A stretch of 52,765 nucleotides of DNA from an uncultured archaeon (GTDB lineage Archaea > Nanobdellota > Nanobdellia > Pacearchaeales > GW2011-AR1), in NCBI GenBank assembly GCA_903831045.1, contig CAIKWG010000030.1, positions 1 to 52,765 of the forward strand, in the 5' to 3' direction. The translations under genes and the position numbers were made by a program. The notes below the pieces were generated by a model. That model made no database searches and was not told the origin of the DNA. It saw only the letters and a program-made list of their open reading frames with translations. Position 1 is the stretch's first letter, and the number at the start of each line of letters is the position of its first letter. Of the stretch, positions 1 to 52,765 are shown in pieces.

Positions 1-67
1 ACGTGAGGGAGGGTTATATATTTTAAAGGATACAAACAATTAAAAAAGAAAAGAACGTCTTTTTTTC

Positions 68-1279
68 ATGAAAGGAGAATTAGATGATATTTTTGAATCT
101 TTTGACAAAAAAAGGATCTTTAAAGATAAAAGTTTGCTGCAAATTAATTATAAACCAGAAAAAATAATTCATAGATCAGAGCAAATTAAACAAATTGCAT
201 CTATTCTTGCACCTGTTCTAAGGGGAGAAAAGACTTCAAATCTCTTCTTATATGGAAAAACTGGTACTGGAAAGACATTATCTGCAATGTATGTAAAAGA
301 TGAATTATATAAAAGATTTGATAAATCTTCAGATTTTGAATTAAGAATAGAATATCTCAATTGTAAATTAAAAAAAGTATCAGACACAGAATATAGAATT
401 CTTGCTGAATTAATTAAAAAGTTAGGGGGAGAAGTTCCTTCAACTGGATTACCTACTCAAGCAGTATATACTCAATTTATTGAGATGATTGATACAAAGA
501 AACAGCTTGTAGTCTTAATTTTAGATGAAATTGATCAAACTGTAAAAAAAATTAATGAGGGATTTTTATATAATTTAACAAGATTAAATTCAGAACTTGT
601 AAGATCTCAAATTATTTTAGTGGGAATTTCAAATAATCTTACTTTCTTGGATGAAATTGATCCTAGAGTGAAAAGTAGTTTGAGTGAAGAGGAGATAGTT
701 TTTCCTCCATATAATGCTTTACAAATTCAGGATATTTTAATGGAAAGATCAGAAGAAGCTTTCCAAAAGGGGATCTTAGAAGATGGAGTTGTATCCAAAT
801 GTGCTGCCTATGCTGCAAGAGAACATGGAGATGCAAGAAGAGCATTGGATCTTCTAAGAGTTGCAGGAGAATTGGCAGAAAGGGCTGGAAGTGGAAAGGT
901 TTGTTTAAAACATATAGATGAAGCAAATAATAAAATTGAAAGAGACAAAATTTTAGATACAATTGCCTCAGAACCTAAACAATTTCAATTAGTTCTCTAT
1001 TCAATTATTCAACTTGCAGAAACAAGAAAAGGAGATCCTTTCTTTACGGGAGATGTGTATAATTTTTATGATAATTTGTGCAAAAAGGAAAAAATAGAAA
1101 TTTTAACTCAAAGAAGGGTTGGAGATATTATTCAAGAATTTGATATGCTGGGAATTATTAATGTTCGTGTCATCTCAAAAGGTCGAGGGGGAAGAATGAG
1201 AGAAATTAAACTTGCAATATCTAATAATATTTTAGATAAAGCAAAAGAAATTGTAGAGGATTCGTTGGATTATATATGA
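68..1279 (+). CDS. cdc6: Orc1/Cdc6 replication initiator (AAA+ ATPase with winged-helix tail)
   Basis: Walker A LYGKTGTGKT and Walker B VLILDEID, 403 aa. PolD genes follow directly, as in the Pyrococcus replication island. Confidence 0.93.
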   Translation: MKGELDDIFESFDKKRIFKDKSLLQINYKPEKIIHRSEQIKQIASILAPVLRGEKTSNLFLYGKTGTGKTLSAMYVKDELYKRFDKSSDFELRIEYLNCKLKKVSDTEYRILAELIKKLGGEVPSTGLPTQAVYTQFIEMIDTKKQLVVLILDEIDQTVKKINEGFLYNLTRLNSELVRSQIILVGISNNLTFLDEIDPRVKSSLSEEEIVFPPYNALQIQDILMERSEEAFQKGILEDGVVSKCAAYAAREHGDARRALDLLRVAGELAERAGSGKVCLKHIDEANNKIERDKILDTIASEPKQFQLVLYSIIQLAETRKGDPFFTGDVYNFYDNLCKKEKIEILTQRRVGDIIQEFDMLGIINVRVISKGRGGRMREIKLAISNNILDKAKEIVEDSLDYI

Positions 1280-1300
1280 TATTAAATTGTAGGAATTACC

Positions 1301-2884
1301 ATGTCAAAGCAGGAATTATTAAACTTTTGTTCAGAAGAAAATATTTTATTAGACAACAGTCTATCTGATTTTTTTGGAACTTTTGAAAATTTCAATTTAG
1401 TAATTGCTTTCTTAAAAAAAATTAAAGATTTTAGTGGAAAAAGGTTTATTTCTTCTTCTCTTCTCTATTCCCTAAGAGGAAAGATTATTCCCTTTTTGAA
1501 AACTTTTCCAGAAGAGGATAAAATTCTTATTCAAAAAATTCAGGATAAATTTAATCTTTCTGATAAAAAAGAAGAAAAAGTTGATAAAATTAAAGAGATT
1601 AAACAAAAAGAATCAATTATAAAAATTTTAAGTTCTTATTCTCTTGGAGGGAAAGTATTTGAAGTTAAAGATTTCCTTTTATTTTTTAAGGAGAGATATA
1701 ATGATTTTAAAACAGTTTTGCAACATAATCCAGAATTAGAAAATTTAATTGCAATAAATAGAATTACTAAAGATAAGCAAAAATTGTCTCTCATTGGAAT
1801 GATTTATAGTAAAAGCACGACAAAAAATAAAAATATTGTTTTGGAGGTTGAGGATTTGACTGGAATTATTAAAATTATTATAAGCAAGGATAAAGAAGAA
1901 CTTTATACCAAAGCAGATAATCTTCCTCTTGATTCAGTTGTTGGAATAAAAGGATTTGGTAATAGGGATGTTCTTTTTGCAAATGATATAATCCTTCCTG
2001 AAGCAAGATTGGAAGGAGGTAGAAAAAAATCTTCTGAGGAAGAGTATGTTCTTTTTATTGGTGATTTACATTATGGAAGTAAAAATTTTATTGAAAAGGA
2101 TTTTTTGAAATTTATTGAATATTTGAATGGAAACTTGCCAAATACTCCTGAGGTGGAGAAGATAAAATATCTTTTTATTATTGGTGATTTAATAACTGGA
2201 GTTGGAAATTATCCAGATCAAGAGAAAGATTTACTTTTTATAGATCTTGAAGAACAATTTTCAAAAGTTGCAGAACTTTTATCTAAAATACGAAAAGATA
2301 TTAAGATTATACTTAGCCCGGGAAATCATGATGGAGTCAGGCTTATGGAACCCCAGCCTATTCTTAATGAGAAATTTGCTTGGCCATTGTATAACTTAGA
2401 AAATTTAATAATAACTGAAAATCCCTGTCTTGTTAATATTGGTTCTTCTGATGATTTTGAAGGATTTAATGTTCTAACCTATCATGGTTTCTCTTTTCCT
2501 CATTATGCTAATACTGCTCCTTCTCTTATGACTGAAAAAACAATGAATTCTCCAGAAAAAATTATGAAATATCTTCTTAATTATAGACATCTTGCTCCAA
2601 CACATGGATCTGTGCAGTATTTTCCATTAGGTAAGGATCCTCACTTTATTTCAAAAGTTCCAGATATTTTTGTGTCAGGGCATACTCATAAAAGTGGAAT
2701 AGCCTATCATAATGATATTTTGATAATTTCTGTATCTAGCTGGGAATCTATTACTCCCTATCAGGAAAAATTTGGAAATAAACCAGATCATTGTAAAGTT
2801 CCTATTTTTAATTTGAGTACACGTGCAATTAAGATTTTAGATTTTGAAACAGTTGAAGGAGAAAAAAATGAAGATAGGAATTGA
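1301..2884 (+). CDS. DNA polymerase D (Pol II) small subunit DP1
   Basis: Calcineurin-like phosphoesterase motifs FIGDLHYGS, IGDLITG, PGNHD and SGHTH in the C-terminal half. 527 aa, located between orc1 and DP2. Confidence 0.9.
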   Translation: MSKQELLNFCSEENILLDNSLSDFFGTFENFNLVIAFLKKIKDFSGKRFISSSLLYSLRGKIIPFLKTFPEEDKILIQKIQDKFNLSDKKEEKVDKIKEIKQKESIIKILSSYSLGGKVFEVKDFLLFFKERYNDFKTVLQHNPELENLIAINRITKDKQKLSLIGMIYSKSTTKNKNIVLEVEDLTGIIKIIISKDKEELYTKADNLPLDSVVGIKGFGNRDVLFANDIILPEARLEGGRKKSSEEEYVLFIGDLHYGSKNFIEKDFLKFIEYLNGNLPNTPEVEKIKYLFIIGDLITGVGNYPDQEKDLLFIDLEEQFSKVAELLSKIRKDIKIILSPGNHDGVRLMEPQPILNEKFAWPLYNLENLIITENPCLVNIGSSDDFEGFNVLTYHGFSFPHYANTAPSLMTEKTMNSPEKIMKYLLNYRHLAPTHGSVQYFPLGKDPHFISKVPDIFVSGHTHKSGIAYHNDILIISVSSWESITPYQEKFGNKPDHCKVPIFNLSTRAIKILDFETVEGEKNEDRN

Positions 2885-3452
2885 TTTGGATGATGTAGTT
2901 TTTGAATTTGCAAGAGAACTATTAATTGAATATAATTTTCATCATGGAACACATTTTACCTTTGAGGATATTTTTTCTTATTATTTCTCGGAAGTTTTAA
3001 AAATTGCTCCTGAAGAAGTTGTTTCTTTCATGAATTCTATTTTTACAGAAGAGAAGGTAACAAACTTGCCTTTGTGTGATTTTGCAAGAGAGTCTATTAA
3101 TAATCTTGCAGAAAAACATGAAATCTATTTTATTACCTCTAGAAGGTATAACCAAGAAGGAACTAGAGAAAGTTTAGAAAAACATTTTTCTAGTCTTAAT
3201 TTTGGCTTAATCTTTTCTTCTAATCCCTATGTTGGAAGTAAAGGAAAAACCAAAGGAGAAATATGTCTTGAACAGGGTATTGATTTTATGATTGAAGATA
3301 GTAAAGAGCATGGGGAAGATTGTGCAAGTAAGGGTATTAAGACTTTGTTAATTCATAAACCCTGGAATATTCAAGCAAATCATGAAAACCTTATTAGAGT
3401 AAATAATTGGAAAGAGATTGTAAATATCATAGAGGAAAAAAATGAACACTGA
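2868..3452 (+). CDS. HAD-superfamily phosphatase, 5'(3')-deoxyribonucleotidase-like
   Basis: N-terminal HAD DxD motif (MKIGIDLDDVV). Size and layout resemble NT5C-type nucleotidases. ORF-track start 2844 trimmed to ATG 2868. The gene overlaps the DP1 stop and the DP2 start. Confidence 0.6.
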   Translation: MKIGIDLDDVVFEFARELLIEYNFHHGTHFTFEDIFSYYFSEVLKIAPEEVVSFMNSIFTEEKVTNLPLCDFARESINNLAEKHEIYFITSRRYNQEGTRESLEKHFSSLNFGLIFSSNPYVGSKGKTKGEICLEQGIDFMIEDSKEHGEDCASKGIKTLLIHKPWNIQANHENLIRVNNWKEIVNIIEEKNEH

Positions 3453-6400
3453 AAGTTATTTTAAGAATTTAAAGGAACAAGTTGAAGAAGTTTATGTTTT
3501 GGCAAATGCAGCCAGAGCCAAGGGATATGATCCGGTTGATGAAGTTGAGATTCCTCTGGCAATGAGTATGGCGGAAAAAGTTGTAGGTCTTATTTCTACA
3601 ATTTATCCTCAAATGATGAATAGTCAAATTGCACCTCGTATTTTAGAATTAGAGCAGCAATACGGAAAATTGGATCCAACAGTTGTTTTTAAAATTGCAG
3701 AAGAAGTTAGTGATCAAAAATTTTGTACTTTCACATCTGTGCTTGAATCTATTGATGCTGGAATTAGAGTAGGATTTGCTTATATTACTCTTGGAGTTGT
3801 TTCCTCTCCAATTGAGGGATATACTGGTTTGGACAGGGGAAAAACAAGAGATGGAAATGATTATCTTATTGCTAACTTTTCTGGTCCAATTCGTTCTGCT
3901 GGAACAACCGCTTCATGTATTGTATTAATGTTAATTGATTTTTTAAGAGAGAAATTTGGATTTGCAAAGTATGATTCAACTGAGGAAGAGGCACGTCGTA
4001 TGTATACAGAACTTTCTGACTTTCATGAAAGAATTGCAAATCTTCAATATATGCCTACAGAGGAAGAGACAATTTTTCTTGCAAAGCACTTACCTTTTCA
4101 GGTATCTGGAGAACCTTCTGAAAAATTAGAAGTTTCAAATTATAAAAATTTATCAAGAATTAGTACAAATTTTCTTCGTAGTGGATTTTGTTTAGTTCTT
4201 GGTGAGGGACTTGCTCAAAAAGCTGCAAAAGGATTTAGATTATATAATATGGCTAGAAAGAATGGAATTCAGGCAACTGGATTTGATTTTCTTGAAGAAT
4301 ATAATAAAATACATGAGAAGAGAACTATGGGTAAAGATAAAGCAAAGGGTCCTCCAACGTATATTAAAGACTTAGTAGCTGGAAGGCCGGTCTTTGGTCA
4401 TCCTGCTCGTTCTGGGGGATTTAGGTTTAGATATGGTAGAGGAAGGAACTCTGGTTTCAGTGCAGTGTGTTTGCATCCTGCAACCATGGAGATGACAGAT
4501 AGATTTCTTGCAATTGGAACTCAATTGAAAGTTGAAAAACCAACAAAAGGATGTGTTGTAACGGTTTGTGATAAAATAGATGGGCCTATAGTAAAATTAA
4601 CCAATGGAAGTGTTAGGAAAGTTACAGAAAGAGAAGAAGCAAAAAAACTTTATTCTAATGTTGAAGAAATTATTTATCTAGGAGACATTTTATTCCCCTT
4701 TTCGGATTTATTAAATAGAAATGCAACTTTAATCAAACCAGGATATGTTGAAGAATGGTGGTATTTAGAACTAAAAGCTAAAGATGCAGAGTTTGCTAAA
4801 ACAATTGATCCTTTTAATGTAGAATTTGAAAAAGCAGTTGAAATTAGTGAAAGATTTTCTCTTCCTCTTCATCCAAGATATATCTATTACTGGAAAGAAA
4901 TTTCTAAGGAATCTTTTATTAATCTTTTAGAATGGATAAATTCTGGATTGTACGAAGGAAAAATCATTCTTCCTTATACAAGGAAGGATAAAGAGGCTTT
5001 TGTCGAGGGAAAAAGAGCTCTTGAATTATTGGGAATACCTCATGAAGTTACCACTGAAAATGTTGTGATGACTTCTTTTGAAAGTGAAGTGCTTTTCCAA
5101 AACCTAGGAATTAATCTTCTGAATAGAGAAAAAGAATTTTCATTAAAGGATTTTTTTAAACTGGATTCTTTTATTGATAAAAACGATATGCTTGAAATTA
5201 TTAATTCTCTATCTAAAATAGAAATTAAAGATAAGTCTGGAGAATTTATCGGTTCTCGTATGGGTAGACCTGAAAAAGCAAAGCTTCGTAAATTAATAGG
5301 AAGTCCAAATGTTCTTTTTTCTGTTGGTAGTCAGGGAGGGAGATTAAGAAGTGTGCAATCCGCTCTTGAAATTGGAAAAATTATGAGTCAGTTTCCTCTT
5401 TATTATTGTCCTTCTTGCAAAAAAGAAACTATCTATAGAAGATGTGAAAGCTGTGATGGAAAAACTGAAAGAAGATATTATTTTTATGATTTAAAAGAAA
5501 AAACTGCCTTTGAAAAATTTGAAGGTTCAGAAAAAAAAGGAACGCCTTATATGTATAAAGAATTGGATATAATCGAACTTTATAACCGATGCAGAGAAAA
5601 ATTAAAAATGACTAAAGATGAAATGCCTTCTTTGATTAAGGGTGTGAGAGGAGTAAGCTCTGATGAAAAAGCTCTGGAACATTTGTGTAAGGGAATTTTG
5701 AGAGCAAAATATGATTTACAGGTTAACAAAGACGGAACAATTCGTATGGATGCAACTGAATTACCTCTTGTTGCATTTAAACCAAAAGAAATTGGAACAA
5801 GTGTAGAAAAATTAATTTCTATGGGATATGACTTGGATGTTTATGGTAATCCTTTGACTAGTGATGAACAAATTGTAGAAATTATGCCTCATGATGTTTT
5901 AATTCCAAGTGCAATAGAAACTCCAGATGAAAGAGGAGAGGATGTTTTTCTTAAGGTTTGCAATTTTATGGATGACCTTCTTGAAAAATTCTATGGATTA
6001 AATCGTTTTTATAACATAAAATCTAAAGAAGATTTAATTGGACAGTTGGGGGTGTGCATGGCTCCACATAATTGTGCGGGAGTTGTTTGTAGATTCATTG
6101 GATTTTCTAAAACTTTAGGATTGATGGCTTCTCCATATATGCATGCGGCAATTAGACGTGATTGTGATGGAGATGAGGCTGCAATTATGCTTCTTGGAGA
6201 CGTGTTACTTAATTTTTCTAGAAAATATTTACCAAGTCATAGGGGTGGAACTCAGGATGCACCTCTTGTTCTAAATGCTAAGATTGATGCAGGAGAAGTA
6301 GATGATCAAATTTTAGATTTTGAATTTGTTTTTGAATATCCTTTGGATCTTTATAAAAAAGCAGAACAAAGATTGCATTCTTCTGAAGTTAGCGTGTATA

Positions 6401-6912
6401 ATGTTAAGAAAATTTTGAAAGAGGGAAAAGATCCTTTTCATGGTGCAGGATTCACACATGATACAAATGATTTTAATGATGGAGTTGTTTGTTCTTCTTA
6501 CAAGCTTTTAGGTTCAATGCAGGAAAAAGTAAATCATCAAATGGCTCTGGTAGAAAGAATAAGAGCTGTCGATACATCTGATACTGCTAGATTGATTATT
6601 GAGAGACATTTTATTAGAGATATGAGAGGTAATCTTAGAAATTTTTCTGTTCAGAGTTTTAGATGTGTTGCTTGTAATGAAATTGCAAGAAGAATTCCTC
6701 TTGCTGGTGTTTGTCCTGCATGTGGTGGAAAATTAATCTTTACAATTCATGAAGGTGGAATTAAAAAATATTTAGACCCTGCACTGGAATTATCCAAGAA
6801 ATATAATTTATCTCCCTATCTAAAGCAAACATTAGAATTGGTAAAGGGATATATTGATTCTATTTTTGGAAAAGAGAGAGAGAAACAGGAAAGTATTGAT
6901 AAGTGGTTTTAA
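3442..6912 (+). CDS. DNA polymerase D (Pol II) large catalytic subunit DP2
   Basis: 1156 aa. Catalytic-type string AIRRDCDGDEA and two Cys4 zinc modules (CPSCKK..CESC, CVAC..CPAC). The length argues against an intein. Confidence 0.95.
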   Translation: MNTESYFKNLKEQVEEVYVLANAARAKGYDPVDEVEIPLAMSMAEKVVGLISTIYPQMMNSQIAPRILELEQQYGKLDPTVVFKIAEEVSDQKFCTFTSVLESIDAGIRVGFAYITLGVVSSPIEGYTGLDRGKTRDGNDYLIANFSGPIRSAGTTASCIVLMLIDFLREKFGFAKYDSTEEEARRMYTELSDFHERIANLQYMPTEEETIFLAKHLPFQVSGEPSEKLEVSNYKNLSRISTNFLRSGFCLVLGEGLAQKAAKGFRLYNMARKNGIQATGFDFLEEYNKIHEKRTMGKDKAKGPPTYIKDLVAGRPVFGHPARSGGFRFRYGRGRNSGFSAVCLHPATMEMTDRFLAIGTQLKVEKPTKGCVVTVCDKIDGPIVKLTNGSVRKVTEREEAKKLYSNVEEIIYLGDILFPFSDLLNRNATLIKPGYVEEWWYLELKAKDAEFAKTIDPFNVEFEKAVEISERFSLPLHPRYIYYWKEISKESFINLLEWINSGLYEGKIILPYTRKDKEAFVEGKRALELLGIPHEVTTENVVMTSFESEVLFQNLGINLLNREKEFSLKDFFKLDSFIDKNDMLEIINSLSKIEIKDKSGEFIGSRMGRPEKAKLRKLIGSPNVLFSVGSQGGRLRSVQSALEIGKIMSQFPLYYCPSCKKETIYRRCESCDGKTERRYYFYDLKEKTAFEKFEGSEKKGTPYMYKELDIIELYNRCREKLKMTKDEMPSLIKGVRGVSSDEKALEHLCKGILRAKYDLQVNKDGTIRMDATELPLVAFKPKEIGTSVEKLISMGYDLDVYGNPLTSDEQIVEIMPHDVLIPSAIETPDERGEDVFLKVCNFMDDLLEKFYGLNRFYNIKSKEDLIGQLGVCMAPHNCAGVVCRFIGFSKTLGLMASPYMHAAIRRDCDGDEAAIMLLGDVLLNFSRKYLPSHRGGTQDAPLVLNAKIDAGEVDDQILDFEFVFEYPLDLYKKAEQRLHSSEVSVYNVKKILKEGKDPFHGAGFTHDTNDFNDGVVCSSYKLLGSMQEKVNHQMALVERIRAVDTSDTARLIIERHFIRDMRGNLRNFSVQSFRCVACNEIARRIPLAGVCPACGGKLIFTIHEGGIKKYLDPALELSKKYNLSPYLKQTLELVKGYIDSIFGKEREKQESIDKWF

Positions 6913-6916
6913 AATC

Positions 6917-7402
6917 ATGGTCGAAAAAAATAATTTTCTTGAGATAACAAAAGCTAGAAATGGGCAGGGGTTATTCTTAAAAAAAGATATAAATTTAAAT
7001 CAAAAAATTTTGAGATTAGAAGGGGATTATTTTGAGGTTGAGATTGAACCAACTTTAAGTGAAGAAGTAATTGCTAATTCTGTTAGATATAATAAAGATA
7101 TTTATCTTGATACAACAAAAAGCTATTCTAAATATTTAAATCATTCTTGTATGCCTAATTCTTATATTTTAAAAGAAGGAGAACATCTATTCCTAGTAGC
7201 ATTAGATAAAATTAATTCTGGAGAAGAATTAACAATTGATTATTCTACTATAATTGCCTTGGATGACTTCTGGAAAATGGATTGTAATTGTGGAGAAATT
7301 AATTGCAGGCATAAAATAGGAAACTGGACAACGTTACCCAAGGATATTTTTAAAAAATATACTGATAGAAGAATGATTCCAGAGTATATTCTAGAAATTT
7401 AA
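6917..7402 (+). CDS. SET-domain protein lysine methyltransferase
   Basis: SET motifs NHSCMPNS and GEELTIDY plus post-SET CNCGEINC. ORF-track start 6854 trimmed to ATG 6917, 4 nt after the DP2 stop. Confidence 0.8.
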   Translation: MVEKNNFLEITKARNGQGLFLKKDINLNQKILRLEGDYFEVEIEPTLSEEVIANSVRYNKDIYLDTTKSYSKYLNHSCMPNSYILKEGEHLFLVALDKINSGEELTIDYSTIIALDDFWKMDCNCGEINCRHKIGNWTTLPKDIFKKYTDRRMIPEYILEI

Positions 7403-8580
7403 AATAGATATAAAATAATTGTTGGAATTAGCAAGCATCCCATCATGTTTGTTCTTTTTGTTCCGGTGTTAATGCAATAGATTCCAGTAAATGTAGAAAT
7501 AACTAAGATTAACAATCCAATAAATCCAGAAATGATTATCGTAAGAATTACCAAAAGGATAATTGTCGCAAGGGAAATTTTTGTGTAATCTATTTTGTTT
7601 ATTCTATTTGCAAAGAATTTGGCTAAAATCTTAGAGAGATAGTAGGCAATGATTCCAGAGATAAGAGTTATAATTAAAATTAATATTAATTCTTTCAATT
7701 CTACCTGTCCTAGAATATTTTGAATTGCAACTGCTACTCCTGTTCTTCCTTTTGAAATTGAATAAATTGAGATAAATGAAAAACCCATCACTAAAAGGTT
7801 TGTTAATCCTAAAAGAAATAGGAAATCTTTTCTTTCTGTTCTTGCAATTGTATTGCCTAGAACTGTTGCTTGACTGCTTCCCAATCCTGGTAAAAATCCA
7901 CAGAGAGGAGATGCAATTAAAGAGCCTAAAATTGGTTTGAAATATTTTGGTTTCGCTTCGGTAAATTCCTGCTGAGGGATTTTAACTTTATTTTTTATGC
8001 TTAATATTAAAGAAGAACTACCGAATAATCCTGAAAGAAGAGGGAGAAGAGGTTCTTTCAGTTCCATGTTTAGAATAATTGTTCCGAGTATTCCTGTTAT
8101 TGCAATGACTATCGCAGCTGGAATCTTTTCTTTTTCTGTAAGAATTAAAATTAAAACAACTCCTATTAATATATAAGGAATTGCTTTTCCAATGAACTCA
8201 TAGATTGGGGGAACAGCCCAGAGAAGAAGAGGTGTTATTACTATTAATAGAAAAACTCCAATGAAACATCCTTTTGTACTAAGTAAAACTGCTTCGTAGC
8301 CCTTCCCCTGTTTGAGTAATTCATGACCAGGAAGTGCAGATAAACTTGTATCTTCGTTTGGGCATCCTAGAAAGATTGATGGAATAAAATCTAGGAAGGT
8401 GTGAGTAATTGCCATGGCTGTTATAAAGATTACAAAATAAATTGGAAAACTTGTGGCACTTGTGGCTGCAATTGAAACTACTGCAACTCCAATAAGATTG
8501 ATGTGCAAACCGGGGGTTAAACCAGAAATTGTTCCTGCAAGAATTCCTAAAAACAGAAATAAAATCATTTCTATAATCAT
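7399..8580 (-). CDS. Polytopic membrane protein, TctA/DUF112-like transporter subunit
   Basis: 393 aa and almost entirely hydrophobic. Repeated G-x-[LI]-PGL-like strings (GLTPGLHINLI, GFLPGLGSSQ) are typical of the TctA family. Confidence 0.55.
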   Translation of the reverse strand: MIIEMILFLFLGILAGTISGLTPGLHINLIGVAVVSIAATSATSFPIYFVIFITAMAITHTFLDFIPSIFLGCPNEDTSLSALPGHELLKQGKGYEAVLLSTKGCFIGVFLLIVITPLLLWAVPPIYEFIGKAIPYILIGVVLILILTEKEKIPAAIVIAITGILGTIILNMELKEPLLPLLSGLFGSSSLILSIKNKVKIPQQEFTEAKPKYFKPILGSLIASPLCGFLPGLGSSQATVLGNTIARTERKDFLFLLGLTNLLVMGFSFISIYSISKGRTGVAVAIQNILGQVELKELILILIITLISGIIAYYLSKILAKFFANRINKIDYTKISLATIILLVILTIIISGFIGLLILVISTFTGIYCINTGTKRTNMMGCLLIPTIILYLF

Positions 8581-8678
8581 TCTATTTTAATGAATTTGAA
8601 TATTATATTTTTTAGGGTAATCATAGGATAGTCTTCTTTTATAGAAATGTTTAATAATCTTCAAAATTTCTGTTTGTA

Positions 8679-9674
8679 ATGGTTAAAAAAGCAGTTACTA
8701 ATTCAAAATTAAGCGTAGATGAAAGAATGGAGTTGATTAAAAGAAACACTCTAGAAATAGTAAGTGAAGAAGAGCTTTTAAATCTATTAAAAAAGAAAAA
8801 AGAAATTTCTGTTTATTGTGGTTATGAACCAAACGGTCCGATGCATCTCGGACATTTTGTTACAATCTTGAAGTTGATGGATTTGGATAAAGCCGGAATT
8901 AAAGTTAAGATCTTATTAGCAGATGTTCATGCTTTACTTAATCGTAAAGGTTCGAAGGAAGATATTGCTAAAGAAGTAAATAACTGGAAAAAAACCATTA
9001 AAGCAGTCGGATTTGATAATGCTGAAATTGTTTTAGGAAGTGATTTTCAATTTAAAGAAAAATATCAAATGGACGTTATGTTATTAGCGCAAAATTCAAC
9101 AATTCAGAGAGGATTAAGAAGTATGCAAGAAATTGCTCGTGATGTTGAGAATGCAACTATCTCTCAATTATGGTATCCTTTAATGCAAGTTGCAGATATT
9201 AAACATCTTGGAGTTGATATTGCTCTTGGAGGAATGGAGCAAAGAAAGGTTCACATGATTGGAAAAGATATGTCTAAAGTTATGAATTATGATTTTGTTG
9301 CTTTGCACACCCCATTAATTACTTCGTTAAAAGGTCCTGGGCAAAAAATGTCCAAATCTCTTCCTGGTTCTGGAATTAGTATCACGGATAGTTATGATGA
9401 AATTAAAAAAACAATTAATGGGGCTTATTGTCCAGAAGGAGATATTACAGAAAATCCTCTTTTGCAAATCATGAAATTAATTATTTTTCCTAAATTTGAA
9501 AAAGTAGAAATTAAAAGGTCAGATAAATTTGGTGGAAATTTATCTTTTGGTAATTATTCTGAACTTGAAAAAATATATTCTGAAAAGAAATTGCATCCAA
9601 TGGATTTGAAAGCATGTGCAACAGAATATTTAGAGAAGATAATTGCACCTATTAGAAAAAATTATGAGAAGTAA
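8679..9674 (+). CDS. tyrS: Tyrosyl-tRNA synthetase (archaeal type)
   Basis: Class I motifs HLGH (PMHLGH) and KMSKS. 331 aa with an archaeal TyrRS-like N-terminus (ERMELIKRNTLEIVSEEEL). Confidence 0.85.
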   Translation: MVKKAVTNSKLSVDERMELIKRNTLEIVSEEELLNLLKKKKEISVYCGYEPNGPMHLGHFVTILKLMDLDKAGIKVKILLADVHALLNRKGSKEDIAKEVNNWKKTIKAVGFDNAEIVLGSDFQFKEKYQMDVMLLAQNSTIQRGLRSMQEIARDVENATISQLWYPLMQVADIKHLGVDIALGGMEQRKVHMIGKDMSKVMNYDFVALHTPLITSLKGPGQKMSKSLPGSGISITDSYDEIKKTINGAYCPEGDITENPLLQIMKLIIFPKFEKVEIKRSDKFGGNLSFGNYSELEKIYSEKKLHPMDLKACATEYLEKIIAPIRKNYEK

Positions 9675-9676
9675 TT

Positions 9677-10594
9677 TTATTTTGTTTTAAATTCTACAAC
9701 GTCTAAATCTTTCAGTTGATGATTCAATCCTACAATCTGTCCTCCGAACTTTGATGAGGGCCCCCATATTTTTGTTTCCTTAATTTTTTGAGAGAATCCC
9801 TTAAGTATTTTTTCTGCAGCATCTTTTACTGTAGAACGCGGTTTCATTATCATTGCTCTATTTGATTTTTCTTTTCCTGGTTCTTTGGTAAAAATTCTCA
9901 AAACCTTAAAACTATTGAATATCTTTTCTTTTAATTCTTCAATTCCATTTTCTTCCCATTCTGTAATGGTTGAAATTAAAACAAAATTATATTTTTTACT
10001 TTGAAGGGTTGCAGCAATCTTTCTTCTTTGGGTTTCTTCGAGTAAATCAGTTTTGTTAAAACAAATTATCTTCTTACCAGAGGCATAGGGTAACATGTTT
10101 TCTATTTCTTTTATTTCTGAAAGTTCATTAACTAGAATTATTAGCGTATCTGTTGTGTGTACAATTCCTTTATCAAAATTTTCTCCATCTATTGCGGGAA
10201 TTTCTACTACCTGTATTTGGGTTCCATTATGTTCCAAAATTCCAACTTGAGGTTCGGTTGTAGTAAATCTATTTCCTGATATCCTTGGAGAGGCATTTGT
10301 TAATATTTTTAGCAACGATGATTTACCAGAGTTTGTTTTTCCAACAATTACCACCTGCATGTCTCCTTTTTTTAAGCCAAGTTGTTTGGATTTTCCAGCT
10401 TTCTTTCTTTTTTCAACATCTCCTTCAAGTCTTTTTTTTCTTGTTCTAAGATTTGCCAAAAGATTTTCAGAAGACTTATGTTTTGGAGCTACCTTTAGCA
10501 TGACATCTAATGCGGCTATTTGACTCTCGGGTGTTTTTGCTTCAAGATATTCTTTCTCTGCTTTTGCATATTCTGGGGAAGCATTAACTGGCAT
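9677..10594 (-). CDS. DRG/Obg-family GTPase with C-terminal TGS domain
   Basis: G1 motif GKTNSGKSSLL, a TTTEPQVG switch region, an NKTD G4 motif, and a TGS-like C-terminus (VLRIFTKEPG...VGLNHQLKDLDVVEF). Confidence 0.8.
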   Translation of the reverse strand: MPVNASPEYAKAEKEYLEAKTPESQIAALDVMLKVAPKHKSSENLLANLRTRKKRLEGDVEKRKKAGKSKQLGLKKGDMQVVIVGKTNSGKSSLLKILTNASPRISGNRFTTTEPQVGILEHNGTQIQVVEIPAIDGENFDKGIVHTTDTLIILVNELSEIKEIENMLPYASGKKIICFNKTDLLEETQRRKIAATLQSKKYNFVLISTITEWEENGIEELKEKIFNSFKVLRIFTKEPGKEKSNRAMIMKPRSTVKDAAEKILKGFSQKIKETKIWGPSSKFGGQIVGLNHQLKDLDVVEFKTK

Positions 10595-10627
10595 ATAATT
10601 TTAAAACTCCTGTGACTTAAAAATTTA

Positions 10628-11413
10628 ATGAAGATTAAGGAAAATCTCTCTAAACAGGAATTAGTGCAGAAAATCATTGAAAAGAAGGAATTTTCGGATC
10701 TTCCTATTGAGGATGTGAAAAAAGTATTGATTTTTTTTGATAAACCTCACAGGACTAATGAGGAAAAAATTAAACTTTCTAGAGATTTGCTCAGGAAAAT
10801 GTACAGTGTTTTCGCTTCGGATAAAATTTTAACTAAAAAAAATGAGTCTACAGAATGGTTCCTAAAAAAGCATATTTCTACAAAAGAAAGATTTGAAGAT
10901 TATAAGAAAATTTATGGTAGAATTTTTCAAGGATTTGAAAAAGAGAAAATTAGTGTTATTGACCTGGGAGCAGGGATTAATGGTTTGAGTTATAAATTTC
11001 TTCCAAAAAAAACAAACTATATTGGCGTGGAAGCAGTTGGTCAACTTGTTGACCTTATGAAGGATTATTTCAAAAAAGAAAAGATTAATGGAAAAGCAAT
11101 TCATGAAAGCTTGTTTAACTTGGATGAAATAAAAAAGATTATTTCCAATGTCAAGGATAAGAAAATAATCTTCCTGTTCAAAGTTTTGGATAGCTTGGAA
11201 ATGTTGGAGAGAGATTATTCTAAGAAAATTCTTCTTGAACTAACTCCTCGAGTAGATGAAATTGTTATTAGTTTTGCTACTAGAAGCCTGGTTAGAAGAG
11301 AAAAGTTCAGAGCAAATAGAAATTGGCTAGTAAGTTTTATTGGTGAAAATTTCAAAATTCTTGACGATTTTGATTATGGTTCAGAGAGATATATCCGTTT
11401 TAGTAAGAAGTAA
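10628..11413 (+). CDS. FmrO/ArmA/RmtB-like 16S rRNA methyltransferase homologue
   Basis: By-eye collinear matches to remembered RmtB/ArmA strings: H-x-STKER (KHISTKERFEDYKKIY), SAM motif VIDLGAGINGL, IIFLFKVLDSLEMLE, VISFATRSL. 261 aa. Confidence 0.65.
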   Translation: MKIKENLSKQELVQKIIEKKEFSDLPIEDVKKVLIFFDKPHRTNEEKIKLSRDLLRKMYSVFASDKILTKKNESTEWFLKKHISTKERFEDYKKIYGRIFQGFEKEKISVIDLGAGINGLSYKFLPKKTNYIGVEAVGQLVDLMKDYFKKEKINGKAIHESLFNLDEIKKIISNVKDKKIIFLFKVLDSLEMLERDYSKKILLELTPRVDEIVISFATRSLVRREKFRANRNWLVSFIGENFKILDDFDYGSERYIRFSKK

Positions 11414-11444
11414 GATTTAAATTCTAAAAATCACATATTTATCC

Positions 11445-11681
11445 ATGGTAAAAAAGCCAGACTTAAGTCCAGAGTGGGAAGAAGAGGTAAATGTTTCTCC
11501 TAGGACACTTGAATTAAAGAAAAAACAGGTAGAATTTGAAAAGAAAAAAGCAAGTGGAGATTTTGATTTAGAGATTAGTGAGCCTGCAAAAATGAGAGAA
11601 TATCATTTTTTTAAATGGGTGACCATTGGACTTGTTGTTGCGGGTTTGATCTTGCTTGTTTTGGCTTTTGACCTTTTATAA
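11445..11681 (+). CDS. Small tail-anchored membrane protein, unknown function
   Basis: 78 aa with a charged N-terminal part and one C-terminal TM helix (WVTIGLVVAGLILLVLAF). Confidence 0.4.
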   Translation: MVKKPDLSPEWEEEVNVSPRTLELKKKQVEFEKKKASGDFDLEISEPAKMREYHFFKWVTIGLVVAGLILLVLAFDLL

Positions 11682-11715
11682 AAATCTTTATATATCTTCT
11701 TTGGGATATTGAATA

Positions 11716-12927
11716 ATGAAAAATGAGTTTAAGAGAGTTGTTTTGAAAAATGGATTTACTATTCTTTTTGAAAAAAGAGATTTGCCCTTAGTAAGTGTTG
11801 CCTTTGCTGTTAAGGCTGGGGGAATAAATGAAAAAACTGAAGAGAAGGGAATTTCTCATTATATCGAACACATGCTTTACAAGGGAACCTCTAAAAGGAA
11901 TGTAAAACAAATTTCTGAAGAAATTGAGCGTAGGGGTGGTGAATTAAACGGTTTTACTTCCGAAGAAATTGTTGCTTATTGGTGCAAGATCCCATCTAAG
12001 CATATTGATGTTGCTCTAGACGTTTTGGGGGATATGGTCCTTGATCCTTTATTTGATGAAAAAGAATTAGAAAAAGAGAGAAAAGTTATTTTTGAGGAAA
12101 TTAAAATGTATAAGGATAATCCAAGATTACATGTTTTTGATGAAATTCATTCATGTCTCTATGGCGGAACTCTAGCAATGCCTCTTGCTGGTACTAAAGA
12201 AACTATGAATTCAATTACTAAACATAAAATTGTTGAAAAATTTAAGGAACTTTATACTCCAAATAATATGGTTCTTTGTGTTGTTGGTGATGCAAAGATG
12301 AAAACTTTAGTAGATTATGCTGAAAAACATTTTGGAAAGGAAAAAGGAAAAGTTCCAGAAATTAAATTTGACAGAAAAAATCAAATTAAAACAGAAGAAA
12401 GAAAGGGTATTGATCAAGCAAACATGGTTTTTGCTTTTCATGCTCCAAATGGTTCAGATGATCTATCCTATGCTTCCGTATGTCTAATTAATTTAATGGC
12501 CGGTGGAATGTCTTCAAGACTTTTTAGTGAGATAAGAGAAAAAAGAAATTTGGCCTATTCTGTTAAGGGAGAGGCAGAGATTGGTAAGAGATTTTCCTAT
12601 TGCTCTATATATATAGGTACTATGAAAGAAAATACTGAGCAGGTGCATAAATTGATATTAGAAGAATTTGAGCAAGTTTCCAAGACTCTTACTTCTGAAG
12701 AATTGGAATCAGTGAAAGAACAGATTGTTGGAAATTATGATATTTCACTTGAAGACTCTAGAGCACAGATGGTCAATCTTCTTGCTGCTGAGCTTGAAGG
12801 AGATGCTTCACGAGTTTATGACTTTGAAAAAAAAGTTAGGAAGGTTAAACTTGAAGATGTAAAGAAATTTGCTAAGAAAGTTGCTGAGGGAGATTATAGT
12901 TTATTTTCTCTGGTTCCTAAGGATTAA
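11716..12927 (+). CDS. M16 (pitrilysin) family zinc peptidase
   Basis: Inverted zinc motif HxxEH (HYIEH) near the N-terminus. 403 aa with a two-domain M16 layout. Confidence 0.85.
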   Translation: MKNEFKRVVLKNGFTILFEKRDLPLVSVAFAVKAGGINEKTEEKGISHYIEHMLYKGTSKRNVKQISEEIERRGGELNGFTSEEIVAYWCKIPSKHIDVALDVLGDMVLDPLFDEKELEKERKVIFEEIKMYKDNPRLHVFDEIHSCLYGGTLAMPLAGTKETMNSITKHKIVEKFKELYTPNNMVLCVVGDAKMKTLVDYAEKHFGKEKGKVPEIKFDRKNQIKTEERKGIDQANMVFAFHAPNGSDDLSYASVCLINLMAGGMSSRLFSEIREKRNLAYSVKGEAEIGKRFSYCSIYIGTMKENTEQVHKLILEEFEQVSKTLTSEELESVKEQIVGNYDISLEDSRAQMVNLLAAELEGDASRVYDFEKKVRKVKLEDVKKFAKKVAEGDYSLFSLVPKD

Positions 12928-13640
12928 TTTTTCTTAAATTCTCTTTCGCAAATTTCTCTAAACTCAGAAGCTCGTTTTCCTAGAAATTTTTTTAATTCAT
13001 CTTCTGATGCGCTTAATACATTTCTAATTGTTTTAAACTCCTTTAGGAGTTCCTCTGATTTTTTTGGCCCTACATTTGGAAATCCTTCTAGTATAAAACT
13101 CAGTCTTTCATCAGGACTTAGATTTCTTTTTGATACATTAAATGACATTGGAGTTTCTTTTTTATTCCAAAGAATTTTTAGATAGGTTGCTGTTTCTTCT
13201 TGATCTTTTGTGAAGATAACTGGAACTTTAAATTTAAGAGTTATTGTTAAAAGGAAACCTCTGATAGCATTTGGATTTATTCCAATTCTTTCTAATTCCT
13301 CTTGTGAGCCTTCTATTAAAAGGAGCTGTTGAGGATATTGAGACATTTCTTCTAATTGCTTGAATAACCTTTTGTTTATCATTGAGTTCACAAAATCTGA
13401 AATTGTTTTTCTTTCAATGGCAGTGTTATTGATAATATAGTCGGCTACTTTTAATTGTTGAAATTCTATTGGAATTTCCATTTTTATTAATTCTGATGGA
13501 ACCAAAGAATTGCGTTCTCTGTTATCCACGATTATCTTAGAGATATTCTTATTTTTTTCTTCCTGTGAAGAAGAAATTATTTTTTTTTGAGAAGGTTTGT
13601 GAAAAATATCACTAATCTGCTTTTGATGTATCACTTTCAT
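12924..13640 (-). CDS. XPF/Hef-type ERCC4 nuclease with C-terminal (HhH)2
   Basis: ERCC4 motifs VDNRE and IERKTISDF. Helix-hairpin-helix tail GFPNVGPKKSEELL. 238 aa with no helicase domain. Confidence 0.8.
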   Translation of the reverse strand: MKVIHQKQISDIFHKPSQKKIISSSQEEKNKNISKIIVDNRERNSLVPSELIKMEIPIEFQQLKVADYIINNTAIERKTISDFVNSMINKRLFKQLEEMSQYPQQLLLIEGSQEELERIGINPNAIRGFLLTITLKFKVPVIFTKDQEETATYLKILWNKKETPMSFNVSKRNLSPDERLSFILEGFPNVGPKKSEELLKEFKTIRNVLSASEDELKKFLGKRASEFREICEREFKKN

Positions 13641-14679
13641 TTTTTCTTACTCCGTGAGCAACGCTTTCATTTAATCCATGTAAAGAGATTTCCATAAAAT
13701 CTGCTTTGCCTATTATTTTTTCCATTTCATCCGCTCCCATGTAGGTCATTCCAGAAGCCAATCCCCCAAGGAATTTTTTTACTACCTTCTCTACTGGTCC
13801 TTGACATTCAACCAGTGTCTTTGCTCCTTCGATGCTTATTACCTCTTTCTTTTCTCCTTTGTCTAGGTTCATTTTTTTAATTGTTGCATCATAACTTGCC
13901 ATTCCTCTGTAAACTTTAAAATATTTTTTTCCTTTTTTTATTATCTCTCCGGGAGTTTCTAGGCATCCTGCAAAAATTCCTCCAGACATAACAGTGTTAG
14001 CACCAGCTCCTAATGCCTTTACGAGATCTCCAGGATATCTTATGCCTCCGTCAGCACATATTGGTATTCTTCCTTGAGTTGCTTCATAGGAATCCATTAT
14101 AGCTGTAATGTGAGGCACTCCTGCTCCAGTCATTACTCTTGTTGTGCACATTGATCCTGGTCCAATTCCAACTTTAATTGCATCTGCACCTTTGCTTAGA
14201 AAATATTCTGCTGCATCTTTTGTAGCAATATTTCCTGCCATTACATCAATTTTAGGATGATTCATTTTAAGATAATCTACTGCTTTTCCTGCTCGCTTTG
14301 AATGACCGTGTGCAATGTCTAAAACTAAAATATTTACTCCTGCTTTTTCTAATTCTTTTACTCTCTCTTCATAATCTTTCAATCCAATTGCAGCTGCAGC
14401 AATTAATCTTTGAGCTTTTACTTTTCTAACCTGATTTGCTTGTTCTTGAATTGTCATAAATCTATGAATAACTCCAAGTCCTCCAAGTTTTCCTATTGCA
14501 ATGGCCATTTTGGCTTCACAAATAGTATCCATATTTGCTACAAGTAGAGGAATATCTATCTCATAATTTTTTGTAACCTTCGTTTTAAATCCAACATCTC
14601 TTCTAGAATTAATTTTATTATATTTGGGAACAATTAAAACGTCGTCAAAAGAATAGCCCTTTCCAATAATTCTTGCCAT
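13612..14679 (-). CDS. guaB: IMP dehydrogenase / GMP reductase family protein lacking the CBS subdomain
   Basis: Catalytic loop [16 protein letters not shown]-like N-terminus ([18 protein letters not shown]). At 355 aa there is no room for CBS pairs. Confidence 0.72.
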
Positions 14680-14736
14680 ACTTTAAAACTTATGATTTTT
14701 TTCTTTTATAAATTTATATGGTCTAGAATAAATGGC

Positions 14737-15843
14737 TTAATTTTTTTTGAATCTACCTAATTCTTGGTTTTTCTTAATTTCTTTCATGATAGTTTGATAA
14801 ATTGGATTATCTGTTGTTTCTCTTCTTATTTTCTCTAAATCTCTAAAAAAATGATTCTTATTTTTTATCATAAAGTTTTCTAGTTCTTCTTTTGAAGGAA
14901 AAACATTATTTCCTGAATAAAATCTTACAACTGGGTGATTAAAATAATCTTTTTCTTTACTTAGAGTAAGTGTATAAATTAATTTAGACATCATCCACAT
15001 TGTCGCTTGTTCTGCAGGTGTTCCCCAGGTCCAATTGTCATCTAGAATAACAATTCCTCCTAAAATATCTTTTCTTGAAATTTGTTCTAAATCTCCTGCA
15101 TACAACTTGGTTACCTGTTCTTTTAATTGAGAATATTTTTCTTTTCCCATGTCTCCAAATTCTGTTTCAAGTGTAGAACATTCATAAAAAGGATTAACTA
15201 ATTGTACTCCTGTTCTTTCTTCAAATCCTGCCTCCCATTCTCTAATCTCTTGACGTGATTCGGTTGGATGAGCAAGATAAAATCTTGGGGGATTCATCTT
15301 CTGATTGTAATCAATTATTTTCTTTTTTACTAATTTAAAAACTTCTTCGGGAGTTCTATGAGTGGTATCTAATATAACATCAAAATTATTTTCGTCATAG
15401 CAATTTTCAAGGTTGTATATTGTTTTATATCTTTTAATATCGCTTTCACATCTTCTTCTATTTGCATTAATCATTTCTTCTAGAGTTATTCGTGCTCTTT
15501 CGCTTTCACGTGCTGCTTCTTGTATTCTTCTAGCACCTTCAATAGGATCTACAGTAAGAAATATTTTTATTGATTCAGGAATAAAAAAATAAGACAATCT
15601 TCCATCCAAAATAAAATTTTTATTTTCTTTTGCCCATTCTTTTTGATATTCATCTGCTTGAATATCGGTTATTGAATTTTTCTCTCCCAGTTCATTAAAC
15701 TCTGCTATGGACATTCCTTGTTTTTGAGCATATTCTCTTCTTAGTCCCCCCACCGAGAATGCTGGAAGTTTGTATTCTTCACCTAATCTTTTTATTAGTG
15801 TTCCTTTTCCCGCACCTGGAAGTCCAGAAATTGTTATTTTCAT
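14737..15843 (-). CDS. Fusion: archaeal-type cytidylate kinase + nucleoside 2-deoxyribosyltransferase-like domain
   Basis: N-terminal P-loop MKITISGLPGAGKGT with an archaeal Cmk layout. The C-terminal ~185 aa carry FYLAHP and a GT-x2-E string (WGTPAEQ) resembling the NDT/Rcl fold. Confidence 0.65.
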   Translation of the reverse strand: MKITISGLPGAGKGTLIKRLGEEYKLPAFSVGGLRREYAQKQGMSIAEFNELGEKNSITDIQADEYQKEWAKENKNFILDGRLSYFFIPESIKIFLTVDPIEGARRIQEAARESERARITLEEMINANRRRCESDIKRYKTIYNLENCYDENNFDVILDTTHRTPEEVFKLVKKKIIDYNQKMNPPRFYLAHPTESRQEIREWEAGFEERTGVQLVNPFYECSTLETEFGDMGKEKYSQLKEQVTKLYAGDLEQISRKDILGGIVILDDNWTWGTPAEQATMWMMSKLIYTLTLSKEKDYFNHPVVRFYSGNNVFPSKEELENFMIKNKNHFFRDLEKIRRETTDNPIYQTIMKEIKKNQELGRFKKN

Positions 15844-15907
15844 ATTTTTTTCATGTGCTTGAGATTATAAAGTATTATTAGACTGGAATATATAGATTGA
15901 AAGATTT

Positions 15908-17449
15908 TTACAATGTTGACTGCTCTTCAATTTTTTCGTTCTTTTTCATTTGGTCTCTTACTGTTTCAATTGAAGTATGCATTTTCTTTTCTCGTGCTCT
16001 TGCGGCATAGTAGGAAAATTGATCTTTTGTGTTTTCAGTTATTAGCATTACCAATTTACCTTTACTTAATCTTGCTGTTCTACCTCTTCTCTGAATTGAC
16101 CGAATTGCTGAGGATATTGGTTCATAGAAAACAACCATACTTACTTCTGGAATATCCAAACCTTCTTCTGCAATGCAAGTTGCACAGAGCACATTTGTTT
16201 TATTTTCTCTAAACTCATCAATTATTTTCTTTTGTTCTTTTTGGTTTAATCCAATTCCTTCTTTTTTTGCTTGTCCAATGAAAACTTTTGATTTAATCTC
16301 TGGAATTTTTTCTAATTCTTTTGAGAGGATATGAGCAGTATCTCTAAATTGTGTAAATATTAATATTTTTGATTCGACATTTTTTGTAATTTCTATTTTA
16401 ACTAATTTAATGAGCTCTCTTATTTTTGGATGTTCTCTTCCACTATCTAACAAACTTGTTGCGTATGCAAAGGCAACATTAAATTCTTTTTTTGTAACTA
16501 ACTTCATAACCCCCCTGCTTTGATGTTTTGAAGCTTGAGCATAAATGTCTTTTAAATATTTCTGAAAGCTTTGAAGCGTTTGAGTTTCTAGGAGCTCTAT
16601 TGCATGTAAAAGTTTTACTGCTTGTGCACAGCTACTCATTGCAATGTAAGTATCAGGATGTTTGTAGCCTCGTGAAACTTGATCTCCAAGTTTTTTTTGC
16701 AGTTGAATTAGAGCAATTTTATTATCCGGACCGAATAGCACATTTCTCATCTTTAAATCTTGAATGTATTCATCATAGAGAATTTTTAATAATTTTTTTA
16801 TTTCTGAAAATTCTGGTGGAAAAGCAACCATTATCTTTTCAAATTCCAGTTCCTGTAAATATTTTTTAACATCCTCACTTTCTCTGGATCTAAGCTCTAA
16901 CTCTTCTATGGAAAGATTTTTGCAAATTTCTCTTATTTGTTTAGGGTCGCTTCCAGGAGAAGCAGTAAGACCAATTAATCTTGGATTTTTTGCATTTTCT
17001 AAATAGTTCTTTGCAATATAATTATAATCATAATTCTTTACACATCTGTGAGCTTCATCTTCTACTAGCAAGGATACTTCATCTAAACTGTAAAGTTTAT
17101 TTTTCAAATCATTTGCAATGCATTGGGGTGTTGAGAAGATAATATCTGCTGTTTGCCATATTTTCTTTCTTTCTTCTGCTTTGACTGTTCCTGTAAAAAG
17201 TTGAATATCAGCAAATAGTTCTGGAAGATTTTTTTTAAAGTATTCTTCATGCTGTTCTGCTAGGGGTTTTGTTGGAGCAAGCATTAGAATTTTAGATCTT
17301 GGAAACTGCTTCATTCTTTCAATTGCTACCATGAGTGCAATTAGAGTTTTTCCCAGACCGGTTGGAAGAACTACCAAACAATTTTTTATTAAACAAGTTT
17401 CTGTAATTTTTTGTTGATATTCCCTTGGTTCTATTTTAAGAAAGTCCAT
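15908..17449 (-). CDS. Hef/FANCM-type SF2 helicase (helicase part only)
   Basis: Motif I PTGLGKT, motif II VEDEAHR, motif VI QRRGRTAR, with an inserted domain between the RecA lobes. 513 aa with no nuclease domain. Confidence 0.85.
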   Translation of the reverse strand: MDFLKIEPREYQQKITETCLIKNCLVVLPTGLGKTLIALMVAIERMKQFPRSKILMLAPTKPLAEQHEEYFKKNLPELFADIQLFTGTVKAEERKKIWQTADIIFSTPQCIANDLKNKLYSLDEVSLLVEDEAHRCVKNYDYNYIAKNYLENAKNPRLIGLTASPGSDPKQIREICKNLSIEELELRSRESEDVKKYLQELEFEKIMVAFPPEFSEIKKLLKILYDEYIQDLKMRNVLFGPDNKIALIQLQKKLGDQVSRGYKHPDTYIAMSSCAQAVKLLHAIELLETQTLQSFQKYLKDIYAQASKHQSRGVMKLVTKKEFNVAFAYATSLLDSGREHPKIRELIKLVKIEITKNVESKILIFTQFRDTAHILSKELEKIPEIKSKVFIGQAKKEGIGLNQKEQKKIIDEFRENKTNVLCATCIAEEGLDIPEVSMVVFYEPISSAIRSIQRRGRTARLSKGKLVMLITENTKDQFSYYAARAREKKMHTSIETVRDQMKKNEKIEEQSTL

Positions 17450-17498
17450 AGTTGGCTTTAGAATTTAGTGTTTATATTTTATATGGTGATAATTTTAT

Positions 17499-18149
17499 CT
17501 AGATTACTAAAATTACTGCTAAAGCTCCAATTGCAACAATTGCTGCTAAAACTGTCCATAGAACTGTGTTTCCAAAGAATATTTTGCTTCCATCTAAATT
17601 TGATAATGGAATCATATTAAAGAATGCAAATCCTAGGTTCAGTGCTGCAAAGTTTTCATATCCAATTAGATATCCTAAAACTGCAAAGATTAGATTACCA
17701 AGAATTCCTGCTACAGCGATGTATCCCATTTGTGCTTCTGTAACTTCCGAGAATGAATATACTCCGTGTCTTTTTGCTGCTCTGTAAACCTTTCCTTTTA
17801 CATCAAAGGTAAATGCTGCAAGCCAATTTACTCCTAGCATTCCAAGTCCCTTAGTTAGTGGCCAGGTTATTATTTTGATTATAACTGGTAAAATCAATCC
17901 AATTTGAACTGGTTTTTTGAATTTTTGATGGGGTTTAAGCCCAAATCTTGTAAATTCCCAATGTTTTATTTCTATTTCAGTATCCCAAAAATAACTTGCT
18001 GCTTTTTTGAATAAAATATTAATCATAATTACTAGAAATATTGAAAGTAGGGAAATTAAAAATAAATTTTTTAAATCTGTCAGAGCTATTGTAAATCCTA
18101 GAACTAGCGTCGTTGTTATAATTACTAAAATTTCATTTTTGTTGAACAT
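17499..18149 (-). CDS. S2P/M50-like polytopic membrane protein without HExxH
   Basis: C-terminal motif FNMIPLSNLDGSKIF matches the S2P NxxPxxxLDG signature. No HExxH occurs anywhere in the ORF. Start trimmed from 18284 to the ATG at 18149 (MFNKNEIL). Confidence 0.5.
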   Translation of the reverse strand: MFNKNEILVIITTTLVLGFTIALTDLKNLFLISLLSIFLVIMINILFKKAASYFWDTEIEIKHWEFTRFGLKPHQKFKKPVQIGLILPVIIKIITWPLTKGLGMLGVNWLAAFTFDVKGKVYRAAKRHGVYSFSEVTEAQMGYIAVAGILGNLIFAVLGYLIGYENFAALNLGFAFFNMIPLSNLDGSKIFFGNTVLWTVLAAIVAIGALAVILVI

Positions 18150-18249
18150 GTATTTCTTAGGATTTGTTTTTTTATAAATTTGATTGTTTTTTAGATAGTA
18201 TCTTTTTGAGTATGGAAAACTATTTAAATAGAACTTGATATTTCTAATT

Positions 18250-18522
18250 ATGAAAATCCAAAAAGTTTCAGACGTTTTAGGCAAAAGAGTTTATACAGAC
18301 TCTGGAAGTTACTTTGGAGAAGTAGAAGAAGCAAATCTTTTCGAGAACAGAGTAGATGGCTGGAGAATCCGAGTGGGTGCTGGCGTTACAACTGTTTTAG
18401 GGGGCGCAAGAGGGGTTATAATTCCTCATCAATTTGTAAAATCGATTAACGACGTTTTTATAATAAATAGTGCTGCCCTTCCTAGTGCCGGAGCCGGCCT
18501 AGAAGAAGTACCAACAGATTAA
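18250..18522 (+). CDS. Stand-alone PRC-barrel domain protein
   Basis: 90 aa. The DVLGKRVYTDSGSYFGEVEEANLFENRVDGWRIRVG pattern is typical of PRC barrels. The TTG at 18235 was trimmed to ATG 18250. Confidence 0.6.
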   Translation: MKIQKVSDVLGKRVYTDSGSYFGEVEEANLFENRVDGWRIRVGAGVTTVLGGARGVIIPHQFVKSINDVFIINSAALPSAGAGLEEVPTD

Positions 18523-18526
18523 GATT

Positions 18527-19024
18527 ATGGCAAACATTCTACAATCAGAAGTAATGACTCAGTTCATATACCCGTTTTTGTTAATTTTCTTTATAGTCTT
18601 TGCTATATTAGAAAAGACCAAAATGTTTGGTTCAGATAAGAAGCAAATTCACGCTCTAATTTCTTTAGTTATATCTCTAATCTTTGTTAGTGCAATCTTT
18701 CCAAAGATTATTGTTAGCAATTTAATGTTGTTCTTAGTATTAGGTTTGGTAATTATATTTGTAGGATTATTAATGTGGGGCTTTATTTCTGGTAAAGAAG
18801 CTGGAGAAAATTTAATCGGAGCAAAGACATTAAAATGGTTTGGAGGATTTTTGATTCTAGCAATTGTTGTTGCAGTAGTTTGGGCTTCTGGTCTTGGAGG
18901 AAGTTTTCAAAAGATTTTTGATTTTATGTTTAATAGCCCAGATAGTGCAAAGTTCTGGACTAATTTTTTAATTGTAGCATTTGTTATTGGAGCAATATTC
19001 GTAGTTTTGAAAAATAACAAATAA
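18527..19024 (+). CDS. Polytopic membrane protein, unknown function (paralogue of the next gene)
   Basis: 165 aa with 4-5 hydrophobic segments. It shares PFLLIFFIVFAILEKTKMFG with PFLFIFALVYGLLSKMNLFG in 19065..19685. Confidence 0.5.
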   Translation: MANILQSEVMTQFIYPFLLIFFIVFAILEKTKMFGSDKKQIHALISLVISLIFVSAIFPKIIVSNLMLFLVLGLVIIFVGLLMWGFISGKEAGENLIGAKTLKWFGGFLILAIVVAVVWASGLGGSFQKIFDFMFNSPDSAKFWTNFLIVAFVIGAIFVVLKNNK

Positions 19025-19064
19025 TTTCAGAAACATATATAAATAATATTTCCTAATCAATAAT

Positions 19065-19685
19065 ATGGTAAACGAGGTGTTCTTAGCATTCTATTCTTCA
19101 ATAGGTGGCGGAGCAATTGGAGATTTATTGTTTAGATGGGAACAGGCTGGAGTTTTTAGTTATGTTCTTCCATTCTTATTTATATTTGCACTAGTTTATG
19201 GTTTATTGTCGAAGATGAATCTCTTTGGACATAAAACTTCCGATGGAAAGGAAGGAAGTAGAGGAATTAATGTTGTTCTTTCTGTTGCAGTTGCATTGAT
19301 GGCATTACAGTTTGATCTTGTTTCAATTTTCTTTGCAGAAATATTTCCAAAAGTTGGAGTAGGTTTAGCAATTATTTTTGCATTATTTATTATTGTAGGT
19401 TTATTCTGGCCAAGTCATGGTGGATTTAATTGGGTTATGATTATCTTTGGACTTTTAGTTGTAGCATATATCATATTTAGTTCACTTGGAGTTTTGGGAA
19501 GTCTATTTGGTCCTTCATTTAGTGCAATGGGCTTCGGTGGATGGGATTGGGGAACTATTATTGCAGTAGTAGTATTCGTAGGATTGTTTATTGCAATTAT
19601 TGCTCCAAAGAGCAATAAGCAGTTAGCAGCTCCGGATAATTTATTATTGAGAAGCTTATTTGGTAATCCTGGGGGTAGACCGTAA
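19065..19685 (+). CDS. Polytopic membrane protein, unknown function (paralogue of the previous gene)
   Basis: 206 aa, hydrophobic, with a first helix homologous to the one in 18527..19024. Confidence 0.5.
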   Translation: MVNEVFLAFYSSIGGGAIGDLLFRWEQAGVFSYVLPFLFIFALVYGLLSKMNLFGHKTSDGKEGSRGINVVLSVAVALMALQFDLVSIFFAEIFPKVGVGLAIIFALFIIVGLFWPSHGGFNWVMIIFGLLVVAYIIFSSLGVLGSLFGPSFSAMGFGGWDWGTIIAVVVFVGLFIAIIAPKSNKQLAAPDNLLLRSLFGNPGGRP

Positions 19686-19758
19686 ATATTTTTAAATGAC
19701 TTAGGATAATTATAAATCTGTTAACATTAAATGAGTTGAAATTTATTTTAGAATATGT

Positions 19759-20466
19759 CTAAGGTTTTTTGTCCATTAAAGGATTAATTACTTTTGCAAA
19801 AGAATCCTCAATCATATTCATTTCTCTTTTTATGAGATTTAAATTTTCACCATAGTTGCTTACTTTATCAATTACAGTCATTTGCATTTTATCAAACATC
19901 TTTTCCATTCTTCCGAGTCTTTCTGTTAGATCCGTTAATCTTGATTCAAAGATGTCTCTAAACTCCATGGCATCTCTAAGTTGCATTTGGAATTTTTTCA
20001 TTTTTTCTGCTACAACTTGTTCTGCAATTTCTATTGTTGCATCTTGATTGTAGGAGTATTCTCCTTCATAACTTTGTTCAGAGTATGTTTCTTGTGTTGG
20101 GGCTGTGTCAGTGTAGGTTTCACCTTCATAGAATGATTCTTCTCTTCCTTGTGGCGTGTAATAATTTTGTTCTTGAGGAACTGGCACTGCAGCCTGGGGA
20201 GAATATATTTCTTCTTGAGGTGGAACTACTTGTTTAGCTGTTCCATCTGGAACGGGAGATATCGCTTCTTCATCTTCCATCATTGAAGGAGTCATTCCTT
20301 CAGTAGGATTCTCTTCTTCAGCTGATACTGCGTTTTTTATTTGTGATTGATTTAATGCATCCATTATTTCTCCAGGAGATTTTCCTTCTTCTTGTAGAAT
20401 TGTGATTATTTCTCTTTCTGACATACCATCTTTTTTTAGTTGTGTTACCTTATCTATTAGACCCAT
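19759..20466 (-). CDS. Coiled-coil protein with small helical N-domain and P/Q/E/Y-rich linker
   Basis: 235 aa. The N-terminal ~45 aa form a helical module (KDGMSEREIITILQEEGKSPGEIMDAL). A low-complexity acidic linker and C-terminal heptad-like helices follow. Confidence 0.5.
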   Translation of the reverse strand: MGLIDKVTQLKKDGMSEREIITILQEEGKSPGEIMDALNQSQIKNAVSAEEENPTEGMTPSMMEDEEAISPVPDGTAKQVVPPQEEIYSPQAAVPVPQEQNYYTPQGREESFYEGETYTDTAPTQETYSEQSYEGEYSYNQDATIEIAEQVVAEKMKKFQMQLRDAMEFRDIFESRLTDLTERLGRMEKMFDKMQMTVIDKVSNYGENLNLIKREMNMIEDSFAKVINPLMDKKP

Positions 20467-20476
20467 CTTATTATAT

Positions 20477-20824
20477 TTATGATTGATTGTTTTTTAACTT
20501 TTCTAAGTCGCTTTTTCTAACAAAATCTAAAGGTTGAAACATTTTTGCCTGTTTTCTTAACAATTCTAGTTCCTCTTTTCTTGCAAATTTAGAAAATTCA
20601 CTTGAGGCTGTTTCTAAAAATGATTTGACTCTATTAAGAGTTTGTTTTATTTCTTCTAGCTCTTTTTTTAGTTCAATGAACTCGCTTTCTGTTCTTTCTT
20701 TTATTTCAATTAAATTTTGACCTATCAAAAGCATCCTATCTTTCAGAAGTCTTTGCTTTTCTTCTAGGTCCCTTATACTTATTTGAGAAGCATATCCGTA
20801 ATCCTGCGATTCCTCTTTTGACAT
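20477..20824 (-). CDS. Small coiled-coil protein
   Basis: 115 aa, E/K/L-rich with a heptad-like pattern. It is first in a two-gene unit divergent from the pilus ATPase. Confidence 0.5.
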   Translation of the reverse strand: MSKEESQDYGYASQISIRDLEEKQRLLKDRMLLIGQNLIEIKERTESEFIELKKELEEIKQTLNRVKSFLETASSEFSKFARKEELELLRKQAKMFQPLDFVRKSDLEKLKNNQS

Positions 20825-20891
20825 ATTATAATTAAGTTTAGAAGGTTTAAATTTGTTTGGAATTGTTTTCTAACTTTATTTAATTTAATTA

Positions 20892-20908
20892 CATTTATTA
20901 TAAAAATT
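20892..20908 (+). promoter_or_regulatory. TATA/BRE-like element upstream of the pilus ATPase
   Basis: CATTTATTATAAAAATT lies 46 nt upstream of ATG 20938, with AGGAT just before the start. It has the same core as the element at 27906. Confidence 0.4.
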
Positions 20909-20937
20909 AATATAAACTCCTTTTTCTTTAGGATAAT

Positions 20938-23229
20938 ATGCAATTTGCTGAAGGAGCAAAGCTCTATGATTTTGTTGTTGAAAGAGAAGGTGGTGAAGAT
21001 ATACTTTATGTTAATTATTTCGGGGCATTATACTCTCCAAACCTAGCGGATTCGGCTGAAGTCATGGAAAGAACAATTGATCTCCTTGTAGAAAATCCAA
21101 ATGTTTCTAGAATTGTTTTTGTTCAGCAAAAGAATTATAATTATGATTTTAAAGAAACTACCTATTTACTTGAAATTGCTAGTCTCTATGTTCATTTAAT
21201 CAGGCAGGAAAAAATTCTGTCCCAGGAAAGATTAGCTCCTTCTAATCCAAATGCTTTTTCTTCCAGGTATAACGCACTTTTTTCATTTTTATATTTATTA
21301 AAAAAAGATCCTATTCTTGCGCATTCTGAATTAAAAAGATTAATCTATGAAGCAAAGATTTTTTTAGAGAGAACCGGTGGAGAAGGATTTAAACTTGATC
21401 AAAGAAATTATATTTCAGTTTTATTGAGAACCATGAGTTTTCTTGAAGGATTGAGAGTTATTCAAGATGCTTCTCCGCACATGGAAATGTATCGGAAAGG
21501 AAGCAGAGAAATTTATCATCATCTGTTTAAACCAGATGTTATTCCTAATTTTACTTTTACTCGTTTGGTATCTGATTTGCCCATGGACGCAGAAATTATA
21601 GATGAGTATAAAATTTCTTTGAATGATTATGATGTTTCTACTGTGACTATTTTAAAAAAGAAAGATGAATCCAGATTAATTTATCACATTGTTCCTCCAG
21701 AGCATGCTTTACCAGAAGAACAAAGTGAACTTCTTAATCTTGCTAGGGGAGTTTTAATTGAACATCAACCAAAAGCAGAAGAATTTACTGATAGTGATAG
21801 AACTCGTCAGGTTTTTTTTAATGTGTCTAAGGATTTATTGAGAGATTTAGCTGAAAATAAGAAAATTAATTTAAGTTTTTATTCTTTGAATAAATTAGCA
21901 ACTATCTTAGTTAGACATACAATTGGTTTTGGACTAATTGAAGTTTTATTGCAGGATAAAAATCTGCAGGATATTTCTTTGAATGCTCCAATTGCTCAGG
22001 TCCCGGTTTACATTAGGCATAATGACTATGATGAATGTACAACAAATATTTTTCCTAGCTTTGAGGATGCTGATTCTTGGGCTGCAAAGTTCAGAATGAT
22101 TTCCGGTAGACCTCTTGATGAAGCAAATCCAATTTTGGATACTCAGTTAGAATTTGGAGGATTGAGAGCCAGAGTTGCAATCGTGCAGGACCCTCTTAGC
22201 CCAGATGGTTTAGCTTATTCTATCAGAAGACACAGAGAATCTCCTTGGACTTTGCCTTTATTTATTGAAAATAAAATGATTAATCCTTTTGCTGCTGGAT
22301 TAATGAGTTTTATGATTGATGGTGCTCGAACACTTTTAATTGCAGGAACTAGAAGTTCGGGTAAAACTTCCTTCCTTGGAAGTTTGATGTTGGAGATTAT
22401 GCCAAAAAATAGGATTATTACTGTGGAAGATTCTCTAGAACTTCCTATTGATTCAATGCGAACTCTTGGATACAATATTCTTAGAATGAAAGTTCGTTCC
22501 GCACTTCTTAAAACTTCAACGGAAGTTGATGCTGCGGATGGAATTCGAACTTCTTTGAGATTAGGAGATAGTTGTTTGATTATGGGTGAAGTACGTTCGG
22601 TGGAAGCTCTTGCATTATATGAAGCAATGAGAGTTGGTGCTTTGGCAAATGTTGTTGCAGGTACGATTCATGGTGCTTCTCCCTACGGGGTTTATGATCG
22701 TGTGGTTAATGATTTGGGAGTTCCAACAACCTCATTTAAGGCAACAGACATAATTGCAGTTGCAAATCCAATAAAATCTGCAGATGGATTACACTCATGG
22801 AGAAGAATGTTACAAATTACTGAAGTTCGTAAGCATTGGGAAAAAGATCCTCTTCTGGAAAAAGGATTCATTGATTTAATGAGATATAATGTTGAAAAAG
22901 ATGAATTGGAGCCAAGTGAAGATTTAATTAATGGAGATAGTGAGATTATTAAGGAAATTGCTTCCAAGGTTAGAGGTTGGGCAGGAAATTGGGACGCAGC
23001 CTATGACAATATTTTGCTGAGAGCAAAGATGAAAGAAGAAATAGTTAAACTTTCTAAAAATTCTGGAAATAAAAGTATTCTCGAAGCAGATTTTAATGTT
23101 AGAGCTAATCACGAGTTCCATAAAATTTCTGATGATGTTGTTTCCGAGATTGGATTGCCATTGAGTTCAAAAGTTTTTCCAAAATGGCAAAAATGGTTGA
23201 ATGAAGAAGTGAAAAGTAGAAAAATTTGA
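20938..23229 (+). CDS. Type II/IV secretion-family ATPase (archaeal PilB/FlaI-like pilus assembly ATPase)
   Basis: Walker A AGTRSSGKTS, Walker B-like CLIMGEVRS and His box AGTIHGASP. 763 aa with a long N-terminal extension. Confidence 0.88.
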   Translation: MQFAEGAKLYDFVVEREGGEDILYVNYFGALYSPNLADSAEVMERTIDLLVENPNVSRIVFVQQKNYNYDFKETTYLLEIASLYVHLIRQEKILSQERLAPSNPNAFSSRYNALFSFLYLLKKDPILAHSELKRLIYEAKIFLERTGGEGFKLDQRNYISVLLRTMSFLEGLRVIQDASPHMEMYRKGSREIYHHLFKPDVIPNFTFTRLVSDLPMDAEIIDEYKISLNDYDVSTVTILKKKDESRLIYHIVPPEHALPEEQSELLNLARGVLIEHQPKAEEFTDSDRTRQVFFNVSKDLLRDLAENKKINLSFYSLNKLATILVRHTIGFGLIEVLLQDKNLQDISLNAPIAQVPVYIRHNDYDECTTNIFPSFEDADSWAAKFRMISGRPLDEANPILDTQLEFGGLRARVAIVQDPLSPDGLAYSIRRHRESPWTLPLFIENKMINPFAAGLMSFMIDGARTLLIAGTRSSGKTSFLGSLMLEIMPKNRIITVEDSLELPIDSMRTLGYNILRMKVRSALLKTSTEVDAADGIRTSLRLGDSCLIMGEVRSVEALALYEAMRVGALANVVAGTIHGASPYGVYDRVVNDLGVPTTSFKATDIIAVANPIKSADGLHSWRRMLQITEVRKHWEKDPLLEKGFIDLMRYNVEKDELEPSEDLINGDSEIIKEIASKVRGWAGNWDAAYDNILLRAKMKEEIVKLSKNSGNKSILEADFNVRANHEFHKISDDVVSEIGLPLSSKVFPKWQKWLNEEVKSRKI

Positions 23230-23250
23230 AGGATATAATTCTCCTCTAGC

Positions 23251-23267
23251 TTAATAATATTTAAATA
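23251..23267 (+). promoter_or_regulatory. TATA-like element for the giant adhesin gene
   Basis: TTAATAATATTTAAATA is centred about 30 nt upstream of ATG 23289, consistent with a leaderless transcript. Confidence 0.35.
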
Positions 23268-23288
23268 GTATCTAGAGTTATTTTTTTT

Positions 23289-26200
23289 ATGAAGAGAAGT
23301 GGGGATTACTTATTTGTTATTTCATTGATATTAGTATTATCTTTATCTCTTGTTTCTGCTGGATGGTTTTCAAATATTTTTGGGAAAATCAGTGGAAATG
23401 CTCCAGCAGTAGATTCTGGAGATGGAGGAACAAATTCTGGAGTAACGTCTGGTTCTAGTTATGCTTCGAGATATTGGTCTTTTTTTGATGGAAGCGGGGT
23501 TAGTGTTTATTTTAGAACAGAAAGATTTTTTGGTTCTGGAGGAATTGATACAATCGTTAATGGAATTAAACAAGAATATGGACTGACAGATTTTAATATT
23601 GTGAATACAAAATGTTACTTCCAAGATCCTGTTGTTTGTACTAATTTTACTGAAGTGGCTTGTAGTGAATGTGCAACTTCTAAAGATAGATGTGAATTTG
23701 TTAAATTAATTGTTAATTCTGCTAATATTCCTGCATCATCTAGTGGAGCAGGACTTGAAACTGGACCTGCGGAAGAAGCAGAAGCTGGAAATGTTCAATA
23801 CTCTCTAGTTTGTGATTCTATTGCTTTTGCAGATAATAAAGCTAATATTGATATTTTTGATTTCTCTGGAGAACCAATTTTAGCTAATAAAATAAATGTT
23901 CCTACAAATTATAGTCTTGTTAGTTATGAAGATAAAATTTATGTTGTTTCTTCTGGAGCATTAATTGCTCTTGATGCTTCGCAAAAAGAAATTTGGAGAT
24001 ATGAGACCACTACCTCTGGAAAAGGAGGAATATTTTATCAACCCTTTGTGGACGAAGAAAAAGGAATACTTTATGTTGGAGCTAGTAATGGTTTTTTATT
24101 TTCTATTGATCTTAATAAAAGTGTGAGTGGAGCTGTTTTAAATTGGTTTTCTGAATATTCTGGAAATGTAGAATTGAAATCAATGGATTTTAATTCTAAT
24201 TATATTGTTGCCGGGGATAGTTCTAAGGGACTTCTTTTAATTAATAGATCCAATGGTAATAAAATTTTAAATTATTCTGATGGAAAAGGGTTGAGTTATC
24301 CATTTATTTATGAAGATAAAGTTGTTCTTAGTGGGAAAAATAGCATATCTGTTTTTGAATTGACTACACTTAAACCTCTTTGGGAAGAAAAATTTAATGT
24401 AAATTTCATTTCTCCAGTTTTCGTTGATAAAGGAGTTGTTTATGCTGGAAGTTCCTATGGTTTTTATGCTTTGAATTTAAGTTCTAAAGAGTATATCTTT
24501 AGTAGAGTTGGAGGAGCTGATTCTTGGCCTGAAGCGAGAGCAAATCCGGAACATTTCTTTAAGGCTATTTACACTCAACCAGTAGTTGAGGGGGATGTAA
24601 TTTATCTTACTGGTAGTGGAGGAACATTGTTTGCCTTGAATAAGAGTGGATATAAAATTTGGTATTATTCTCTGAGTGGAATTCAAAGAGCAGAAAATGG
24701 TGGAGATATAGTGTATCTTTCTTCTCCAAAAATTATTGGGGATTATATTATTTTCAGTGGGGGAAAAAATCAAGCAACTTCAAAACTTTATGTTCTAGAC
24801 AAAGCTAGTGGGCAAGAACTTTTTAATTATACTCTTGATGGGCAAAGTAGTTTAGCTTCTATTGAAAATGTTCCTGCAACTGCATGTGTAAATAAAATTG
24901 TTTCTGGTCCTCTTGGAAAGAAAAGATTAAGTTGGGCTCAAATTATGGCAAATCTTCTTGCTGCATTAAAATTAAATCCTCCGAGCAGTGGTTCATCTGG
25001 AGTTACCAGAAATGCTTGGGATGTTTTACCATCTACAGGATGTGAAACAGATATGGGTAATTGCGTTAAACTAGAAAATGGGAAGTGGGTTTGCGATAGA
25101 GAATTTTGTACTCTTTATCAAACAACCTATGAAAATGGAATTCCTAACGGAGGAATTTTAATTCCATTCCTTGATTCATTAAAATTAATTTCTATTTCAA
25201 ATGGTGTTGCTAATATTAATCTTACTTATTCAAAAAAAGAAATTTCTCTTGGTAGTGGACAAAAGATGGCTATTGGAGATAGTGGAAAAGGAATTTTAAT
25301 AACAAATACCGGAACTAATTATATTGTCTTTCAGGTTGGTAAGATGGAAGAGTTAGGAGGAAGTACTAGTGGAGGAAATACTGGGGATAGTAAATTAACT
25401 TGTTCGGATAGTGATGGAAAAAATTATGGAACCTATGGTTGGGTTAATTTTACAAAAGAAACATTGAGTGGTGGGAATAATTATCAAACTGGTTCCTATG
25501 AGGATAGATGTATTTCTGGAATAAATTATGAGGCCTATTGTAGTGGATTATTGCCTCAAATAGAAACTTATACTTGTCCCAATGGTTGTGATGTTTCTAA
25601 TAAGTTCTGTAAAGGAAGTTCTAATAAAATTTGTGGTAATGGAATCATAGATGGTGCAGAAGAATGTGATAGAGGAAGTGGTTGTAATACTACTACCTGT
25701 AAATGTGTAACTGGGTTTAAACCTCAATCTCCTCCACAACCTTGGTGTGAACTTGTAGTTGTAGATAATTCTAATTATTATCCTGCACCTTTTTTAGTTA
25801 AAGGAATTACCGATGTTGCAGTTGTTTATAGTACTCTTGGTTCTCCAATTGTTTATACAGATGCTCAAAAAATACAAAATGATTTGGAAAGGAGAAATGG
25901 TTTTCCAATTGGAAATGTTATTATTAATGAATCTAAAATTAATGAAATCAATTCTCATAATTTAATTGTGGTTGGTTCTGCCTGTGAAAATAATTTTATA
26001 AAATCTTTAGCTGGAAAAACAGATTGTACTCAAATTAAAACAGCATTAGGATTATCTTCTAAGGATTATCTAATTAAAAGTTATTCAAATCCTTTTATGA
26101 ATGGTAAGATAATTCTTCTTGTTACGGGATATGGTACCGAAGAAACTTCTGCAGCAGTCAATTATTTAATCTCTTCAACCACTCTTCCTACTTCAGTTGG

Positions 26201-27896
26201 TTCTATTTATAGAGGTAAGATTGGAGATAGTTCTAGCTGTTCTGATCCGGATTCTGCAAATCCTTATTATACTCAAACTACAACCTATAATTCAACTTTT
26301 TCTGGAACAGATAATTGTAGTGGAATCTCATTGATTGAATATTATTGTCAAGGTGCAAGCGTTAAATCTCAAATCGTGCCTTGTCCTTCGGGTTATTCTT
26401 GTAGTGTTGGAGCTTGTAAATCTCAGGATAAAAAAAGAAATTGTAGTGATAGTGATGGGGGATATAATCTTTTTGAAAAAGGAACTCTTACTTGGATTAC
26501 AGAAGTAGGGACTGTTTTTAATACAGATAATTGTGTAGATAGTTATCTTAATGAATATTATTGTGTGAATAATGACTCTATGTCTAATTTTACAAAGTGT
26601 GAAAATGGTTGTGAAAATGGTGCTTGTAAAACTGAAGGAGGTATTTCAAATTGTACAAGATTGACAGATGTGAATTATTATCAATTAACTCTTGGAAGTT
26701 CAAAGATTACCTACGCTAATGGAACATCAAGAGAAATAATAGATAGTTGTATCGACAATGCAACTAAACAATTTGATTGTAGAAATGGAAAGAAGGATTA
26801 TACTATTTTAAACTGTGCTTCGGGACAAACATGTGAAAATGGAATTTGTAAACCTTTTGAAGGAAATAATTCTATTCCCACTAATGAATCTAAAGAGGGA
26901 TCTAATTCAACTGGTAATTGGGGAACTTGTATTGATTCAGATGGAGGAGTTAATTTATTCGTCAAGGGTCACCCTTCTATTAATGGAGTTCCCGTTGGAG
27001 GAACTGAAGATCATTGTATTACTAGTGGTTCCGATAAAGGAAAGATAGCAGAATATTATTGTACCAATAAAAGTGGTTATGGGTGGTATTGGGCGGCTTT
27101 TGATTGTCCAAATAACGGATTTTGTTTAAATGGGGTTTGTGATAAATGTGACAGCGGATGTTTCTATGATGGTAAATGTTATGATTATGGAACTAGAAGA
27201 AATGGAGTTTTTAATTATGATTTTTGTACAGTTAATGGTTGGATAAGAAATGGAGGATGCTATGGAGATTCTGGATGTAATGGTGAAGAAATTTGTGTTA
27301 ATGGAACTTGCAAACTTGGAGAATGTTCTTCAACTAAACCTTGTGCTAATGGGAAGGTTTGTGAGAGTGGGGTTTGTAAAATTGGAAATTGTATTGAAGA
27401 TTCTGATTGTGATTCAGGAAGAATTTGTGTTAATTATACCTGTAAAGATAAGGTTGTAAATTCAAAAATTATTGACTGTACAGATAATGATACTGTACCA
27501 TACCAATTAACTTTTGGTGCTATGTGGATTACTTGGCCAAATGGAACACAACAAACATTGTTTGATTCTTGTGTTGGTGCAAAAGTCCAAGAATATCAAT
27601 GTATTGGATTAAAAGATTATACCTATGTTTTAAGTTCTTGTGCTAGTGGTTATAACTGTATTGGTGGAGTTTGTAAACTAATCCCCCCAAGTTGTGAGTA
27701 TCCAGCTAATTCAAAGGAATATTATTCTCCTGGAAGTATAATTGATGGAGATAAATGTTGTGATAATTTAGGAAAAGTTCAGAATAGGGCTTATACAGAT
27801 TCCTCATGCTCAGAAAATTATCAATGTAGAAGTAATGGTTGTTGTAAGGGAAAATGTCAAAGCCCCTGGAATGTATTTTGGGGAGTTAAGTGTTAA
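23289..27896 (+). CDS. Giant secreted cysteine-rich protein: prepilin-like N-terminus, PQQ/BamB-type beta-propeller, S-layer-like domain, six Cys modules
   Basis: 1535 aa with N-terminus MKRSG-DYLFVISLILVLSLSLV. It has repeated propeller blades (IYVVSSGALIALD, LYVGASNGFLFSID, VVYAGSSYGFYALN, VIYLTGSGGTLFALN, KLYVLDKASGQ). Six CSDSDG...EYYC...C..G.C modules follow. Confidence 0.85.
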   Translation: MKRSGDYLFVISLILVLSLSLVSAGWFSNIFGKISGNAPAVDSGDGGTNSGVTSGSSYASRYWSFFDGSGVSVYFRTERFFGSGGIDTIVNGIKQEYGLTDFNIVNTKCYFQDPVVCTNFTEVACSECATSKDRCEFVKLIVNSANIPASSSGAGLETGPAEEAEAGNVQYSLVCDSIAFADNKANIDIFDFSGEPILANKINVPTNYSLVSYEDKIYVVSSGALIALDASQKEIWRYETTTSGKGGIFYQPFVDEEKGILYVGASNGFLFSIDLNKSVSGAVLNWFSEYSGNVELKSMDFNSNYIVAGDSSKGLLLINRSNGNKILNYSDGKGLSYPFIYEDKVVLSGKNSISVFELTTLKPLWEEKFNVNFISPVFVDKGVVYAGSSYGFYALNLSSKEYIFSRVGGADSWPEARANPEHFFKAIYTQPVVEGDVIYLTGSGGTLFALNKSGYKIWYYSLSGIQRAENGGDIVYLSSPKIIGDYIIFSGGKNQATSKLYVLDKASGQELFNYTLDGQSSLASIENVPATACVNKIVSGPLGKKRLSWAQIMANLLAALKLNPPSSGSSGVTRNAWDVLPSTGCETDMGNCVKLENGKWVCDREFCTLYQTTYENGIPNGGILIPFLDSLKLISISNGVANINLTYSKKEISLGSGQKMAIGDSGKGILITNTGTNYIVFQVGKMEELGGSTSGGNTGDSKLTCSDSDGKNYGTYGWVNFTKETLSGGNNYQTGSYEDRCISGINYEAYCSGLLPQIETYTCPNGCDVSNKFCKGSSNKICGNGIIDGAEECDRGSGCNTTTCKCVTGFKPQSPPQPWCELVVVDNSNYYPAPFLVKGITDVAVVYSTLGSPIVYTDAQKIQNDLERRNGFPIGNVIINESKINEINSHNLIVVGSACENNFIKSLAGKTDCTQIKTALGLSSKDYLIKSYSNPFMNGKIILLVTGYGTEETSAAVNYLISSTTLPTSVGSIYRGKIGDSSSCSDPDSANPYYTQTTTYNSTFSGTDNCSGISLIEYYCQGASVKSQIVPCPSGYSCSVGACKSQDKKRNCSDSDGGYNLFEKGTLTWITEVGTVFNTDNCVDSYLNEYYCVNNDSMSNFTKCENGCENGACKTEGGISNCTRLTDVNYYQLTLGSSKITYANGTSREIIDSCIDNATKQFDCRNGKKDYTILNCASGQTCENGICKPFEGNNSIPTNESKEGSNSTGNWGTCIDSDGGVNLFVKGHPSINGVPVGGTEDHCITSGSDKGKIAEYYCTNKSGYGWYWAAFDCPNNGFCLNGVCDKCDSGCFYDGKCYDYGTRRNGVFNYDFCTVNGWIRNGGCYGDSGCNGEEICVNGTCKLGECSSTKPCANGKVCESGVCKIGNCIEDSDCDSGRICVNYTCKDKVVNSKIIDCTDNDTVPYQLTFGAMWITWPNGTQQTLFDSCVGAKVQEYQCIGLKDYTYVLSSCASGYNCIGGVCKLIPPSCEYPANSKEYYSPGSIIDGDKCCDNLGKVQNRAYTDSSCSENYQCRSNGCCKGKCQSPWNVFWGVKC

Positions 27897-27905
27897 TCTT
27901 CTAAA

Positions 27906-27919
27906 CATTTATTAATTCT
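27906..27919 (+). promoter_or_regulatory. TATA/BRE-like element upstream of the platform gene
   Basis: CATTTATTAATTCT lies 48 nt upstream of ATG 27954. An SD-like AGAGAGG sits 5 nt before the ATG. Confidence 0.4.
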
Positions 27920-27953
27920 TTTTTCGTAAATTAAATTGTGAAGAGAGGTGAAT

Positions 27954-30140
27954 ATGGTTGGAAAAAATCCTAAGGTAGATGATATTTTAAAGAAATATAG
28001 TGCTAAGATAGAATCTAATATAAAAGCGGAGATTAATAATAAAACTAATTACAGTCAAGAATATCTTAGATTCAAAGAAGAGATTGCTCCAGAGTATAGT
28101 GGTTATGAGAAATGGTGTCATACTTTGGGAAATACCTTTAAGGTTAAAACTTCTACAAAAGATGAAACTAGATTAAGAAAAACTATCGATGTTGCTCATT
28201 TGGATATTGAACCCTGGCAGGCAATAACATTGTCAATAATGTCTTTTGTTGCCATCTTCTTTTTAGGATTAATTCTTTGTATTGCAATTGCTTTTGTTCA
28301 AGGGGGAATTCAATTTTTTCCTTCTTTGCTTTTTTTTCTGATTATTCTTTTTTCAGTTTTTTTATTTTATTTTGTTAATTCTTATCCTGAAAGATTAGCA
28401 AATAAATGGAGACTTAAAGCATCAAGTCAAATGGTGCCAGCAATTTTGTATATTGTTGTTTATATGAGACATACGCCTAATTTAGAAAAAGCAATTTCTT
28501 TTGCTGCAAATCATCTTCAATATCCTCTTGCATTGGATTTTAAGAAGGTTTTTTATAATGTTGAGATTGGAAAATTTTCCACTATAAAAGAAAGTTTAGA
28601 TAATTATTTAGAAACATGGCAGGATTATTCTGTAGAATTTATTGAAGCATTTCATCTTATTGAAAGTAGTTTGTTTGAACCAAGTGAATCCAGGAGAATT
28701 ACTATTCTTGAAAAATCATTGCAGGTAGTTCTTGATGGGGTCTATGAGAAAATGTTAAAGTTTACTCATAATGTTAGAAGTCCTTTGACTAATGTTTATA
28801 TGCTGGGGGTTGTACTTCCAACTCTTGCTCTTGCTTTGATTCCTCTAGCTTCGGCAATGCTTGGAGGTTCTCTAAAAGCGATTCATGTTTTTGTTTTATT
28901 TAATTTAATTGTTCCTTTTTTTGTTTTCTATTTGACAGATAAAGTTTTATTAATGCGTCCGGGTGGACATGGAGAAACAACTTTGTTGAAAAAAAATCCA
29001 CTTTATGCAAATTATAAAAGTGCAACACCATATATCACAGCATTTATTGTTTGTTTTCCTCTTCTTATTTTAGGTTTGCTTCCTCTTATTTTTCAAATAG
29101 ATTTTTCGGGTGTTCCGAGTAATCCAGTAAATTTTATGGGTTTGCAAAAGGATTTTACTTTTGGAGACTTGGGGGTTCCATTTGCTAAGCTTAGTGAGGT
29201 AAAAGTTTTTGGTTTTGAGCCTACAGATAGTGGAATGCGAGGGCCTTTTGGTTTAGGAGCAACTCTTCTTGGATTATTCTTTCCCTTGAGCATTGCTCTA
29301 TTCTTTTCTCTTGCTTATAGAGATAAAACTAAGTTATTAATTAAAGAGAGAGAAAAAACAAAACAACTGGAAGATGAGTTTAATAATTCTTTATTTCAAA
29401 TGGGAAATAGGCTTGGAAATAATGTTCCTCCAGAACTGGTCTTTGGAAAAGTTGCTGAGGCTAATAAAAACTTAATGACTGGAAACTTTTTTGCAAGAGT
29501 TAATTATAATATTCGTCAGATGGGTATGAGTGTTGAGAAAGCTATCTTTGATGATAAACGAGGAGCTCTAAAATATTTTCCTTCTGACATTATTGCTACA
29601 AGCATGAGGGTGTTAATTGAATCTTCTAAGAAAGGATTAAAAATTGCTTCGATGAGTTTGATGAGTATTTCTGAATATGTAAATAATATTGGAAAGATTA
29701 CCGCTCGGTTGAAAGATATGCTTGCTGAAATAGCTTCAGACATGAAAAGTAATATGACTTTCTTGGCACCATTGCTATCTGGTATTGTTGTAGCTTTGGC
29801 TGCAATGATTACTGCCATTTTGAGTAAATTAACTTTTAATGAGCTTGGAGATTTGGGAGTTGCAGGTTTAGGAAATATCAGTGAAACATTAAAGATATTC
29901 AATTATCTAGACATGATTCCACCATATTATTTACAAATCATTGTTGGACTTTATCTGATTGAGATTGTATTCATTCTTACAAGCACATTAGTAACTGTAG
30001 ATTCTGGTGAAGATAAGTTAGAAAGTACCAATAAAACTGGGCAGAATTTAAAGAAAGCAATTATGTTATTTTTTATAACCTCTTTATTTGGAGTTATTGC
30101 CCTAACTGTTCTTAGCACAGTTGTTTTGGGTGGAATGTAG
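27954..30140 (+). CDS. Polytopic membrane protein, probable pilus platform (FlaJ/PilC/TadC-like)
   Basis: 728 aa with two clusters of TM helices separated by soluble segments. Called mainly from its position in the ATPase/prepilin/peptidase locus. GTG 27948 trimmed to ATG 27954. Confidence 0.55.
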   Translation: MVGKNPKVDDILKKYSAKIESNIKAEINNKTNYSQEYLRFKEEIAPEYSGYEKWCHTLGNTFKVKTSTKDETRLRKTIDVAHLDIEPWQAITLSIMSFVAIFFLGLILCIAIAFVQGGIQFFPSLLFFLIILFSVFLFYFVNSYPERLANKWRLKASSQMVPAILYIVVYMRHTPNLEKAISFAANHLQYPLALDFKKVFYNVEIGKFSTIKESLDNYLETWQDYSVEFIEAFHLIESSLFEPSESRRITILEKSLQVVLDGVYEKMLKFTHNVRSPLTNVYMLGVVLPTLALALIPLASAMLGGSLKAIHVFVLFNLIVPFFVFYLTDKVLLMRPGGHGETTLLKKNPLYANYKSATPYITAFIVCFPLLILGLLPLIFQIDFSGVPSNPVNFMGLQKDFTFGDLGVPFAKLSEVKVFGFEPTDSGMRGPFGLGATLLGLFFPLSIALFFSLAYRDKTKLLIKEREKTKQLEDEFNNSLFQMGNRLGNNVPPELVFGKVAEANKNLMTGNFFARVNYNIRQMGMSVEKAIFDDKRGALKYFPSDIIATSMRVLIESSKKGLKIASMSLMSISEYVNNIGKITARLKDMLAEIASDMKSNMTFLAPLLSGIVVALAAMITAILSKLTFNELGDLGVAGLGNISETLKIFNYLDMIPPYYLQIIVGLYLIEIVFILTSTLVTVDSGEDKLESTNKTGQNLKKAIMLFFITSLFGVIALTVLSTVVLGGM

Positions 30141-30150
30141 TTAGCTAAAA

Positions 30151-30168
30151 CTTTATTAATTCTATTTT
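30151..30168 (+). promoter_or_regulatory. Conserved promoter element CTTTATTAATTCTATTTT
   Basis: It starts 31 nt upstream of ATG 30182 with no SD, so the transcript is probably leaderless. A near-identical copy lies at 32006. Confidence 0.5.
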
Positions 30169-30181
30169 CTTATTTTTAATT

Positions 30182-30331
30182 ATGAAGAAAAGAGGAATTA
30201 TCTCGGATTATCTGCCTTGGTTAATATTGGGATTAATTGTATTAGTTTTATTTTTACTTGCAGATTGGATTCTAAAAGATAAGGGTTTAGCCATTATAGA
30301 TAATATTAAACAAATTTTTAGGAGAAGATAA
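30182..30331 (+). CDS. Prepilin-like micro-protein (49 aa, not in ORF track)
   Basis: MKKRG-IISDYLPWLILGLIVLVLFLL is a basic tip plus a hydrophobic helix. The stop overlaps the next ATG (TAATG). Confidence 0.45.
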   Translation: MKKRGIISDYLPWLILGLIVLVLFLLADWILKDKGLAIIDNIKQIFRRR

Positions 30332-30495
30332 TGTCTGAAGTAATAATCTCGCCTACAATAAAATGGATTATGGCAATATTAGTTATTGTATTGGTTGCTG
30401 CAGGACTTTATCTTGCATTTAGAGATAATATTCTTGGATTTTTTGAAAACTTGCCTACTGGAGCTAAATTCTTTTTGAGTCTTTTTAAGATATAA
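30331..30495 (+). CDS. Single-TM micro-protein (54 aa, not in ORF track)
   Basis: It contains the helix IKWIMAILVIVLVAAGLYLAF and exactly fills the gap between neighbouring genes with coupled start and stop. Confidence 0.35.
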   Translation: MSEVIISPTIKWIMAILVIVLVAAGLYLAFRDNILGFFENLPTGAKFFLSLFKI

Positions 30496-30496
30496 A

Positions 30497-30976
30497 ATGA
30501 AAAATAAAAGAGGTGAACAAATGTTACCAGAAGAAGTTGTTAAAACTGTTCTTACAGTAATCTGCATAATGTTTTTGGTTTATCTTTTGGTATCACTTTA
30601 TTTTGCAAGAATGAATAGTGGTAAACTTACACAGGCAAAGGATTCAATAGATAGAATAAATCAGGCAATAGATCATATGAAATTAAATAATTTGAATAAT
30701 TATAGTTTGGATGTGTTGAATCCAGCTAAATGGGTTGTATTTGGTTTTGTGGGAAGTGAAATGAAGCCAAACTCTTGTAATGGAAATAATTGTTTGTGTA
30801 TATGTAAAGATGTTCGTGAAGCAAAACAGTTAGAGCAATGTTCAGAGAGTGGAGCTTGCTTAGAAATTTTAGGACTGAAGGATTTTATGGAATTTGAACT
30901 TGGATTGCAGGATGGAAATCCTGTTGGAATGCAATTAAAGATGAATGGTACAATCATTGAGGTAAGAAAAATATGA
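30497..30976 (+). CDS. Prepilin-like protein, Cys-rich
   Basis: Class III signal-like MKNKRG-EQMLPEEVVKTVLTVICIMFLVYLLV. The C-terminal part has 7 Cys (CNGNNCLCIC...). Confidence 0.7.
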   Translation: MKNKRGEQMLPEEVVKTVLTVICIMFLVYLLVSLYFARMNSGKLTQAKDSIDRINQAIDHMKLNNLNNYSLDVLNPAKWVVFGFVGSEMKPNSCNGNNCLCICKDVREAKQLEQCSESGACLEILGLKDFMEFELGLQDGNPVGMQLKMNGTIIEVRKI

Positions 30977-31074
30977 CTTTCGAAGGTATTATGAAACTGT
31001 TATTGTGGATTTCTTTATTTATTCTTTTGCTTGGTGGATTATATGCTTTATTAAAGGCAGTGGGAGTTATGTGA
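30973..31074 (+). CDS. Single-TM micro-protein (33 aa, not in ORF track)
   Basis: MTFEGIMKLLLWISLFILLLGGLYALLKAVGVM. It has an ATGA overlap with the upstream stop and ends 2 nt before the next ATG. Confidence 0.3.
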   Translation: MTFEGIMKLLLWISLFILLLGGLYALLKAVGVM

Positions 31075-31076
31075 AT

Positions 31077-31997
31077 ATGAAAAAGAAAGGTGAGCTAACA
31101 ACAACACAAATTATTGGAATTATTCTCCTTATTGCTGCATTTGCAATTCTCTTATATTTTATGTTTATGGTAAATTTCAAAGAAGGAAATGAAAAACAGA
31201 TTTGTCAGGCATCGGTTATGCAGAGAGCAAGTCCGATAATTCCCGATGATGTGGTTCCATTGCAATGTAAAACTACCTATGTTTGTATTAGTGCAGACAA
31301 TGGAAAATGTGAAAAGGATTTAAGTTCTCCTACTGCTACTTATAAAATAAAGACAAAAGAGCAAACCTATCAGATTATTTCAGATGAATTTGCTGATTGT
31401 TGGTGGATGTTTGGAGAAGGGCAAGTGAATTATGTAGGTAAGGATGCTATTCCAAAATTATACTGTTCTCTTTGCTCGCAAATTGTTTTTGATAAGAGTA
31501 TGTCTAGCATTTTTCCTTCAGGAAATTTTTCTCAGAGAGATATTTACAATTACATGACTAAAATAAAGATATCTGCGAATCAAACTTACAGTGAATATAT
31601 TTATGGAACAAATGATTTGAGTGTTATTAGTGGAAATGGAGAACTTGCATTTGGTGAAATTCTTATCAATCAAAAATATTATATTGGAACTGGAATGAGT
31701 AGTGAATTTGGTGGGCCTGCAGTAGATTTAGCTGGGGGAGTAATTGGATTTGCTTTGAACTTTGTTCCTTTTGCAAAAGGAGCCGGAGCAATTGCTAAAC
31801 CCTTAGGAAAACTTGTTGGAGCAATTAAAATTAGTAAGACGACTTCTACTATTGGGGGTGGAGCTGCAACTCAATTTTTATTAGCACCAGTTATTAGCAA
31901 AATCATTGGAGTTCAGACAGTAGCGCCTTTTATGATGCAACTGAATTCTTCCGAATTCAATGCACTGGAATGCAAACAACTTGCAACTTCATCTTAA
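31077..31997 (+). CDS. Prepilin-like protein with Cys-rich domain and G/A-rich hydrophobic C-terminus
   Basis: MKKKG-ELTTTQIIGIILLIAAFAILLYF. ORF-track GTG start 31005 trimmed to ATG 31077. Confidence 0.7.
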   Translation: MKKKGELTTTQIIGIILLIAAFAILLYFMFMVNFKEGNEKQICQASVMQRASPIIPDDVVPLQCKTTYVCISADNGKCEKDLSSPTATYKIKTKEQTYQIISDEFADCWWMFGEGQVNYVGKDAIPKLYCSLCSQIVFDKSMSSIFPSGNFSQRDIYNYMTKIKISANQTYSEYIYGTNDLSVISGNGELAFGEILINQKYYIGTGMSSEFGGPAVDLAGGVIGFALNFVPFAKGAGAIAKPLGKLVGAIKISKTTSTIGGGAATQFLLAPVISKIIGVQTVAPFMMQLNSSEFNALECKQLATSS

Positions 31998-32005
31998 AGG
32001 AGAAT

Positions 32006-32022
32006 CTTTATTAATTCTATTT
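32006..32022 (+). promoter_or_regulatory. Conserved promoter element CTTTATTAATTCTATTT
   Basis: It starts 30 nt upstream of ATG 32036. This is the second copy of the element at 30151. Confidence 0.5.
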
Positions 32023-32035
32023 CCTGTTTATTAGT

Positions 32036-32464
32036 ATGCAAAATAAAAAAGGTGAGACTACACTTCTTGTTGAAAATATTATCTTTCTAGTATTGAATAT
32101 GCTTTTTTTTGCTATTCTTATTGCTTTTATCGTCCAGCAGTCTTCAGGAGCGGCTCTATTGGAGCAAACTTATTCTAAAAAAGTTGCATTATTGGTTGAT
32201 CAAGCTAAACCAGGAATGATTATTAAACTGAATCTTGAAGAAGGAATGAATGTTGCTGCTAAGGATAAAATTGCTCCTACTGCCATACTAACTGTTCAAG
32301 ATAATTTTATTAAAGTAAAACTTGCAGATGGTGGGGGTCAGGAATATCATTTTTTTAATGATGTTGATGTAAAAATTTTTCCTGAAACAGACGATAATGG
32401 AGATTATTCCGGAGTTTATGTTTTAACGGTTAATAGAAAAATTGCAGGAGAAGCTGAAACATGA
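32036..32464 (+). CDS. Prepilin-like protein
   Basis: MQNKKG-ETTLLVENIIFLVLNMLFFAILIAFIV, 142 aa. Confidence 0.7.
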   Translation: MQNKKGETTLLVENIIFLVLNMLFFAILIAFIVQQSSGAALLEQTYSKKVALLVDQAKPGMIIKLNLEEGMNVAAKDKIAPTAILTVQDNFIKVKLADGGGQEYHFFNDVDVKIFPETDDNGDYSGVYVLTVNRKIAGEAET

Positions 32465-32985
32465 TTAATAAGAAGGGAGAAAAATTGTTGTCTTTGTATT
32501 GGTTTTTAATGTTAACAATTATTGTAGTTGGAATTGTAGTAATGGTGAGAACTTTTTATGGTAATCCCTATGATGTTAGGAGTTTAGAAGCAGAAGTGTT
32601 AAACAATCATGTCTCTAATTGTATATCCTCTGGAGGAAGAATGAATCCTCTTTTAATCTGGCCAGGTACTGGGCAATATCAAGAAAGTTTTAAAGATACA
32701 TTTACAGATAAATGTAGACTGAATCTTGAAGGTCATAATGAATTTGATCCGGTAGAATATTATGTTGAAGTGAATTTATATAATAAATTTGATAAAAAGT
32801 CATTTGCAACTTTCTTTAATGGAAATAAAAATTGGATAGGAGACTGTCAAGCTAGTAATCAATACAAAAATCTTGCCGTTTGTTTTAATAGTACTTTTTA
32901 TTCTTCGGACAGTCTGGGAAATCTTTATCGAGTAGAAACTCTTACTATTGTTCATAAAATAAAGGAGAATGTTAAACAGAATTAA
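32461..32985 (+). CDS. Prepilin-like protein
   Basis: MINKKG-EKLLSLYWFLMLTIIVVGIVVMV, 174 aa, with a 4-nt overlap with the upstream gene. Confidence 0.7.
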   Translation: MINKKGEKLLSLYWFLMLTIIVVGIVVMVRTFYGNPYDVRSLEAEVLNNHVSNCISSGGRMNPLLIWPGTGQYQESFKDTFTDKCRLNLEGHNEFDPVEYYVEVNLYNKFDKKSFATFFNGNKNWIGDCQASNQYKNLAVCFNSTFYSSDSLGNLYRVETLTIVHKIKENVKQN

Positions 32986-32986
32986 A

Positions 32987-33322
32987 ATGAAAAATAAAAA
33001 AGCACAAATTGCTGATACTCTTGCATGGGTAATTGCCACAGTGATTATAGTTGTTTTACTTGTCTTGTTTATTTTTATTTCTTCAATGCTAGCAAGTGGT
33101 AGAGTTGTTAAAGGAGAAGTTAGAGACTCTTTATTTTCAAAAACAGTATCAGATACAACCGATCTTAGTTTAACCAAAACTTTGATTACCTATTATACAA
33201 TTAAGGATAATGTTGTGAAAAAGGCATTGGATAAAGAATTAAAGAAAATTAATTCTACTCTTTCCACAAAGGTAGATTATGATACGCGTGCTAGTGAAAT
33301 TTTAAGGAGGGTATCATCATGA
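32987..33322 (+). CDS. Prepilin-like protein (KA-Q type)
   Basis: MKNKKA-QIADTLAWVIATVIIVVLLVLFIF. ORF-track start 32969 trimmed to ATG 32987, 1 nt after the upstream stop. Confidence 0.65.
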   Translation: MKNKKAQIADTLAWVIATVIIVVLLVLFIFISSMLASGRVVKGEVRDSLFSKTVSDTTDLSLTKTLITYYTIKDNVVKKALDKELKKINSTLSTKVDYDTRASEILRRVSS

Positions 33323-33654
33323 ATAGAAAAGGAAGCATTCCTATCGTACTTCTGGTAATAGGCGTTTTTGCTATTTGTTGTTTTGCACTTTTGACATTCC
33401 TAATGGCTGATTTTAAAGCTACAACTTCCTTTGTGGGAATTAGTATTATGAAAAATCTTACTCAAAATATTGAAGAATACGATTCCTATAAAAATATTCA
33501 AAATATATCTGAAGAAAGATTGGCTAGCATGTTTAATCTAAAAGAAATTAAGGGTCAGGATTGTTTTTATTACGAAGAGTTGGATAAAAAGGCTTTTTCT
33601 CGTCTGCAAGGAGATTATGGTAATGTCTTATTTTCTGTTCAATATTGCCCTTAA
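33319..33654 (+). CDS. Prepilin-like protein
   Basis: MNRKG-SIPIVLLVIGVFAICCFALLTFLM, 111 aa, with a 4-nt overlap with the upstream gene. Confidence 0.65.
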   Translation: MNRKGSIPIVLLVIGVFAICCFALLTFLMADFKATTSFVGISIMKNLTQNIEEYDSYKNIQNISEERLASMFNLKEIKGQDCFYYEELDKKAFSRLQGDYGNVLFSVQYCP

Positions 33655-33681
33655 TTTTAATTTTATCTAAATTAGCATAAG

Positions 33682-33692
33682 CTTTATAAATT
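33682..33692 (+). promoter_or_regulatory. TATA box CTTTATAAATT with downstream SD for the candidate major pilin
   Basis: It lies 47 nt upstream of ATG 33729. GAGGA at 33720..33724 precedes the start. This is the only gene of the array with its own 74-nt intergenic region. Confidence 0.45.
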
Positions 33693-33728
33693 AGTTAATC
33701 TAATATATAATATTCAAAAGAGGATAAG

Positions 33729-34178
33729 ATGAAAACAAAAGCGCAGAGTATGGGTACAAACACAATCATACTTTTAATTTTAGGTTTAGTTGTTCTAGTA
33801 ATTCTTATAATTGGATTTACATCTGGATGGGATAAAGTATTTCCATTCATTGGTGGAGGAAATGTTGATAAAATAACTTCAAGTTGTAGTGCAGCTTGTG
33901 TTACCGGTTCAACTTACGATTATTGTTCTGTTCAAAGAGCTTTAACAGCAAAGGATCAAAATACTGGTAAAACTATTTCAATAAAAACTACTTGTGCAGC
34001 ATTTGCAAATGTTCAACAATTCCAAATTTATGGGGTTGACAAATGTTCTACTGTTGAATGTGCAACAGAATGTGGAAAGATTATAATCAACGGAAAAGCA
34101 GGTCAAACTAGTGGAGTTTATGATGTGACTGCAATTGCAAGTGGTAGCGCTACTTGTATGGTTCCGGCTAGTGAATAG
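33729..34178 (+). CDS. Prepilin-like protein, candidate major pilin (KA-Q type, Cys-rich)
   Basis: MKTKA-QSMGTNTIILLILGLVVLVILIIGF. The 149-aa protein has about ten Cys in the globular part and its own promoter and SD. Confidence 0.7.
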   Translation: MKTKAQSMGTNTIILLILGLVVLVILIIGFTSGWDKVFPFIGGGNVDKITSSCSAACVTGSTYDYCSVQRALTAKDQNTGKTISIKTTCAAFANVQQFQIYGVDKCSTVECATECGKIIINGKAGQTSGVYDVTAIASGSATCMVPASE

Positions 34179-34222
34179 TTATCTTGGGTGATGAGAGGTG
34201 TGATTGGTTTCGTGGAGTGATA

Positions 34223-34229
34223 TTTTTTT
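34223..34229 (+). terminator. Oligo-T tract downstream of the pilin gene
   Basis: A T7 run lies 45 nt after the stop at 34178. Archaeal terminators are typically oligo-T. Confidence 0.3.
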
Positions 34230-34426
34230 ACGTGCTAACTTTATTCTACAAAGGTTAATTATTTAAATTTGATTTTCTTTTTTTAATTATGGATTATGGA
34301 TGTGGAGAGAGGAGAAATAAAGGGAAGGATAAGAAAAGAGATAAAAAGAAACATCCTTACAAGCATGGCGGAGCTATGAGAAGTTCTGATATAGACCAAA
34401 CTGGAAAAAAGAAATAGAAGGATAGA

Positions 34427-34436
34427 ATTATAAATT
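34427..34436 (+). promoter_or_regulatory. TATA-like ATTATAAATT upstream of the prepilin peptidase
   Basis: It starts 29 nt upstream of ATG 34456 with no SD. Confidence 0.35.
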
Positions 34437-34455
34437 CTTTTTTGCTTTTTTATTT

Positions 34456-35286
34456 ATGATTGAGGTTATTGTTTTATTTGTTCTTGCTTTAATTTGGATT
34501 ATCTTTGCTGTTGTGCAGGATTTAAAATCACGTGAAATTGCTGATTGGTTAAATTATTCACTTATTATCTTTGCTTTAGGATTTAGATTGTTTTACAGTT
34601 TGTTTAGTGGAGAATGGAATTTCTTTTTATTTGGAGTAGGAGGATTTGTATTATTCTGTGGGTTAGCTAATTTATTCTATTATGGGAGGTTATTTGCTGG
34701 AGGTGATGCAAAACTATTGATGGCTCTTGGAGCGATTTTACCCTTGCAAGTTTCTTTAATTGAAAATATTAAAAATTTTGGAATTTTCTTATTTTTGTTC
34801 TTGATTGTCGGAGCATGCTATGGATTAATTTATAGTCTAGTTCTTGCAATTAGAAGTTTTAAAAAATTTAGAAAAGAGTTTATTTCACAGTTTAAACAAA
34901 ACAGATATTTAGTGTATGGACTTCTAGCCTTATCCATTATAATCCTTTGTCTTGCTTTTCTTGAGAGAATGTTATTAGGATTGGGAATTTTAGTTTTTGT
35001 ATTTCCTTATTTATTTTTGTGCTTTAAGGCAGTGGATGAAGTTTGTATGATTAGAAAAGTTGCAATTAGTAAATTAACTGAAGGGGATTGGTTGTATCAA
35101 GATGTCAAAGTTGGAAATAAAACAATTAAAGCAACTTGGGATGGATTGAATAAATCAGATTTAATTTTATTAAAGAAGAAAAAGTTTGTTCTTGTTAGAT
35201 ATGGGATTCAGTATGCTCCAGTTTTTCTCATTAGCTTTATACTGTTTGTGATTGGAATGAGCTTCAATTGGTTTGGGTTGATTTAA
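34456..35286 (+). CDS. A24-family prepilin/preflagellin peptidase (PibD/FlaK/EppA-like)
   Basis: Two catalytic Asp motifs in TM context: VQDLKSREIADW and FAGGDAKLLMALGA (GxGD type). 276 aa with a C-terminal extra domain. Confidence 0.85.
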   Translation: MIEVIVLFVLALIWIIFAVVQDLKSREIADWLNYSLIIFALGFRLFYSLFSGEWNFFLFGVGGFVLFCGLANLFYYGRLFAGGDAKLLMALGAILPLQVSLIENIKNFGIFLFLFLIVGACYGLIYSLVLAIRSFKKFRKEFISQFKQNRYLVYGLLALSIIILCLAFLERMLLGLGILVFVFPYLFLCFKAVDEVCMIRKVAISKLTEGDWLYQDVKVGNKTIKATWDGLNKSDLILLKKKKFVLVRYGIQYAPVFLISFILFVIGMSFNWFGLI

Positions 35287-35309
35287 GATTATCCCTGTAG
35301 CACAATAAT

Positions 35310-35320
35310 CTTTATTAACG
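35310..35320 (+). promoter_or_regulatory. CTTTATTAACG promoter-like element
   Basis: It starts exactly 30 nt upstream of ATG 35340. Confidence 0.35.
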
Positions 35321-35339
35321 AATATTCTATTCTTCTTTT

Positions 35340-35561
35340 ATGGAAGCTCCAAGCTCTAAATTAGGTAAAATATTAGAAAATAGTGAGGAACAAAAAAAGA
35401 TTGTTCTTGAACAAATAAGAGCTACTGGTTCTGCTGTTGGAGCTAAAGTTGTGTTAAATGGAGTGAAGTATGTTATAATTGATGGAGATTATAGTTTAGA
35501 TAATTTTTATGAGCGCGTAGATAATTTCAAAAAAGAAATGTTTGATTCATTTAATCAATAA
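35340..35561 (+). CDS. Hypothetical 73-aa soluble protein
   Basis: An ORF with its own promoter-like element and no recognisable motif. Confidence 0.4.
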   Translation: MEAPSSKLGKILENSEEQKKIVLEQIRATGSAVGAKVVLNGVKYVIIDGDYSLDNFYERVDNFKKEMFDSFNQ

Positions 35562-35563
35562 TT

Positions 35564-36229
35564 TTAAGGTCTTCTCTTTGGTAGCCAGAAATTTTTTTCA
35601 TTAAACTGAGGAATTGAATTGTCTTCTTGTTTAGTTTCTTCTGCTTTTTTTGGTTCTTCTTTTATTTCTTCGGGAGCAGAATTTATTTTTTCTTTTAATT
35701 CTATTAATTCTGAAGGAGATTTTCTTTTCCTTGCAGAGGTTAGAGTTTCATTTCCATAAACTGGAAAAACATTCAGCATAGAATGACCTAGAGCCTCTGA
35801 TTCTTCAATTTCTACTTTTTTAGGAGAAAAAGTTTTTTGTAATTTTTCTGCAATTTTATTTGCTAAATCTCTTATATCATTTGATATTAGCTTTGGATTT
35901 GCTAGATGTTCTCTTGGAATTATTAAAATATGACCTTCTGAAACCGGATTAATATCTAGAATTGCGACTGCTCTATCATTTGCCATGATTTGCGTTGAAG
36001 GAATCTCGCCCGAAGCAATTGAACAAAAAATGCATTTTTGCTCTGAAGTTTTTTCTCCTTCTTCTTGGCCTCCTAGCATTCCATTTTGTTTTAGAAAATA
36101 TATGAATTCTTCATCATTCATAGCTAAAAGTTGTTGTTTAGATTCTTCTCTAGTTTCTTCTGGAAAAGTTTTTTCAATTTGGTCCAGTAAGCTCTTTCTT
36201 ATGGTGTCTAATCCTTCCAAATTATCCAT
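35564..36229 (-). CDS. HIT-fold protein with N-terminal extension and degenerate histidine triad
   Basis: HIT N-motif CIFCSIASGEIP and HILIIPREH are present. The triad position reads GHSMLNVFP (H-x-M-x-N). Confidence 0.65.
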   Translation of the reverse strand: MDNLEGLDTIRKSLLDQIEKTFPEETREESKQQLLAMNDEEFIYFLKQNGMLGGQEEGEKTSEQKCIFCSIASGEIPSTQIMANDRAVAILDINPVSEGHILIIPREHLANPKLISNDIRDLANKIAEKLQKTFSPKKVEIEESEALGHSMLNVFPVYGNETLTSARKRKSPSELIELKEKINSAPEEIKEEPKKAEETKQEDNSIPQFNEKNFWLPKRRP

Positions 36230-36282
36230 TATTTATAGAAATAAAAAGAGTTTATAAGAATTTGTTTGATTAATTGAAATGT

Positions 36283-36555
36283 TTAGGCAACCTTTCTCAA
36301 ATCAATTACTTGAGCAGACTGAACTTCAGGTATTCTACCTAGTTTTTCTTCAATATCTGAGGTGTCTCCAGCTTCATCAAAGAAAAAGAATACAATAACT
36401 GCTTTTAATCCAAAAGCAATTGGTTCAATTGAATATTCTTTGTTTGTACCATTATTCTCTTCAATTATCTTCTTTGCTGCTGCTTCTATCTTTGTTAAAT
36501 CTACACTTGGTGAATCCGGCATTAATTTTACTTTAACTCCAACTATTCCTGACAT
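36283..36555 (-). CDS. Translation elongation factor aEF-1 beta
   Basis: 90 aa with VKVKLMPDSPSVDL, EPIAFGLKA and a QSAQVIDLRK tail, as is typical of aEF-1beta. Confidence 0.85.
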   Translation of the reverse strand: MSGIVGVKVKLMPDSPSVDLTKIEAAAKKIIEENNGTNKEYSIEPIAFGLKAVIVFFFFDEAGDTSDIEEKLGRIPEVQSAQVIDLRKVA

Positions 36556-36668
36556 ATTTTGACTAATTTGGAGGGGTTTATAAATTTTTGTTTAAGGGTA
36601 TTTTTCTGGATATTCATTCTATTTTTGAGTAACACAATTCTTAAAAAGAAAAAGATTCTAGTTTAGGC

Positions 36669-37592
36669 ATGGAAGGAAATTATGAAAAAATTATTGAAAA
36701 ATTGTCGAAGGTGTCTGGATTAGACAGAGATGAAATTAATAGACGTGTTGAAGCTAAAAGAGCTAAATTATCTGGTCTAATTAGTCGTGAAGGAGCCTTA
36801 CAAATCATTGCTGCAGAGCTTGGAATCTCTTTTGATAATGAAAAATTAAAAATTAATGAGCTACTTCCTGGAATGAGGAAGGTAAATTTTGTTGGAAAAA
36901 TCATTAGTATTTATCCAATTAGAGTTTTCAAAACTAAAAACGGAGATGAAGGTAAAGTTGCGAATATGATTCTTGCAGATGATACGGCAAATATTAAGGT
37001 TGTTCTATGGGATACAAATCACATTGCTCTTATCGAAAAAGGGGATATCGCTGAAGGAACATGTGTGGAAATTTTTAGTGGAAGTATGAGGGACAATGAA
37101 GTTCATCTTGGAAGTTTTTCTGAATTTAAGATTAGTAATGAGGAGTTCAAAGAAATTAAAAATGAAAGGTCTTTGAAAGAAAAAAAGATTATTGAATTTA
37201 GCTTGGGAGATAAAGTTAGAATTAGAGCTTTTGTTGTTGCAGGTTTTGATCCACGATTTTTTGAAGCAAATCTTGAGACTGGAAAAAAAGTAACGGAAGA
37301 AGAACTTGCTAGCGGAATTCCAACTGAAAAAAGAGCAATCTGGAATATTGTTATTGATGATGGTAGTGAATCAATTAGAGCAGTTTTGTTCCATGAAAAT
37401 GTTCAGGCAATGGGATTAAATGAATATAACGATCTGGCAGTTATGAATCAACAAAAAGAAAATGTTTTTGGTAAAGAAGTTGTGCTTGTTGGAAATGTTA
37501 AGATGAACAGTTATTTTCATACGCCCGAATTAATTGTTGAGAGTGTTGAGGAATTAGATTTAGACAATCTAATTGCAGAGTTGGAAAAATAA
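36669..37592 (+). CDS. Replication protein A-like ssDNA-binding protein (OB folds)
   Basis: The N-terminal module (GLDRDEINRRVEAKRAKLSGLISREGALQIIAAELGI) is typical of archaeal RPA. Two OB-like segments follow. 307 aa. Confidence 0.7.
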   Translation: MEGNYEKIIEKLSKVSGLDRDEINRRVEAKRAKLSGLISREGALQIIAAELGISFDNEKLKINELLPGMRKVNFVGKIISIYPIRVFKTKNGDEGKVANMILADDTANIKVVLWDTNHIALIEKGDIAEGTCVEIFSGSMRDNEVHLGSFSEFKISNEEFKEIKNERSLKEKKIIEFSLGDKVRIRAFVVAGFDPRFFEANLETGKKVTEEELASGIPTEKRAIWNIVIDDGSESIRAVLFHENVQAMGLNEYNDLAVMNQQKENVFGKEVVLVGNVKMNSYFHTPELIVESVEELDLDNLIAELEK

Positions 37593-37630
37593 ATAGTTAG
37601 TTTTAAATCTTGTATTTTCTTATAAATTCT

Positions 37631-38080
37631 ATGTTGGTGAGAACTCATCTAGCAATTGGAATCTTTGGGATTCTTTTATTATTACCATTTGTAGAGGGAA
37701 AATTAATTTTTATTATTGTAACCTTAATTGCAACTTTATTGCCAGATATTGATTCTGCCTATTCTACTTTGGGGCAGAAAAAAATGTTTATGTTCTTGCA
37801 ATTTTTTGTAAAGCACAGAGGCATTTTGCATAGTTTTACTTTTTTAACTCTATTAACAATAATTTTCTTGCTTTTTTTACCTCAAATTGCATTGGGATTC
37901 TTCCTGGGATATAGTGTTCATCTTTTTGTAGATAGCTTTACTAAAGATGGAATTGTTTTATTCTATCCGTTTAAGGCAAAATCTTCTTGGAAAATAAAAA
38001 CTGGTGGAAAAATGGAAACAGTTGTGCTTGTTATTTTCCTAATGGTAGATATTCTGCTTATTTTGGTTAGATTGCTCTAA
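37631..38080 (+). CDS. Membrane-bound metal-dependent hydrolase, YdjM/DUF457 family
   Basis: It has THLAIG, LLPDIDS, RGILHS and HLFVDSFTKDGI strings within TM helices. TTG 37610 trimmed to ATG 37631. Confidence 0.7.
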   Translation: MLVRTHLAIGIFGILLLLPFVEGKLIFIIVTLIATLLPDIDSAYSTLGQKKMFMFLQFFVKHRGILHSFTFLTLLTIIFLLFLPQIALGFFLGYSVHLFVDSFTKDGIVLFYPFKAKSSWKIKTGGKMETVVLVIFLMVDILLILVRLL

Positions 38081-38182
38081 GATTAAACTAATCTTTATAT
38101 TTATTTTAAATATTTTCTTAGGTTCTTGAAATATACATTTTATTGCTATAAACCTTATAAAGGAGGAGAATTTGCATTTAAT

Positions 38183-39226
38183 ATGGCTACAAAAAAAGAA
38201 ATGGATGAGATTAAAGATGCTATTTCTGATGAAGATGAAGAATCTTCAAAGAAGAAAAAAAAGAAATCTGATGATGTGAAAGAGCCAGAATTAACTGATT
38301 TACCTGGAATTGGGCCTGCTGTTGCCGCTAAACTAGAAAGTGCAGGAATTCTTGATATGATGAGTTTAGCAGTTATGAGTCCTGCTTCACTTGGAGATGC
38401 TGCAGGTGTTAGTCCGGCAGTTGCTAGAAAAGCAATTCAAGCTGCTAGAAATATGCTTGATCTGGGATTTTGTGATGGAATGGAATTTGCAAAGAAGAGA
38501 GCAAATGTGAATTATATTACTACAGGAAGTAAAAATTTGGATGAACTTCTGGGGGGAAGAGGAATTGAGTCTAAATCCATTACTGAAGCATTTGGTGCCT
38601 TTGGTTCTGGAAAGACTCAGCTGGGATTATCTTTGGCTGTAAATGTTCAAATGCCTCTTGCTCAGGGTGGGGCAGAAGGAAAATGTGTTTTTATTGACAC
38701 AGAAGGAACATTCAGACCCGAAAGAATTAAACAATTTGCGGATGGAATTGGAGCCAATCCTGAAAAAGTTTTAAAAAATATTTTGGTTGCTCGTGCATTT
38801 AATTCTGATCATCAGATGTTATTATTAGAAAAAATTGGAGAACTGATTAAAGCTGGTGAACCAATTAGACTTTTGATTGTTGATTCTTTAACTGCACATT
38901 TTAGAGCAGAATATGCTGGAAGAGGACAACTTGCTGACAGACAGCAGAAGTTGAATAGATATATGCACGATTTAATGAAGCTTGCTGAAACTTACAATTT
39001 AGCTGTTTATGTAACTAATCAGGTTATGGCAAATCCTGCTCAAATGTTTGGGGATCCAACAACTGCAATTGGAGGAAATATTGTTGGACATGCTTCTACT
39101 TATAGAATTTATTTAAGAAGAGGAAAGGCAGGTAGTAGAGTTGCTAAATTAATTGATAGTCCAAATCTTCCAGATAATGAAGCTGTTTACTTTGTAACAA
39201 CTGCTGGAATTAAAGATAAGGAATAA
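38183..39226 (+). CDS. radA: RadA recombinase
   Basis: HhH N-domain (LTDLPGIGPAVAAKL), Walker A GAFGSGKTQ and Walker B LLIVDS. TTG 38126 trimmed to ATG 38183, which is preceded by AAGGAGGA. Confidence 0.95.
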   Translation: MATKKEMDEIKDAISDEDEESSKKKKKKSDDVKEPELTDLPGIGPAVAAKLESAGILDMMSLAVMSPASLGDAAGVSPAVARKAIQAARNMLDLGFCDGMEFAKKRANVNYITTGSKNLDELLGGRGIESKSITEAFGAFGSGKTQLGLSLAVNVQMPLAQGGAEGKCVFIDTEGTFRPERIKQFADGIGANPEKVLKNILVARAFNSDHQMLLLEKIGELIKAGEPIRLLIVDSLTAHFRAEYAGRGQLADRQQKLNRYMHDLMKLAETYNLAVYVTNQVMANPAQMFGDPTTAIGGNIVGHASTYRIYLRRGKAGSRVAKLIDSPNLPDNEAVYFVTTAGIKDKE

Positions 39227-39227
39227 A

Positions 39228-39497
39228 ATGGCAAAAATAAACTTAGAAAAAAACATTTATTTGTATGGAAAGTATTACAGTTTTTCTGCAGGAGGATTTT
39301 CTCCTAGAGAAGAGCATTACGACTTGATTATCTATCTTAATCCTAAGGTCCATGATAGAGTTATAGGTTCTCTTAATGGATTTTTTATTAGTGATAATAA
39401 AATTGAAGACTCTAAATCAAATTTACTCTGTAGATTTGATGAAATGAAAGATTTTGAAAAAATGTATAACGGGAAGTTTATTCCTTTTGAAAAATAA
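39228..39497 (+). CDS. Micro-protein family A, copy 1 (unknown function)
   Basis: 89 aa, starting 1 nt after the radA stop. It is a paralogue of 39759..39998 (IYLYGKYY vs LYLYGRNA, SLNGFFISD vs TLEGIFFCD, YNGKFIPF vs YSGKFVPF). Confidence 0.6.
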   Translation: MAKINLEKNIYLYGKYYSFSAGGFSPREEHYDLIIYLNPKVHDRVIGSLNGFFISDNKIEDSKSNLLCRFDEMKDFEKMYNGKFIPFEK

Positions 39498-39498
39498 A

Positions 39499-39756
39499 AT
39501 GGTATACAAAACACTTATAAAATTTAATGAAGAAAAGAATTATCAGTTAGCTAAATCTTGGTTAAAAGGTCTTATTAGTGATAATGAAGGGTCTTGTGTT
39601 TTTAATGATGATCGAGATCATTATGAAAGTAGAAATCAATATGTTAAAATTAATTTAGATCATAAAATTTTCGAGATTACAGCAGAATGTTTTTCTGCTC
39701 AAGAAGAATTCCATTTAAGAAAAACTCTAGAAGAAAAGTTTGAAAAAAAGGAATAA
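39499..39756 (+). CDS. Micro-protein B1 (unknown function)
   Basis: 85 aa. The ATG lies 1 nt after the A1 stop, and the junction TTGAAAAATAAAATGG mirrors the A2/B2 junction. ORF-track start 39454 trimmed. Confidence 0.5.
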   Translation: MVYKTLIKFNEEKNYQLAKSWLKGLISDNEGSCVFNDDRDHYESRNQYVKINLDHKIFEITAECFSAQEEFHLRKTLEEKFEKKE

Positions 39757-39758
39757 AA

Positions 39759-39998
39759 ATGGAAAATAATTTTTCTCATTATTTATATCTCTATGGAAGG
39801 AATGCTAATCTCTCAGCTAAAGATGAAAAGATTGTAATTTATTCTAGAATTGAAGATAAAGACAATAGATTTGTTAGAACATTGGAAGGAATATTTTTCT
39901 GTGATATTAATTTGGGCAAAGAAAATGAACATCTAATTTCCAGGAAGAAAATGGATGAGTTTGAAACTAAATATTCTGGAAAATTTGTTCCTTTTTAA
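39759..39998 (+). CDS. Micro-protein family A, copy 2
   Basis: 79 aa, a paralogue of A1. It starts 2 nt after the B1 stop with AGGAATAAAAATGG, the same junction as radA/A1. Confidence 0.6.
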   Translation: MENNFSHYLYLYGRNANLSAKDEKIVIYSRIEDKDNRFVRTLEGIFFCDINLGKENEHLISRKKMDEFETKYSGKFVPF

Positions 39999-40005
39999 AA
40001 ATAAA

Positions 40006-40257
40006 ATGGCAGATGAAAAATGTGATTATTGCAAATCTATTGAAGGGAAACTTTGTTGTCTTGCTTATCATAGAATGAACGATGCCCATAAAGAAGATTG
40101 GGCAGAATTTCATTCTTCTTGTGAATCCAATTTTTATAGAGGATGTAATTTTTATTTGGTAGAATTAATTTTTTCTGATTCTAAAAAATCAAGATTGGCT
40201 CAGGAAGCTTATAACACTGATTTGGACAATTTTGGATGGGAGGACGAGTTTTCATGA
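40006..40257 (+). CDS. Cys-rich micro-protein B2 (putative zinc-binding)
   Basis: 83 aa with CDYC...CC...C...C. ORF-track start 39955 trimmed to ATG 40006. Confidence 0.5.
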   Translation: MADEKCDYCKSIEGKLCCLAYHRMNDAHKEDWAEFHSSCESNFYRGCNFYLVELIFSDSKKSRLAQEAYNTDLDNFGWEDEFS

Positions 40258-40463
40258 TTTATAATTTGCCTCCATTAAAAGATGAATATGGCCCGTGTGA
40301 CAGATTAATTGCAGATTGCTATTTGCACAAAGAAAAGGGTGTTCTTTTGGAAGAGCTTAGCGTTGGAAATTGTATAGAATGCACTTATAACTTGAAGAAA
40401 GAAAAGACTTTTAAACCCAACTCAAATGAGTTAGAAGATAGGGTAAATGAAAATGACAAATGA
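40254..40463 (+). CDS. Cys4 micro-protein C
   Basis: 69 aa with C-x6-C ... C-x2-C (GPCDRLIADC, GNCIEC). It has an ATGA overlap with the B2 stop and GGGAGGA 9 nt upstream. An alternative ATG lies at 40236. Confidence 0.5.
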   Translation: MIYNLPPLKDEYGPCDRLIADCYLHKEKGVLLEELSVGNCIECTYNLKKEKTFKPNSNELEDRVNENDK

Positions 40464-40665
40464 AACAATAAAACCAAGTTTTGCAGTATGTTATCAAGAG
40501 GATCCTTGTTTGTTCAAATTTCCTCAACATGAGCAATTAGCAGGACAATTGATTAGTTATTCTACTTGCAGGTCTTCTGGATATTGTGAATATAGAGATA
40601 AAGTAATTGATAATCTAAAACTTAAAGAAGAGAGTGTTTTAGAAAAAGATGTTAAATCAGAATGA
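40447..40665 (+). CDS. Cys4 micro-protein D
   Basis: 72 aa with C-x5-C ... C-x5-C (VCYQEDPC, TCRSSGYC). It overlaps gene C by 17 nt. An alternative ATG lies at 40453. Confidence 0.45.
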   Translation: MKMTNETIKPSFAVCYQEDPCLFKFPQHEQLAGQLISYSTCRSSGYCEYRDKVIDNLKLKEESVLEKDVKSE

Positions 40666-40960
40666 TATGCGGATTGGAAGTTTTTATTCTTTAAATAATA
40701 GTTATTTCAGACTTTATGATTTTGGTGAAATTGCCTTTTTTAGAATTAAAAATGATATAGTCGGTAAGGATTTTCAGAGATTAGAAGGTATTCCCTTTGA
40801 TGAAAAATGGAAGAGAAAGCTTTCTCCGGATTGTTCTTTGGCGCTTTGGAAATATGCACATAGAACTTTTGTTCACGAGATACAGAGAGATTATTTTAAT
40901 GATTTTGGTAGAGAATTAGAATTTAGGGTTAATTTTGATGAAGATATAATTCTAGATTAA
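40649..40960 (+). CDS. Micro-protein family A, divergent copy 3
   Basis: 103 aa. It shares YFRLYDFG and FQRLEGIPFDE with A2 (YLYLYGRN, FVRTLEGIFFCD). An alternative ATG lies at 40667. The stop abuts the convergent ndk stop. Confidence 0.5.
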   Translation: MLNQNDMRIGSFYSLNNSYFRLYDFGEIAFFRIKNDIVGKDFQRLEGIPFDEKWKRKLSPDCSLALWKYAHRTFVHEIQRDYFNDFGRELEFRVNFDEDIILD

Positions 40961-41446
40961 TTACATAAAGAAATCTCTAATTGTTTTATGAGCATGTAAT
41001 TCTTTTTTATCAAACCAGAGTGGGATTTCAATATCGGCATCTTCTTTATTTCCAGATGCATGGATAAGATTTTTTATCATTATCTCTTTTCTGTTTCCAT
41101 ATTCTTTGGATATGTGAGAAAAATCTCCCCTAATTGTTCCAGCTGGAGATTCATTGGGATAGGTTGAACCAACTATTTTTCTTGTTACTTTAATTGCATC
41201 TGCTCCCTCAAGCACCATGGCTATAACCGGGCCTTCTCTAATGTAATTTATTAATTCATTTCTTACTTTCTCTCCATGTCTTTCTGCAACATCTTCTCTA
41301 TAATGTTTTTTTGCAAATTTTTCATCTATCCAAACCATCTTTAATCCGAGGATTTTTAATCCAGAATCTTCAAATCTAGTAATTATTTTTCCAATTAAAT
41401 GTCTAAACACTCCATCGGGTTTTATTAGCACTAAAGTTTTTTCCAT
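40961..41446 (-). CDS. ndk: Nucleoside diphosphate kinase
   Basis: It has TLVLIKPDGV, GTIRGDF and the active-site NLIHASG. 161 aa. Confidence 0.92.
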   Translation of the reverse strand: MEKTLVLIKPDGVFRHLIGKIITRFEDSGLKILGLKMVWIDEKFAKKHYREDVAERHGEKVRNELINYIREGPVIAMVLEGADAIKVTRKIVGSTYPNESPAGTIRGDFSHISKEYGNRKEIMIKNLIHASGNKEDADIEIPLWFDKKELHAHKTIRDFFM

Positions 41447-41561
41447 AGTGAACTTTAGAAATCTTATTTTATAAATATTCTTATGCTGGAAAGTTTTTTA
41501 GTCCTTAAGGGTCACAAAAAGATTTATAAATCTAAAGTTCTTATGGATATTTAGAAAGAGT

Positions 41562-43412
41562 ATGGTGATTAATAAAAAGTTTTTGTTTTCTGGTATGTTA
41601 TTCGTATTCTTAATGATGTTTGTTAGTGCAGCAAATCATAATATTACTACTTCTACCGGAGCTTTATCTTTTAGTGTTAATCAGACTGTTCAATATACCT
41701 ATAATATCACCGTAAATAATACTGTAGCTGGAGTAACTCCAATTACACAGGTAAATATTACTTTACCTTCAGGATTTAGTCTTACTACTGGCACTAATGG
41801 AACTTCTAATTCGTCTGCTGCTATATTTAGTTATAATTCTACTAGTAGAGTTTTAAGTTGGGCAAATCTTAGTGGAACTGGATATTTAGTGAATAGTAGT
41901 CGTTGGGAGTATTTTTGGTTTAATGCTACAATGGATATTCCTGGAAATTACAACTTTACTGTTGTTACATTAAATTCTACTAATTATAACATTTCAAATA
42001 TTTCTGTTACTATTAATGATACTGGTGCTCCTGTAATGAACTATGTTTCTCCGATTGCATATGCAAATCTATCTGCATCTTCTGTTTCGGTAAATGTTTC
42101 GGTTAATGATACATATAGCAGTGTTAGTAAGGTTAATTTTTCATTATATAATTCAACTTGGTATCTTTTGAATCAAACTATTGTTAGTGCTAGTGGTGGA
42201 GCAACTGCTTTTGCGAATATGACTTTTAGTCAAAATATTACAGATAGTATGACTTATTATGTTAATATCACTGCAAATGATAGTGCAGGAAATTTAAATT
42301 CAACAACTTTGACACGAGTATTTACAATTGATCAGACTGCACCTCTTGTAACTTTGCCTAATTATGTTAATGGAACTGCTAAGAAGAATACGCAAAATTT
42401 AACAATTAATGTATCTCTTACCGATACAATAAGTTTAGTTGGGGGATATTGTAATATTAGTGTTGGAGGAAATTCAAATATTACTGTTAGCGTGGCGAGT
42501 GGATGGTGTAATAGTACAAATGTTGCTTTGACAAGTTTAGCTGATGGAAATCAGACACTTTACATTTATGCCTTTGATAATGCAGGAAATATGAGAATAA
42601 ATAGTACTTCAGTGGTTCAGGTAGATACAACTGCTCCTGTTCCTTCTTATAGTTGTGCACATTCAGTTGTTTCATTAGGAGAATCCTTAGGTTGTTCATG
42701 TACTGCTACAGATGCTACTTCAGGTGTATTTTCAACTTCTACTACAAGTGTTTCAACTGCAGTAATGGGAACTTTTAGTACAACATGTACTGCTACAGAT
42801 AATGCCGGTAATGAGGCTTCTGCATCTTTCAGTTATGAAGTTGTAAATAGTGGTGGAGCAAGTTCTGGAGGTTCTGGTGGAGGAGCTACATCTTCATCAT
42901 GGACATATAACGTTGGAGAAACTCAATTTAACAGTGGATATACTCAAGCATTAAAGATTAATGATAAATTTAAGGTATTAGTTGGTGGAGCTTATCACAC
43001 AGTTTCTCTTCTAAACATTGTTTCAAGTGTTGTTACAATTGAGGTTGCTAGTAACCCTGTTCAAGCTACATTAAATGTGGGAGACACAAGAAAGTTTGAT
43101 TTGACTGCTGATGGATATTATGATTTGAGTGTTACATTAAATTCTATTAATTCAGTAACTAAGAAAGCAAATATTAGTGTAAATTCTATATACGAAAAAG
43201 TAACTGTTGATAGTTCTGCAGTTGAAGAAGAAAAGCAAGAAGTTGCTAGTGATATTCAAAAAGAAGCTGAATCTAACCCAGAGGTTGCTGAAGCAAGTAA
43301 TTTATGGTTATGGATTGTAGGAATTGTAATAGTTTTGGTGATTGTTATCGTTCTTGTTTCTAAATCAAAGAAGCAGAAGAAAAAAAAAAGATACATGGCG
43401 TTCGGGTATTAA
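41562..43412 (+). CDS. Secreted, heavily sequon-decorated surface protein with C-terminal TM anchor (S-layer/adhesin candidate)
   Basis: Sec signal MMFVSA-AN, Ig-like repeats and very dense N-x-S/T. It also has a G/S linker, a C-terminal TM helix (LWLWIVGIVIVLVIVIVLV) and a basic tail KKQKKKKRYMAFGY. Confidence 0.7.
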   Translation: MVINKKFLFSGMLFVFLMMFVSAANHNITTSTGALSFSVNQTVQYTYNITVNNTVAGVTPITQVNITLPSGFSLTTGTNGTSNSSAAIFSYNSTSRVLSWANLSGTGYLVNSSRWEYFWFNATMDIPGNYNFTVVTLNSTNYNISNISVTINDTGAPVMNYVSPIAYANLSASSVSVNVSVNDTYSSVSKVNFSLYNSTWYLLNQTIVSASGGATAFANMTFSQNITDSMTYYVNITANDSAGNLNSTTLTRVFTIDQTAPLVTLPNYVNGTAKKNTQNLTINVSLTDTISLVGGYCNISVGGNSNITVSVASGWCNSTNVALTSLADGNQTLYIYAFDNAGNMRINSTSVVQVDTTAPVPSYSCAHSVVSLGESLGCSCTATDATSGVFSTSTTSVSTAVMGTFSTTCTATDNAGNEASASFSYEVVNSGGASSGGSGGGATSSSWTYNVGETQFNSGYTQALKINDKFKVLVGGAYHTVSLLNIVSSVVTIEVASNPVQATLNVGDTRKFDLTADGYYDLSVTLNSINSVTKKANISVNSIYEKVTVDSSAVEEEKQEVASDIQKEAESNPEVAEASNLWLWIVGIVIVLVIVIVLVSKSKKQKKKKRYMAFGY

Positions 43413-43454
43413 ATAAGTAGTAATTTATTTAAGCTAATTTTGTTTAAGATATTT

Positions 43455-43835
43455 ATGAAGAGTATGAAAAATATTAAAAAAAGGAAATATCTTTTTGTTT
43501 GTCAACATAATTTTACTAGAAGTAGGTATGGTGCTGAATTTCTTAGTGGTTTTCTTGATGGTCGAGGCATTAGTGCTCAAATTGATTCTGCAGGCCTCGG
43601 TATTGCATCTTATTTCCTCGGAAAGAGAATTAATCATAAATTTCTCAAAGACGTGGATATAGTGTTTGTAATGGAAAATTACATGAAGGATTATCTAGAA
43701 TGTAGGTTCTGTTTTGATAAATCTAAAATCGTTGTTTTGAATATTAAAGATGACTATGGGTTTCTAAAAAGGAAGTCAATTAAAGAGCTGGATAAACTTT
43801 TACGGAGAGTTAAATGGCAGAAATATCTGAAATAA
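43455..43835 (+). CDS. Divergent low-molecular-weight phosphatase / ArsC-like protein
   Basis: It has a C-x5-R-S P-loop near the N-terminus (VCQHNFTRS) and a DDY near the C-terminus. TTG 43440 trimmed to ATG 43455. Confidence 0.5.
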   Translation: MKSMKNIKKRKYLFVCQHNFTRSRYGAEFLSGFLDGRGISAQIDSAGLGIASYFLGKRINHKFLKDVDIVFVMENYMKDYLECRFCFDKSKIVVLNIKDDYGFLKRKSIKELDKLLRRVKWQKYLK

Positions 43836-44416
43836 AGCAAATGGGAGAACCAGAATATGTTCAATTGGTAAAACAAACTGAACTTTTTAAAAATTGCACT
43901 AATATTGTTATTGGAAAAGGAAATTCTTCTGCAAGAATTCTATTTGTTGGAGAAGCGCCTGGTAGAAACGAGGATCTGGAAGGATTGCCATTCGTTGGAA
44001 TGGCAGGTAAAAATTTGGATAAGCTATTGTCCAAGGTTGGTTTAACTCTTGGGGATATTTACATAGCAAATATTCTAAAATGTCGACCTCCGGAGAACCG
44101 AGATCCTCTTCCAGAAGAGATTCGAGCGCATACTCCTTGGTTAATTCATCAAATAAAGGAAATGAAACCTAGAGTAATCTGTTCCTTGGGAAATTATTCC
44201 ACGAAATTCTTTTTGGCTGGAGGAGATGTGGATAAAATGAAGGATCAGCCAGGTATAACTTCTATTCATGGTGTTGCTAAAGAAATTGATTTTTTTGAAA
44301 TGAAAATAAAGTTGATTCCACTTTTTCATCCTGCAGCTATAATCTATAATCGAGCGCTTGAGCCTTTGTGGGAGAAAGACATGGAAGTTGTTAAAAAAGA
44401 AACTAAAGAAATTTAA
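43814..44416 (+). CDS. udg: Uracil-DNA glycosylase, family 4 type
   Basis: Motif A GEAPGRNEDLEGLPFVGMAGKNL, KCRPPENRDP and motif B-like HPAAIIYN. 200 aa. Confidence 0.85.
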   Translation: MAEISEIKQMGEPEYVQLVKQTELFKNCTNIVIGKGNSSARILFVGEAPGRNEDLEGLPFVGMAGKNLDKLLSKVGLTLGDIYIANILKCRPPENRDPLPEEIRAHTPWLIHQIKEMKPRVICSLGNYSTKFFLAGGDVDKMKDQPGITSIHGVAKEIDFFEMKIKLIPLFHPAAIIYNRALEPLWEKDMEVVKKETKEI

Positions 44417-44418
44417 TT

Positions 44419-44565
44419 TTATCTTTGGAAATGTTCGGGGTCAGATTTTGGAGCATCTCTAAGTTTTAAAAATTTATAGTGAGCATCTTTTGCTTTAGTT
44501 TTACACTTTTTGCAGAATTCTTCTAGAGTATAACTCTTGCATTCTGGACATTTTTTTAATAACAT
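44419..44565 (-). CDS. nop10: H/ACA RNP protein Nop10 (48 aa, below ORF-track cutoff)
   Basis: My translation is MLLKKCPECKSYTLEEFCKKCKTKAKDAHYKFLKLRDAPKSDPEHFQR. It has the Nop10 zinc ribbon C-x2-C..YTL..C-x2-C and an AH-x-KF tail. It lies next to aIF2-alpha, as is common in archaea. Confidence 0.8.
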   Translation of the reverse strand: MLLKKCPECKSYTLEEFCKKCKTKAKDAHYKFLKLRDAPKSDPEHFQR

Positions 44566-44572
44566 TTTAGAA

Positions 44573-44965
44573 TTAAGCTAAATTAGTTAGATATTCATGA
44601 AGTCTTGAAGGTAAATTTACTCCAAGATATTTTTCTACTTCTTGGGGTTTAACCCATTTCAAATCGGTAACATTTTTGCCTGGCTTTTCTTTTCCACTTT
44701 TAATTTCACAAAGGAAATGTATCTTAACTTTATCCTTGTCTTTTAATCTATTCTCAGCATAAATTGCTCCTAAATTATGAACCATATATCCAGTTTTCTC
44801 GGTTACTGTTCTTTTCAGGCATTTATCTAGCTCTTCATCATGATTTAAATCTCCTTCTAAGAAAGAATAGGTTTCATCTCCAGGATTTTTTCCAATTAGA
44901 ACTTTTCTTTTTTCTGTGTCGAAAATTATACCTACAATTTTGATGTAAAATCTCTCGTTTTCCAT
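44573..44965 (-). CDS. Nudix-fold protein with degenerate Nudix box
   Basis: G-x5-E-x7-R spacing is present (GDLNHDEELDKCLKRTVTEKTGY), but RE-x2-EE reads RT-x2-EK. Confidence 0.6.
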   Translation of the reverse strand: MENERFYIKIVGIIFDTEKRKVLIGKNPGDETYSFLEGDLNHDEELDKCLKRTVTEKTGYMVHNLGAIYAENRLKDKDKVKIHFLCEIKSGKEKPGKNVTDLKWVKPQEVEKYLGVNLPSRLHEYLTNLA

Positions 44966-45022
44966 AGGTCTTTATATTTTTTTTAGTTTTTAAGCATTTA
45001 GGTCCTCTCTATAATGAGAAGA

Positions 45023-45721
45023 TTAATTGGATCTAATTTCAATTCCCAGAGCCTTTGCTTCTCTTTCAATTTCAGAGATTGTTTCTCTAATTTTGTTATC
45101 CGCCTTCTTTAAATCGCTAGCTTCTGCCCGTATTGAGTAGTTTCCTGCAGCAATATATTTTATTTCAACGGATTTTTTATTGGATAGCAGCTTTTTTATC
45201 AGTTCTAATCCATCTGGCTTAGTTGTGTTAAATTTAATTTCTTTTTTTAGACTAACTTTTTTGACTTTTTGACAACTCAGAATTTCTAGAATCTTTTCTG
45301 CTTCTTTTTTATCTACGAATCTTTCTAATTCTTTTGGATTTTTTTTAACTTTTTCTAAAAATTCATCAATTCTACATTCTCCGCATATTTTTTTAGTAAT
45401 TTCTTCTGTTTTTTCTCCTAGAACTGATTTTAGGATGCTTTTACAGCTTCTTTCTAGTTTGTATTGTTCTAGAACTTCTTTTTTTTCTTTTGGAGTAACT
45501 CTTCTTAAAGAAAGATCAACATCATTTCCTGAAATTCTCAAAACCTTACACACAATTGATTTTTTTGGAACTACGTAATCTCTTAGATTTCTTATTCTTC
45601 CTGGTGCAATCTCACTTAGGATTATTTTTCCTTCACCATGGCCTTCTATATTAACGAATACTGTTGTTCCTACAATTCTATCTACTGTACAAAGTACCGA
45701 GTCTCCCTGTTCTAATACCAT
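45023..45721 (-). CDS. Translation initiation factor aIF2 alpha subunit
   Basis: It has an N-terminal S1 domain (GDSVLCTVDRIVGTTVFVNIEG...GKIILSEIA), a helical middle and an alpha-beta C-domain (VEIKYIAAGNYSIRAEA). Confidence 0.75.
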   Translation of the reverse strand: MVLEQGDSVLCTVDRIVGTTVFVNIEGHGEGKIILSEIAPGRIRNLRDYVVPKKSIVCKVLRISGNDVDLSLRRVTPKEKKEVLEQYKLERSCKSILKSVLGEKTEEITKKICGECRIDEFLEKVKKNPKELERFVDKKEAEKILEILSCQKVKKVSLKKEIKFNTTKPDGLELIKKLLSNKKSVEIKYIAAGNYSIRAEASDLKKADNKIRETISEIEREAKALGIEIRSN

Positions 45722-45760
45722 AAATTATCAAGAAAGAATGGAGTTTTAAAGGTTGTGGAA

Positions 45761-47101
45761 TTAAATTTTTATAACTTCTAGGTCTAAATCTCTCTTAAGA
45801 TTTTTAAGGAATTCTTGTTCATGTTCTTTGTTTATCGTGCAACCCGCTGCAAATTCATGACCTCCAACTTCTCCATTAAGGTTTATTGCAATATTACTCA
45901 GTATTTCTCTAATATTTCTTCCTTTTCTTCCAACACTTCTTGCTGAAATTTTTATATTCTCTTTATCATAGGCCATTCCAATTAGAATTGTTTCTTGGTC
46001 ATAGACTGCAGAATGCGAGAGGATACTTGTTATTGTTCCAATAATGGTGTCTTTTACTTTATCTTTTGCATTTAGAATTACATAACCTCTACCCTGAAAT
46101 TTCTCTGCTTCTTCTTGAACATATTTTATTCCGGTTAGTAATTGTTGTCTATATTTTACATGAATTGCTTCAGCTTTCTTTTTTGCTTCGTTATCTTCCA
46201 TGCAAAATCTTAGGGCTATATCTGTGTCTCCATTTCTAGAGCAAGCATTTATCTTTGCACTCATCTCTCGAGCATCTTCTAATTTTCCAAACATTTTTAC
46301 TAAAAATAATTCTCCTATAATTTCTTTATTTTTTATTTGGGGATTTCTCAGCATAATTGCGGTTACTACTCTTTCTGTTTCAGCTTCATCTAGCTCCATA
46401 AAACTTTTGCATTTTCCTCCATTTGAGGTTAGATTTATTTCTCTCATTAGTTCAAGCACTCCTTCTGGATTTCCAGTTACTCCAGGGATTAATGGGTCCG
46501 AGCAATATTCTAATACTCTATTTATTGGTCTTGTGGAAGGATAGATTAAAATTCCTTTTTTTCTTTGGACTTCGCTGTCTTCTAGAATTCCGTGATTAAC
46601 ACCGTCCAAATCTTTTTCTAGAGAATCTCCAATTGTTCCTAGTACTGCAAATTTTGCAAATTCTTTATTCTTTGCATCTATTTCTTTACAAAATAAATAG
46701 GTCATACCTGCACCACTTATTTTTTGTTTCTCGCATAATTCTGGATTAATGATTCTTACGTTCGGAGGGATGTCTCCTTGTACTTCATGATGATCTACAA
46801 TAAACACTTCTCTTAGCTGAGATTCTCCAATTTCTTTCAAACTTCCAGATGCTAAATCTAGAAAGAGAGTAACTTTAGTTGCAGATAGTGAGGAAATAAA
46901 TTCTCGTGTTAAATTTTTTACAATTTTTAAATCAAAGGACTGGTCTAATCTTTTTAGTGCACCAATCATTATTCTTGCAGAAGTAATTCCGTCTGTATCA
47001 AAATGGCTTACAATTTGTAATCTTCTTCCTTTAGTCTTTTCTAGAAAGTCTTGAGAAAAATTCTTTAATTCTATTTCTAAATTTCTTACCTCTTTTTCCA
47101 T
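45761..47101 (-). CDS. DHH-family phosphoesterase (archaeal RecJ/Cdc45-like)
   Basis: It has DHH motifs HFDTDGITS, FIVDHH and GDS, plus DHHA1 GGHEFAAG. 446 aa. Confidence 0.8.
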   Translation of the reverse strand: MEKEVRNLEIELKNFSQDFLEKTKGRRLQIVSHFDTDGITSARIMIGALKRLDQSFDLKIVKNLTREFISSLSATKVTLFLDLASGSLKEIGESQLREVFIVDHHEVQGDIPPNVRIINPELCEKQKISGAGMTYLFCKEIDAKNKEFAKFAVLGTIGDSLEKDLDGVNHGILEDSEVQRKKGILIYPSTRPINRVLEYCSDPLIPGVTGNPEGVLELMREINLTSNGGKCKSFMELDEAETERVVTAIMLRNPQIKNKEIIGELFLVKMFGKLEDAREMSAKINACSRNGDTDIALRFCMEDNEAKKKAEAIHVKYRQQLLTGIKYVQEEAEKFQGRGYVILNAKDKVKDTIIGTITSILSHSAVYDQETILIGMAYDKENIKISARSVGRKGRNIREILSNIAINLNGEVGGHEFAAGCTINKEHEQEFLKNLKRDLDLEVIKI

Positions 47102-47135
47102 ATGAATACCTCAAAAAACAAAGGACTTGATAAGC

Positions 47136-47498
47136 TTATTTAGTTTTATTACCTAAATATATATTGACTCTTTTTAGTTGTGAGAATACTCTATCTTTCT
47201 CTCTTTTTGCCTTCTTATCCTGGGGGTTGTTTTCAGCATGAACTTTTATTTTTTCAAGTTTTCTTTCAACATTTTTTAAATCTGGACTAACATATTTATT
47301 ACCTAGAATTTGAGATATCTTTTTGTTATATTCTTTTGGATGAATTCCTTTTCCTCTTAGAGTTTCTCCTATCTTTTCAGAAGTTAGACCAGAATCTGCT
47401 AATTTGATTACTTCTTTTTCATATTCTGCTTGAGAAAGCTTCTTTTTAGTTTCAACTGCTTCTTCTTGGGTGTTTTCTTCTAATTTTTTCTTAACCAT
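47136..47498 (-). CDS. rps15: Ribosomal protein uS15 (S15P/S13e)
   Basis: 120 aa. The C-terminal pattern HAENNPQDKKAKREKDRVFSQLKRVNIYL is typical of S15. Confidence 0.8.
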   Translation of the reverse strand: MVKKKLEENTQEEAVETKKKLSQAEYEKEVIKLADSGLTSEKIGETLRGKGIHPKEYNKKISQILGNKYVSPDLKNVERKLEKIKVHAENNPQDKKAKREKDRVFSQLKRVNIYLGNKTK

Positions 47499-47610
47499 TC
47501 TAATACTTTGTAATGTGCTTTTTTAAAGCTTGTGTTGCTGATATTTTGGCTATTTAATTAACAAATAATTGCAAAAATTGGTTCTTTTTATGTTTTTTAT
47601 TTGAACTTTT

Positions 47611-49158
47611 TTAGATTAATTCGTTTAAAATCTTATTATCTACAACTATTGTTTCGTTAATCTTTTTTATATTCGAATACTTAATTGTTAAACTGTTTGT
47701 AGCTGAAGGATTTTCTTTATCTACATCTACTTTTAATTCTTCTATTTTGTGTGAGCCGAGTATCACTTCATTTACTTTTCCAATGTAATGGCCATTTTGG
47801 GCATAAACTTTCTTGTCCATTAGTGATTTAATTGTATCTCCTGCATTTTGTAATGAAGCAGTTTGTTTTTTAGCGGGTTGTCTAATTTCTTGTTTGGATT
47901 TTGGTCTAATATGCATGTATCTTCTGACTGGTTGTCTAATTTCTTGTTTTGGTCTAATACGCATATATCTTCTTCCTTGTTTTTTCTTAGTTGATGTAAA
48001 CAATTTTTTAATCTTATTTCTTAGTAGGAAGATCATTACTAAAAGAAGTATTATCAAAATTAATAGAAGATTATCTTTTAATTTCTGAAGAGCATTGTTT
48101 ATATTAAAAACAATTTTTAGAGAAGGTTTGCCTTCTTTGGTTTCTATTTTAAAACTTTGTTCGGCAAAAGCTTTTTGTTGATTTCCATAGACAATATCTA
48201 TCCTTAAAATATACTTTCCTTCTTTTAACCTTGTTTCATTTATCTCTTTTTCAAAAGTTAAATTTTTTTGTATTGCTCGCGTTTCTATTTGGCTAAAAAT
48301 TTCAGTATTATTATCATCAATAATAGAATATTTGATTTGAACATCTATTTTTTCAATGCCTTTTATTTCCGTTAGTTCAACTCCAAATTTTAAGGTCTCA
48401 TTTTTTGTAAATTCTATTGATTTAAATTTCATAGTAACATCAAATAATGCTTCTGAGCAGTGCATTTCTTCAATTGGTTTGCTATCTGTTCCGTTGCAAG
48501 TTCCAATATTTCTACATTGTCTTATCTGTTTCCCTTCAGAACAAACATTCCAAGAAGTGCAATCCCAATCATAGGAGCATGTTTCTATTATTGTTTTGGT
48601 TCCTCCTCCCCCTCCTTCTCCAGTAGTTGTAGTGGTTGCTGCTTGGGCTGTTAAATCAAAATAATCTATAACACTTGTAATCGCTCCGGTCGAGCTATTA
48701 GCATAAAAGGTTACTCTATATTTTCCAACAATGGACGGGCTCGGAAGATAATTTACTGTTTGATTATTAATGAGATTTATAATTTGTTCTTGATTATTTG
48801 GTGACGTTATTTTTGCCCAAACATTCTTAAAATTTGATGCTGCAATATATAATCCTACTGTTGATCCCACAACAGTTGAACTTGGGGAGATAGAATAGGA
48901 AGTAATATTAACAGTTTGTTTGTATGGATTTTCAAAAAATCCCACGTTGATTGTATAATTCTCACTTTGAGCATTATTTGTTCCTGGTACTTCTAAGAAA
49001 ATAGATTTTCCTGTAAAATTAACTGATTCTATACTTGAAGTTTGTATTCCTTCTCCAAATCTGCTCACGGAATAATTATCTGATTCTGCTGTTAATGCTA
49101 AAACTGTTGGAAAAATGATCAGTATAAATAAAATTAAAAAGGTTATTCTTTTTTTCAT
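47611..49158 (-). CDS. Single-pass surface protein: signal peptide, Ig-like and Cys-knot ectodomain, TM, basic tandem repeat, cytoplasmic PRC barrel
   Basis: Signal MKKRITFLILFILIIFPTVLA, a T/G linker, and CSYDWDCTSWNVCSEGKQIRQCRNIGTC. TM helix LLLILIILLLVMIFLL, then RRYMRIRPKQEIRQP repeated twice. The C-terminus is PRC-like (KKVYAQNGHYIGKVNEVILG...VVDNKI). Confidence 0.7.
   Translation of the reverse strand: MKKRITFLILFILIIFPTVLALTAESDNYSVSRFGEGIQTSSIESVNFTGKSIFLEVPGTNNAQSENYTINVGFFENPYKQTVNITSYSISPSSTVVGSTVGLYIAASNFKNVWAKITSPNNQEQIINLINNQTVNYLPSPSIVGKYRVTFYANSSTGAITSVIDYFDLTAQAATTTTTGEGGGGGTKTIIETCSYDWDCTSWNVCSEGKQIRQCRNIGTCNGTDSKPIEEMHCSEALFDVTMKFKSIEFTKNETLKFGVELTEIKGIEKIDVQIKYSIIDDNNTEIFSQIETRAIQKNLTFEKEINETRLKEGKYILRIDIVYGNQQKAFAEQSFKIETKEGKPSLKIVFNINNALQKLKDNLLLILIILLLVMIFLLRNKIKKLFTSTKKKQGRRYMRIRPKQEIRQPVRRYMHIRPKSKQEIRQPAKKQTASLQNAGDTIKSLMDKKVYAQNGHYIGKVNEVILGSHKIEELKVDVDKENPSATNSLTIKYSNIKKINETIVVDNKILNELI
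47876..47974. repeat. Tandem ~54/48-nt coding repeat (RRYM[RH]IRPK..QEIRQP x2)
   Basis: GGTTGTCTAATTTCTTGTTT...GGTCTAATA[TC]GCAT[GA]TATCTTCT occurs at 47876 and again at 47930. Confidence 0.8.
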
Positions 49159-49225
49159 TTTTAATACTTAGTGCAGTAAAACTTTAATTGTTTTAATCTT
49201 TCTATAAGAGAAATATCTTTTAAAA

Positions 49226-51127
49226 TTAATTTAGAGTTGTCCATAAGCAATTAGTTCCTATTGTGATATTAGCCCAAGTAGCAGTAACTTCTGGTTTATA
49301 TTTAAAAAATAATTGATAACTTACTGTACTATAGGTATTTCCCCATAATCTTGCAGTATAGTTTGTATTGGCTGCTACAACTGCTGATGAAACAATACTA
49401 TCTTTCAAGGCAGTTCCATCTCCACCAAAACTTTCACCTGCCCCATCAGTAGCAAAAGGTATATCTGCCCTATAGGAAAACATTGTTGGAGTAACATTTC
49501 CATCCATTGTAAGATTTAATCCTGTACCTATCGCATTTGTATTAAATCCAATGATGCAATCAAATCTATAATAATGGTTAGCTGCTAAGGTTACATTTAA
49601 TTCAGGTATGTAAGTATTTCCTGTAACTGTATTATTTTTATATTCAATTGTAGTATAATTAACCCACTGAGTTACTCCTGCACTTGATACATCTGCAGTA
49701 CAAGTTACAGCCCCCGTTAAGTTATTAATTGCACTAATTTTATCGGTTCCAGAACAAGTTGTTGTTGTAACATTTGGAACTTGAACAGTTGTAGGTTCAT
49801 ACAAGGTATCAGCATAGGTTTTATTGAAAGTTGCAAATGTAGAATTCCAATATGAAAAGTTATTGTTCAATGGATAGAAATTATTGAATGTTGTATTCAC
49901 TGCATACAAGGTATCAGCATAGGTTTTATTGAAAGTTGCAAAAGTACTATTCCAGAATCCTAAACCATTTGATGTAGTTAGATATAATGTGTCTGCATAG
50001 GTTTTATTGAAAGTTGCAAATGTTGAATTCCAGAATCCTAAACCATTTGATGTAGTTAGATATAATGTGTCTGCATATGTTTTATTGAATAATGCGAATG
50101 TTTCATTCCATGTAGTTATTCCTCCTGCTTTATACAATCCATTTGCAGAAGCTGTTGTTGAATAGCTTGATTTATCCAATGTCCAATTTCCAACTAAACT
50201 TACTACATTTGCTGCTCCAACATATAATGTATCAGCATAGGTTTTGTTAAATCCATTTGCAGTTGAATTATAAGTTTCAATTCCTCCTGCTTTATACAAT
50301 CCATTTGCAGAAGCTGTTGTTGAATAGCTTGATTTATCAGCACTCCAGTTTCCTAATCCTGAAGTTGAATTATAATATCCATAACTGTTTCCTATTCCAT
50401 AGTACAAAGTATCAGCATAGGTTTTATTGAAAGTTGCAAATGTTGAATTCCAATATGAAAAGTTATTGTTCAATGGATAGAAATTATTGAATGTTGTATT
50501 CACTGCATATAAAGTATCAGCATAGGTTTTGTTAAATCCATTTGCAGTTGAATTATAGGTTTCAATTCCTGCTGCTTTATACAATCCATTTGCGGAAGCT
50601 GTTGTTGAATAGCTTGATTTATCAGCACTCCAGTTTCCTAGTCCCGAAGTTGAATTATAATATCCATAACTATTTCCGATTCCATAGTACAAGGTATCAG
50701 CATAGGTTTTATTGAAAGTTGCAAATGTTGAATTCCAGAATCCTAAACCATTTGATGTTGTTAAATACAATGTATCTGCATAGGTTTTATTCCAATTGAA
50801 TAAACTCAAATATGTAGAATAATTCCCTGTCCACATAGGATCTTTTTCGATAAATGTCCAATCTTTAATCAATCCAGTTGCATTCCAGTCTTTAATTAAT
50901 CCAGTTGTGTTATAGGATGCATAGGTGGAATTGTATGTTGAAATATTTGTTAATTGTGCACCATTGCCAAATAGATATGCCCCTGTAAGATTTCCGATTA
51001 TATTTAAATTTCCGGAATCATCCAGTCTCATAGTGTCAATACCTCCATGTTTCCAGGTAATTGCTGATACATTCGCTAAGCTAATTAATAGCATAACAAA
51101 AATTAAAAATAGTATCCTCTTTTTCAT
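49226..51127 (-). CDS. Secreted fibre-like repeat glycoprotein with C-terminal globular domain
   Basis: It has a Sec signal (LISLANVSA-IT). The motif NKTYADTLY recurs about 11 times at 26- to 50-aa spacing. One 76-aa repeat holds six N-x-S/T sequons. The last ~170 aa are non-repetitive. Confidence 0.75.
   Translation of the reverse strand: MKKRILFLIFVMLLISLANVSAITWKHGGIDTMRLDDSGNLNIIGNLTGAYLFGNGAQLTNISTYNSTYASYNTTGLIKDWNATGLIKDWTFIEKDPMWTGNYSTYLSLFNWNKTYADTLYLTTSNGLGFWNSTFATFNKTYADTLYYGIGNSYGYYNSTSGLGNWSADKSSYSTTASANGLYKAAGIETYNSTANGFNKTYADTLYAVNTTFNNFYPLNNNFSYWNSTFATFNKTYADTLYYGIGNSYGYYNSTSGLGNWSADKSSYSTTASANGLYKAGGIETYNSTANGFNKTYADTLYVGAANVVSLVGNWTLDKSSYSTTASANGLYKAGGITTWNETFALFNKTYADTLYLTTSNGLGFWNSTFATFNKTYADTLYLTTSNGLGFWNSTFATFNKTYADTLYAVNTTFNNFYPLNNNFSYWNSTFATFNKTYADTLYEPTTVQVPNVTTTTCSGTDKISAINNLTGAVTCTADVSSAGVTQWVNYTTIEYKNNTVTGNTYIPELNVTLAANHYYRFDCIIGFNTNAIGTGLNLTMDGNVTPTMFSYRADIPFATDGAGESFGGDGTALKDSIVSSAVVAANTNYTARLWGNTYSTVSYQLFFKYKPEVTATWANITIGTNCLWTTLN
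49806..49906. repeat. 101-nt dispersed direct repeat, copy 1 (copy 2 at 50409..50509)
   Basis: By-eye comparison shows one mismatch between the copies (GTAGAATT vs GTTGAATT). It encodes YAVNTTFNNFYPLNNNFSYWNSTFATFNKTYADTLY. Confidence 0.85.
49952..50107. repeat. Two tandem 78-nt units (26-aa LTTSNGLGFWNSTFATFNKTYADTLY)
   Basis: CCAGAATCCTAAACCATTTGATGTAGTTAGATATAATGTGTCTGCATA... occurs at 49952 and 50030. Confidence 0.85.
50229..50452. repeat. 224-nt direct repeat, copy 1 (copy 2 at 50514..50737, offset 285 nt)
   Basis: The copies align by eye with fewer than ten scattered mismatches. It encodes the 76-aa WNSTFATFNKTYADTLYYGIGNSYGYYNSTSGLGNWSADKSSYSTTASANGLYKA.GIETYNSTANGF unit. Confidence 0.85.
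50514..50737. repeat. 224-nt direct repeat, copy 2
   Basis: See 50229..50452. Confidence 0.85.
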
Positions 51128-51128
51128 T

Positions 51129-52765
51129 TTAATATTCTATAATAACCTCTGTATTATTATTGTAAATATTTCCTCCTTTTGCTAGTGTAATATTTTCTGT
51201 AACATTTAATGTTCCCACAATATTTAAAGCATTTTGTGGAGTGATAGTATTAATACCAATTTTTCCTCCAAGTTGATAAATCACGGAATTATTCATGCTA
51301 TTTGTGTCATTCCACATTGAAATATAATTTGCACTTCCTTGTCCTCTTGTAGATGAAGGTATTGTTGTAGAATTATAATATCCATAACTATTTCCTATTC
51401 CATAATATAAACTGTCTGCATAGGTCTTATTGAATCCAGATTGTGTACTATTCCAAGTTTCAATTCCTATCGCTTTATACAATCCATTTGCAGAAGCTGT
51501 TGTTGAATAGCTTGATTTATCTGCACTCCAATTTCCGACATAGATTGCTAAATCTGCAATTTTAGAATAGTATGTAAAATTAGCTGTCCACAATGGATCT
51601 GTCTCAGCTGTTAGATAACTTCCTTTTCCTTGATATAATATATCAGCATATGTTTTATTCCAATTGAATAAACTTAGATATATAGAATAGTTTCCTGTCC
51701 ACATAGGATCTGTTTCTACAAATGTCCAATCTTTTATGAATCCGGTAGTATTCCAATCTTTAATCAATCCTGTTCCATTCAAAAGATTAGATGCTGCAGT
51801 TGTTTGATTATAATTCCAAGCTATTCCAGAATATAATGTATCTGCGTATGTCTTATTCCAATTGTCTCCATAATTAACAGGAGCATACAAAGTATCAGCA
51901 TAGGTTTTGTTAAATCCATTTGAAGTTGAATTCCAGTAGGCAAGAGTATTAGAGCTAATCGGATAATATAATGTGTCTGCTACGGCTTTAGTTGAATAGC
52001 TACTCTGATTAGCAGTCCACAGCGGGTCTGTCTCAGTTGTTAAAACAGCTTGGCTATTTGAATAAACTGTTCCATTTGCATAAATATTTCCTCCGAAATA
52101 ACCTTCATTCCATCTAAGAGAAGCAGAACCAATATCAAATTGATTATCAAAGTGATTTTCTGGTATTATTGATCCATTTATATTTAATGTAGAAACTTGC
52201 AATGAACTAATATTATACACATAAACACTTTGAGCATACAAATCTCCATTTCTAATACTTAAACCTCCAGATGTCCAACCATTATTAAAATTATATTCTC
52301 CAGTCCCATTATCTCCTGTTTTTTTTATGAAAGTTTGGTCAGCATAGCTAATTGCAGGAGTAGTCTGATTGTATGCCCATGTGTTATAAGTTGAATTATA
52401 AGTTGATTCCCATGCACTTCTATTAGCTGTGACATCTTGACTTATTAAATCATAGGTTGAATTATATGTTGAATTAATAAAATTTAAGTTATTTGTAAAA
52501 TTACTCATTGATGTATACCCTCTATTTCCTAGATTATCATTTAACTGAGATAGGTTTTGCAATGTTGTTGAATTATAATATCCATAACTATTTGATTTTA
52601 AATAAAAGTTTGATGTGTCAATTGTCCAATCTTTAATCAATCCTGTTCCATTTAAGATGTTTGTAGCTGCAGTTGTTTGATTATACGCCCAAGTATCATA
52701 GGTTGAATTATATGTTGAATTAATAAAATTTAAGTTATTTGTAAAATTACTCAATGAAGTATAAC
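51129..52765 (-). CDS. Fibre-like repeat glycoprotein, 5'-truncated by the window edge
   Basis: The frame stays open to the window end: upstream codons read YTSLSNFT, mirroring the internal YTSMSNFT. It shares NKTYADTLY, GLIKDW and SADKSSYSTTASANGLYKA repeats. It also has tail-fibre-like strings FDIGSASLRWNEGYF and NSVIYQLGGKIGINTITPQNALNIVG. Confidence 0.7.
   Translation of the reverse strand, partial: YTSLSNFTNNLNFINSTYNSTYDTWAYNQTTAATNILNGTGLIKDWTIDTSNFYLKSNSYGYYNSTTLQNLSQLNDNLGNRGYTSMSNFTNNLNFINSTYNSTYDLISQDVTANRSAWESTYNSTYNTWAYNQTTPAISYADQTFIKKTGDNGTGEYNFNNGWTSGGLSIRNGDLYAQSVYVYNISSLQVSTLNINGSIIPENHFDNQFDIGSASLRWNEGYFGGNIYANGTVYSNSQAVLTTETDPLWTANQSSYSTKAVADTLYYPISSNTLAYWNSTSNGFNKTYADTLYAPVNYGDNWNKTYADTLYSGIAWNYNQTTAASNLLNGTGLIKDWNTTGFIKDWTFVETDPMWTGNYSIYLSLFNWNKTYADILYQGKGSYLTAETDPLWTANFTYYSKIADLAIYVGNWSADKSSYSTTASANGLYKAIGIETWNSTQSGFNKTYADSLYYGIGNSYGYYNSTTIPSSTRGQGSANYISMWNDTNSMNNSVIYQLGGKIGINTITPQNALNIVGTLNVTENITLAKGGNIYNNNTEVIIEY

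What the first reader, a model, noticed from the sequence alone, without database searches (positions are those of the whole stretch)
20938..35286. Complete type IV pilus-like filament locus in one 14 kb co-oriented block
Seen in sequence:
- A secretion-superfamily ATPase (Walker A AGTRSSGKTS, GEVRS, GTIHG).
- A 728-aa polytopic membrane protein.
- About ten ORFs that start with a short basic tip followed by a ~20-aa hydrophobic helix.
- An A24 aspartyl peptidase (DLKSREIAD and GGDAKL).
- All genes are on the + strand and are subdivided by promoter-like elements.

Established: archaeal type IV filaments need a PilB/FlaI ATPase, a PilC/FlaJ platform, a PibD/FlaK/EppA peptidase and subunits with class III signal peptides.

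Inference: this is a self-sufficient surface-filament machine. It is not an archaellum, because I recognised no FlaB-like flagellin or FlaC/D/E/F/G/H genes.

Three features are unusual: the number and size range of the subunits (33 to 306 aa, plus a 1535-aa one), their very high cysteine content, and a 4.6 kb adhesin gene separating the ATPase from the platform. In a small-genome archaeon such a filament is a plausible host or surface attachment organelle.
Basis: partly seen in the sequence, partly recalled or inferred. Interest (0 to 1): 0.7.

Follow-up and report, generated by a model that had tools for sequence, protein, structure and literature searches.

The report
Pacearchaeal type IV pilus-like locus
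This 14 kb block of a tiny-genome (DPANN, Pacearchaeota-type) archaeon encodes the core parts of a type IV pilus-like surface filament machine; its platform and subunits escape standard annotation, and in related genomes some subunits carry enzymes that cut bacterial cell walls, which hints at bacterial hosts.

Summary
On the + strand, 20938-35286 encodes a 763-aa secretion-superfamily ATPase (Pfam T2SSE 2e-14) and a 728-aa polytopic protein. It also encodes eight small proteins with a basic leader ending N-K-[KR]-[GA] before a hydrophobic helix, two leaderless single-helix mini-proteins, and an A24 aspartyl peptidase with both catalytic Asp motifs.

The 728-aa protein has no direct Pfam, NCBIfam or PDB hit. 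It is a T2SSF platform by transitive homology: 31 of 59 diverse homologues hit PF00482. A local Foldseek match to EpsF supports this.

The gene order is conserved across dozens of Pacearchaeota/Woesearchaeota-labelled genomes. About 458 stretches in species-representative genomes encode the platform.

- The 1535-aa protein has a Sec-type signal, not a prepilin signal.
- It sits in a variable slot that is empty in 19 of 59 relatives and sometimes holds housekeeping genes.
- Only half of the small proteins are Cys-rich.

It is not an archaellum, and it fits neither the bacterial Tad nor the Epd/system-1 definitions fully.

In 14 related loci, four different pilin families are fused to SLT or amidase peptidoglycan hydrolase domains. 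The window has no such fusion.

Verdict: a real, conserved archaeal type IV filament system, and a new variant of a known kind.

The parts
20938..23229 (+). Assembly ATPase (763 aa), secretion-superfamily (PilB/FlaI/CpaF-like), with about 220 aa N-terminal and about 130 aa C-terminal extensions relative to the aligned core
   Evidence: Pfam T2SSE 2e-14, aa 428-603. PDB hits: AfGspE 2oap 9e-29 (query 219-609), CpaF 8e-26, FlaI 2e-15. NCBIfam FlaI 1.4e-35 and TadA-family 5.9e-34, both far below their cut-offs. Walker A AGTRSSGKTS, Walker B-like GEVRS and His-box GTIHG read directly.
23289..27896 (+). 1535-aa Cys-rich secreted or surface protein in a variable slot. It has a Sec-type signal peptide, a PQQ-like beta-propeller, at least 5 Cys-rich modules (CxDxDG...EYYC...C..C..C) and 28 N-glycosylation sequons. 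It is a possible adhesin, but its link to the filament is not shown.
   Evidence: Pfam PQQ_2 2.8e-13. No [KR][GA] class-III site. The N-terminus ...LVSA|GWFSNIFGKISG is shared with slot proteins of L002, L013, L028 and L047. Homologues occur in only 4 of 84 loci. Modules and sequons.
27954..30140 (+). Platform protein (728 aa), a divergent PilC/GspF/FlaJ/TadBC-type protein with two T2SSF-like halves in one polypeptide
   Evidence: No direct Pfam, NCBIfam or PDB sequence hit. 31 of 59 homologues hit PF00482; P0169 scores 3.2e-10 with 2 stretches. AF2 pLDDT 85, pTM 0.84. Foldseek local match to EpsF 2vmb_B, prob 0.98, TMt 0.70. N-half vs C-half hhalign E=1.5e-4. At least 1038 50%-identity clusters.
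30182..30331 (+). s49: 49-aa prepilin-like protein, MKKRG|IISDYLPW..., mature 44 aa and helix-only (Flp/EpdE-like). Candidate major subunit.
   Evidence: Found in 64 of 84 loci. G at -1 in 59 of 61 orthologues, E at +4 in 84%, then Y. An s49-like 49-aa gene is also present in the distant L003. Own TATA-like box at 30152.
30331..30495 (+). s54: 54-aa leaderless single-helix mini-protein. Its family consensus M(A)ELTIxQLIKIILG resembles an already processed pilin N-terminus.
   Evidence: Found in 54 of 84 loci. N-termini. The ORF start is the first start codon after the upstream stop. Weak Pfam Flp1_like hit, 0.021.
30497..30976 (+). s159: prepilin-like protein, 159 aa, 7 Cys. Family consensus KKG|FLLAEETLK (F+1, E+5/+6, as in bacterial type IV pilins).
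   Evidence: NCBIfam GspG weak hit, 0.0018, on the N-terminal helix.
30973..31074 (+). s33: 33-aa leaderless single-helix mini-protein (family consensus MNLDxLIKYLIWIVFF)
   Evidence: Conserved in 41 of 84 loci. A 32-aa gene is called at the same place in L002.
31077..31997 (+). s306: prepilin-like protein, 306 aa, MKKKG|ELTTTQIIG..., 8 Cys, with a Gly/Ala-rich hydrophobic C-terminal region
   Evidence: Found in 62 of 84 loci. E at +1 in 84%. TATA-like box at 31047 inside s33.
32036..32464 (+). s142: prepilin-like protein, 142 aa, MQNKKG|ETTLLVEN... (E+5 in 79% of the family)
   Evidence: Orthologues in L038, L066, L067 and L069 carry an SLT domain.
32461..32985 (+). s174: prepilin-like protein, 174 aa, MINKKG|EKLLSLYWF...
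   Evidence: Orthologues in L026 and L009 carry an Amidase_2 domain.
32969..33322 (+). s111a: prepilin-like protein (117 aa from ATG 32969; 111 aa from ATG 32987), ...KNKKA|QIADTLAW (Q+1, E/D+4)
   Evidence: A 117-aa gene is called in L002.
33319..33654 (+). s111b: prepilin-like protein, 111 aa, MNRKG|SIPIVLLVIG, 4 Cys
   Evidence: Orthologues in L001, L019, L039, L046, L064 and L082 carry an SLT lytic transglycosylase domain.
33729..34178 (+). s149: prepilin-like protein, 149 aa, MKTKA|QSMGTNTIILLILG. Its N-terminal 35 aa are conserved and its C-terminal domain is variable and Cys-rich. It is the only family with no conserved acidic residue at +1..+8. Candidate tip or alternative major subunit.
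   Evidence: invariant C53, C66, C89, C106. Own TATA-like box at 33683 plus SD-like AGAGGA. AF2: N-terminal helix 10-37 plus an alpha/beta domain, pLDDT 77.7 in one of five models; no Foldseek match.
34456..35286 (+). Prepilin (class III signal) peptidase, A24 family, 276 aa, about 8 TM segments (hand-counted from the sequence) plus a roughly 60-aa soluble insert before the last TM
   Evidence: Pfam Peptidase_A24 6e-12. NCBIfam FlaK 5e-10. FlaK 3s0x 1.5e-7, with D22 and D83 motifs aligned. Found in 47 of 84 loci at the same position.
30146..30164 (+). Example of the TATA-like promoter element (AAAACTTTATTAATTCT), about 30 nt upstream of the s49 ATG. Similar elements lie at about 27908, 31047, 32007, 33683, 34426 and 35311.
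   Evidence: Intergenic sequences printed; positions; the chance expectation for the narrow consensus is modest.

Best explanation
The block is the assembly system of a type IV filament (TFF-superfamily pilus or pseudopilus) of a Pacearchaeota-type DPANN archaeon.

Proposed mechanism:
1. Eight prepilin-like proteins are inserted into the membrane by their N-terminal hydrophobic helix.
2. The A24 aspartyl peptidase (D22, D83) removes the short basic leader after the conserved N-K-[KR]-[G/A] site.
3. The hexameric ATPase, docked on the two-T2SSF-domain platform, extracts the processed subunits from the membrane and stacks their helices into a filament.
4. The six globular prepilins that carry a conserved acidic residue at +1 to +6 (s159, s306, s142, s174, s111a, s111b) most likely form a priming or tip complex of minor pilins.
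5. The shaft is most likely built from the 44-aa helix-only s49 (Flp/EpdE-like, G|xxxEY). The alternative shaft subunit is s149.
6. The filament probably serves attachment to a host or surface.

In related genomes, minor pilins fused to murein hydrolases indicate that the target surface is a bacterial cell wall.

Shown here: identity of the ATPase, the platform superfamily and the peptidase; the conserved cleavage-site motif; and synteny. Inferred: cleavage itself, filament formation, the roles of individual subunits, and function.
For: - ATPase.
- Platform: 31 of 59 homologues hit T2SSF; confident AF2 model with a local EpsF match; internal duplication E=1.5e-4.
- Peptidase: both Asp motifs align to FlaK.
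- Prepilins cluster: all eight true class-III-like ORFs of the 52.8 kb window lie within 4 kb, between the platform and the peptidase.
- Cleavage-site signature: across 43-62 orthologues per family, -1 is G or A in 100%, -2 and -3 are K or R, leader length varies from 4 to 31 aa, and conservation starts at the site.
- Acidic residue: conserved at +1, +4 or +5 in seven of the eight families.
- Synteny: collinear order ATPase-platform-s49...s149-A24 across the 84 fetched loci, including a 777-kb contig and a lineage at 43% platform identity whose downstream genes are again class-III-like.
- Distribution: about 458 matches in species-representative genomes.
- Hydrolase fusions: peptidoglycan hydrolase domains are fused to four pilin families in 14 related loci.
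- No archaellin or Arl accessory domain was found in any ORF scanned.
Against: - The window's own platform protein hits no T2SSF model or solved structure directly. The profile-to-PDB hit to GspF is weak (E=0.26), and whole-chain Foldseek is not significant.
- No pilin Pfam or NCBIfam family matches any subunit above threshold.
- The s149 model is confident in only one of five runs and matches no known pilin fold.
- The major subunit is not identified and could lie outside the window.
- There are no expression, proteomic or imaging data.
- The window itself has no hydrolase-fused pilin, so the bacterial-wall inference is by relatives only.
Confidence: 0.75

Rival explanations
1. The machine is a type II secretion-like or bindosome-like pseudopilus rather than a long pilus. 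The many 'minor pilin'-like proteins would form a short piston or surface scaffold that exports or anchors large Cys-rich surface proteins (such as the 1535-aa protein) or hydrolases through the cell envelope.
For: - Eight globular-to-tiny pilin-like proteins sit in one operon-like array with no obviously dominant major pilin, a layout like gspG-K or comG.
- s159 weakly hits GspG.
- Cys-rich Sec-secreted proteins recur next to the ATPase in several genomes (L002, L013, L022, L028, L047).
- Hydrolase domains are attached to pilin-like N-termini.
Against: - The slot next to the ATPase is empty in 19 of 59 loci and sometimes holds UvrABC, so no cargo is fixed.
- The tiny helix-only s49 is conserved even in distant lineages, like the shaft subunits of Tad/Epd pili.
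- No secretin or other conduit is expected or seen.
Confidence: 0.15
2. The machine is a DNA-uptake (competence) pseudopilus analogous to the ComG system of monoderm bacteria, feeding nucleotide-auxotrophic cells with environmental DNA.
For: - The gene order ATPase-platform-several small pilins-peptidase resembles comGA-GG plus comC.
- NCBIfam ComGA hit, 4.9e-10, far below its cut-off.
Against: - No ComEC, ComEA or DprA-like domain was found in any scanned ORF of the window.
- Peptidoglycan-hydrolase fusions in relatives point to cell-wall contact rather than DNA capture.
- The ATPase is closer to AfGspE, CpaF and FlaI than to ComGA.
Confidence: 0.07
3. The locus is a divergent archaellum (motility filament) whose archaellins and accessory proteins are too diverged to recognise.
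For: The best NCBIfam hit of the ATPase is the FlaI model (1.4e-35), and the best hit of the peptidase is FlaK.
Against: - Both scores are far below the family cut-offs (123 vs 550 bits; 39 vs 330 bits).
- The ATPase is closer in sequence to AfGspE and CpaF than to FlaI.
- There is no Arch_flagellin, ArlF/G, ArlH (KaiC-like) or ArlC/D/E/X hit in or near the locus.
- The ATPase carries large N- and C-terminal extensions, which are absent from archaellum ATPases according to preprint 10.64898/2026.04.22.720090.
Confidence: 0.03

Closest known systems
Archaeal TFF 'system 1' / Epd pilus of Methanococcus maripaludis (clade 1 of Makarova et al. 2016, PMC4858521; preprint 10.64898/2026.04.22.720090)
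   Same: - A complex locus with many (at least 5) minor pilins and a dedicated prepilin peptidase encoded in the locus.
- A very small helix-only pilin candidate (s49), like EpdE.
- Q at +1 in two families (s111a, s149), recalled from memory as typical of EppA substrates.
- System 1 is reported to occur in DPANN.
   Different: - System 1 is defined by two platform genes; here one 728-aa gene holds both T2SSF-like halves.
- The major Epd pilins are usually stand-alone genes elsewhere in the genome.
- No FleN/MinD ATPase was seen in the window.
- ATPase clade membership and EppA-type (9-TM) peptidase identity could not be tested.
- No pilin matches DUF361/Class_IIIsignal.
Bacterial Tad/Flp pilus (CpaF/TadA, TadB+TadC, Flp, TadV/CpaA)
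   Same: - The ATPase aligns well with CpaF (8e-26) and the TadA family (5.9e-34).
- Some platform homologues are named 'Flp pilus assembly protein TadB' by JGI.
- s49 is a roughly 44-aa mature helix-only pilin with G|xxxEY, close to the Flp G|xxxxEY motif.
- The peptidase lacks a methyltransferase domain.
   Different: - One fused platform gene instead of TadB plus TadC.
- The EY motif is one residue closer to the cleavage site.
- No TadZ/CpaE, no secretin, and no TadE/F/G homology detected.
- The host is an archaeon.
Type II secretion / ComG pseudopilus operons
   Same: - Gene order of ATPase, platform, then a row of small pilin-like genes.
- F+1/E+5 in the s159 family and E+5 in s142, as in bacterial pseudopilins.
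- One subunit family (s149) lacks the acidic residue. GspK, the T2SS tip subunit, is recalled from memory to lack it too.
   Different: - No secretin, GspL/M or ComEC.
- Sequence similarity is limited to the N-terminal helix (GspG 0.0018).
- The peptidase is of the archaeal FlaK/PibD type.
Archaellum (ArlB/ArlI/ArlJ/ArlK)
   Same: The same superfamily core: ATPase, platform, A24 peptidase and class III signal subunits.
   Different: - No archaellins and no ArlF/G/H/C/D/E/X.
- The ATPase has extra domains.
- Scores to the FlaI and FlaK equivalog models are far below their cut-offs.

Membership tests
Type IV filament (TFF) superfamily, archaeal | Secretion-superfamily ATPase (PilB/FlaI/TadA type) with Walker A, Walker B and His box | tested here: met
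   Pfam T2SSE 2e-14, above the gathering score. PDB hits to AfGspE, CpaF and FlaI. Motifs read.
Type IV filament (TFF) superfamily, archaeal | Polytopic platform protein of the T2SSF (PilC/GspF/FlaJ/TadBC) family | tested here: met
   Met indirectly. The window protein itself gets no hit. 31 of 59 full-length homologues hit PF00482; P0169 scores 40.5 bits against a cut-off of 25.2, with 2 domains. Local Foldseek match to EpsF, prob 0.98.
Type IV filament (TFF) superfamily, archaeal | A24 prepilin / class III signal peptidase with two catalytic Asp | tested here: met
   Pfam Peptidase_A24 6e-12, above its cut-off. D22 and GGD83 align to the FlaK motifs.
Type IV filament (TFF) superfamily, archaeal | Subunits with a class III signal peptide (basic leader, G/A at -1, then a hydrophobic helix) | tested here: met
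   Eight ORFs pass a FlaFind-like scan. The motif is conserved in 43-62 orthologues per family. Cleavage itself was not tested.
Type IV filament (TFF) superfamily, archaeal | Subunit with the type IV pilin fold (long N-terminal helix packed on a beta-sheet domain) | tested here: inconclusive
   The s149 AF2 model has an N-terminal helix plus a small alpha/beta domain, but only 1 of 5 models is confident and Foldseek finds no pilin match.
Archaellum | Archaellin (ArlB/FlaB, PF01917) and ArlF/G, ArlH, ArlC/D/E or ArlX accessory genes | tested here: not met
   No such Pfam or NCBIfam hit in the locus proteins or in the flanking ORFs that were scanned (most of the window's ORFs of 120 aa or more).
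Archaeal TFF system 1 / Epd pilus | Two separate platform (TadC-like) genes | tested here: not met
   A single 728-aa platform gene here and in all 84 related loci.
Archaeal TFF system 1 / Epd pilus | Clade-1 ATPase and EppA-type (arCOG02300, 9-TM) peptidase | not testable with these tools
   No arCOG profiles or Epd reference sequences were available. By hand-count the peptidase has about 8 hydrophobic segments, more than the 5-6 of FlaK/PibD, which is suggestive only.
Archaeal TFF system 1 / Epd pilus | Many minor pilins plus a very short major pilin without a globular domain | tested here: met
   Six globular prepilins carry a conserved acidic residue, and s49 is helix-only with a 44-aa mature form. 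Whether s49 is the major pilin is inferred.
Bacterial Tad/Flp pilus | Flp pilin with G|xxxxEY, TadB+TadC, TadZ/CpaE and a secretin | tested here: not met
   s49 has G|xxxEY, shifted by one residue. There is one platform gene, and no ParA/MinD-like or secretin domain in the ORFs scanned.

The most novel reading that the evidence does not exclude
The filament is a cross-domain host-contact device. A pilus or pseudopilus of Pacearchaeota carries, on its minor or tip pilins, interchangeable modules that bind or cut the bacterial cell wall: Cys-rich adhesin domains in this genome, and SLT lytic transglycosylase or N-acetylmuramoyl-L-alanine amidase domains in relatives. If so, these archaea attach to, and locally breach, bacterial hosts. 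Pilin-fused murein hydrolases would be a previously undescribed class of pilus-borne enzymes, and the first molecular handle on the unknown hosts of this very abundant lineage.
Probability: 0.3. Interest if true: 0.85.

Novelty: new variant of a known kind. Interest (0 to 1): 0.58.

Why it matters
Pacearchaeota and Woesearchaeota are among the most abundant uncultivated archaea in groundwater and lakes. Their hosts and their mode of attachment are unknown.

One widely read study used 'type IV pili components are missing in DPANN genomes' to assign piliated ultra-small cells to CPR bacteria (10.1101/2020.05.14.094862). This locus shows that a TFF gene set containing all four core components is a conserved, syntenic core feature of the lineage, with about 458 matches in species-representative genomes. 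It is missed because the platform and all subunits escape Pfam and NCBIfam.

The locus gives concrete targets for proteomics, cryo-ET and heterologous cleavage assays: the NK[KR]G/A site, s49 and s149. Through the hydrolase-fused pilins of relatives, it also offers a testable link between the filament and bacterial cell walls.

Tried and rejected
1. Direct detection of T2SSF in the window protein failed with Pfam, NCBIfam, phmmer against PDB, and a 20-sequence profile against PDB. A 59-sequence profile gave only E=0.26 to GspF.
2. Whole-chain Foldseek of the platform model gave no significant hit. Only a local EpsF match (prob 0.98) and the PilC model in 3jc8 (prob 0.41) appeared.
3. The AF2 model of s149 was weak (one good model of five) and had no Foldseek match.
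4. The search for related loci with the diverse alignment A2 failed because it has no conserved stretch. A1 worked.
5. The homology search with s149 found only 8 proteins, so this subunit evolves fast.
6. Rfam and tRNA scans of the window found nothing. In particular, the 278-bp gap 34179-34455 is not a known RNA; it holds a conserved 42-aa basic ORF.
7. The 1535-aa protein as a giant pilin was rejected: it has a Sec-type signal and sits in a variable slot.
8. The idea that the adhesin insertion between ATPase and platform is a defining feature was rejected.
9. An archaellum was rejected (see the membership test).
10. Clade assignment of the ATPase (Makarova clades 1-4) could not be done with the tools at hand.

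Full report
**Context.** The window is from a low-GC (about 31%) archaeon. It encodes Cdc6/Orc1, both PolD subunits, RadA, an XPF/ERCC4 nuclease and a GAN-like DHH protein. Close homologues of the locus proteins come from MAGs labelled Pacearchaeota, Woesearchaeota or Nanoarchaeota. No tRNA and no Rfam family is present in the window.

**Observation.** The block 20938-35286 is entirely on the + strand.
- The 763-aa protein at 20938-23229 is a secretion-superfamily ATPase. Pfam T2SSE scores 2e-14 over aa 428-603.
- Its best solved relatives are A. fulgidus GspE 2oap (9e-29, query 219-609), Caulobacter-type CpaF (8e-26) and FlaI (2e-15).
- NCBIfam FlaI and TadA-family models hit at about 1e-35 but far below their cut-offs. 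It therefore belongs to the superfamily, but to none of the curated equivalogs.
- Relative to the aligned core it has about 220 extra N-terminal and about 130 extra C-terminal residues. A 2026 preprint describes such extensions as subsystem-specific in archaeal TFF ATPases.
- The 276-aa protein at 34456-35286 is an A24 peptidase (Pfam 6e-12). Its VQD22LKSREI and AGGD83AK motifs align with the two catalytic-Asp motifs of FlaK 3s0x.

**Platform.**
- It has no Pfam, NCBIfam or PDB sequence hit, and neither do its close relatives (precomputed Pfam '-' for all top hits).
- The family is large: more than 3165 90%-identity clusters and at least 1038 50%-identity clusters.
- In a diverse 59-sequence alignment (A2, down to 22% identity), 31 members hit PF00482 T2SSF when scanned individually.
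- The best is P0169. It aligns to the window protein over its full length (E=2e-86, 30% identity) and scores 3.2e-10 and 40.5 bits against T2SSF. That is above the 25.2-bit gathering score, with two stretches, the first covering model positions 4-124 of 125.
- The AF2 model built on A2 is confident (pLDDT 85, pTM 0.84) and all-helical, with two cytoplasmic helical bundles separated by TM hairpins.
- Whole-chain Foldseek is not significant. The EpsF cytoplasmic domain 2vmb matches locally (prob 0.98, target TM 0.70, rmsd 3.2 over 123 columns), and the PilC model of 3jc8 appears at prob 0.41.
- The N- and C-halves of the family align to each other by hhalign (E=1.5e-4), as expected for a duplicated T2SSF architecture.
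- I conclude that it is a divergent PilC/GspF/FlaJ-type platform with both halves in one gene.

**Subunits.** A FlaFind-like scan of every ATG-initiated ORF in the window gives eleven hits. The scan requires [KR][GA] in the first 30 aa, no earlier hydrophobic stretch, and a hydrophobic helix within 10 aa.
- Eight hits are the consecutive genes at 30182, 30497, 31077, 32036, 32461, 32969, 33319 and 33729.
- The other three are internal starts in polytopic proteins.
- Two further mini-genes, s54 (30331) and s33 (30973), have the helix but no leader. Their ORFs begin at the first possible start codon.

**Orthologue evidence.** I fetched 84 related loci and searched their six-frame ORFs with the window proteins.
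- Every one of the ten small genes has orthologues in 41-64 loci, in the same order.
- Aligned on the putative cleavage site, all eight leader-bearing families show N-K-[KR]-[GA] at -4..-1.
- G or A occupies -1 in 100% of 43-62 sequences per family.
- Leaders vary from 4 to 31 aa, and conservation is low upstream of -4.
- Family-specific conservation starts immediately after the site.
- This is the signature of a cleaved class III signal peptide.
- Seven families keep an acidic residue near the new N-terminus: E/D+1 in s306 and s111b, D/E at +1 or +2 in s174, E+4 in s49 and s111a, and E+5 in s159 and s142. The s159 consensus G|FLLAEE matches the bacterial F+1/E+5 rule. Only s149 lacks such a residue.
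- s49 is helix-only (44 aa mature) with G|IISEY, one residue off the Flp G|xxxxEY motif.
- A similar 49-aa gene follows the platform even in L003, where the platform is only 43% identical.
- s149 has a highly conserved N-terminal 35 aa and a variable C-terminal domain with four invariant cysteines.
- Its AF2 model (an N-terminal helix plus a small alpha/beta domain) is confident in one of five runs and has no Foldseek match. The pilin-fold test is therefore inconclusive.

**The 1535-aa protein.**
- It has a PQQ-like beta-propeller (Pfam 2.8e-13), at least five Cys-rich modules of about 60-74 aa, and 28 N-glycosylation sequons.
- Its N-terminus is a Sec-type signal: a basic tip, a 16-aa h-region, then VSA|GWFSNIFGKISG.
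- The same '...SA|GWF(S/D)NxWGKI(S/T)G' junction recurs in otherwise different large proteins in L002, L013, L028 and L047. The protein fails the class-III scan.
- The ATPase-to-platform interval is a variable slot. Of 59 loci, 19 have a gap of 150 bp or less, 20 have 150-1000 bp, and 20 have more than 1 kb.
- Slot contents range from Cys-rich secreted proteins to a recurrent tail-anchored protein of about 160 aa, and even UvrABC in L050 and L062. In L003 the two genes overlap.
- So the protein may be an adhesin. It is not a subunit, and its position is not diagnostic.

**Promoters and cysteine.**
- TATA-like boxes (CTTTATTAATTCT and variants) lie about 27-30 nt upstream of the ATGs of s49, s306, s142, the A24 peptidase and the downstream 73-aa ORF. 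This is consistent with leaderless transcripts.
- Boxes about 46 nt upstream, combined with purine-rich SD-like motifs, precede the platform and s149.
- The narrow consensus is only mildly over-represented (4 observed, 1.35 expected), so these are plausible promoters, not proven ones.
- Cysteine enrichment is real. Five of the six most Cys-rich ORFs of the window belong to the locus, against a median of 0.9%. It applies to five of the ten small proteins only.

**Mechanism.** The parts fit the standard type IV filament cycle: membrane insertion of the prepilins, leader removal by the A24 peptidase, then ATPase- and platform-driven extraction and polymerisation. By analogy with bacterial systems, I infer three things.
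- The globular, acidic-residue-bearing subunits form a priming or tip complex.
- s49 is the most likely shaft subunit (roughly 0.5), with s149 as the alternative (roughly 0.3).
- s149, which lacks the acidic residue, could instead be the tip subunit. GspK in type II secretion lacks it too; this is from my own knowledge and was not tested.

**Relatives add a functional clue.** In 14 related loci, pilin-like genes of this locus carry peptidoglycan hydrolase domains behind the class III signal.
- s111b family plus SLT (PF01464, 1e-13 to 1e-15): L001, L019, L039, L046, L064, L082.
- s142 family plus SLT: L038, L066, L067, L069.
- s174 family plus Amidase_2 (PF01510, 2e-26): L026, L009.
- Other pilin-like N-termini plus amidase (L010) or plus SLT (L080).
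- These are independent fusions in at least four families. Archaea have no murein, so the fusions argue that the filament contacts bacterial cell walls.
- Large extracellular SLT proteins were already noted in Pacearchaeota and Woesearchaeota (PMC8204110). The papers I read do not mention fusion to pilins of a TFF locus.
- The window itself has no SLT or amidase domain.

**Comparison with known systems.**
- It is not an archaellum: there are no archaellins or Arl accessory genes, the ATPase has extra domains, and scores to the equivalog models are far below their cut-offs.
- It resembles archaeal system 1 (Epd) in its complexity, its locus-encoded peptidase and its tiny helix-only pilin. System 1 is reported in DPANN.
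- It fails the two-platform-gene criterion for system 1. ATPase clade and EppA identity could not be tested.
- It resembles Tad in ATPase similarity and in the Flp-like s49, but it lacks TadZ, a secretin and split platform genes.
- One groundwater study stated that T4P components are missing in DPANN. This locus shows otherwise for Pacearchaeota, and the reason is that annotation misses these genes.

**Verdict.** This is a real, conserved type IV filament locus and a new variant of a known kind.

Noticed in passing
L001 16659-17504; L019 15310-16128; L039 15266-16099; L046 15261-16076; L064 15908-16708; L082 16350-17084; L038 11084-12088; L066 7756-8796; L067 14327-15286; L069 10588-11628; L026 14534-15661; L009 16711-17901; L010 16485-17750; L080 12337-13125: In 14 related loci, class-III-signal pilin-like genes of this locus are fused to peptidoglycan hydrolase domains (SLT lytic transglycosylase or Amidase_2). 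The fusions occur in at least four different pilin families, which suggests a filament that presents murein-cutting enzymes to bacterial cell walls. The window's own orthologues lack these domains.
   Followed up: partly
window 34289-34417 (+): A 42-aa, extremely basic ORF (family consensus ...RRNKRKDKKKEKKKHPYKKGG...) lies between s149 and the peptidase gene. It is conserved at the same position in 49 of 84 related loci. It has no known family and no Rfam hit in the surrounding 278-bp gap. Its function is unknown and it is probably not a filament part.
   Followed up: partly
window 18235-20824: A PRC-barrel protein (95 aa), two polytopic membrane proteins (165 and 206 aa) and two minus-strand coiled-coil cytoplasmic proteins (235 and 115 aa) lie directly upstream of the ATPase. 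They keep this position in 50-57 of 84 loci, including L003 at 43% platform identity. None has a Pfam hit except PRC. They could be accessory components of the machine or simply conserved neighbours.
   Followed up: partly
window 23289-23390; L002 5920-; L013 8539-; L028 4130-; L047 8403-: Large Cys-rich secreted proteins of very different lengths (457-1584 aa) share a conserved junction right after the Sec signal: ...(L)VSA|GWF(S/D)NxWGKI(S/T)G. This may be a sorting or anchoring motif of surface proteins in this lineage.
   Followed up: no
L050 3635-9923; L062 3630-9921: In two related genomes the slot between the ATPase and platform genes holds three large genes whose sizes and N-termini look like UvrA, UvrB and UvrC. 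They were named by eye, not by a family search. This shows the slot is a general insertion hotspot rather than a cargo position.
   Followed up: no
window 49226-52754 (-), e.g. 50129, 50291, 50576, 51474: Two adjacent large minus-strand ORFs (633 and 541 aa; no Pfam hit for the first) contain a near-identical DNA segment of about 45 nt (GCTTTATACAATCCATTTGCAGAAGCTGTTGTTGAATAGCTTGATTT) repeated at least four times. They are probably repeat-containing surface proteins.
   Followed up: no
window 68-6912 (+): Cdc6/Orc1 is followed directly by the small and large subunits of DNA polymerase D. The window may therefore lie next to a replication origin.
   Followed up: no
window 30331-30495 and 30973-31074: The two leaderless mini-proteins begin like processed pilins. 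The s54 family consensus M(A)ELTIxQLIKIILG resembles the mature s306 consensus ELTTQQIVxLIILI. They may be pilin-like subunits that need no peptidase; I know of no precedent for that.
   Followed up: partly
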